Of a DNA stretch of 32,000 nt, positions 1 to 32,000 are shown piece after piece (positions within the stretch are counted from its first letter, which is position 1; each line of letters starts with the position of its first letter). The notes beneath the pieces are model-generated. The model had not been told where the DNA came from, made no database searches, and saw nothing but the letters and a program-made list of their open reading frames with translations. The DNA comes from Nonlabens ponticola (GTDB taxonomy: Bacteria > Bacteroidota > Bacteroidia > Flavobacteriales > Flavobacteriaceae): contig NZ_CP034549.1 of assembly GCF_003966335.1 (NCBI RefSeq), forward strand, positions 1,560,001 to 1,592,000, in the 5' to 3' direction. The position numbers and the translations under genes are program-made.

Positions 1-277
1 CATAATTGGATTGATCCATCACAAAAATGTGATCAAAATCCTCAAAATCGTTTTTGGTAAACTTTCTACTGCGTTGGCTAGAGATATCAATATCATGTTT
101 GCGTGCAACGTCAATTGATCTTTTATCTGGAGCTTCACCCTTATGACCACCACTGGTACCAGCGCTGTCCACCGTGTACTTGGTGAAATTGAGTTTGCGT
201 CGCATTAATCCTTCGGCGAGTGGTGAGCGACAAATGTTGCCCAAACATACCATTAGGATTCCTGTTTTATCAGCCAT
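1..277 (-). CDS. Low-molecular-weight protein-tyrosine phosphatase (3' end runs off the window)
   Basis: Hand translation of the minus strand from the ATG at 275-277 gives MADKTGILMVCLGNICRSPLAEGLMRRKLNFTKYTVDSAGTSGGHKGEAPDKRSIDVARKHDIDISSQRSRKF... The CX5R(S) P-loop CLGNICRS and the DSAGT motif are diagnostic of LMW-PTP. It is absent from the ORF track because it is truncated. It begins 2 nt after the dnaA stop, so it is probably co-transcribed. Confidence 0.8.
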   Translation of the reverse strand, partial: MADKTGILMVCLGNICRSPLAEGLMRRKLNFTKYTVDSAGTSGGHKGEAPDKRSIDVARKHDIDISSQRSRKFTKNDFEDFDHIFVMDQSNY

Positions 278-279
278 GT

Positions 280-1707
280 CTAGTTAGACAGTTTTTTACG
301 CAGGTCTTCTACGTACTTATTGAATTGTTTATCTGTACTGGCAAGATTATCAACCGTTTTACAAGCGTGTAACACGGTAGCGTGATCGCGTTTTCCTATT
401 TGAGAACCTATGCTTGCAAGTGAAGCTTTGGTCATTTTTTTGGAAAAGTACATAGCTAGTTGTCTTGCTTGTACAATATGACGCTTTCTAGTTTTAGATT
501 GCAACGTCTCCACATCCATCTGGAAGTAATCACTTACCACTTTCTGGATTTGATCAATACTTATTTCACGCTTGGTATTCTTAACGTAGTTCTCAACTAT
601 TTTTTTAGCTAGTTCTATCGTGATTTCCTTGCGGTTAAAAGAAGAGTGAGCAATCAACGAAATGATAGCACCTTCCAACTCACGTATGTTAGTCTTGATG
701 TTATCTGCAAGGTAGTTGATGATGTCCTCATCCATTTCTACACCGTCGCGGTATAGTTTGTTCTTGATGATGGATACACGAGTTTCATAATCAGGATGGT
801 TAAGCTCTGCACTTAAACCCCATTTAAAACGTGACAATAGGCGCTGCTCTATATCTTGCATGTCCACTGGCTTCTTATCGCTAGTAAGAATTACCTGCTT
901 GCCATTTTGATGCAAGTGATTGAATATGTGGAAGAAGACGTCTTGCGTTCCTGCCTTACCAGCAAAAAACTGTATGTCATCCACGATCAACACATCGACG
1001 ATCTGATAGAAGTGAATAAAATCATTTCTGTTATTCTTACGTACAGACTCTATAAACTGCTGTGTAAATTTCTCTGCACTTATATATAAGACTGTCTTGT
1101 CAGGATAGTTTTCCTTGATGCCTACACCTATGGCATGAGCAAGGTGTGTCTTACCCAATCCTACACCACCAAATATCAATAACGGATTAAAAGAAGTACC
1201 ACCTGGCTTATTGGCTACGGCCATACCTGCGCTACGAGCTAATCTATTTGAATCACCTTCTAGAAAGCTATCAAAATTATACGATGGATTAAGTTGTGAC
1301 TCAATCTTTACATTACGTATTCCAGGAATCACAAATGGGTTCTTGAGCTCTGGACTTTTACTGCGCACTGGCGCATCTACTGATTGTGAATTTTTGATCG
1401 CACGATTGCTACTAGGAATCTTTTCGGTAAATGGTTCCATGCCTTTTAGGGCATTTTCCATTTTAATCGCATAGATCAATTTTGCACCTTCACCTAGCTC
1501 TTTTGTAAGGGCCGTCTTTAATAATTTGATGTAGTGCTCTTCTAACCATTCATAGAAAAAACGGCTAGGTACCTGAATACTTAAAGCGGTATCAGTAAGC
1601 TTAACGGCTTTAATAGGAGCAAACCATGTTCTATATGCTTGCGGGTTTATATTGTCCTTTATAAACGTGAGACAATTTTCCCATACCGATTCTGCCGTCG
1701 ATGCCAT
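280..1707 (-). CDS. dnaA: Chromosomal replication initiator protein DnaA
   Basis: 475 aa with AAA+ Walker A GGVGLGKTHL and Walker B LIVDDIQF. The C-terminal DnaA-box binding helix is IGKRDHATVLHACKTV, and the N-terminus is typical (WENCLTFIKDNI...YRTWFAPI). Confidence 0.97.
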   Translation of the reverse strand: MASTAESVWENCLTFIKDNINPQAYRTWFAPIKAVKLTDTALSIQVPSRFFYEWLEEHYIKLLKTALTKELGEGAKLIYAIKMENALKGMEPFTEKIPSSNRAIKNSQSVDAPVRSKSPELKNPFVIPGIRNVKIESQLNPSYNFDSFLEGDSNRLARSAGMAVANKPGGTSFNPLLIFGGVGLGKTHLAHAIGVGIKENYPDKTVLYISAEKFTQQFIESVRKNNRNDFIHFYQIVDVLIVDDIQFFAGKAGTQDVFFHIFNHLHQNGKQVILTSDKKPVDMQDIEQRLLSRFKWGLSAELNHPDYETRVSIIKNKLYRDGVEMDEDIINYLADNIKTNIRELEGAIISLIAHSSFNRKEITIELAKKIVENYVKNTKREISIDQIQKVVSDYFQMDVETLQSKTRKRHIVQARQLAMYFSKKMTKASLASIGSQIGKRDHATVLHACKTVDNLASTDKQFNKYVEDLRKKLSN

Positions 1708-1839
1708 AAAATCTTTTTTTCGTGGTTAGATTTGACCATCAAGAATAGAAAACGACACTATAAAAATGCCCTCTCGATGATGACGCAAATATGTGTATAA
1801 AAAAGCTCAAAAAAAACCGAAATTGGGTTTGATTTTTTA

Positions 1840-1847
1840 CAAATTTA
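1840..1847 (-). promoter_or_regulatory. Candidate Bacteroidota -7 promoter box (TAAATTTG) for dnaA
   Basis: The reverse complement of caaattta is TAAATTTG, which matches the TAnnTTTG consensus. It lies about 130 nt upstream of the dnaA ATG in the only intergenic DNA available. Confidence 0.3.
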
Positions 1848-1897
1848 ATTGCATGCAGGATAGAAGTCGAACTACCTAATTTTAATCCTTAAATTCT

Positions 1898-2311
1898 ATG
1901 AAAACATCGTACATCGATATACTGCCTAGGTATTCAGAAACAGATCAAATGGGCATAGTTCATCATTCTAACTATTTGATATACATGGAACAAGCTAGAC
2001 TTGAGTGGTTGAATAATTTAGGTTTTTCCTATCAAAAAATGGAGGAAGATGGCATCCTTTTACCTGTGTATCAAATAGACATAAAGTATAAAAATCCGAT
2101 TAAGTTTGGTGATCAAATTAAGGTTAAAACTACCCTTAGGAATATCCCTACAACTAGGGTAGAGTTTGAGTATGAAATTAGCAATAACAGTAACCAGATT
2201 TGCGCTACGGCAAGTCTAACGCTTGTGTTCACTGATGCCAAAACTTTTAGACCCAGAAAACCGTTAGAATCCTTTCTTGAAAAATGTAAAAAAATGTCTT
2301 GGGACGATTAA
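1898..2311 (+). CDS. Acyl-CoA thioesterase, YbgC/4HBT hot-dog family
   Basis: 137 aa. The N-terminal RYSETDQMGIVHHSNYLIYMEQARLEWL is the 4-hydroxybenzoyl-CoA thioesterase/YbgC signature with the catalytic Asp. Confidence 0.8.
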   Translation: MKTSYIDILPRYSETDQMGIVHHSNYLIYMEQARLEWLNNLGFSYQKMEEDGILLPVYQIDIKYKNPIKFGDQIKVKTTLRNIPTTRVEFEYEISNNSNQICATASLTLVFTDAKTFRPRKPLESFLEKCKKMSWDD

Positions 2312-2324
2312 CAGCAACAAGAAA

Positions 2325-2885
2325 ATGAGAGAAGATTTACAAGAATTTTTCGATAAAGTGGTTACAGAACTTAGAACCGGAATGGTAAAAAGAGGCCATC
2401 CCTATAAATATGTCACTCTCGCTACCATTGATTCAAAAAACTCACCTGTTTTGCGTACCGTGGTTCTTAGACAAATTACCCAAGATTTGATAGGAACCAT
2501 TTATACCGATTCTCGATCTAACAAAGTGGTACACATAGAAACCAACAGCAGTGCAAGTATACTTGCCTACCATAAAGGGAAGAAGTTGCAAGTCTCACTC
2601 TCTGGAACATTAATGAAGATTGAGGATCAGGAACACATCAAAGCATTATTTCATAAAGTAAATCCCAACGCTTTAAAGGATTATACTACAGCTACTGCAC
2701 CAGGTTCTACAATTGGCGATCCATCGCAAGTGACCTATAATCCTAGGTTGCTCAATTATTTCCAACCGCTTGAGTTTGTGACTAGTTTTATTGAAGTATT
2801 GCAATTGCAAGATCCGTTGCATCACCGTGCACGTTTTGTAAAACAGCCCGATGGATCGTGGAATGGTGACTGGCTCACTCCTTAA
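2325..2885 (+). CDS. Pyridoxamine 5'-phosphate oxidase-like FMN-binding protein
   Basis: The ORF track gives 2277..2885. I prefer the ATG at 2325 (MREDLQEFFDKV...) because it does not overlap the upstream gene. The pattern GHPYKYVTLATID...PVLRTVVLR is typical of the PNPOx split-barrel fold. Confidence 0.6.
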   Translation: MREDLQEFFDKVVTELRTGMVKRGHPYKYVTLATIDSKNSPVLRTVVLRQITQDLIGTIYTDSRSNKVVHIETNSSASILAYHKGKKLQVSLSGTLMKIEDQEHIKALFHKVNPNALKDYTTATAPGSTIGDPSQVTYNPRLLNYFQPLEFVTSFIEVLQLQDPLHHRARFVKQPDGSWNGDWLTP

Positions 2886-3490
2886 TCAACTGCCACGCCT
2901 GTTATTGGGTACATTTTATTGACTTCTTCAACAACTTCTTCCTGTTGCGATTGAGGAACGGCAATAATCATGCGACAGGTATGTGTAAGTTCTTGTTGTT
3001 TAATGGTGTAGTTATTGGCGTCTATAAAGCGCATCACTTGGCTCATTTGCGCGTATTCAAAATCGATCTGCACCTCGCTGGTAATCAATCGTCGCATCAA
3101 TCTTGCGGATTCTAAACTTAATCTTGCGGCCTCACGATAGGCCTGTATCAAACCGCCAACTCCCAACTTTGTCCCACCAAAAATTCTTGAAACAACCACC
3201 AAAACATCACTCACCTCATAGGCATTGACTTGAGATAATATAGGATCGCCAGCGCTGTGATTGGGTTCACCATCGTCATTGGATCGGTAATGATCCTCGC
3301 CAGCGCCTAGTTTCCATGCATAGCAATGATGACCAGCCTTAGGATATTTATTGCGTAAGGGCGCTATCAATCCTGGGACATCTTGCTCATCGTTTAAGGG
3401 AAATACGTGTCCATAGAATTTACTACCACGATCCTTGTGCAAAACTTCTTGCGTTGCTTCTGTAATCGTCAAGTAGCTGTCTGCACTCAT
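2882..3490 (-). CDS. IMPACT/YigZ family protein (UPF0029)
   Basis: 202 aa. It carries the YigZ-family motifs DRGSKFYGHVFPL, HHCYAWKLG, DDGEPNHSAGDPIL and VVVSRIFGGTKLGVGGL. Confidence 0.8.
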   Translation of the reverse strand: MSADSYLTITEATQEVLHKDRGSKFYGHVFPLNDEQDVPGLIAPLRNKYPKAGHHCYAWKLGAGEDHYRSNDDGEPNHSAGDPILSQVNAYEVSDVLVVVSRIFGGTKLGVGGLIQAYREAARLSLESARLMRRLITSEVQIDFEYAQMSQVMRFIDANNYTIKQQELTHTCRMIIAVPQSQQEEVVEEVNKMYPITGVAVD

Positions 3491-3546
3491 GTCTATTACT
3501 GGATGGTAAGTTTAAGAGATTATAATTTTTTATTGCTGTTGGGTAA

Positions 3547-4413
3547 TTACGCTTTCGCGAAAGCTATCAAAATAATAGCCGCTACTGCGACACCTATACC
3601 TATGTAATTCTTAGGAATCAACCGTTCCTTAAAGATCAATATTCCCAGGGCAGCTGTAAAAAGAACGGTACCCACATGATTAATCGGGAAAACCACACTA
3701 CTCTCCATATCAGTCTTTAATGCGCGGATGATGAAAAATATCGAGAAATAGTTGGGAACGCCCAAAACAATTCCAGCGAGAATAGATCGGCCGTTCAAAT
3801 AGTTGCCCTTGAACGCTTCATATACTAGCACAAGCGTACCCACGATAAAGGCAATCGCAAAACAAGTCGCGCTAAACAACGGCTCGTCGCCAGAAGGAAC
3901 ATGATTCTTTTCTGCATATTTGAGTGTGGTGTCGATCACGCCACTACCTATAAATAGAATGATAGGTAACGCCAGATAACCTTTGGTTAAATCAATGCCG
4001 CTCTTTTTCTTGAGGCTAGCCAGGTAAACGGCCACCAGAGCGAGAAGTATTCCTGCGATTTTGAGCAATCCCAAAGATTCCTCGTACACCCAAATGCCAA
4101 AAACCACTGGAATCACCAGTGACATCTTGCTAGCGACTGCCGCGACCGACAGGCCATTTTTTTGACTCGTGAGTGCCATGACATTAAAAATGCTGAAGAA
4201 TAAAATGCCTAAACCTGCTGCGTACACGAGCCAGTTAGCCTCAGGAATGCTGGATATTGATGTATCGCCTTGATACATAAAATATCCAGTAATCGCAGCA
4301 ACTAGATAATTAATCACAATAGCGTGCAGCGTATTTACTTTAAATACACTGAAATATTTGAAAATCACATACAGCAGACTAGATGTCGCGATGCTAAGAA
4401 TCAACCACATCAT
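3547..4413 (-). CDS. EamA/DMT-superfamily transporter (about 10 TM helices)
   Basis: 288 aa and hydrophobic throughout, with the two-fold repeat architecture typical of EamA. It has a 4-nt ATGA overlap with ribD upstream. The last five residues, AFAKA, are encoded by palindrome copy 1. Confidence 0.7.
   Translation of the reverse strand: MMWLILSIATSSLLYVIFKYFSVFKVNTLHAIVINYLVAAITGYFMYQGDTSISSIPEANWLVYAAGLGILFFSIFNVMALTSQKNGLSVAAVASKMSLVIPVVFGIWVYEESLGLLKIAGILLALVAVYLASLKKKSGIDLTKGYLALPIILFIGSGVIDTTLKYAEKNHVPSGDEPLFSATCFAIAFIVGTLVLVYEAFKGNYLNGRSILAGIVLGVPNYFSIFFIIRALKTDMESSVVFPINHVGTVLFTAALGILIFKERLIPKNYIGIGVAVAAIILIAFAKA
3551..3564. repeat. Iterated palindrome GCTTTCGCGAAAGC, copy 1
   Basis: Exact 14/14 match with flanks c...t. 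It encodes the C-terminal AFAKA plus stop of the EamA transporter on the minus strand. Confidence 0.95.
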
Positions 4414-5444
4414 GAGCGTGAGAAGATTTTATACACGTCGTCTTTAATGAGCTGTCTTGATTTCATGATTGCATTTTTGGGAATGATTGGTGCACTAATA
4501 CCTTCTTTGAAATAGATTTTGGCACCCATGAATTGGTGGATTTCATCCCAACAATCGTTTTCTATAAATAGATCCAGTGTCTTGCGACCACCTTCTATGA
4601 TAACTGATTGAAGTTGATGCTCATATAGAGATTTAATAATATTCTCAAAGCCGTTGCTAGGATCAATATTAATAGTTGGCGCTTCCTTGTTATAGATGTT
4701 GCTATGTACGTCAAGATTTCCTTTGGCGTCAAGTACGATGCGTGTAGGATTAATGCCACTCCAATCGCGAACGGTTAGACTTGGGTTATCTGCAACTAAG
4801 GTGTTGGTACCTACAAGAATTGATTGTTCCTGTGCGCGCAGTTTGTGTACGAGTTGCCTTGAGTACTTATTAGTGATCCAGACTGGCTCACGTTTGTCTC
4901 GCTTTACTGGCGCTATGAAACCGTCTGCAGTTTGTGCCCATTTCAAAACTATAAATGGACGGTGATTTTTATGGTAAGTAAAAAATCGTTTGTTTAATTG
5001 GTTGCATTCTTCTACCAGGACATCTGTTATCACCTCTATGTTTGAGTCGCGTAATAATTGCACGCCGCGACCCGCAACTTTCTTGTGTGGATCCAGTGTT
5101 CCTACGACCACTTTGTTGAATCCTTTGCGCACGATGAGGTCTGCACATGGTGGCGTTTTGCCATGATGTGAACATGGTTCTAGGTTTACGTATAAGGTAG
5201 CTTTCGCGAAAGCGGAATCGTTCCAGCCTCGCTGCTCTGCATCTTTGATCGCGTTGACTTCGGCATGCGGTTGACCTGATTTGTAATGAAAACCTTCTCC
5301 AAGAATGTCGCCATTTTCACCAACAATCACACTACCTACCAAAGGATTGGGATAGGTAGTTCCTAAACCATTGCTGGCTATATCTAGGCAGCGTTGCATG
5401 AATTTATCGTGTTGAGACATGCTCGCAAAAATAGGTTTTGCCAT
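4410..5444 (-). CDS. ribD: Bifunctional riboflavin biosynthesis protein RibD (pyrimidine deaminase / uracil reductase)
   Basis: It has the CDA zinc motifs HAEVNAI and LEPCSHHGKTPPC and a C-terminal RibD reductase domain (KWAQTADGFIA...). The true start may be the internal ATG at 5420 (MSQHDKFMQRC...). Confidence 0.93.
   Translation of the reverse strand: MAKPIFASMSQHDKFMQRCLDIASNGLGTTYPNPLVGSVIVGENGDILGEGFHYKSGQPHAEVNAIKDAEQRGWNDSAFAKATLYVNLEPCSHHGKTPPCADLIVRKGFNKVVVGTLDPHKKVAGRGVQLLRDSNIEVITDVLVEECNQLNKRFFTYHKNHRPFIVLKWAQTADGFIAPVKRDKREPVWITNKYSRQLVHKLRAQEQSILVGTNTLVADNPSLTVRDWSGINPTRIVLDAKGNLDVHSNIYNKEAPTINIDPSNGFENIIKSLYEHQLQSVIIEGGRKTLDLFIENDCWDEIHQFMGAKIYFKEGISAPIIPKNAIMKSRQLIKDDVYKIFSRS
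5200..5213. repeat. Iterated palindrome GCTTTCGCGAAAGC, copy 2
   Basis: Exact 14/14 match with flanks a...g. It encodes AFAKA just upstream of the ribD zinc-binding PC..C motif. Confidence 0.95.
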
Positions 5445-5508
5445 TTTAAGAATTGCTCGACGCGATTAACTTTAGCTTATTTCTATACTTTGCCTTATCC
5501 ATACCTTG

Positions 5509-5516
5509 TATTTTTG
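5509..5516 (+). promoter_or_regulatory. Candidate -7 promoter box TATTTTTG
   Basis: It matches TAnnTTTG and lies 5 nt upstream of the ATG at 5522, so it would give a leaderless or near-leaderless transcript. Confidence 0.3.
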
Positions 5517-5521
5517 ATTGC

Positions 5522-5998
5522 ATGAGAATACGACCTATAAAGCCGCAGGATAACGAGGCTGTAAAAGTTATTATACAAAGTGTCATCATGGAGCATGGTG
5601 CACCTAAAGAAGGTACTGCTTACAGTGATGCTGCAACCCAATCTATGTATGCGGCATATCAAAAACCACGAGCAGCATATTTCGTTCTAGAAAGCGTAGG
5701 AAAAATCATGGGCGTTGCTGGAGTAGCTGAGCTGGATAACTATGATGGTAACGTTTGCGAATTACAAAAAATGTATTTCCTGCCTGAAGCTAGAGGTAAA
5801 GGTCATGGTAAGAAGATGATTGAGCTATGCATGGCTACCGCTCGCAAATTTAAATATCAGCGCATGTATCTAGAGACCATGGATAATATGTATGATGCAC
5901 AAGGATTGTACAAACGTGTGGGTTTTTCTATGCTGGATAAGCCAATGGGCGGCACTGGTCATTATAGTTGTCCCATTCACATGATACTAGATTTATAA
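5522..5998 (+). CDS. GNAT-family N-acetyltransferase
   Basis: The ORF track gives 5453..5998. The ATG at 5522 (MRIRPIKPQDNEAV...) gives the usual GNAT N-terminus. The acetyl-CoA motif is LQKMYFLPEARGKGHGKKMIE. Confidence 0.8.
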   Translation: MRIRPIKPQDNEAVKVIIQSVIMEHGAPKEGTAYSDAATQSMYAAYQKPRAAYFVLESVGKIMGVAGVAELDNYDGNVCELQKMYFLPEARGKGHGKKMIELCMATARKFKYQRMYLETMDNMYDAQGLYKRVGFSMLDKPMGGTGHYSCPIHMILDL

Positions 5999-6006
5999 TT
6001 GCTGCA

Positions 6007-6864
6007 ATGACGCTTCAAGACACTGAAAAAACATATCGTGATCGACTACAGGAATTATATCCTGTTGAAGAGATTGATTCTATCCTCAAAATTGTATGCG
6101 AGGATTTACTCAACTGGAGTCGTGCAGACATCATGATACGCGGTGCGGAACCACTTACTCACTTAAATGAGCAACTACTTCTCAATGCACTTGCGGAGCT
6201 AGAGACAGGAAAACCAGTGCAACACATCACAGGCAAATCCCATTTTTCCGGTCACGTATTTACCGTCAATGATCAAGTGTTAATTCCACGTCAGGAGACT
6301 GAAGAACTAGTAGATTGGGTAATCAAGGATTACCGCAAACATCCTAAGGTCACAATTCTTGATATAGGAACAGGCTCTGGTTGTATAGGAATAAGCCTAG
6401 CAGCAACTTTAAAAGAATCTAAGGTCACGCTGGCAGACATTTCGCCAGAAGCCCTAAAAGTTGCTATGAACAATTCTCAGAATGTTCTCAAGGATAACAA
6501 AGTAGAGCAAAAGCAACTAGATATCTTACAGATAGAAAATCTGCCTTTCTACGATGTTATTGTTAGCAATCCGCCGTATGTGCGAGAACTTGAAAAATCA
6601 GAATTACATACCAACGTACTGGATCACGACCCATCGTTGGCCTTGTTTGTTCCTAATAGCGATGCGCTCAAGTTTTATAGTGCGATATTAAAGCTAGCAA
6701 AGCCACATTTTAAAACAGTCGTGTACTTTGAGATCAATCAATATTTAGGCAATCAAATGAAGGAACTAGCGGCGAGTTTGGGATTTGAGTATGAGCTGCG
6801 GCAAGACCTAAATCGCAATGACCGCATGATGAAATGCTGGCAAGAACAAATCTCACAAGATTAA
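6007..6864 (+). CDS. prmC: Peptide chain release factor N5-glutamine methyltransferase
   Basis: It has the SAM motif ILDIGTGSGCIGISLA and the catalytic NPPY (VSNPPYV). The ATG at 6007 avoids overlapping the GNAT gene; the ORF track starts at 5968. Confidence 0.88.
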   Translation: MTLQDTEKTYRDRLQELYPVEEIDSILKIVCEDLLNWSRADIMIRGAEPLTHLNEQLLLNALAELETGKPVQHITGKSHFSGHVFTVNDQVLIPRQETEELVDWVIKDYRKHPKVTILDIGTGSGCIGISLAATLKESKVTLADISPEALKVAMNNSQNVLKDNKVEQKQLDILQIENLPFYDVIVSNPPYVRELEKSELHTNVLDHDPSLALFVPNSDALKFYSAILKLAKPHFKTVVYFEINQYLGNQMKELAASLGFEYELRQDLNRNDRMMKCWQEQISQD

Positions 6865-8943
<2,079 letters not shown>

Positions 8944-8954
8944 AACTATTGATT

Positions 8955-10178
8955 ATGAAGTATCTGATTACCGTATTGATTGTAATATTCACTGCTAATG
9001 CCGTCGCGCAGGATTGGAATGCAGGAGAACTGCTAAAATCCATTGAGGTTGTCGATCCTATTGAAGCTCTGGGAAATTCTTTGAACCGTGTCAAAATGCA
9101 AAACGTGGAATCGGCAGATCCTAAGGCAAGCGCCATGGTCATAACTTATTATGAACTGGACGGCGATAGTCTTAAAAAATATAATGAACGCACTATTTCC
9201 ATAGAAGAGGAGCGCAGCATTCAACCCGAATGGAGGTTTGTCAAGCAGAGAAAACTAGAAAATACGACCACAGCATTAGAGTTCGTCCGTGACGGTAAAA
9301 CTTTTACCAGACATCACTTTATAGTTGATGGCGACCAGCTAATAACCAAATATTCTGAAACTGATAGTATTTCCTACCACTATGATTTGAAGAAAAGATT
9401 AGTAAGAACAGATTATTTTGAGCAAGAGGCAAGAATAAGAGATGGCAGCGTGGCTTATGAAGATGAGCAGTCTGACAATGGCGAGATGATCGTCAATGAA
9501 GAAACGGTGATTCAGGACAATGATGGTGATTATGAGGATGTAGAATTAATTGAAGAAGCTGCTGAGGTAATAGAAGTCGTAGAAGATGAATATACAGACG
9601 ACATCATACGTTTGTTGCCAGCGCCTGTAATGAAACCTGTAAAAACTACCTTCTATACATATTATGAGAATGATAGAATTACCTCCATCCGTACTATTGA
9701 AAATCAAGCCTATCAGTACAATCCACAAGTAGATCTATTGACTGATAAATTAAAAAGCTTTACTTATGACGGTGAGAGAATGCTCACAGCGATTGAGTCA
9801 AAACGGTCGCTGGAAACCATTAAAGATCTTCCAGCAAATAATTCACTCGTTTACTGGGTCGAGAATGTAGTAGATGATCAAGTTCCATATAAAGTAGCAG
9901 AAACTGACATTGCACTTTCTTACACTGATGAGCCTAACGTATTTACACTTACAGAATATAGAACGCGACAAGGTGAGCGCAAACAACGAGTGAGTGTTTT
10001 GATAACACGAGGCAAGAACGGCGTGACCAGTATGGAAGGAACTAGTGATAATTATCGTTTCTTAAATACCTTTGAATATGATGAGAACGGCTACCTAATT
10101 AAAGAAACCGAGGAATCTTACAGAGATGGAGCGCTAGCAAGAAAATTGGTCAAGAAACGCGAGTTCTTGTATGAATAG
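8955..10178 (+). CDS. Secreted hypothetical protein with YD-like repeats and an acidic tract
   Basis: The ATG at 8955 (MKYLITVLIVIFTANAVAQ) gives a Sec signal peptide; the ORF track uses the TTG at 8949. Recurrent motifs of the form x-Y-x-Y-D/E-x-x-x-x-L (ISYHYDLKKRLVRTDY, TFYTYYENDRITSIRT, FTYDGERMLTAIE, FEYDENGYLIKETE) resemble RHS/YD repeats. There is a central D/E-rich stretch. Confidence 0.5.
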   Translation: MKYLITVLIVIFTANAVAQDWNAGELLKSIEVVDPIEALGNSLNRVKMQNVESADPKASAMVITYYELDGDSLKKYNERTISIEEERSIQPEWRFVKQRKLENTTTALEFVRDGKTFTRHHFIVDGDQLITKYSETDSISYHYDLKKRLVRTDYFEQEARIRDGSVAYEDEQSDNGEMIVNEETVIQDNDGDYEDVELIEEAAEVIEVVEDEYTDDIIRLLPAPVMKPVKTTFYTYYENDRITSIRTIENQAYQYNPQVDLLTDKLKSFTYDGERMLTAIESKRSLETIKDLPANNSLVYWVENVVDDQVPYKVAETDIALSYTDEPNVFTLTEYRTRQGERKQRVSVLITRGKNGVTSMEGTSDNYRFLNTFEYDENGYLIKETEESYRDGALARKLVKKREFLYE

Positions 10179-10360
10179 TCAGGCTTTTTTTTATTGAAAT
10201 AAGCGTCAAAGAATAGGTATTCTAACCCTTAATCAGTAATGGTCTCGTACACGTCTCGTATCGTTCAAATCAGCGATAAATTTGGCGATTTCTAAATACG
10301 CTTTAACTTCGATTAAGCAACTTCATAGCAATGAGTAAAATGTGTGATTGTCCACAGTGT

Positions 10361-10987
10361 TTACGTACGCTTTAGTTCAATGACTCCAAAAACATTATCA
10401 TAACCGTATTTTAAATAGGCGTCAATTCCTTTATACACTTCTATTTGATAATTATATAAATCCGATTTTATTTTTTTGAGTTTTCTTTTCAACTTTCGAT
10501 TCCTCTTCGGTTTTCTTTCCAGTAATCCGTAAGAATTGGCAATTGCATTTTCTTGTCGATATTTAATACTGTCAATGATATATGTTGTGTAACTTTTGTT
10601 TTTGAAGTCATCGTAAATAACATAGACTATTCCATCCACTTTGTTGAGCAGTGCTTTTCCGTCCTTCTCAATGTGAATTTCATTCAAAAAAGGATTGAAA
10701 CCGTATTGCTTTATTTGGTTCGCGTCTTGTTTCGTTTCTTGGTCAGATTCTATTAAGATATTTCCCTCGTTGTTTGAGTAAGTCAGTTTTATTCTCAGTT
10801 GAGGTTGCATATGCACGTGAATAGAAATTAGTTCGACGACTGAGTCATTTTTAAATTCTAAATAGTGGTCTCGATTGATACTGTCAGAAGCTATTCCGTA
10901 ATATACTTTGTTAAATTCCTGCGCATAAGATTCGCACGCAATGAGGAAAATCAGAAGAGTTATTAAAATTCTCAATGGTTTTTTCAC
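10361..10987 (-). CDS. Hypothetical lipoprotein or secreted protein with a Lys/Arg-rich segment
   Basis: 208 aa with signal peptide MKKPLRILITLLIFLIACESYAQ (possible lipobox Cys) and a basic run RKPKRNRKLKRKLKKIK. The segment is visibly AT-richer than its neighbours. I recognise no family. Confidence 0.45.
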   Translation of the reverse strand: MKKPLRILITLLIFLIACESYAQEFNKVYYGIASDSINRDHYLEFKNDSVVELISIHVHMQPQLRIKLTYSNNEGNILIESDQETKQDANQIKQYGFNPFLNEIHIEKDGKALLNKVDGIVYVIYDDFKNKSYTTYIIDSIKYRQENAIANSYGLLERKPKRNRKLKRKLKKIKSDLYNYQIEVYKGIDAYLKYGYDNVFGVIELKRT

Positions 10988-10998
10988 ATTGTGGGCAA

Positions 10999-11937
10999 TT
11001 ATATTTCATAAACAACCTCACTACCAGCTTCAAGGTTCCCTTGATTCATATAAAAATCGATGCGGCCTACATTGATACCGTAGCAGCCTACCTGGTTAAC
11101 CATTACCGTTTTTCCAGCGGCGTTAGTGACCAGTTCTGGTTTATCGAGAAATGTATGCGTGTGACCACCTATGATCAGGTCGATGCCGCTGGTGGCTTTG
11201 GCGAGAGAGATGTCACTCACTTTATCGCCGCGATAGCTATATCCTAAGTGCGACATGCAAATCACAAGATCGCAGTTTTCTTCCTCGCGCAGCATTTTGA
11301 CCATATCGCGAGCACGTTCTACAGGATCAAGGTATTGAGTTTCCTTATACATGCTAGGAGCAACTAATCCTTGCAATTCAATACCAATACCAAAAAGTCC
11401 TATACGCACGTCATCTTTAACAAAAACACGATGCGTTCTAGTCTTCCCATCCATGATGGTGTTTGAGAAATCATAATTGGAGATGACAAAATCAAAATCA
11501 GCATGCGGTAATTGTTTGTAAAGACCATCAATACCATTATCAAAATCATGATTCCCTATAGTTGCCGCGTCATATCCCATCATGGTCATGAGTTTAATCT
11601 CTAATTCACCACCAAAAAAGTTGAAATAAGGCGTGCCCTGAAAGATATCACCACAGTCCAACAACAGTGTGTTTGGATTTTCTGCTCTTACTTTATTTAT
11701 CAATGCTGCTCGACGGGCAACGCCACCACGACCATCATTGCGACCACCGTTGATGGGCTCAATGTGAGAATGAGTATCGTTAGTGTGTAGGATGGTGATT
11801 TTTTTAGTTCTTAGTGATTTGTCTGCTTCAATAGTTGAACTAAAAAATCCATTTGCTATGGCTGTATTGCTCCACAAACCAGCACCTACCATCATTCCAG
11901 CGGTGGTGTTTTTAATAAATTTTCTGCGTTGGATCAT
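10999..11937 (-). CDS. Metallophosphatase, 5'-nucleotidase/UshA N-terminal-type domain, Tat-exported
   Basis: It has a twin-arginine leader MIQRRKFIKNTTAGMMVGAGLWSNTAIA and the calcineurin-like motifs ILHTNDTHSH, DCGDIFQG, GNHDFD and GGHTH. It has a 4-nt overlap with the upstream C-domain gene. Confidence 0.85.
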   Translation of the reverse strand: MIQRRKFIKNTTAGMMVGAGLWSNTAIANGFFSSTIEADKSLRTKKITILHTNDTHSHIEPINGGRNDGRGGVARRAALINKVRAENPNTLLLDCGDIFQGTPYFNFFGGELEIKLMTMMGYDAATIGNHDFDNGIDGLYKQLPHADFDFVISNYDFSNTIMDGKTRTHRVFVKDDVRIGLFGIGIELQGLVAPSMYKETQYLDPVERARDMVKMLREEENCDLVICMSHLGYSYRGDKVSDISLAKATSGIDLIIGGHTHTFLDKPELVTNAAGKTVMVNQVGCYGINVGRIDFYMNQGNLEAGSEVVYEI

Positions 11938-12725
11938 GGCGTATTTTTTTGAGCGAAGCGATCGTCTGCTTTATAGCCTAGAGTATCGGTCATTTTAAAG
12001 TAGTCAATCATTGCATTGCGTATTTTGTAATCTGTTTTATAGCTGGCAACAGCCTTAGTAAAAAACTCCATATTGTCGCCGCCTGTGAGCAGGTAATCAC
12101 TGGTCGCGACGTAGTAATCGCGATCATAAGCTATTGGTTTGCCATCCAGTAAAATTTCAATTGCTGTATCACCATCCATTGTTATTTTAAGTCCATCGAT
12201 GGGATGCGCCTTCTTTCTCTCTACAAGGTAGGCAACTAGTTCTCTCATTTGTTGTGGTTGCAATTGTGCGACCACGATCTCATTATCAAATGGCATAACT
12301 TCATAGGCAGTGCGCGTCGTGACATATCCTGCATCGATTCCAGCCCGGATTCCACCATGATTGAGTAATACCATATCTATATCGTTACCCGTACGGCTTT
12401 TTACGACCGCTGTGGCTTGTTCTCTCACGATACCAGCCATCAAATTTCCTAGTCGCGTGTTGAGCGGCGTATCATTTTTATACATCGCCGCTGGATTGAA
12501 ACTTAGCGGGTCGTTCATTTCCTGATCAAGACGTTCTTTGTAAGGTGCGATGAATCTCTCGAAAGTACTTACAGTAGCTTCTGTGGAGTCAATTTGCTCT
12601 TGCTGATAGACTGTTTTTTCTAGGGTGTAAGTTTCTGTCTTGCAAGATGTTGATAGTAGTAACGCTTTCGCGAAAGCTAAAACAACAAAAACTCTCATGC
12701 GCCCTTGTAGCAACTGTGTTATCAT
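11934..12725 (-). CDS. 5'-nucleotidase C-terminal domain lipoprotein
   Basis: 263 aa with a lipoprotein signal ...MRVFVVLAFAKALLLSTSC. The body matches the 5'-nucleotidase C-terminal substrate-binding domain (LLNHGGIRAGI..., EVMPFDNEIV, VATSDYLLTGGD). The start could be the internal ATG at 12698. Confidence 0.75.
   Translation of the reverse strand: MITQLLQGRMRVFVVLAFAKALLLSTSCKTETYTLEKTVYQQEQIDSTEATVSTFERFIAPYKERLDQEMNDPLSFNPAAMYKNDTPLNTRLGNLMAGIVREQATAVVKSRTGNDIDMVLLNHGGIRAGIDAGYVTTRTAYEVMPFDNEIVVAQLQPQQMRELVAYLVERKKAHPIDGLKITMDGDTAIEILLDGKPIAYDRDYYVATSDYLLTGGDNMEFFTKAVASYKTDYKIRNAMIDYFKMTDTLGYKADDRFAQKNTP
12664..12677. repeat. Iterated palindrome GCTTTCGCGAAAGC, copy 4
   Basis: Exact 14/14 match with flanks c...t. 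It encodes AFAKA inside the hydrophobic core of the lipoprotein signal peptide. Confidence 0.95.
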
Positions 12726-12737
12726 ATGTGATTGTTA

Positions 12738-12745
12738 TACCTTTG
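12738..12745 (+). promoter_or_regulatory. Candidate -7 promoter box TACCTTTG
   Basis: It matches TAnnTTTG and lies 16 nt upstream of the ATG at 12762, within a 36-bp divergent intergenic region. Confidence 0.4.
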
Positions 12746-12761
12746 TGGTAAGTAAAAGTAC

Positions 12762-13268
12762 ATGATTTTTGACGTATTAAAGCATCGATGGCTGCGCCTT
12801 GAGGAGCAAAAAATCAAGCAAATGGGACGTGATCGCAGCATCTCGTCGATGGATAGTGCGATTGTTCTTTACAATACCGATGAGGTGCCGGATTTGACGG
12901 TTTTAAAAAGCTGGAAAGAGCTTCTAACTTTGAAAGAGCTCACTCCTGTAGGATTTACTAGCGATAAAAAAGCAGTTGCAAGACCTAATGAGGTGTTGCT
13001 TGATGAAGGTGCGATCAAATGGTCAGGCGGCCTGGCGAGTGATGACTTAAAAGAATTGTTGAGTAAAAAATTTGATCTTCAAATCAACTTTTTAAACCAT
13101 ACTACAATTATGCAGTCCTATGTATTACATGCCTTGCACTCAAAATTGAAGGTAGGTTTTCCTACTCAAGAAGAGTCGCATTATGACATTGCAATTGATG
13201 TAGGAATGAAGGATGTAGATACTTTTACTCGTGAGTTAAAAAAATATCTAACGATTATAAAAAATTAA
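12762..13268 (+). CDS. Conserved hypothetical protein upstream of dapA
   Basis: A 168-aa ORF with a clean codon pattern, separated by 1 nt from dapA. I recognise no motifs with confidence. Confidence 0.5.
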
Positions 13269-13269
13269 A

Positions 13270-14169
13270 ATGCAGGAACTTATAGGTACTGGCGTGGCGC
13301 TGGTAACACCTTTTACATCTAAAGGCACAATCGATCACGATTCATTAGCACGACTGGTGCAGTTTCAAATTGACAATGGTACTGATTATCTAGTAGTGAT
13401 GGGAACCACTGGAGAAAGTGTGACTCTAACAAAAGAAGAAAAACAAGCAGCGATAAAAACCATCATTAAGGCCAACGACGGCAATTTACCTCTAGTAATA
13501 GGGATAGGTGGTAGCGATACACAAGTAGTTGTGGATCAAATAAAGGCTACCGATCTGGAACCTTTTTGTGCGATACTTTCTGTCTCGCCTGCATATAATA
13601 AACCCAGTCAACGCGGTATTTATGAACATTTTAAAGCTGTAGCTGCTGCCACTGACAAACCTATCATCTTGTATAATGTTCCTGGTCGTACAGGATCAAA
13701 CATGGCGGTGCAAACTGTTGTGAGATTAGCTCACGATTGTGACAATGTCATTGGGATCAAGGAAGCCGCTGGCGATCTCGTACAAGCGATGAAACTGATA
13801 CAGTATTCACCCAAGGATTTCATGGTGATCTCTGGCGACGATATGATTGCTTTGCCTATGACACTTGCTGGTGGCGCTGGCGTGATTTCGGTGATAGGGC
13901 AAGCCATGGCTAAGGATTTTAGTGATATGATACGTTACGGTCTTAACGGCGATGTTGATAAGGCGTATGAACTACATTATCAACTTGCAGCAAGTATCGA
14001 TATGATTTTTGAACAAGGGAATCCTGCAGGAATCAAGTCGTTGCTCAAGCATTTAGGTATCTGTGAAGAATTTGTAAGATTACCACTAGTGACTGTTGAT
14101 GATGATTTGCGAGCCAGGCTTCAATCATTTCTAGAGTCATACCAAAACCAAGAAGAAAGCGTTCAATAA
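13270..14169 (+). CDS. dapA: 4-hydroxy-tetrahydrodipicolinate synthase
   Basis: 299 aa with [10 protein letters not shown] and VVMGTTGES. It also has YNVPGRTG and a Schiff-base Lys context (IGIKEAAGD) typical of DapA. Confidence 0.93.
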
Positions 14170-14193
14170 TTGAACTGTCAATAGGCAAAACGA

Positions 14194-14201
14194 TACATTT
14201 G
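14194..14201 (+). promoter_or_regulatory. Candidate -7 promoter box TACATTTG
   Basis: It matches TAnnTTTG and lies 20 nt upstream of the bamD ATG at 14222. Confidence 0.4.
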
Positions 14202-14221
14202 CCGTCCAGTAAATCAAGTAG

Positions 14222-15025
14222 ATGAAGAAAAGTTTATTACTAGTACTCACAGCTATCGTTATTGCTAGCTGTTCCAATTATCAAAAGGCGCTTAAATCAA
14301 CTGATAACCAGTTTAAAATACGCACCATCGATAGTTTGTATAATAAAGAGAAATATACTAAAGCTATTAATCTACTGGAGCAAGTTGTGCCTCAATATCG
14401 CGGTACTGATAGTGCAGCACCGCTAGCACTTAAACTCGCTAATGCATTGTATTTTGACAGGCGCTATCCAGAAAGCGGTTATCAGTTTGAGACTTTCAAG
14501 AATAGTTATATCACCAGTCCCAAAAGGGAATATGCCACTTTTATGGTAGGTAAAAGCCTCTATGAAATGGCACCTATCTATTCCAAAGATCAAGCACCTA
14601 CTGAACGTGCAATGGCCAAGTTTCAGGATTATATCAATACTTATCCTAATGGCGAGTACGCTGACGAGGCAAACGCCTTGACGCAGGAACTGCGATTAAA
14701 GCTCGATAAAAAAGCCTTTGAAATTGCCCTACAATATTATAAACGAGCACCTTACCTTAATTTGAGAGGTGGATTTGTAACGGCGATAACCAGCTTTGAG
14801 AATTTTATCATCGAGCATCCTGGATCGGAATATCAGGACGATGCCCATTTCTATCTCATTGATTCACAGTACAATTATGCTATTAGAAGCGTGCCTGTAT
14901 TGATTCCTGAAAGACTTGAAAAAGCTAAGGAATATTATAATACCTTTGCAACTCGTTATCCAGCGAGTGAATTTCAAGAAGATGCACAGGATTTGCTGGA
15001 AAAGATCAACGATTTTAATAACTAA
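14222..15025 (+). CDS. bamD: Outer membrane protein assembly factor BamD (TPR lipoprotein)
   Basis: It has a lipoprotein signal MKKSLLLVLTAIVIASC and TPR-like repeats (YPNGEYADEA, HPGSEYQDDA, YPASEFQEDA). It sits upstream of rpoZ-coaBC, the conserved position in Bacteroidota. Confidence 0.7.
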   Translation: MKKSLLLVLTAIVIASCSNYQKALKSTDNQFKIRTIDSLYNKEKYTKAINLLEQVVPQYRGTDSAAPLALKLANALYFDRRYPESGYQFETFKNSYITSPKREYATFMVGKSLYEMAPIYSKDQAPTERAMAKFQDYINTYPNGEYADEANALTQELRLKLDKKAFEIALQYYKRAPYLNLRGGFVTAITSFENFIIEHPGSEYQDDAHFYLIDSQYNYAIRSVPVLIPERLEKAKEYYNTFATRYPASEFQEDAQDLLEKINDFNN

Positions 15026-15043
15026 GAATTTTACCCAATTACT

Positions 15044-15367
15044 ATGGATACTAAAAATCTAAAAGCACCCAATACAAGTGTAACCTATGATAGAGATCTT
15101 CTAACGGCTCCAACAGGTAACATGTATGAAGCGATTTCTATCATTGCAAAACGTGCAGAACAAATAAATTCTGAAATCAAGGAAGAGCTTATCGAGAAGC
15201 TTGAAGAATTTGCTACTTACAATGACTCTCTAGAAGAAGTGTTTGAAAATAAAGAGCAGATTGAGGTTTCAAAATTCTATGAGAAATTACCAAAGCCACA
15301 TTCTATCGCAGTAGAAGAGTGGATGGATGGTAAAATCTATCACAGAGACACCAGCGTTTCTGAATAA
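15044..15367 (+). CDS. rpoZ: DNA-directed RNA polymerase subunit omega (Bacteroidota long form)
   Basis: 107 aa with an Rpb6/omega core NMYEAISIIAKRAEQIN. It lies between bamD and coaBC, the conserved position. Confidence 0.65.
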   Translation: MDTKNLKAPNTSVTYDRDLLTAPTGNMYEAISIIAKRAEQINSEIKEELIEKLEEFATYNDSLEEVFENKEQIEVSKFYEKLPKPHSIAVEEWMDGKIYHRDTSVSE

Positions 15368-15370
15368 TAC

Positions 15371-16579
15371 ATGATGAGTATTTTAAGCGGTAAAAACATA
15401 TTGCTAGGTGTTACTGGTGGTATCGCTGCTTACAAATCAACTTTCCTAGTGCGCCTGCTTGTAAAAGCGGGCGCTGCTGTTAAGGTGGTAATGACGCCAG
15501 CAGCTAGAGACTTTGTCACGCCGCTTACCTTATCTACACTTTCAAAAAATCCCGTATTGTCATCTTTTACTAATGAAGATGATGAAAACGATTTATGGAA
15601 TAATCATGTAGAGCTAGGTCTTTGGGCAGATTACATGATAATTGCGCCAGCAACTGCCAATACATTGTCCAAAATGGTCACTGGCAACGTCGATAACTTG
15701 CTGCTAGCTGTTTACAGTAGTGCAAAGTGTCCCGTGTATTTTGCTCCAGCCATGGATCTTGATATGTACAAGCATCCATCAACTACTGCAAATTTTGAAC
15801 ATCTCGAGGAATACGGTAACATTATGATTCCTGCTGGCGATGGTGAACTGGCAAGTGGGCTATCAGGAAAAGGCCGCATGGCAGAGCCTGAAGAAATCAT
15901 CGAGTTTGTCCAGCAATCCATATTAAAAAATAAACCACTGTACGGTAAGAAGTGCCTGATAACCGCTGGTCCGACTTATGAGGCGATTGATCCCGTACGT
16001 TTTATAGGCAATCACAGCAGTGGTAAGATGGGCAGCGAGTTAGCTCATCAATTGCTAGATCAAGGCGCTGAGGTAACGCTGGTCATGGGACCTAGTCAAG
16101 TGACAACTTCAAGTTCTATCAATAGACTAGATGTAAAGAGCGCCCAAGAAATGTATGATGCCGTTCATGAACATATCAGCGATCAGGATATTGCCATATT
16201 TAGCGCTGCCGTGGCAGATTATCGTCCTGCAAATCCGGCGGACAGTAAAATAAAGAAAAGCGAGGATACGTTATCTTTAGAACTCGTGAAGAATCCAGAT
16301 ATTCTGGCGAGTGTAGGTGCGTTACAGCATCGACCTTTTCTCGTAGGCTTTGCTCTAGAGACAAATGATGAATTGGAGCACGCTTTCGCGAAAGCAAAAA
16401 AGAAAAACACCGATCTACTCATCTTAAACTCCATGCGAGATAAAGGTGCAGGTTTTGGTACAGATACTAACAAGATTACCATGATCCATCGATCAGGCGA
16501 GCATCAGGAATTTGCTCTAAAATCGAAGGCTGACGTGGCAAAAGATATTGTCAATGAAATTATTAAACAGGTCGTTTAA
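15371..16579 (+). CDS. coaBC: Bifunctional phosphopantothenoylcysteine decarboxylase / phosphopantothenate-cysteine ligase
   Basis: 402 aa with an N-terminal flavoprotein domain (ILLGVTGGIAAYKS, PAMDLDMY). The C-terminal CoaB domain has ITAGPTYEAIDPVRFIGNHSSGKMG and AAVADYRP. Confidence 0.95.
   Translation: MMSILSGKNILLGVTGGIAAYKSTFLVRLLVKAGAAVKVVMTPAARDFVTPLTLSTLSKNPVLSSFTNEDDENDLWNNHVELGLWADYMIIAPATANTLSKMVTGNVDNLLLAVYSSAKCPVYFAPAMDLDMYKHPSTTANFEHLEEYGNIMIPAGDGELASGLSGKGRMAEPEEIIEFVQQSILKNKPLYGKKCLITAGPTYEAIDPVRFIGNHSSGKMGSELAHQLLDQGAEVTLVMGPSQVTTSSSINRLDVKSAQEMYDAVHEHISDQDIAIFSAAVADYRPANPADSKIKKSEDTLSLELVKNPDILASVGALQHRPFLVGFALETNDELEHAFAKAKKKNTDLLILNSMRDKGAGFGTDTNKITMIHRSGEHQEFALKSKADVAKDIVNEIIKQVV
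16382..16395. repeat. Iterated palindrome GCTTTCGCGAAAGC, copy 5
   Basis: Exact 14/14 match with flanks c...a. It encodes AFAKA in a helix of the CoaB domain (EHAFAKAKKKNTD). Confidence 0.95.
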
Positions 16580-17462
16580 ACTCGCCATACTTCTATTATT
16601 TATTGGTGCTTTTTCAACAGCCCAAGAATTCAATATGACAGTGCAGGTAAATGCGCAAAACGTGGCGCAGCCAGATGCATCCGTATTTGGGACGCTGGAA
16701 CGATCTATACAAGAGTTTATCAATAACACTAAGTGGACTGACAAGGAATATAAAGATCACGAGCGTATCGATGCCAGTATGATCTTTGTGGTGTCAAATT
16801 TTGAGAATAATATTTTTGAGGGTAATTTCCAGTTGTCTTTGTCTAGACCTGTATTCAACTCTACGTACGCTACTAACACGTTTAATTTCAAGGATAACGA
16901 TATACGTTTTCAATATGTTGAGAATGAGCCGTTGTTTTATAACAATGCCCAGTTTGAGAGTAATTTAATTTCTCTTTTATCCTTTTATGCTTACACGATG
17001 TTAGGTATTGATGCAGATACGTTTGCCTTGCGCGGTGGTGAAGAGTTCCATGAGGAAGCGCAACAAGTCGTCAACCTAGCGCAATCATCAAGAAACGTAG
17101 GCTGGAATCCTAATGATGGTAACGGTCGTGTTTCAAGATATCGATTGAACAATGATATGCTGTCAGAGACCTATGCAGCCTATCGTCAGGTCATGTTTGA
17201 TTATCACCTTAACGGGCTAGATAAATTTGCGCTCAATCCTAAAGAGGTCAAGGAGAATTTACAAAGCTACATAGGACAATTTGAGGAATTGAGTCAACGC
17301 CGTCCTAACAATCTCTTGCAGCGTACCTTCTTTGATGCCAAGGCAGACGAGATCGCCAATATCTATTCTGGTGGGCCAGCGGTGAATATTAGAGATTTCA
17401 AGGCTTTGCTACAAAAGCTAGCGCCTAATCAGTCTTCTAAGTGGCGCAATATAAAGGTCTAG
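16554..17462 (+). CDS. DUF4835-like secreted protein (the family found between coaBC and recN in Bacteroidota; possibly T9SS-associated PorD)
   Basis: The ATG at 16554 (MKLLNRSFKLAILLLFIGAFSTAQ) gives a signal peptide; the ORF track uses the TTG at 16548. The assignment rests mainly on my recollection of conserved synteny. Confidence 0.5.
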   Translation: MKLLNRSFKLAILLLFIGAFSTAQEFNMTVQVNAQNVAQPDASVFGTLERSIQEFINNTKWTDKEYKDHERIDASMIFVVSNFENNIFEGNFQLSLSRPVFNSTYATNTFNFKDNDIRFQYVENEPLFYNNAQFESNLISLLSFYAYTMLGIDADTFALRGGEEFHEEAQQVVNLAQSSRNVGWNPNDGNGRVSRYRLNNDMLSETYAAYRQVMFDYHLNGLDKFALNPKEVKENLQSYIGQFEELSQRRPNNLLQRTFFDAKADEIANIYSGGPAVNIRDFKALLQKLAPNQSSKWRNIKV

Positions 17463-17464
17463 GT

Positions 17465-17483
17465 TCAAGAAACTTCTTGATTT
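17465..17483 (+). terminator. Weak hairpin plus T-run after the DUF4835-like gene
   Basis: TCAAGAA-AC-TTCTTGA followed by TTT, starting 3 nt after the stop codon. The stem is short and AT-rich, so this is tentative. Confidence 0.3.
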
Positions 17484-17625
17484 GACCTTGTAAATGTCTC
17501 GATCATTTGTACAATTCACGTGATTATAATTTGGCTCACGAGGCATTGCGCATCGCAAGGTGATTTAGTAACTTTCCATCTTAGGACACTTTCAATATTA
17601 CCTAAGTAACTAATCTGTAAATCAA

Positions 17626-19305
17626 TTGCTTACCCACATTCACATTCAAAATTATGCCTTGATAGACGAGCTTGATCTTGATCTGTCTGCTGGTTTAAGT
17701 ATGATCACTGGTGAGACCGGAGCAGGTAAGTCCATACTTTTGGGAGCCTTAGGATTGGTCACAGGAAAACGAGCAGATTTAAGTGCCGTCCGTGACACCA
17801 GCAGTAAGTGTATTGTTGAGGCTCACTATGACATTAGCAAGCTAGAATTAGAGGATTTCTTTACAGAATCTGGACTAGATCACGAGCAGCAAACCATACT
17901 GCGTAGAGAAATTTTACCATCGGGAAAAAGCCGCGCTTTCATTAATGATAGCCCGACGACTTTGTCTATAATGTCTCAATTAGGCGATCGACTTATTGAT
18001 ATTCATTCACAGCATCAAACCTTGCAGCTCTCTACCGATGCTTTTCAAGTCGAGGTACTCAATGCTTATGTCAACCATCAAACTAAGAAAGCAAAAGTAA
18101 CTGGAGCCGATGTGCTACAGGATTATCAGGCAACACTCAAATCATACACACAGGAGCTTAAAAAGCTTAAAGAATTAGAAAGCAAACAAGCTGCCCTTAT
18201 TAAAGAATCAGACTACAATAGTTTTCTACTCAATGAACTTGAAGATGCCGAACTAGATGGTGTCGATGTTGAACAGCTAGAAACCGAAAACGAGCAATTA
18301 AGCAACGTAGAACTCATTACAGAATCTTTGCAAGCAGTTGATTACGTGATTTTAAACGATGATCAAAATGTGCTGGATCAATTGCGTGATGTGCAATCTC
18401 GCATTAAAAGCATAGAAGGTTTTTCTACTGATTATAAGAGTTTGAAAGAGCGATTGTCATCGGTTATTCTGGAGTTGGAGGATTTGCAGGAAGAAAGTAG
18501 CAGACTCACCGATAATCTAGAGCAAGATCCCGAGCGATTGGAGCATATCAATATGAAGCTAGCACTGATCGATAACTTATATCGCAAGCATCAAGTAGAT
18601 TCCGTTAAGCAATTGTTGGAGTTAAGAGATGAGTTAGCCGATAAGGTGCTTACCTCGCAAAGCATCGATGGCTCCATTAAAAAAGCAACGGCAGCCATTT
18701 CACAAACTGAAAACTCTTTGAGAGATTTAGGAAAGCAATTGCATGAATTGCGTTCTAAGCATCTTGCTTCATTAGAACAACACATACTTACTACGGTAAA
18801 AGAATTAGGAATGCCTGATGCACAGTTTAAGGTGCGTTTGCAAAAGCAAGAAACCTTCTTGTCTCATGGTATGGATATAATCCAGTTCACATTTACAGCA
18901 AATAGAGGATCAGACTTATTGCCGCTTGATAAAGCAGCTAGTGGTGGTGAGCTGTCGCGATTGATGCTCGCGATTAAAGCATTGCTTTCTCAATGCAAGC
19001 AGTTACCCACGATATTATTTGATGAGATTGACACCGGTGTGAGCGGCGCCATTGCAGATCGCATGGCCGTTATTATGAAAAATATGGCGTCCAGCATGCA
19101 AGTGATAACGATCACACACTTACCACAAATTGCAGCGGCAGGCGCACAACATATGGTGGTGCGCAAACAGGTAATCAATGACCGTACGGTTTCAACCATC
19201 CAGAATCTAGATAACGATAGTAGGATGGAAGAGATTGCTCAAATGTTGAGCGGCGGCGTTGTGTCAAACGCAGCGAGAGAAAACGCACGCATTTTACTTC
19301 AATAG
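17626..19305 (+). CDS. recN: DNA repair protein RecN
   Basis: 559 aa with a TTG start, giving the canonical N-terminus (M)LTHIHIQNYALIDEL. It has Walker A GETGAGKS, a long coiled coil, the ABC signature ASGGELSR and Walker B ILFDEIDTG. Confidence 0.95.
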   Translation: MLTHIHIQNYALIDELDLDLSAGLSMITGETGAGKSILLGALGLVTGKRADLSAVRDTSSKCIVEAHYDISKLELEDFFTESGLDHEQQTILRREILPSGKSRAFINDSPTTLSIMSQLGDRLIDIHSQHQTLQLSTDAFQVEVLNAYVNHQTKKAKVTGADVLQDYQATLKSYTQELKKLKELESKQAALIKESDYNSFLLNELEDAELDGVDVEQLETENEQLSNVELITESLQAVDYVILNDDQNVLDQLRDVQSRIKSIEGFSTDYKSLKERLSSVILELEDLQEESSRLTDNLEQDPERLEHINMKLALIDNLYRKHQVDSVKQLLELRDELADKVLTSQSIDGSIKKATAAISQTENSLRDLGKQLHELRSKHLASLEQHILTTVKELGMPDAQFKVRLQKQETFLSHGMDIIQFTFTANRGSDLLPLDKAASGGELSRLMLAIKALLSQCKQLPTILFDEIDTGVSGAIADRMAVIMKNMASSMQVITITHLPQIAAAGAQHMVVRKQVINDRTVSTIQNLDNDSRMEEIAQMLSGGVVSNAARENARILLQ

Positions 19306-19312
19306 ATAATTT

Positions 19313-19320
19313 TATATTTG
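19313..19320 (+). promoter_or_regulatory. Candidate -7 promoter box TATATTTG
   Basis: It matches TAnnTTTG and lies 17 nt upstream of the fabI ATG at 19338. Confidence 0.4.
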
Positions 19321-19337
19321 CGACTTACAATTAACTT

Positions 19338-20144
19338 ATGGCTTACAACTTACTTAAAGGAAAACGAGGTATCATTTTTGGCGCATTGGACGAGAATTCC
19401 ATCGCTTGGAAAACGGCAAAACTTGCTCACGATGAAGGCGCAACCTTTGTATTGACAAATGCTCCTGTAGCGATGCGTATGGGAGAAATCAATAAACTGG
19501 CAGAAGAAACCGGCAGCGAGATCATTCCAGCAGATGCAACGAGTATAGAGGATCTTGAAAACTTGGTCTCAAAATCTGTTGAGATCTTAGGTGGGAAACT
19601 TGATTTTGTACTTCACTCCATAGGTATGTCAGTCAATGTGCGTAAGGGCAAACATTATACTGATCAAAACTATTCATGGACTGAGAAAGGTTGGGACGTC
19701 AGCGCCGTTTCTTTTCATAAAGTGATGCAAACCTTACACAAGCACGACGCCATGAATGAATGGGGTAGCATTGTTGCACTTACTTATATGGCTGCACAAC
19801 GCACGTTCCCAGACTATAATGATATGGCAGATAACAAAGCGTACCTTGAAAGTATTGCTAGGAGCTTTGGGTATTTCTTTGGTAAGGATAAAAAAGTACG
19901 TGTCAATACGATATCTCAATCACCAACACCTACTACGGCTGGTAGCGGCGTGAAAGGATTTGAAGGTTTCTTGAGTTATGCAGAAAAGATGAGCCCGTTA
20001 GGTAACGCAACCGCTCAAGACTGTGCAGAATATACGATGACACTATTCTCTGATTACACTAAAAAAGTTACCATGCAAAACCTTTTCCATGACGGTGGTT
20101 TCTCAAATACTGGTGTGAGCCAAGAGGTTATCGAGAAATTTTAA
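19338..20144 (+). CDS. fabI: Enoyl-[acyl-carrier-protein] reductase (NADH) FabI
   Basis: 268 aa. LKGKRGIIFGALDENSIAW is the FabI-type dinucleotide fold. It has the SDR-like Y...K catalytic region (TYMAAQRTFPDYNDMADNKAYLES) and ISQSP. Confidence 0.9.
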   Translation: MAYNLLKGKRGIIFGALDENSIAWKTAKLAHDEGATFVLTNAPVAMRMGEINKLAEETGSEIIPADATSIEDLENLVSKSVEILGGKLDFVLHSIGMSVNVRKGKHYTDQNYSWTEKGWDVSAVSFHKVMQTLHKHDAMNEWGSIVALTYMAAQRTFPDYNDMADNKAYLESIARSFGYFFGKDKKVRVNTISQSPTPTTAGSGVKGFEGFLSYAEKMSPLGNATAQDCAEYTMTLFSDYTKKVTMQNLFHDGGFSNTGVSQEVIEKF

Positions 20145-20166
20145 AAAACTTAAATTCATTAAATTA

Positions 20167-20190
20167 AAAGGCTGTCTCAACAGCCTTTTT
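20167..20190 (+). terminator. Rho-independent terminator downstream of fabI
   Basis: A perfect 9-bp stem AAAGGCTGT / ACAGCCTTT with a CTCA loop, followed by a T-run. It begins 23 nt after the fabI stop. Confidence 0.8.
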
Positions 20191-20197
20191 CTGTTTT

Positions 20198-21196
20198 ATG
20201 CAGCCACTAGAATACTCCTTTATCATACCTGTTTATAATCGACCAGATGAGGTCGAGGCATTACTCTCAAGCCTATCTCGATTAGAGTTTGAACGTGCAT
20301 TTGAGGTGGTAATCATAGAAGATGGTTCTATGGACCGCTGTGATGGAGTATGTTCTCGCTTTCGCGAAAGCTTAAACATTTCATACTTCTACAAGAAAAA
20401 CACAGGCCCTGGAGATTCTCGCAATTATGGCATGCAACACGCCAACGGAAATTATTTCATCATACTCGATAGTGATTGTATCATCCCAGATCAATATTTG
20501 AATCATGTGGACGCTTACCTGAGTATAAATTATGTGGACTGTTACGGTGGTCCAGATGCTGCTCATGAGAATTTCACAGTTCTGCAGAAGGCGATCAATT
20601 ACAGTATGACATCTATTTTAACTACTGGCGGCATACGTGGCGGTGATGTGCAGGTGAATAAATTCCAGCCGCGCAGCTTTAATATGGGATTGAGTAAAGA
20701 GGCTTTTGAGGCGACAGGTGGTTACGGCAATATTCATCCTGGTGAAGATCCAGACCTGAGCATACGTTTGTGGAATGCAGGATATAAAACAGCGCTTATA
20801 AATGAGGCACATGTTTATCATGAGCGGCGTACCTCATGGAGATTATTTTACAAACAGGTTAGAAAATTTGGGATGGTGCGAGTGATTCTTAACAAGTGGC
20901 ATCCTTCAACAGCAAAACTTACGTATTGGTTTCCCACTTTGTTTTGTGTCTTTGTCGCAATGGCGATTTTGTGGGCAATCTGTGGATGGTTCTGGTATCT
21001 CTATCTCGTCTTAGTTTATGTAGCAATCGTATTTATTCATTCTACTTTTAAGAATGGATTTAAGGTAGGTACCTATAGTGTTATGGCAACATTGATTCAA
21101 TTTACTGGATATGGATTGGGCTTTTTGACTAGTTTTATACAAATCAATGTAAGAGGTCGTGACGAGCGAGAAGCATTTCCGCATTTATTTTTCTAA
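20198..21196 (+). CDS. Family 2 glycosyltransferase with C-terminal TM segments
   Basis: It has the GT2 motifs FIIPVYNRPDEV, VIIEDGS and ILDSDC, and hydrophobic helices near the C-terminus. Confidence 0.8.
   Translation: MQPLEYSFIIPVYNRPDEVEALLSSLSRLEFERAFEVVIIEDGSMDRCDGVCSRFRESLNISYFYKKNTGPGDSRNYGMQHANGNYFIILDSDCIIPDQYLNHVDAYLSINYVDCYGGPDAAHENFTVLQKAINYSMTSILTTGGIRGGDVQVNKFQPRSFNMGLSKEAFEATGGYGNIHPGEDPDLSIRLWNAGYKTALINEAHVYHERRTSWRLFYKQVRKFGMVRVILNKWHPSTAKLTYWFPTLFCVFVAMAILWAICGWFWYLYLVLVYVAIVFIHSTFKNGFKVGTYSVMATLIQFTGYGLGFLTSFIQINVRGRDEREAFPHLFF
20358..20371. repeat. Iterated palindrome GCTTTCGCGAAAGC, copy 6
   Basis: Exact 14/14 match with flanks c...t. Here it is read in a different frame, as (S)RFRES(L), within the GT2 gene. 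Confidence 0.95.
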
Positions 21197-21210
21197 CAAG
21201 ATTGAGTCCT

Positions 21211-22137
21211 ATGTCTTATAAAAAGTTTTTTGTTTTTTTTGTTTTCATTCTTGCAGCCGCGTTGATGTGGTTTTTATCAAGGTATAATTCTCAATATAGA
21301 GAACAGGTAGTTATTAAAACTAGCTTTGTCAGTGTGCCTAATCAAGTAAACCTTGATGTGCAGGACCGCAGTATTGACGTGATGACTACCATTGAGTCTA
21401 GTGGTTTTAGATTACTATGGATGAATTATCAATCGCTAGAATCTCAATTAGAATTTGACGAGGTAGTATCCTTAAATGATGGTGAATATATTTTTGATCC
21501 TCAACGAGCGCTATCAAGTTATGATGAACAACTAGGCGAACCATTTAAAGTGGTGTCCATTGATACGGATCCTATAACCTTGTCTTATTCCCGCTTCAAG
21601 TCAAAAACCATAATGCTTGAAAAAGATTTTGATGTCACCTTTACTGGTAGCTACCAACAACTGGGCGATGGTTTTTTCAATCAAGAGCAAGTAGAAGTAA
21701 CAGGAAATGATGAGCGACTAGATAGCTTACAACGATTGAAAGTGACGATGCTTGATGTGGTAGTAAAAGATACAATGACAATAAAAACCATTGAATTAGA
21801 CTCCTTATATCCAGATTTTAAATTTGAACCATCAGCTGTTACTTATAGCATTAGGGCCGCACAAATGACTGAAGGTAATTTGAGGATACCAGTCACAGTG
21901 ATTAATAAACCATCAAACGTACTCGTGCGATTGATTCCAGAAAATGTCAACTTGGTTTTTACGGCACGATTAGATCAATTCGAAACGGTAACGGAGAATG
22001 ATTTTAAAGTAACTATTGACTATCGCAAACTCGATAATGCAGATACGAGCGCGATACCAGATATCGAGATCCTAACAGACGCCGTTCTAGAAGCAAGAAC
22101 ACAACCTGCGGCGATTCAAGTATTGAGCATAGAATGA
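21211..22137 (+). CDS. YbbR-like domain protein (membrane anchored)
   Basis: The ATG at 21211 (MSYKKFFVFFVFILAAALMWFL) gives an N-terminal TM anchor, followed by repeated beta-rich modules. It lies directly upstream of coaE and overlaps it. The assignment comes from synteny and architecture, not from a strong motif. Confidence 0.45.
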   Translation: MSYKKFFVFFVFILAAALMWFLSRYNSQYREQVVIKTSFVSVPNQVNLDVQDRSIDVMTTIESSGFRLLWMNYQSLESQLEFDEVVSLNDGEYIFDPQRALSSYDEQLGEPFKVVSIDTDPITLSYSRFKSKTIMLEKDFDVTFTGSYQQLGDGFFNQEQVEVTGNDERLDSLQRLKVTMLDVVVKDTMTIKTIELDSLYPDFKFEPSAVTYSIRAAQMTEGNLRIPVTVINKPSNVLVRLIPENVNLVFTARLDQFETVTENDFKVTIDYRKLDNADTSAIPDIEILTDAVLEARTQPAAIQVLSIE

Positions 22138-22727
22138 GAATCATAGGACTTACCGGTGGTATAGGTAGTGGTAAGACTACTGTTGCAAGAATGTTTGAAG
22201 ATTTAGGCGTGCCCTTATTTATTGCAGATGATGTGTCAAAAACGATACTTGCGACTGATCTAGAGGCGCGAGTCGAGATTAAGAATCTTCTTGGCGAGCA
22301 AAGTTTTAAAACGATTAATGACGAGGTTGTACCCGACAAAAAATATATCGCAAGTCAAGTTTTTACGGATCAAGATAAGTTACAAGGACTAAACCGAATT
22401 CTTCATCCTAGAGTAAGAATTGCCTTTGAGAAGTGGCTGCATGATCAGAGATCCTCATTTATAATTTATGAAGCCGCCATTTTATTTGAGTCGGGTGGTG
22501 ATGCAATTTGTGATGAGGTCATACTAGTAACTGCTCCAAAGCTTGAAAGAATATCTCGTGTTATGAAGCGCGATGGCTCAACTAAGACTGATGTAAGTAA
22601 TAGATTACAAAACCAGTGGAATGACATCCAACGTCTGGAAAAGTCAAATTATGTTATTGTAAATAAGGATTTGCAACAAACTGAGTCTTTTGTAAAATAT
22701 ACTTATGATTTTCTGTTAAAAAATTAA
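22134..22727 (+). CDS. coaE: Dephospho-CoA kinase
   Basis: 197 aa with the P-loop IGLTGGIGSGKTTVA at the N-terminus. It has the typical CoaE length and ends ...RLQNQW. Confidence 0.9.
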   Translation: MRIIGLTGGIGSGKTTVARMFEDLGVPLFIADDVSKTILATDLEARVEIKNLLGEQSFKTINDEVVPDKKYIASQVFTDQDKLQGLNRILHPRVRIAFEKWLHDQRSSFIIYEAAILFESGGDAICDEVILVTAPKLERISRVMKRDGSTKTDVSNRLQNQWNDIQRLEKSNYVIVNKDLQQTESFVKYTYDFLLKN

Positions 22728-22792
22728 ATATTCATCAATATTTAAGATCGTTAATATTGGGTTAAAGGCTTATTAACACTTTGGCTAAATGT

Positions 22793-22800
22793 TAAATTTG
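22793..22800 (+). promoter_or_regulatory. Candidate -7 promoter box TAAATTTG
   Basis: It matches TAnnTTTG but ends only 4 nt before the GTG at 22805. Either the kinase mRNA is leaderless, the true start is the ATG at 22841, or the box is fortuitous. Confidence 0.3.
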
Positions 22801-22804
22801 CCTC

Positions 22805-24376
22805 GTGCAAAAGAATCTCCTTTTCTTCCTAATAGGGCTCATGAGCCTATCCCTAATTGGGATTATTATAGTGCAGGTTTACTGGATACTTAATAGTATC
22901 GAGAGTAAGGATGAGCAGTTCTCTCTCGCAGTAACTCAATCATTGATAAGTGTTGCCCGAGAACTAGAAAATAGCGAGTATGAGATTTACTATGACGCGT
23001 TAAGAGAGCTAGAAGATAGTTTAGGAAAGGATACAGATCCAGCCACACTGAGGAAAATATTACTGAAGCAACGCCGCAAAAGAGTAAGCACAAACGCACG
23101 TTTGTCTAACAATCCACTTTCTGAAAATACAAAGCTAGATCCACAATTTGAAAACATTGAGATTGACAGTGTGTTTCCTAATAGAGCCAACAAAATCAAT
23201 AGATCTGAAATAAGTCAAATTAAAAGCCCTGGTAATACTAATACAGAATCAAGATTCGCTAGATTATTGGAAAGAGATAATTATGCTAGAAAGGTCACTG
23301 GTGAGTCAGTAAGTGAGTACAATAGCATGTTACCTATTACACAGCGTATATCGTCCACATTAGTACGCAATTTGATTTCGCAAGAGCTTGAAAAGCGACC
23401 AATTATCAATTCTCAATTTGAATTTGCCATTTATCAAGATGGCTTTGCCACTAGAATACAATCAGATAATTTTCAATATGTTGATGGTGGTACCTGGAGT
23501 TATCCTGTGTTGCGATCTAATAACTCTAATGTTGAGCCTTACTACCTGTATTTAAGTCTACCAGACCGTAAAAAAGAGATATTGAGCTCGGTTACTGGGA
23601 TGGCATTGTTGTCATTGATTTTTACCACCGTAATAATTATCGCTTACTCAAATGCCATTAATCAAATTTTTAAGCAACGTCAAATTTCACAGATAAAAAC
23701 AGACTTTATCAATAACATGACGCACGAGTTCAAGACGCCAATCGCTACTATTAATCTTGCACTAGACTCGCTCAAGCATCCTAAGATCAATAGCGATCCA
23801 GAGAAGGTGCAAAATTACCTGCGCATGATACGTGAGGAAAATAAACGTATGCATAGTCAAGTAGAAAATGTGCTGCGTATATCAAAGCTTGAGAAAAACA
23901 ATCTTAATATTGAAAAGACTCGATTAGAAATGAATACTGTGATAGAGGACAGTATTACACACATACAATTACTGCTTGAGGAGAAAGGCGGTATTATTAA
24001 ATCACATCTAGGTGCGTTGCGTACTGATGTTTTAGGAAATGAGAGCCACCTAACTAATGTAATTGTCAACGTCTTAGAAAATGCCATAAAGTACACTGAA
24101 GACGCGCCAATCATTGATGTATATACCGAGAATGTGAAAAACAAATTGGTCATAAAGATCAGAGATCAAGGAATAGGAATGACAAAAAGTGCACAGAAAA
24201 AGGCATTTCAAAAGTTCTTTAGAGAACACACAGGAGATATTCATAATGTAAAAGGTCACGGTTTAGGTCTCGCGTATTCAAAACGGATACTTGAAGATCA
24301 CAACGGTGACATATTTGTACAAAGTTCAAAAGGAAATGGTAGTACCTTTTCAATCCATCTACCATTAATAGTTTAA
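22805..24376 (+). CDS. Sensor histidine kinase (two TM helices, about 240-aa extracytoplasmic domain)
   Basis: It has the H-box FINNMTHEFKTPIATI and the N-box NVLENAIKYT, with G-boxes IRDQGIGM and GHGLGL. The GTG start at 22805 gives a full-length TM1; the alternative is the ATG at 22841. Confidence 0.88.
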   Translation: MQKNLLFFLIGLMSLSLIGIIIVQVYWILNSIESKDEQFSLAVTQSLISVARELENSEYEIYYDALRELEDSLGKDTDPATLRKILLKQRRKRVSTNARLSNNPLSENTKLDPQFENIEIDSVFPNRANKINRSEISQIKSPGNTNTESRFARLLERDNYARKVTGESVSEYNSMLPITQRISSTLVRNLISQELEKRPIINSQFEFAIYQDGFATRIQSDNFQYVDGGTWSYPVLRSNNSNVEPYYLYLSLPDRKKEILSSVTGMALLSLIFTTVIIIAYSNAINQIFKQRQISQIKTDFINNMTHEFKTPIATINLALDSLKHPKINSDPEKVQNYLRMIREENKRMHSQVENVLRISKLEKNNLNIEKTRLEMNTVIEDSITHIQLLLEEKGGIIKSHLGALRTDVLGNESHLTNVIVNVLENAIKYTEDAPIIDVYTENVKNKLVIKIRDQGIGMTKSAQKKAFQKFFREHTGDIHNVKGHGLGLAYSKRILEDHNGDIFVQSSKGNGSTFSIHLPLIV

Positions 24377-24393
24377 TCAATCAATCTATAATT

Positions 24394-25110
24394 ATGGAAA
24401 CTGAAAACAAAAAAATTCTGCTTGTTGAGGATGATCCAAATTTTGGAACAGTTCTCAAAGACTACCTAATCATGAATGATTTTGATGTCGTACATGCCAA
24501 AAACGGTATGGAAGGCTTTGAAAAATTCAAGAAAGACAACTATGATCTATGTATCCTAGACGTAATGATGCCTTACAAGGATGGCTTCACACTTGCTAAG
24601 GAGATCAGAGAAAAAAATGAAGATGTGCCTATCGTTTTCCTAACCGCTAAGGCGATGAAAGAAGACGTGTTAAGAGGTTACAAAGTAGGAGCAGACGACT
24701 ACTTGAACAAGCCGTTTGACAGTGAGGTTTTACTCATGAAAGTAAAAGCGATCATACAACGCAAAGGCCAAGACAGCATCGCTGATTCTAAGGAGTTTGA
24801 ATTCCAGATTGGTAATTTCCACCTGAATTCAAAGCTTAGATTCTTGTCCTACAATGATCAGGAGCCTATCAAGCTATCACCTAAGGAAAATGAGTTGCTT
24901 AGACTACTAGCGCTACACCTTAATGACTTGATGCCACGTGAGCTAGCATTGACTAAGATATGGAGAGATGACAATTACTTCACTTCAAGATCTATGGACG
25001 TTTACATCGCAAAACTGCGTAAGTATTTGAAACCAGACGATAATGTCGAGATCGTGAATATTCACGGTGAAGGTTTCCGTTTACTTGTAAAGGATCAAGT
25101 AGATTACTAG
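24394..25110 (+). CDS. OmpR/PhoB-family response regulator (REC plus winged helix)
   Basis: It has the REC motifs ILLVEDD, phospho-acceptor LCILDVMMP, LTAK and KPF. The C-terminal trans_reg_C domain has LSPKENELLRLL...VYIAKLRKYL...GEGFRL. Confidence 0.92.
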   Translation: METENKKILLVEDDPNFGTVLKDYLIMNDFDVVHAKNGMEGFEKFKKDNYDLCILDVMMPYKDGFTLAKEIREKNEDVPIVFLTAKAMKEDVLRGYKVGADDYLNKPFDSEVLLMKVKAIIQRKGQDSIADSKEFEFQIGNFHLNSKLRFLSYNDQEPIKLSPKENELLRLLALHLNDLMPRELALTKIWRDDNYFTSRSMDVYIAKLRKYLKPDDNVEIVNIHGEGFRLLVKDQVDY

Positions 25111-25117
25111 AAACTAA

Positions 25118-26035
25118 TTACTGATTTTCCATAATTGATTTATGAACCTGCCGCACGATTTGCGTGTGGCTGGTTCTATAATCAAACCAGTTAATGTCTG
25201 GATCTTTGCGATACCAGGTCAACTGTCTTTTGGCAAATCTTCTAGAGTTGCGTTTGATCAATCTTATTGCTTCTTCAATGTCATAAGTTCCCTCTAGAAA
25301 AGGAAAAACCTCTTGATAGCCTACGGTTTTCATGGCTCTCAATTCTTTATGTGGTAATAATTCCTGCACTTCTTTTATTAGACCATTCTGCAGCATCACG
25401 TCTACACGCCTATTGATGCGATCATAGAGCTCTTCTCGTGGAGCTTCTAATCCTACTTTATAAATTGTAAATTCTCGTGTACTGGCAACACCTGTTTTAA
25501 ATGAGCTGTATGGTTGACCGCTAGACCTTATGATGGATAAGGCTCTCAACACGCGTCTAGAATTATCTTGATCTATCTCATTAAAGGTCAGTAGATCTTT
25601 TTGTCTTAGCTCTTTTAGTAAGTATGACAATCCATGATTTTTGAGATCCGATTCTAGTTGATCGAGAATTGCTGGATCTACATCAGGAAAATAGTCAAGG
25701 CCATGAGTTACTGCTTTTTCATAAAGTGTGCTGCCGCCTACCATGATCGCGACATCATGTTTGTCAAATAATCTTTTCAATAGATCCATTGCGTCGCGTT
25801 CAAAATCACCAACGCTGTAATCATCGTGAATGCTTCTATTCTGGATAAAATGATGCCGCGCTACCTGTAATTCAACTTCGGTAGGCACAGCTGTTCCTAT
25901 ACTCATTTCCTTGAACAACTGTCTTGAATCGCAGGAAAGTATTTCGGTTTTGTACGCTTTCGCGAAAGCTAAACTCAACGCAGTCTTACCTACCGCAGTA
26001 GGGCCAACAATGCATATTAAATGTTTACTAGACAT
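25118..26035 (-). CDS. miaA: tRNA dimethylallyltransferase
   Basis: 305 aa with the P-loop IVGPTAVGKT, plus SCDSRQLFKEMSIGTA and GGSTLY. It also has a C-terminal YAKRQLTWYR-like segment (FAKRQLTWYRK). Confidence 0.95.
   Translation of the reverse strand: MSSKHLICIVGPTAVGKTALSLAFAKAYKTEILSCDSRQLFKEMSIGTAVPTEVELQVARHHFIQNRSIHDDYSVGDFERDAMDLLKRLFDKHDVAIMVGGSTLYEKAVTHGLDYFPDVDPAILDQLESDLKNHGLSYLLKELRQKDLLTFNEIDQDNSRRVLRALSIIRSSGQPYSSFKTGVASTREFTIYKVGLEAPREELYDRINRRVDVMLQNGLIKEVQELLPHKELRAMKTVGYQEVFPFLEGTYDIEEAIRLIKRNSRRFAKRQLTWYRKDPDINWFDYRTSHTQIVRQVHKSIMENQ
25955..25968. repeat. Iterated palindrome GCTTTCGCGAAAGC, copy 7
   Basis: Exact 14/14 match with flanks c...t. It encodes AFAKA directly after the MiaA P-loop (GKTALSLAFAKAYKTE). 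Confidence 0.95.
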
Positions 26036-26909
26036 CTAAAGAATATCCACATTTATGGCAGTATTCTGCATCATCCTGATGTTTGCGAGCCATACAATTT
26101 TGACAAACTTGTGTGTTGACGTGGCGATAATTGGGATCTTCAATCTGTAGTTTGCCATTATCACTATCATCACTATCCTTGCCGCCAGTTGTATATTCTG
26201 CACTTACAATACCTGTAGGTACAGCGATGATACCATAACCCATAATCATAATAATAGTAGCCAGAAATTGACCCATAGGAGTGACGGGCGCAATATCACC
26301 AAAACCTACTGTGGTAAGTGTCACAATGCACCAATAAATTGATACGGGTATACTTACAAAGCCACTTTCTGCACCTTCTACTAGATACATGATGGTTCCC
26401 ATGATGATTGAAATAACCAAGACGGCAAACAGAAATACCAGTATTTTGGGTAAGCTTGATTTGATTGCTTTACTCAATTTATCTGCCTCACCGATAAATC
26501 GTGTGATCTTAAGAATACGAAAAACCCTCAATAGACGTAAGGCGCGCACGGCTAATAATGCATTGATACCACCTATGAAAAAGGTCAGGTACAACGGTAT
26601 TGTCGACAAAAAATCAATGATACCGTAAAAACTAAAAATATACTTAGTAGGTTTATTGATGGAGATGATGCGCAGTATGTACTCGATAGTGAAGAACACA
26701 GTGATGATCCATTCTGCCAGAATGAATTCATCTGCATACTTAGCGCCAAGCGCTGGAACGCTTTCCAGTAGTACCAGCAGCACGCTAATTATAATTACGA
26801 TTAGCAGCGTCACGTCAAATGCCTTACCTACTGGTGTATCGGCCTCGTAAATTACTTCGTGAATTTTGCGGCGCCAGGCGCTAGATATTTTGGTAGTGCT
26901 TTTAGGCAT
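26028..26909 (-). CDS. Voltage-gated-type K+ channel (6TM, Kv-like) with a C-terminal CxxC...CxxC zinc-ribbon tail
   Basis: It has an S4-like helix with basic residues at every third position (VRALRLLRVFRILKITRF) and the pore signature TLTTVGFGD. The tail is CQNCMARKHQDDAEYCHKCGYSL. It overlaps miaA by 8 nt, and its ATG shares a nucleotide with the stop of the upstream E1 gene. Confidence 0.8.
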   Translation of the reverse strand: MPKSTTKISSAWRRKIHEVIYEADTPVGKAFDVTLLIVIIISVLLVLLESVPALGAKYADEFILAEWIITVFFTIEYILRIISINKPTKYIFSFYGIIDFLSTIPLYLTFFIGGINALLAVRALRLLRVFRILKITRFIGEADKLSKAIKSSLPKILVFLFAVLVISIIMGTIMYLVEGAESGFVSIPVSIYWCIVTLTTVGFGDIAPVTPMGQFLATIIMIMGYGIIAVPTGIVSAEYTTGGKDSDDSDNGKLQIEDPNYRHVNTQVCQNCMARKHQDDAEYCHKCGYSLDV

Positions 26910-29323
26910 TAAGCTTTGCTAGGGTATTTGCTTGGGTTTGCCTCATTCATAATGTTGTACGCCTTATCAAAAACATCATCTGCGCTAGGCTTAGAGAAAT
27001 AGTCTCCATCAGTTCCGTATGCCGGTCTATGATCTTTGGCGGTCAAACATTGTGGTTTGCTATCCAAATATCTCCAGGCGTTTTGGCCATCAACTATAGA
27101 TTGTAATATAAAGGCACTTGCACCACCTGGAACATCTTCATCCACGACTAGCAACCTGTTCGTTTTCTTAACGCTCTCAATAATCTCATGCTCTATATCA
27201 AATGGCAATAAGGATTGCACATCAATAACTTCTACGTCAACGCCTACTTGCGTTAGAAAATCTGCAGCTTCCATCACGATACGTAAGGTTGAGCCGTAAG
27301 AGACGATGGTTAGGTCGTTTCCTTCTTTCAAAGTTTCTATTTTACCTAATGGTGTCTTGAATTCGCCCAGATTTGAAGGTAATTGTTCTTTAAGGCGATA
27401 ACCATTGAGACACTCAACTATTAAAGCTGGCTCGTCGCTAGCCATCATGGTGTTGTAAAATCCTGCAGCTTGAGTCATGTTTCTAGGTACCAAAACATGA
27501 ATACCGCGCACTAGATTAATGATACCACCCATAGGTGAGCCACTGTGCCATATACCTTCCAATCGGTGACCTCTAGTTCTTATGATTACTGGAGCTTTTT
27601 GCCTACCACCAGTTCTATACTGTAAAGTGGCAAGGTCATCGCTCATGAGTTGCAGGCAGTAGAGTAGGTAATCTAGATATTGAATCTCTGCGATAGGGCG
27701 CAGGCCTCTCATGGCCATCCCAATACCTTGTCCTAGAATAGTTGCTTCACGTATCCCGGCATCTGCAACACGCAGCTCGCCATACTTTTCTTGCATTCCT
27801 TCTAGACCTTGATTTACATCGCCTATTTCTCCTGCATCTTCTCCAAAAATGAGTGACTCTGGATACTTGGCAAAAATCGCATCAAAATTATCACGCATGA
27901 TCACGCGCGCATCAACTTCCTCAGGATTATCAGCATATTGCGGAGCAACCGATTCGATATTAGTTGCAGCCCACTGTGATTGACTATATAAGTGGCCACC
28001 GTACGTATCAGATAGGGTATTATTATAATTTGAGATCCATTCATTCAATTGCTTGATGGTATCATGGGTCTCACCTAATGTCAATCGTGCTATTTTTCTA
28101 GCAGTTGCAAGTACTTCCTTGCGTATAGGTTCTTTGATGTTTGATAACTCAGTAACCAATGGTTGAATAAAGTTCTTGTTTGAAGAAACTGAAACTACCT
28201 GGTTGAGTAATGACACTAGTTCATCACGCTCTGCAAGGATAGGAGCTAGGTAGTTATTCCACGCAGCTTTTTTGCCTTCACGCACTTGTTTTTTAATATC
28301 TTTTTCGAGGGCTTCCAACTCATCAGCGGTAGAAAGATTGTTTTCCAGAATCCACTCACGGAATTTTACATTACAATCATGTTCACGTTCCCACGCAAGT
28401 CTATCCTCATCTTTATAGCGTTCGTGTGATCCACTGGTACTGTGGCCTTGCGGTTGCGTGAGCTCATGCACGTGGATTAATATTGGTACATGCTCATCAC
28501 GAGCGATGCTACCTGCTTTCTCATAGGTTTCAACAAGCTCTGGATAATTCCATCCTTTTACTTTGAATATTTCATAACCATCATGATTTTCATCACGCTG
28601 GAATCCTGCTTGAATGGTGCTTATATCTTCCTTAGTGGTTTGATGTCTCGCATGTACTGAGATACCGTACTCGTCGTCCCAAACGCTAATTACCATAGGT
28701 ACTTGAAGCACGCCACCAGCATTAAAAGTTTCCCAGAAGTGACCTTCACTGGTACTTGCATTACCTATTGTACCCCAAGCAACTTCATTTCCTTTATTTG
28801 AGAAACCGTTATTATCATCTATGAGATCGTTGTGACGATATATTTTGGATGCTTGTGCCAGTCCTAATAATCTGGGCATTTGGGCAGCCGTTGGACTAAT
28901 ATCTGCACTAGAGTTTTTTTGATCTACTAGTCTTTTCCATGAGCCATCTTCATTCAAACTATGGGTTGCAAAATGACCACCCATTTGACGTCCGGCACTC
29001 ATTGGTTCATGCGCTAGATCAGTATTTGCATACAATCCAGCAAAAAATTGTTCAATGGTTAATTCTCCTATCGCCATCATGAATGTCTGATCCCGATAGT
29101 ATCCACTGCGAAAATCTCCATTCTTAAAAGCTCGTGCCCAGGCAATTTGCGGTAATTCCTTACCATCGCCAAAGATTCCAAACTTTGCCTTACCAGTAAG
29201 TACCTCACGACGACCCAGCAAACTACACTCACGGCTTGTGACTGCTAGCTTGTAATCGTTGATGACCTCGTGTTTAAAGTCTTGTTTTTGAAGTTCTTTT
29301 TCTGTGGTTTCCTGTACCTGCAT
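26909..29323 (-). CDS. Fused alpha/beta E1 component of a 2-oxoacid dehydrogenase (TPP-dependent)
   Basis: About 800 aa. The N-terminal half resembles E1-alpha (PRLLGLAQA, TSEGHFWETFNAGGVLQVP). The C-terminal half resembles E1-beta/transketolase Pyr plus C domains (FGEDAGEIGDVNQG, IREATILGQGIGMAMRGLRPIAEIQYLDY, DLTIVSYGS). I prefer the ATG at 29323 (MQVQETTEK...) over the TTG at 29374 used by the ORF track. Confidence 0.8.
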   Translation of the reverse strand: MQVQETTEKELQKQDFKHEVINDYKLAVTSRECSLLGRREVLTGKAKFGIFGDGKELPQIAWARAFKNGDFRSGYYRDQTFMMAIGELTIEQFFAGLYANTDLAHEPMSAGRQMGGHFATHSLNEDGSWKRLVDQKNSSADISPTAAQMPRLLGLAQASKIYRHNDLIDDNNGFSNKGNEVAWGTIGNASTSEGHFWETFNAGGVLQVPMVISVWDDEYGISVHARHQTTKEDISTIQAGFQRDENHDGYEIFKVKGWNYPELVETYEKAGSIARDEHVPILIHVHELTQPQGHSTSGSHERYKDEDRLAWEREHDCNVKFREWILENNLSTADELEALEKDIKKQVREGKKAAWNNYLAPILAERDELVSLLNQVVSVSSNKNFIQPLVTELSNIKEPIRKEVLATARKIARLTLGETHDTIKQLNEWISNYNNTLSDTYGGHLYSQSQWAATNIESVAPQYADNPEEVDARVIMRDNFDAIFAKYPESLIFGEDAGEIGDVNQGLEGMQEKYGELRVADAGIREATILGQGIGMAMRGLRPIAEIQYLDYLLYCLQLMSDDLATLQYRTGGRQKAPVIIRTRGHRLEGIWHSGSPMGGIINLVRGIHVLVPRNMTQAAGFYNTMMASDEPALIVECLNGYRLKEQLPSNLGEFKTPLGKIETLKEGNDLTIVSYGSTLRIVMEAADFLTQVGVDVEVIDVQSLLPFDIEHEIIESVKKTNRLLVVDEDVPGGASAFILQSIVDGQNAWRYLDSKPQCLTAKDHRPAYGTDGDYFSKPSADDVFDKAYNIMNEANPSKYPSKA

Positions 29324-29380
29324 TTGCGTGATTGTGTATCTAACAAAGGTAAGGGAAAGCCTATGTAGTTGCAACCACCG

Positions 29381-32000
29381 CTAGTACCAGCGTCTCTTGA
29401 ATAATTTGATAAATAAGCCTAATTCCAGCGTAACGATAAAGCGTATTTTCTGGTCATAGTTTTCCTGCGCTATTTCCCAGCCATTATTACTGTAAACGGG
29501 AAAATATAATTCAAAGAAATCCTGTAACAAATTGAGTCTTATACCACTATCATAAACAAATTGCGGGTTCTCAAATTTGTTCTTTACAAAACCTACATCA
29601 CCGTATGCAAAAATGTATTTCCAGATGCTGTAAGAAGCATTTGCCGTGGTAATCCATTCGTTGGCAAATGCAGGTTCTAATTGAGATTTAAAACCACCTT
29701 CTGCAACGATGTATTGTTGTGAGAATAAACCGCTATCCTCTGATCTACCGTAGTAATCATAGTCAAACAGATAATCTGTAGGTCGATCTAGTGCAAAAGA
29801 GAAGAAGTCATTATCACCAGTGTCATTATAAATAAAGCTGCCGGCATATAACCTCAAATTGAGCTGACGCTGGTCTTTAAAAAGTTTTCTCCATTCAATA
29901 CGACCTGTCACTTTACCGAATTGTGCTGAGATTTCAGTACCTACATTGTACGAAAAGAAGCGCTTCAAATTAGGATCAGAATGATTCCAATTCAATGCAA
30001 ACACATTGTAATCTGGATCTTCAACAGGACTGGCTGGATCGCGATCCCTATTTACCCAAATGTTACGTATAGTCAATGATTGTCTCATGTTACTACGCAA
30101 ATCCTCTGGTCTGAACGCGAGATTCATAAAACCAGAAACACGCCTATACATCAAGTCATCCTCGTATGAAAAGGTATTGGCGCCAGCACCATATCTCACC
30201 TGGAATAATCGCTGGTCACGATCCTCTATGGGGTGCGCATAACTCAAACCAATAGAGCCCACAAGTTTGTTGGACCCAAAGCCATAAGTGGGTTTAATAC
30301 TGTATCTAAAGGGCTTACTCAATAGATTACCGTTGTAAAAACGAGGTCCAATCGTCAATCCATCATAAAGATTGTACCCGACGTCTGGCATCACAAAAAC
30401 CTCGGTTCTTGTCGGGTCTTCCACATCTTTGAACAGTTTTACACTTAGCGGTCTACTTAATGACGGCAAGCCTTTTAACGTGCGGTAGTTGTCACGCTGT
30501 GAGAATTCAGGTAGTAATTTTTCATAGTTAACGGCTACGCGGTTTGCAAGCTTTCGCGAAAGCGTAACAGTTGTATCGCCTATAAAACCAGGTATATACT
30601 TTTTGCTCACGATTGAATCATTGAACAAGCTGTAAACGGAAACAGGAATTACTCGATCAGATTTATTCTTGATCACAATATCCACCGAGTCCGTTGACTT
30701 TTTGACGCGTTTGATCTTCCAGTCCATGCGCTGGTGCTGGGTGATATAATCATCAAAAAACCAGGCAGTAGGCTGCTGGCTAGATTGTTCCAGCAATTCT
30801 TGAAAATCATGCCCGTCAACAATACGGTTGTTACTAAGTTGGTACAGCTGTTTGATGGCTTGCTCAACATTGTCATTGTCTAGGTAATCGTCCAGATACT
30901 GTAGCCCAACGGCTGCTTTGTAGGGTATTCCCAACTCTTGATTATACTTGACCAGCTCATCGGATGGCGTGGTAATCGCCTGATCTAGGTTAAGTCTAGA
31001 TGTATTGAGATAGAGTAGTGGATATTGCTCGTTGAATTTGAGTTTGGCAGCATTGAAACTGCGCAGCCCAAAGAAATCACTAAATTTACCTGCAAGCTTC
31101 AGGTCAGGATAGTGAATTTCCTGATAATCCATTATGATACTCACGATAATCGCTTGTTGCAACCAGAAATTTTCTCTAGGATTAGTGCGCACTCCAGTCT
31201 CGACCCATTTACGAGTCAAGGTCTTAAGCATGCGTATCTCATAGCTAAAACCATCAGGAAACGGATTAATAAAATCTGGCAAACTGCTTAAACCATAAAC
31301 AGGACTCTCACGATAATAACGGTCAGACAATAGTAGCTGGTCATGTTTATAGTCACCTAATCGTTCACCCAGATAAGCGGTGATCTTTTCATTGATCTTA
31401 AGCTTTTCATCAAAATTGAGATCCTTTTCTTGGATATCGCTTACAATGGTCGCCTGTGGTGTTGGGTAATAAGTAAATTTTCCTGGACGCTTATCTAGAT
31501 GAAGCAAAATTTCTTGAAATCCTTCACCTTCAAATAGGTAGCTGTTCTTATTCTTACCGGGTGCGACAGTTATTGTGGTAATGTTACTTGTTGCATTGAG
31601 CGCTGACGGTATATGCAATGATACCTTGACATCTAGTGGCGCTCCATAAAAGTCGTCCAGATCCTTATGTGAGAAGTAGTCCCATTTGCCATCCTTGAAT
31701 ACCGCTGGATGCAAGTACCAGTATCTCAAATCATAATTACCGCTACTTGTTACTCCATAACTTGTAAAATCATTTTCAGGAATCTTTACCTCATAGTTCA
31801 ATCGAAATTCTTGACTTGATCCTGGTAATAGTGGATTATCTAAATCAATTTTAAGGATGTCTGGCTGATTCTCGACCCGTGAAAAGTTGTAACGCGCTGC
31901 AGTAGCAGAATCGATTCTAGTATAACCACGATCTCTATCACTTGAGAATTCAAAGTTGTTTTTAAAATCTTGAGCAAACCTAGCAGCCAGCGGCGTTTGT
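29381..32000 (-). CDS. Large M1-aminopeptidase-like protein with degenerate zinc site and beta-barrel-like C-terminus (5' end beyond the window)
   Basis: The ORF-track start at 31801 is a TTG inside an open frame. My hand translation of 31802-32000 stays open (...RFAQDFKNNFEFSSDRDRGYTRIDSATAARYNFSRVENQPDILKIDLDNPLLPGSSQEFRL-NYEVKIPE...). The N-part follows the M1 N-domain pattern, but the HEXXH...E positions read KTLTR...WLQQ. The C-terminal ~350 aa are rich in alternating aromatic/polar strands and end in ...KRRWY. Confidence 0.5.
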   Translation of the reverse strand, partial: QTPLAARFAQDFKNNFEFSSDRDRGYTRIDSATAARYNFSRVENQPDILKIDLDNPLLPGSSQEFRLNYEVKIPENDFTSYGVTSSGNYDLRYWYLHPAVFKDGKWDYFSHKDLDDFYGAPLDVKVSLHIPSALNATSNITTITVAPGKNKNSYLFEGEGFQEILLHLDKRPGKFTYYPTPQATIVSDIQEKDLNFDEKLKINEKITAYLGERLGDYKHDQLLLSDRYYRESPVYGLSSLPDFINPFPDGFSYEIRMLKTLTRKWVETGVRTNPRENFWLQQAIIVSIIMDYQEIHYPDLKLAGKFSDFFGLRSFNAAKLKFNEQYPLLYLNTSRLNLDQAITTPSDELVKYNQELGIPYKAAVGLQYLDDYLDNDNVEQAIKQLYQLSNNRIVDGHDFQELLEQSSQQPTAWFFDDYITQHQRMDWKIKRVKKSTDSVDIVIKNKSDRVIPVSVYSLFNDSIVSKKYIPGFIGDTTVTLSRKLANRVAVNYEKLLPEFSQRDNYRTLKGLPSLSRPLSVKLFKDVEDPTRTEVFVMPDVGYNLYDGLTIGPRFYNGNLLSKPFRYSIKPTYGFGSNKLVGSIGLSYAHPIEDRDQRLFQVRYGAGANTFSYEDDLMYRRVSGFMNLAFRPEDLRSNMRQSLTIRNIWVNRDRDPASPVEDPDYNVFALNWNHSDPNLKRFFSYNVGTEISAQFGKVTGRIEWRKLFKDQRQLNLRLYAGSFIYNDTGDNDFFSFALDRPTDYLFDYDYYGRSEDSGLFSQQYIVAEGGFKSQLEPAFANEWITTANASYSIWKYIFAYGDVGFVKNKFENPQFVYDSGIRLNLLQDFFELYFPVYSNNGWEIAQENYDQKIRFIVTLELGLFIKLFKRRWY
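30550..30563. repeat. Iterated palindrome GCTTTCGCGAAAGC, copy 8
   Basis: Exact 14/14 match with flanks a...g. It is read in the third frame, as (T)LSRKL(A), in the M1-like protein. Confidence 0.95.

Follow-up and report, generated by a model that had tools for sequence, protein, structure and literature searches.

The window, by which we mean the whole 32-kb stretch of Nonlabens DNA analysed, adjoins dnaA and contains eight exact copies of the perfect 14-base palindrome GCTTTCGCGAAAGC, flanked on both sides by arms of biased base composition, as follows.

3551..3564: copy 1, in the EamA transporter gene (3547-4413, minus strand), in its final codons, read as AFAKA and then the stop codon; outer bases C..T
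5200..5213: copy 2, in ribD (4410-5444, minus strand), AFAKA at residue 78; outer bases A..G
8536..8549: copy 3, in ligA (6871-8943, plus strand), AFAKA at residue 556; outer bases C..A
12664..12677: copy 4, in the 5'-nucleotidase C-domain lipoprotein gene (11934-12725, minus strand), within the signal-peptide region, AFAKA at residue 17; outer bases C..T
16382..16395: copy 5, in coaBC (15371-16579, plus strand), AFAKA at residue 338; outer bases C..A
20358..20371: copy 6, in the GT2 glycosyltransferase gene (20198-21196, plus strand), RFRES frame, residue 54; outer bases C..T
25956..25969: copy 7, in miaA (25118-26035, minus strand), AFAKA at residue 23; outer bases C..T
30550..30563: copy 8, in an 806-residue ORF (29381-31801, minus strand), LSRK frame, residue 413; outer bases A..G
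3521..30593: the whole set with its flanks, measured from the left arm of the first copy to the right arm of the last; both sides of each core carry a strand-biased arm of about 30 nt

All eight copies had been noticed in the preliminary description of this DNA, which placed the seventh one base too early, at 25955. As it had stated, none is intergenic, all eight lying within long ORFs on the plus and minus strands. Seven of its gene names agree with the Pfam families found at the copies (EamA, RibD, LigA, 5'-nucleotidase C-domain, CoaBC, GT2 and MiaA), but its label 'M1-like' for the gene holding copy 8 is unconfirmed, as this ORF had no match in Pfam or NCBIfam. The copies do use three frames, yet six of the eight are read as A-F-A-K-A, with RFRES and LSRK used once each. 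None of 100 dinucleotide-preserving shuffles of the window held any copy, and Markov models (orders 0-5, copies of the palindrome masked during training) gave 3e-6 to 1e-4 expected copies per 32 kb, the earlier estimate of 6e-5 being the order-0 value; eight copies are thus observed where at most 1e-4 are expected. The search for variants with one or two mismatches that had been proposed returned none in the window, and the four matches with three mismatches are near the shuffle level of 1.5. TTCGCGAA is confined to the eight copies, as had been claimed for the core.

The element consists of three layers, namely the invariant 14-bp palindrome, a usual C/G pair on each side of it and a pair of arms, each about 30 nt long, whose biases mirror one another. 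With the extra pair the core is usually the 16-mer CGCTTTCGCGAAAGCG, and in the window species it always has the one-sided form CGCTTTCGCGAAAGCW. In unconstrained DNA a 22-bp extension, TTAC-core-GTAA, is preferred, and the palindrome is extended by at least 4 bp in 9 of 28 non-coding copies as against 4 of 69 coding ones. Read on the top strand, the arm 5' of the core is rich in G and T with little C, and the one 3' of it is rich in A and C with little G; the bias peaks at 6-15 nt from the core, where C falls to 7.9% from a background of 19% (97 unique sites), and is gone by about 35 nt. Enriched k-mers in the arms include GT, TG, TGT, GTT and GTTG. The bias is equal in all three frames and in non-coding copies and reaches synonymous sites, third codon positions having C in 0-2 of 38 cases upstream and G in 0-3 of 38 downstream. 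Arm skew scores in the window range from 2 to 10 (8, 9, 7, 10, 9, 10, 10 and 2 for copies 1 to 8, the last being the lowest), compared with 0 +/- 4.5 at random positions. The preliminary description had seen no similarity beyond one or two flanking bases, which holds for alignable sequence but not for composition. The arms accompany the core, being missing or weak in orthologues that lack it (9.1 with the core and 3.7 without; 7 for ligA copy 3 and 0.2 in its 12 core-less orthologues), and lineage-specific sites already have full arms (7.2 versus 8.1). Between species, arm identity is barely above background. Viral copies have weaker arms (3.9 versus 7-8, P = 6e-4), which suggests that the arms may be a slowly accumulating by-product and not a functional requirement.

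The spacing of the copies is more even than random (window CV 0.29, P = 0.002; locus L002, P = 0.0006; pooled P < 5e-5), and pairs closer than 900 bp are few. Even spacing is also said to have been described for the Haemophilus USS by Karlin and colleagues in 1996. Four features were absent from the first reading of the window, namely the bias towards one frame, the extension to a 16-mer, the evenness of the spacing and the strand bias of the arms.

The palindrome is found in Nonlabens and Dokdonia, seawater bacteria of the Flavobacteriaceae, at about one per 4,000 bases in unrelated genes. In the orthologous 22-kb loci of 14 other Nonlabens and four Dokdonia assemblies, a comparison covering about 22 kb per genome, exact copies number 2-8 per locus in Nonlabens (14 loci) and 4-5 in Dokdonia (four loci), that is, 1 per 4.0 kb, from which about 700-1000 exact sites per genome can be extrapolated. 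The ligA loci overall hold 97 exact, 9 one-mismatch and 12 two-mismatch copies, most of the variants being decayed orthologues of perfect copies. Loci of Flagellimonas, Muricauda, Arenibacter and UBA5422 (21 loci, 418 kb) contain no copies. Thirty further metagenomic, viral or prophage loci carry at least two copies each and have essentially no similarity to the window region, signifying that the element is spread over chromosome regions unrelated to the window. Prophage-like contigs have the motif at roughly 1 per 6-15 kb, and two virulent Nonlabens phages of 35.7 kb each, both encoding their own ERF/YqaJ recombinases, have none. The sister-species count proposed earlier therefore gives a density like that of the window and a lineage-specific motif, and the concern that the window might be a local fluke cluster is answered by this density together with the copies in unrelated contigs. 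An assembly or vector artefact, also raised in the preliminary description, is rejected, since the motif occurs in the 2006-era scaffold BBFL7, in isolate genomes, in MAGs of the two genera and in unrelated metagenome contigs. Literature searches found no earlier description of the palindrome, just as none had been known for Flavobacteriia.

Among five Nonlabens species with 77-88% nucleotide identity, five of six motif windows are perfectly kept, as against 1.3% of background 14-mers. In other Nonlabens loci, the EamA copy is perfect at the same codons in nine, the ribD copy is perfect in eight, missing from three and decayed in one, the lipoprotein copy is perfect in ten with one mismatch in two, and the coaBC copy is perfect in nine with one mismatch in one. 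The GT2 copy is perfect at the same position in loci L001 and L002; the ligA copy is present in the window species only, inside a variable linker of about 27 residues restricted to Nonlabens; and the miaA position lies outside the orthologous loci compared. Decayed copies often have C6->T or G9->A at the central CpG, and changes at position 5/10 are as frequent among them.

That the copies are a conserved protein motif (AFAKA), or in-frame remnants of a small mobile element or MITE, might be read from the AFAKA frame, used in 38 of 69 unique coding copies as well as in six of the eight in the window, and from the location of some sites in indel-prone loops or linkers. This reading is, however, effectively refuted. 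The ORFs of Nonlabens and Dokdonia contain 76 AFAKA peptides where 0.13 would be expected, but 72 of the 76 are encoded by the exact palindrome with rare codons that stay fixed (TTC serves for 21% of Phe residues and GCG for 15% of Ala residues), and the two further frames and non-coding copies exist. Outgroups have different residues at these positions, LLKEA or LLQKA in ribD, and ALKKL (Dokdonia) or AKGKL (Flagellimonas) in coaBC, so AFAKA is not kept in distant taxa without the palindrome, the finding that had been named as pointing to selection on protein. The coaBC site differs by substitutions alone, without an indel; the copies are mostly coding, orthologues contain no inserted element, and flanks are alike in composition without being alignable between copies. 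All the exclusions made earlier (protein motif, REP/MITE and gene duplication) hold. As copies are perfect at the same codons across species, use rare codons and replace different outgroup residues, selection acts on the DNA, and the palindrome is almost certainly a real, selected, DNA-level iterated signal.

Judging from the sequence pattern, we tentatively favour a 'self' DNA tag of the HIP1/DUS/Chi type, which a dimeric protein would process symmetrically on both strands and which may serve uptake or recombination; we hold this as possible rather than probable. That the dyad is perfect and variants are almost lacking suggests that duplex DNA is recognised by a highly specific homodimeric protein, and the mirror-image arms suggest a polar process on both sides of the core; it is this polarity that makes a recombination-promoting tag the preferred mechanism. 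On each side, the strand that enters the core in the 5'->3' direction is GT-rich, with C and A depleted; its 3' end would lie at the core, and processing there would leave recombinogenic 3'-ended strands on either side, by which the tag would start or stimulate recombination of homologous DNA, be it imported or broken. The arms may come from repeated single-strandedness or template use that fixes C->T and A->G deamination, or from selection for GT-rich sequence preferred by RecA, which favours TGG/GT-rich DNA resembling Chi (PMC3763553). HIP1 is kept by selection (PMC5861425), gives up to 100-fold higher transformation and has been proposed to have uptake and Chi-like roles (bioRxiv 10.1101/2024.09.10.611283), and in the related Riemerella columbina, also of this order, transformation favours the species' own DNA, as found in a study whose k-mer search went no further than 10 bp (PMC7965970). 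The element would then be palindromic and correspond in function to DUS/USS, Chi and cyanobacterial HIP1, and its presence on prophage-like contigs and absence from the two virulent phages fit such a tag. The weaker viral arms and the near-background arm identity across species speak against it. Single-stranded tails after Chi or during uptake are kilobases long, so that a bias fading within about 35 nt fits better with a protein footprint or very-short-patch resynthesis. DUS/USS and Chi are 5-12 nt long and non-palindromic, and to our knowledge a 14-16-bp perfect palindrome is unprecedented for either.

Even spacing and conservation are equally expected for sites of a dimeric chromosome-organising protein, acting in the manner of Noc, SlmA or ParB as an anchor of loops or domains, with the arms as an extended footprint. 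The perfect dyad of 14-16 bp with its 22-bp extension in unconstrained DNA, the spacing of about 4 kb with few close pairs and the conserved orthologous sites would suit such a protein, as would the TTTC/GAAA half-sites, which by eye we take to match those of parS and NBS, but the gap between them is 2 bp here and 4 bp in parS and NBS. Known systems have tens of sites and tolerate degeneracy, unlike the hundreds implied here, all exact, and a duplex footprint hardly explains a G-versus-C bias of one strand over 25-30 nt. A similar role was proposed for HIP1 from its periodic distribution (PMC5861425), yet for the present element we consider it rather unlikely. Methylation-linked biased repair, after Elhai's HIP1 model, could spread the motif with no cellular function needed, if an orphan methyltransferase modified the CGCG/TCGCGA centre and Vsr-like or nicking repair restored and spread the site; the arms would then have been shaped by repeated rounds of very-short-patch resynthesis, which would occur 3' on each strand and copy the 5'-arm strand. 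Nick translation starting from a nick in the core and running 3' would fit their polarity and 10-35-nt range, lesions of the template strand (C->T, A->G) being fixed and those of the replaced strand erased, and the weaker viral arms and the common central CpG changes are consistent with this. CGCG is avoided five-fold in the virulent Nonlabens phages (19 observed, 88 expected), implying that the host has a restriction-modification system specific for CGCG, and cyanobacterial HIP sequences co-occur with cognate methyltransferases (PMC4390886). However, repair of methylated C alone cannot hold 14-16 positions exact across species, such drive does not predict even spacing, decay at position 5/10 is equally frequent, CGCG and TCGCGA have an ordinary frequency in host DNA apart from the motif, and lineage-specific sites have full arms. 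We regard this mechanism as unlikely.

An RNA element, that is, a small hairpin flanked 5' by GU-rich and 3' by AC-rich, G-poor sequence and serving as a processing, pausing or Rho-loading signal, appears highly improbable. The palindrome would give an identical transcript from either strand whatever the gene orientation, the longer extensions of non-coding copies involve covarying flanks, and the G-poor, C-enriched 3' flank recalls a Rho utilisation (rut) site. Yet the core hairpin is weak (-1.9 to -4.3 kcal/mol), arm pairing does not exceed composition-based prediction (mean z = -0.18, P = 0.19), the window matched no Rfam family, intergenic copies lie in regions of all orientations, and a 5-bp stem would not typically be kept exact at 14 of 14 bases.

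The analogues named in the preliminary description (HIP1, DUS/USS and dispersed palindromic binding sites) are the right set for comparison. REP/BIME elements and MITEs are also dispersed palindromic repeats of comparable copy number, but they lie between genes, measure 20-40 bp or more, are imperfect and owe their spread to transposition (RAYT), whereas the present element is mostly coding, arises by substitution and has only 14-16 bp in common between copies. The parS, Noc NBS and SlmA SBS sites resemble it as perfect dyads of 14-16 bp with TTTC/GAAA half-sites that can be intragenic, and differ in numbering from a few to about 100, tolerating mismatches, being regionally distributed and having half-site spacing 2 bp off. 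Chi (RecBCD/AddAB) is similar in its frequency, in E. coli about 1 per 4-5 kb, in its association with GT-rich sequence on the strand whose 3' end lies at the site, and in being a 'self' marker that is absent from many phages, but it differs from this long palindrome in its length of 5-8 nt, its asymmetry, its recognition in single-stranded DNA and its co-orientation with replication. The Neisseria DUS and Pasteurellaceae USS likewise have hundreds to thousands of exact copies in coding DNA in tolerated frames, few one-off variants, conservation in core genes, species 'dialects' and absence from virulent phage genomes, and the USS also have flanking composition preferences and even spacing; they differ in being 9-12 nt, asymmetric and present at about 1 per kb, and in having demonstrated uptake bias and a receptor, the Nonlabens element being a palindrome. 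HIP1 (GCGATCGC) and the alternate HIPs of cyanobacteria belong to another phylum than the Bacteroidota studied here and have another sequence, 8 bp instead of 14-16 bp, at up to 1 per gene instead of about 1 per 4 kb; the Nonlabens element differs further in its even short-range spacing and in having arms of some 30 nt with strand bias, the arms being a feature that the HIP1 papers cited do not mention. They are nevertheless alike in being perfect GC-centred palindromes, hugely over-represented, mostly intragenic in tolerated frames with orthologous positions kept by selection (PMC5861425), lineage-specific with variant forms and centred on a typical methyltransferase target, and for HIP1 too the function is debated between chromosome structure, repair drive and transformation.

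The palindrome GCTTTCGCGAAAGC was present in eight exact copies in the window, starting at 3551, 5200, 8536, 12664, 16382, 20358, 25956 and 30550; the preliminary description had placed the seventh copy one nucleotide too early, at 25955. Its claim of strong over-representation held, with eight copies seen against about 1e-4 expected. Markov models of orders 0-5, trained with the copies masked, predicted 3e-6 to 1e-4 copies, and none of 100 dinucleotide-preserving shuffles of the window contained a single copy. The motif is the sole repeated 12-mer of the window and, as had been reported, the core TTCGCGAA is absent outside the eight copies. A search of the window allowing up to three mismatches found no variants with one or two mismatches and four matches with three, where 1.5 were expected. 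Each copy lies in a different long open reading frame and these frames are found on both strands, in agreement with the earlier account. Pfam matches supported seven of the assigned gene labels (EamA, RibD, LigA, 5'-nucleotidase C-domain, CoaBC, GT2 and MiaA), whereas the label 'M1-like' for the eighth is unconfirmed. The copies are read as AFAKA in six genes, as RFRES in one and as LSRK in one, and no Rfam family was matched in the window. As the DnaA gene stands at its start, the window adjoins the replication origin region; oriC was not located from the GC skew of the window, which tracks gene orientation.

Open reading frames of the window: the DnaA gene and frames with no family match
280-1707, minus strand, DnaA, with DnaA_N, Bac_DnaA and Bac_DnaA_C domains
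8949-10178, plus strand, 409 aa, no Pfam or NCBIfam match
10361-10987, minus strand, 208 aa, no Pfam or NCBIfam match
21202-22137, plus strand, 311 aa, no Pfam or NCBIfam match
29381-31801, minus strand, 806 aa, no Pfam or NCBIfam match, carries the eighth motif copy

To delineate its distribution, GTDB species representatives were scanned with LigA, which yielded 39 loci with about 22 kb read per genome. Genome-wide numbers of the motif are extrapolations from this length, and its taxonomic boundary is sampled through the genera reached by the scan. The window belongs to a Nonlabens species; its closest LigA identity, 77-81%, was with Nonlabens.

Exact copies of the motif in the 39 ligA loci
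Nonlabens or Nonlabens-like, 14 loci: 2-8 exact copies per locus
Dokdonia or Dokdonia-like, 4 loci: 4-5 exact copies per 22 kb
Flagellimonas/Muricauda, Arenibacter, UBA5422 and others, 21 loci: 0 exact copies (418 kb analysed)

Together with the window, the Nonlabens and Dokdonia sequences (19 sources) hold 97 copies in 391 kb, or one per 4.0 kb, beside which these loci show just 9 one-mismatch and 12 two-mismatch variants. The recount in sister species that had been proposed earlier thus restricts the motif to Nonlabens and Dokdonia among the loci compared, with none in the 21 others. It is carried by a Sanger-era scaffold of strain BBFL7 from 2006 and is therefore no artefact of sequencing or assembly. 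No alternate iterated palindrome was found in the Flagellimonas or Arenibacter loci. The Flagellimonas/Muricauda loci (L015-L035) contain heptamer tandem repeats (GACTCCT, GACTTCT and GAGGCTA; up to about 16 copies per locus) that are unrelated to the palindrome.

As the ligA loci are syntenic with the window, they all lie near the origin, and for this reason metagenome and IMG/VR contigs were scanned for the 14-mer. Most hits were single copies at any GC content, as chance predicts, and 21 metagenome and 9 viral loci carried two to six copies each at 33-47% GC. These multi-copy loci have essentially no tblastx similarity to the window region, so within a restricted clade the element is spread over many unrelated parts of the chromosome. 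All metagenome and viral loci were selected by presence of the motif, and the density of about one copy per 3.9 kb in the cellular multi-copy loci is that of loci chosen for bearing it. Two marine metagenome contigs, L160 (MAAC01016659.1; 6 copies in 11.9 kb) and L159 (Ga0115565_10004982; 4 copies in 8.9 kb), reach about one copy per 2 kb, which is twice the Nonlabens density.

Six of the window sites (EamA, ribD, lipoprotein, coaBC, GT2 and ligA) are covered by other loci. In most other Nonlabens species, five of these sites (EamA, ribD, the lipoprotein signal peptide, coaBC and GT2) hold a perfect copy at identical codons, and the synonymous positions beside conserved copies vary among these species. 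The ligA copy is confined to the window species and lies in a variable, Nonlabens-specific linker. Across five aligned Nonlabens species (77-88% nucleotide identity), perfect conservation was found in five of the six motif windows versus 1.3% of other 14-column windows. The peptide AFAKA, encoded in the commonest frame, occurs 76 times in the open reading frames of Nonlabens and Dokdonia against 0.13 expected and is missing from the Flagellimonas set. The exact palindrome encodes 72 of these 76 occurrences, the other four being CpG-transition decays, and does so with codons that are otherwise little used (TTC accounts for 21% of the codons for Phe, GCG for 15% of those for Ala). The motif-free outgroups read differently at these places: CoaBC has ALKKL or AKGKL, and RibD has LLKEA or LLQKA. 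The preliminary description had reasoned that conservation of AFAKA in palindrome-free taxa would point to protein-level selection; no such conservation was seen, and the rare fixed codons along with the differing outgroup residues rule this explanation out. Judged from these alignments, the target of selection is the DNA signal, and the proteins have been shaped to suit the motif rather than the reverse. In-frame insertion of a mobile element is likewise ruled out at coaBC and ribD, where orthologues differ by substitution, the linker at the ligA site being too diverged to tell insertion from substitution. The Dokdonia copies are mostly at other positions than those of Nonlabens, so sites turn over at greater evolutionary distance with density kept.

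The acidic, variable linker of about 27 aa that Nonlabens LigA carries between its helix-hairpin-helix regions (window 8455-8560, LigA aa 529-563; L001-L010) is absent in Dokdonia, Flagellimonas, Arenibacter and UBA5422. The locus L010 (MAG binchicken_co405_11; positions 3348, 5000 and 16414, and the orthologous EamA, ribD and lipoprotein sites) holds several decayed copies (GCTTTCGCaAAAGC, GCTTTtGCaAAAGC and GCTTaCGCaAAAGC) beside three perfect ones. Decay here is mainly C6 to T or G9 to A at the central CpG, a pattern which hints that the central C may be 5-methylated, and this lineage may be losing the element.

The copies are spaced more evenly than random in the window (CV 0.29, P = 0.002), in the Nonlabens locus L002 (P = 0.0006) and in six pooled loci that are partly non-independent (P < 5e-5), and few pairs lie less than 900 bp apart. 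The positions just outside the 14-mer are also constrained. In other genomes the outer pair is C..G on both sides in 120 copies (73%), on one side in 43 and on none in 2; the per-side frequency of outer C/G is 0.86 and the two sides are independent, so the usual core is the 16-mer CGCTTTCGCGAAAGCG. All eight copies of the window species have the one-sided extension CGCTTTCGCGAAAGCW, where W is T in six and A in two, and the probability of no two-sided copy among eight is 3e-5 by a post hoc statistic. The one-sided form looks like a species dialect, which may give the palindrome a polarity; in the window six one-sided 16-mers are on the plus and two on the minus strand, which is not significant. 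Among non-coding copies the palindrome tends to be longer and its flanks covary, as in gtatac-core-gtatac and tagttcc-core-ggaacta, with TTAC-core-GTAA as the extended consensus. Extension by at least 4 bp was seen at 9 of 28 non-coding versus 4 of 69 coding unique sites.

Flank composition was determined over 97 unique sites, after collapsing non-independent orthologous copies and pooling both orientations. On the strand entering the core 5' to 3', at 6-15 nt out, C drops to 7.9% (background 19%) and A to 25% (30%), and G and T rise to 26% (19.5%) and 40% (31%); GT, TG, TGT, GTT and GTTG are the enriched words. The bias returns to background by about 35 nt from the core. Since the motif is palindromic, such a pattern cannot result from the way the sites happen to be oriented, and the arms are therefore truly mirror-symmetric. 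The skew score, which measures this bias, is positive for all eight window copies (2 to 10). In orthologues without the core it is 3.7 versus 9.1 overall, and at the ligA site 0.2 versus 7. A coding artefact is ruled out, as the bias is frame-independent, extends to non-coding copies (6.1-7.1 in frames 0, 1, 2 and non-coding DNA versus 0 +/- 4.5 at random positions) and affects third positions on both sides. When the 38 unique sites in the AFAKA frame are oriented by gene, third codon positions show C at 0-2 of 38 upstream and G at 0-3 of 38 downstream, and second codon positions in the arms are likewise biased. Stalling of RNA polymerase on the sense strand or fork direction is an unlikely source, as the two arms show equal bias when sites are oriented by gene. 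The arms were also considered as a long hairpin, which was rejected: flank complementarity is about that of shuffled partners, pairing does not exceed composition (folding z = -0.18) and the core hairpin is weak, hence the arms are not a stem. The palindrome is extended by at least 4 bp at only about 13 of the 97 sites, mostly intergenic.

The motif is also carried by viruses. Two contigs with three copies each are genuine phage or prophage DNA: L128, which encodes a portal protein, capsid, prohead protease, connector and HNH endonuclease, and L092, which encodes a depolymerase and an S49 protease. Four viral contigs, each from a different metagenome (L128:6705, L044:573, L153:7492 and L156:10650), share one copy in a prohead protease gene, so the host signal is maintained by a temperate phage lineage. 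Motif-bearing viral contigs are host-like in tetranucleotide usage and have about one copy per 10-15 kb over whole contigs and one per 6.4 kb in the parts fetched. Their arm score of 3.9 is about half the cellular 7-8 (P = 6e-4 versus cellular sites and P = 5e-4 versus random positions). P12024S and P12024L, the two virulent phages of Nonlabens that have been sequenced, contain neither the motif nor a near-variant in 35.7 kb each. They each encode a DNA methyltransferase and ERF/YqaJ recombination proteins, and strongly avoid CGCG (19 observed, 88 expected), GGCC (0, 70) and CCGG (4, 71), which implies that their Nonlabens host has restriction systems against these sites. No avoidance of TCGCGA or CGCG was seen outside the motif in host DNA.

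What these features show is a clade-specific palindromic signal that is evenly spaced, has polar arms and is maintained by selection on the DNA. The perfect dyad with almost no variants would imply a dimeric duplex-DNA-binding protein of high specificity, and the separation of G from C on one strand, mirrored across the core, would imply a strand-polar transaction on both sides. The strand enriched in G/T and depleted in C/A is the one that would end 3' at the core. It might be repeatedly exposed as single-stranded DNA, or be reused as template in short-patch resynthesis such that C to T and A to G deamination is fixed and lesions of the partner are erased; alternatively, selection could favour GT-rich sequence of the kind preferred by RecA, which resembles Chi (PMC3763553).

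We rank first, with tentative and somewhat less than even confidence, that the copies act as a self-DNA tag in uptake or recombination in the manner of DUS, Chi or HIP1. Such a tag would account for the even spacing, per-site selection, dialects and arm polarity as well as for the motif on prophages and its absence from two virulent phages, and HIP1 provides a precedent by its effect in transformation (bioRxiv 10.1101/2024.09.10.611283). The dyad, spacing and conservation would also be explained if the copies were binding sites of a chromosome-organising protein, ranked second and rather unlikely, but the copy number, exactness and strand-specific arms fit it poorly. Methylation-linked biased repair, placed third and also improbable, would best explain why the arms have a scale of 10-35 nt and why they are weaker in viral copies but leaves the even spacing and the exactness at all 16 positions unexplained. 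With a weak hairpin, unpaired arms and no Rfam match, an RNA element is very improbable, and a peptide motif or mobile element is effectively excluded. The self-tag, chromosome-organiser and biased-repair readings are not mutually exclusive, and HIP1 is currently discussed under all three. A bolder version of the self-DNA tag, which we regard as doubtful, would make the element a new structural type, in effect a bidirectional Chi/DUS hybrid, and the first case in Bacteroidota of a sequence-specific signal for recombination or uptake of 'self-DNA'. A dimer would bind the 16-bp palindromic core and cut or unwind the DNA symmetrically, and either flank would give a 3'-ended, GT-rich invading strand. 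Gene flow among species of marine flavobacteria would then be gated by dialects such as the one-sided CGCTTTCGCGAAAGCW of this genome.

To our knowledge, genome-wide exact oligomer signals come from very few lineages, namely DUS of Neisseriaceae, USS of Pasteurellaceae, cyanobacterial HIP1, Chi and KOPS. Each of these has taught something about how DNA is taken up, recombined or handled as a chromosome. What maintains highly iterated palindromes has been asked for 30 years, and a second, independent one in abundant marine heterotrophs is a new system in which to ask it; the mirror-image bias within about 30 nt is a new measurable clue that points to a polar, two-sided DNA transaction. For DNA of Nonlabens and Dokdonia the motif is also a highly specific marker in taxonomy and binning, and it may help to separate resident prophages from virulent phages (none in the two virulent Nonlabens phages examined). 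Should the HIP1 precedent hold, it could provide a simple means to better transformation efficiency in flavobacteria that are genetically hard to manipulate. A full-text literature search returned nothing relevant on the motif sequence or on HIP or uptake sequences in Bacteroidetes or Flavobacteriaceae. Riemerella columbina prefers its own DNA in transformation, and one k-mer search for uptake sequences in the same order stopped at 10 bp (PMC7965970).

Among known systems, we found no description of strand-biased arms for any other highly iterated palindrome. REP, BIME and MITE elements are intergenic, imperfect longer palindromes recognised by insertion versus empty sites, whereas this motif lies in long open frames (8/8 in the window and 69/97 unique copies) and its coaBC and ribD orthologues differ by substitution. 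Sites of the parS/NBS type are few per genome, tolerate degeneracy and have a 16-bp dyad TTTC-N4-GAAA; the motif occurs about once per 4 kb, is always exact and has the spacing N2 (TTTC-GC-GAAA). A conserved peptide motif would keep its residues in palindrome-free taxa and leave synonymous codons free, unlike what is seen here. Chi is similar in density but is short, asymmetric, read by RecBCD/AddAB and co-oriented with replication, whereas the motif is a 14-16-bp palindrome. As a candidate uptake sequence it is, like DUS and USS, a lineage-specific, high-copy exact oligomer in tolerated frames with few variants, and it resembles USS in length, exactness and spacing. A palindrome of the HIP class would also have a cognate, often orphan, DNA methyltransferase that recognises it or its core, at which the CGCG avoidance of the virulent phages and the frequent CpG transitions in decayed copies hint only indirectly. 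HIP1 proper (GCGATCGC) belongs to cyanobacteria and differs in sequence and phylum from this motif of Flavobacteriaceae. As in the HIP class, however, a short perfect palindrome is many-fold over-represented in coding and non-coding DNA with sites conserved between species above background, and the motif behaves as a highly iterated palindrome like HIP1.
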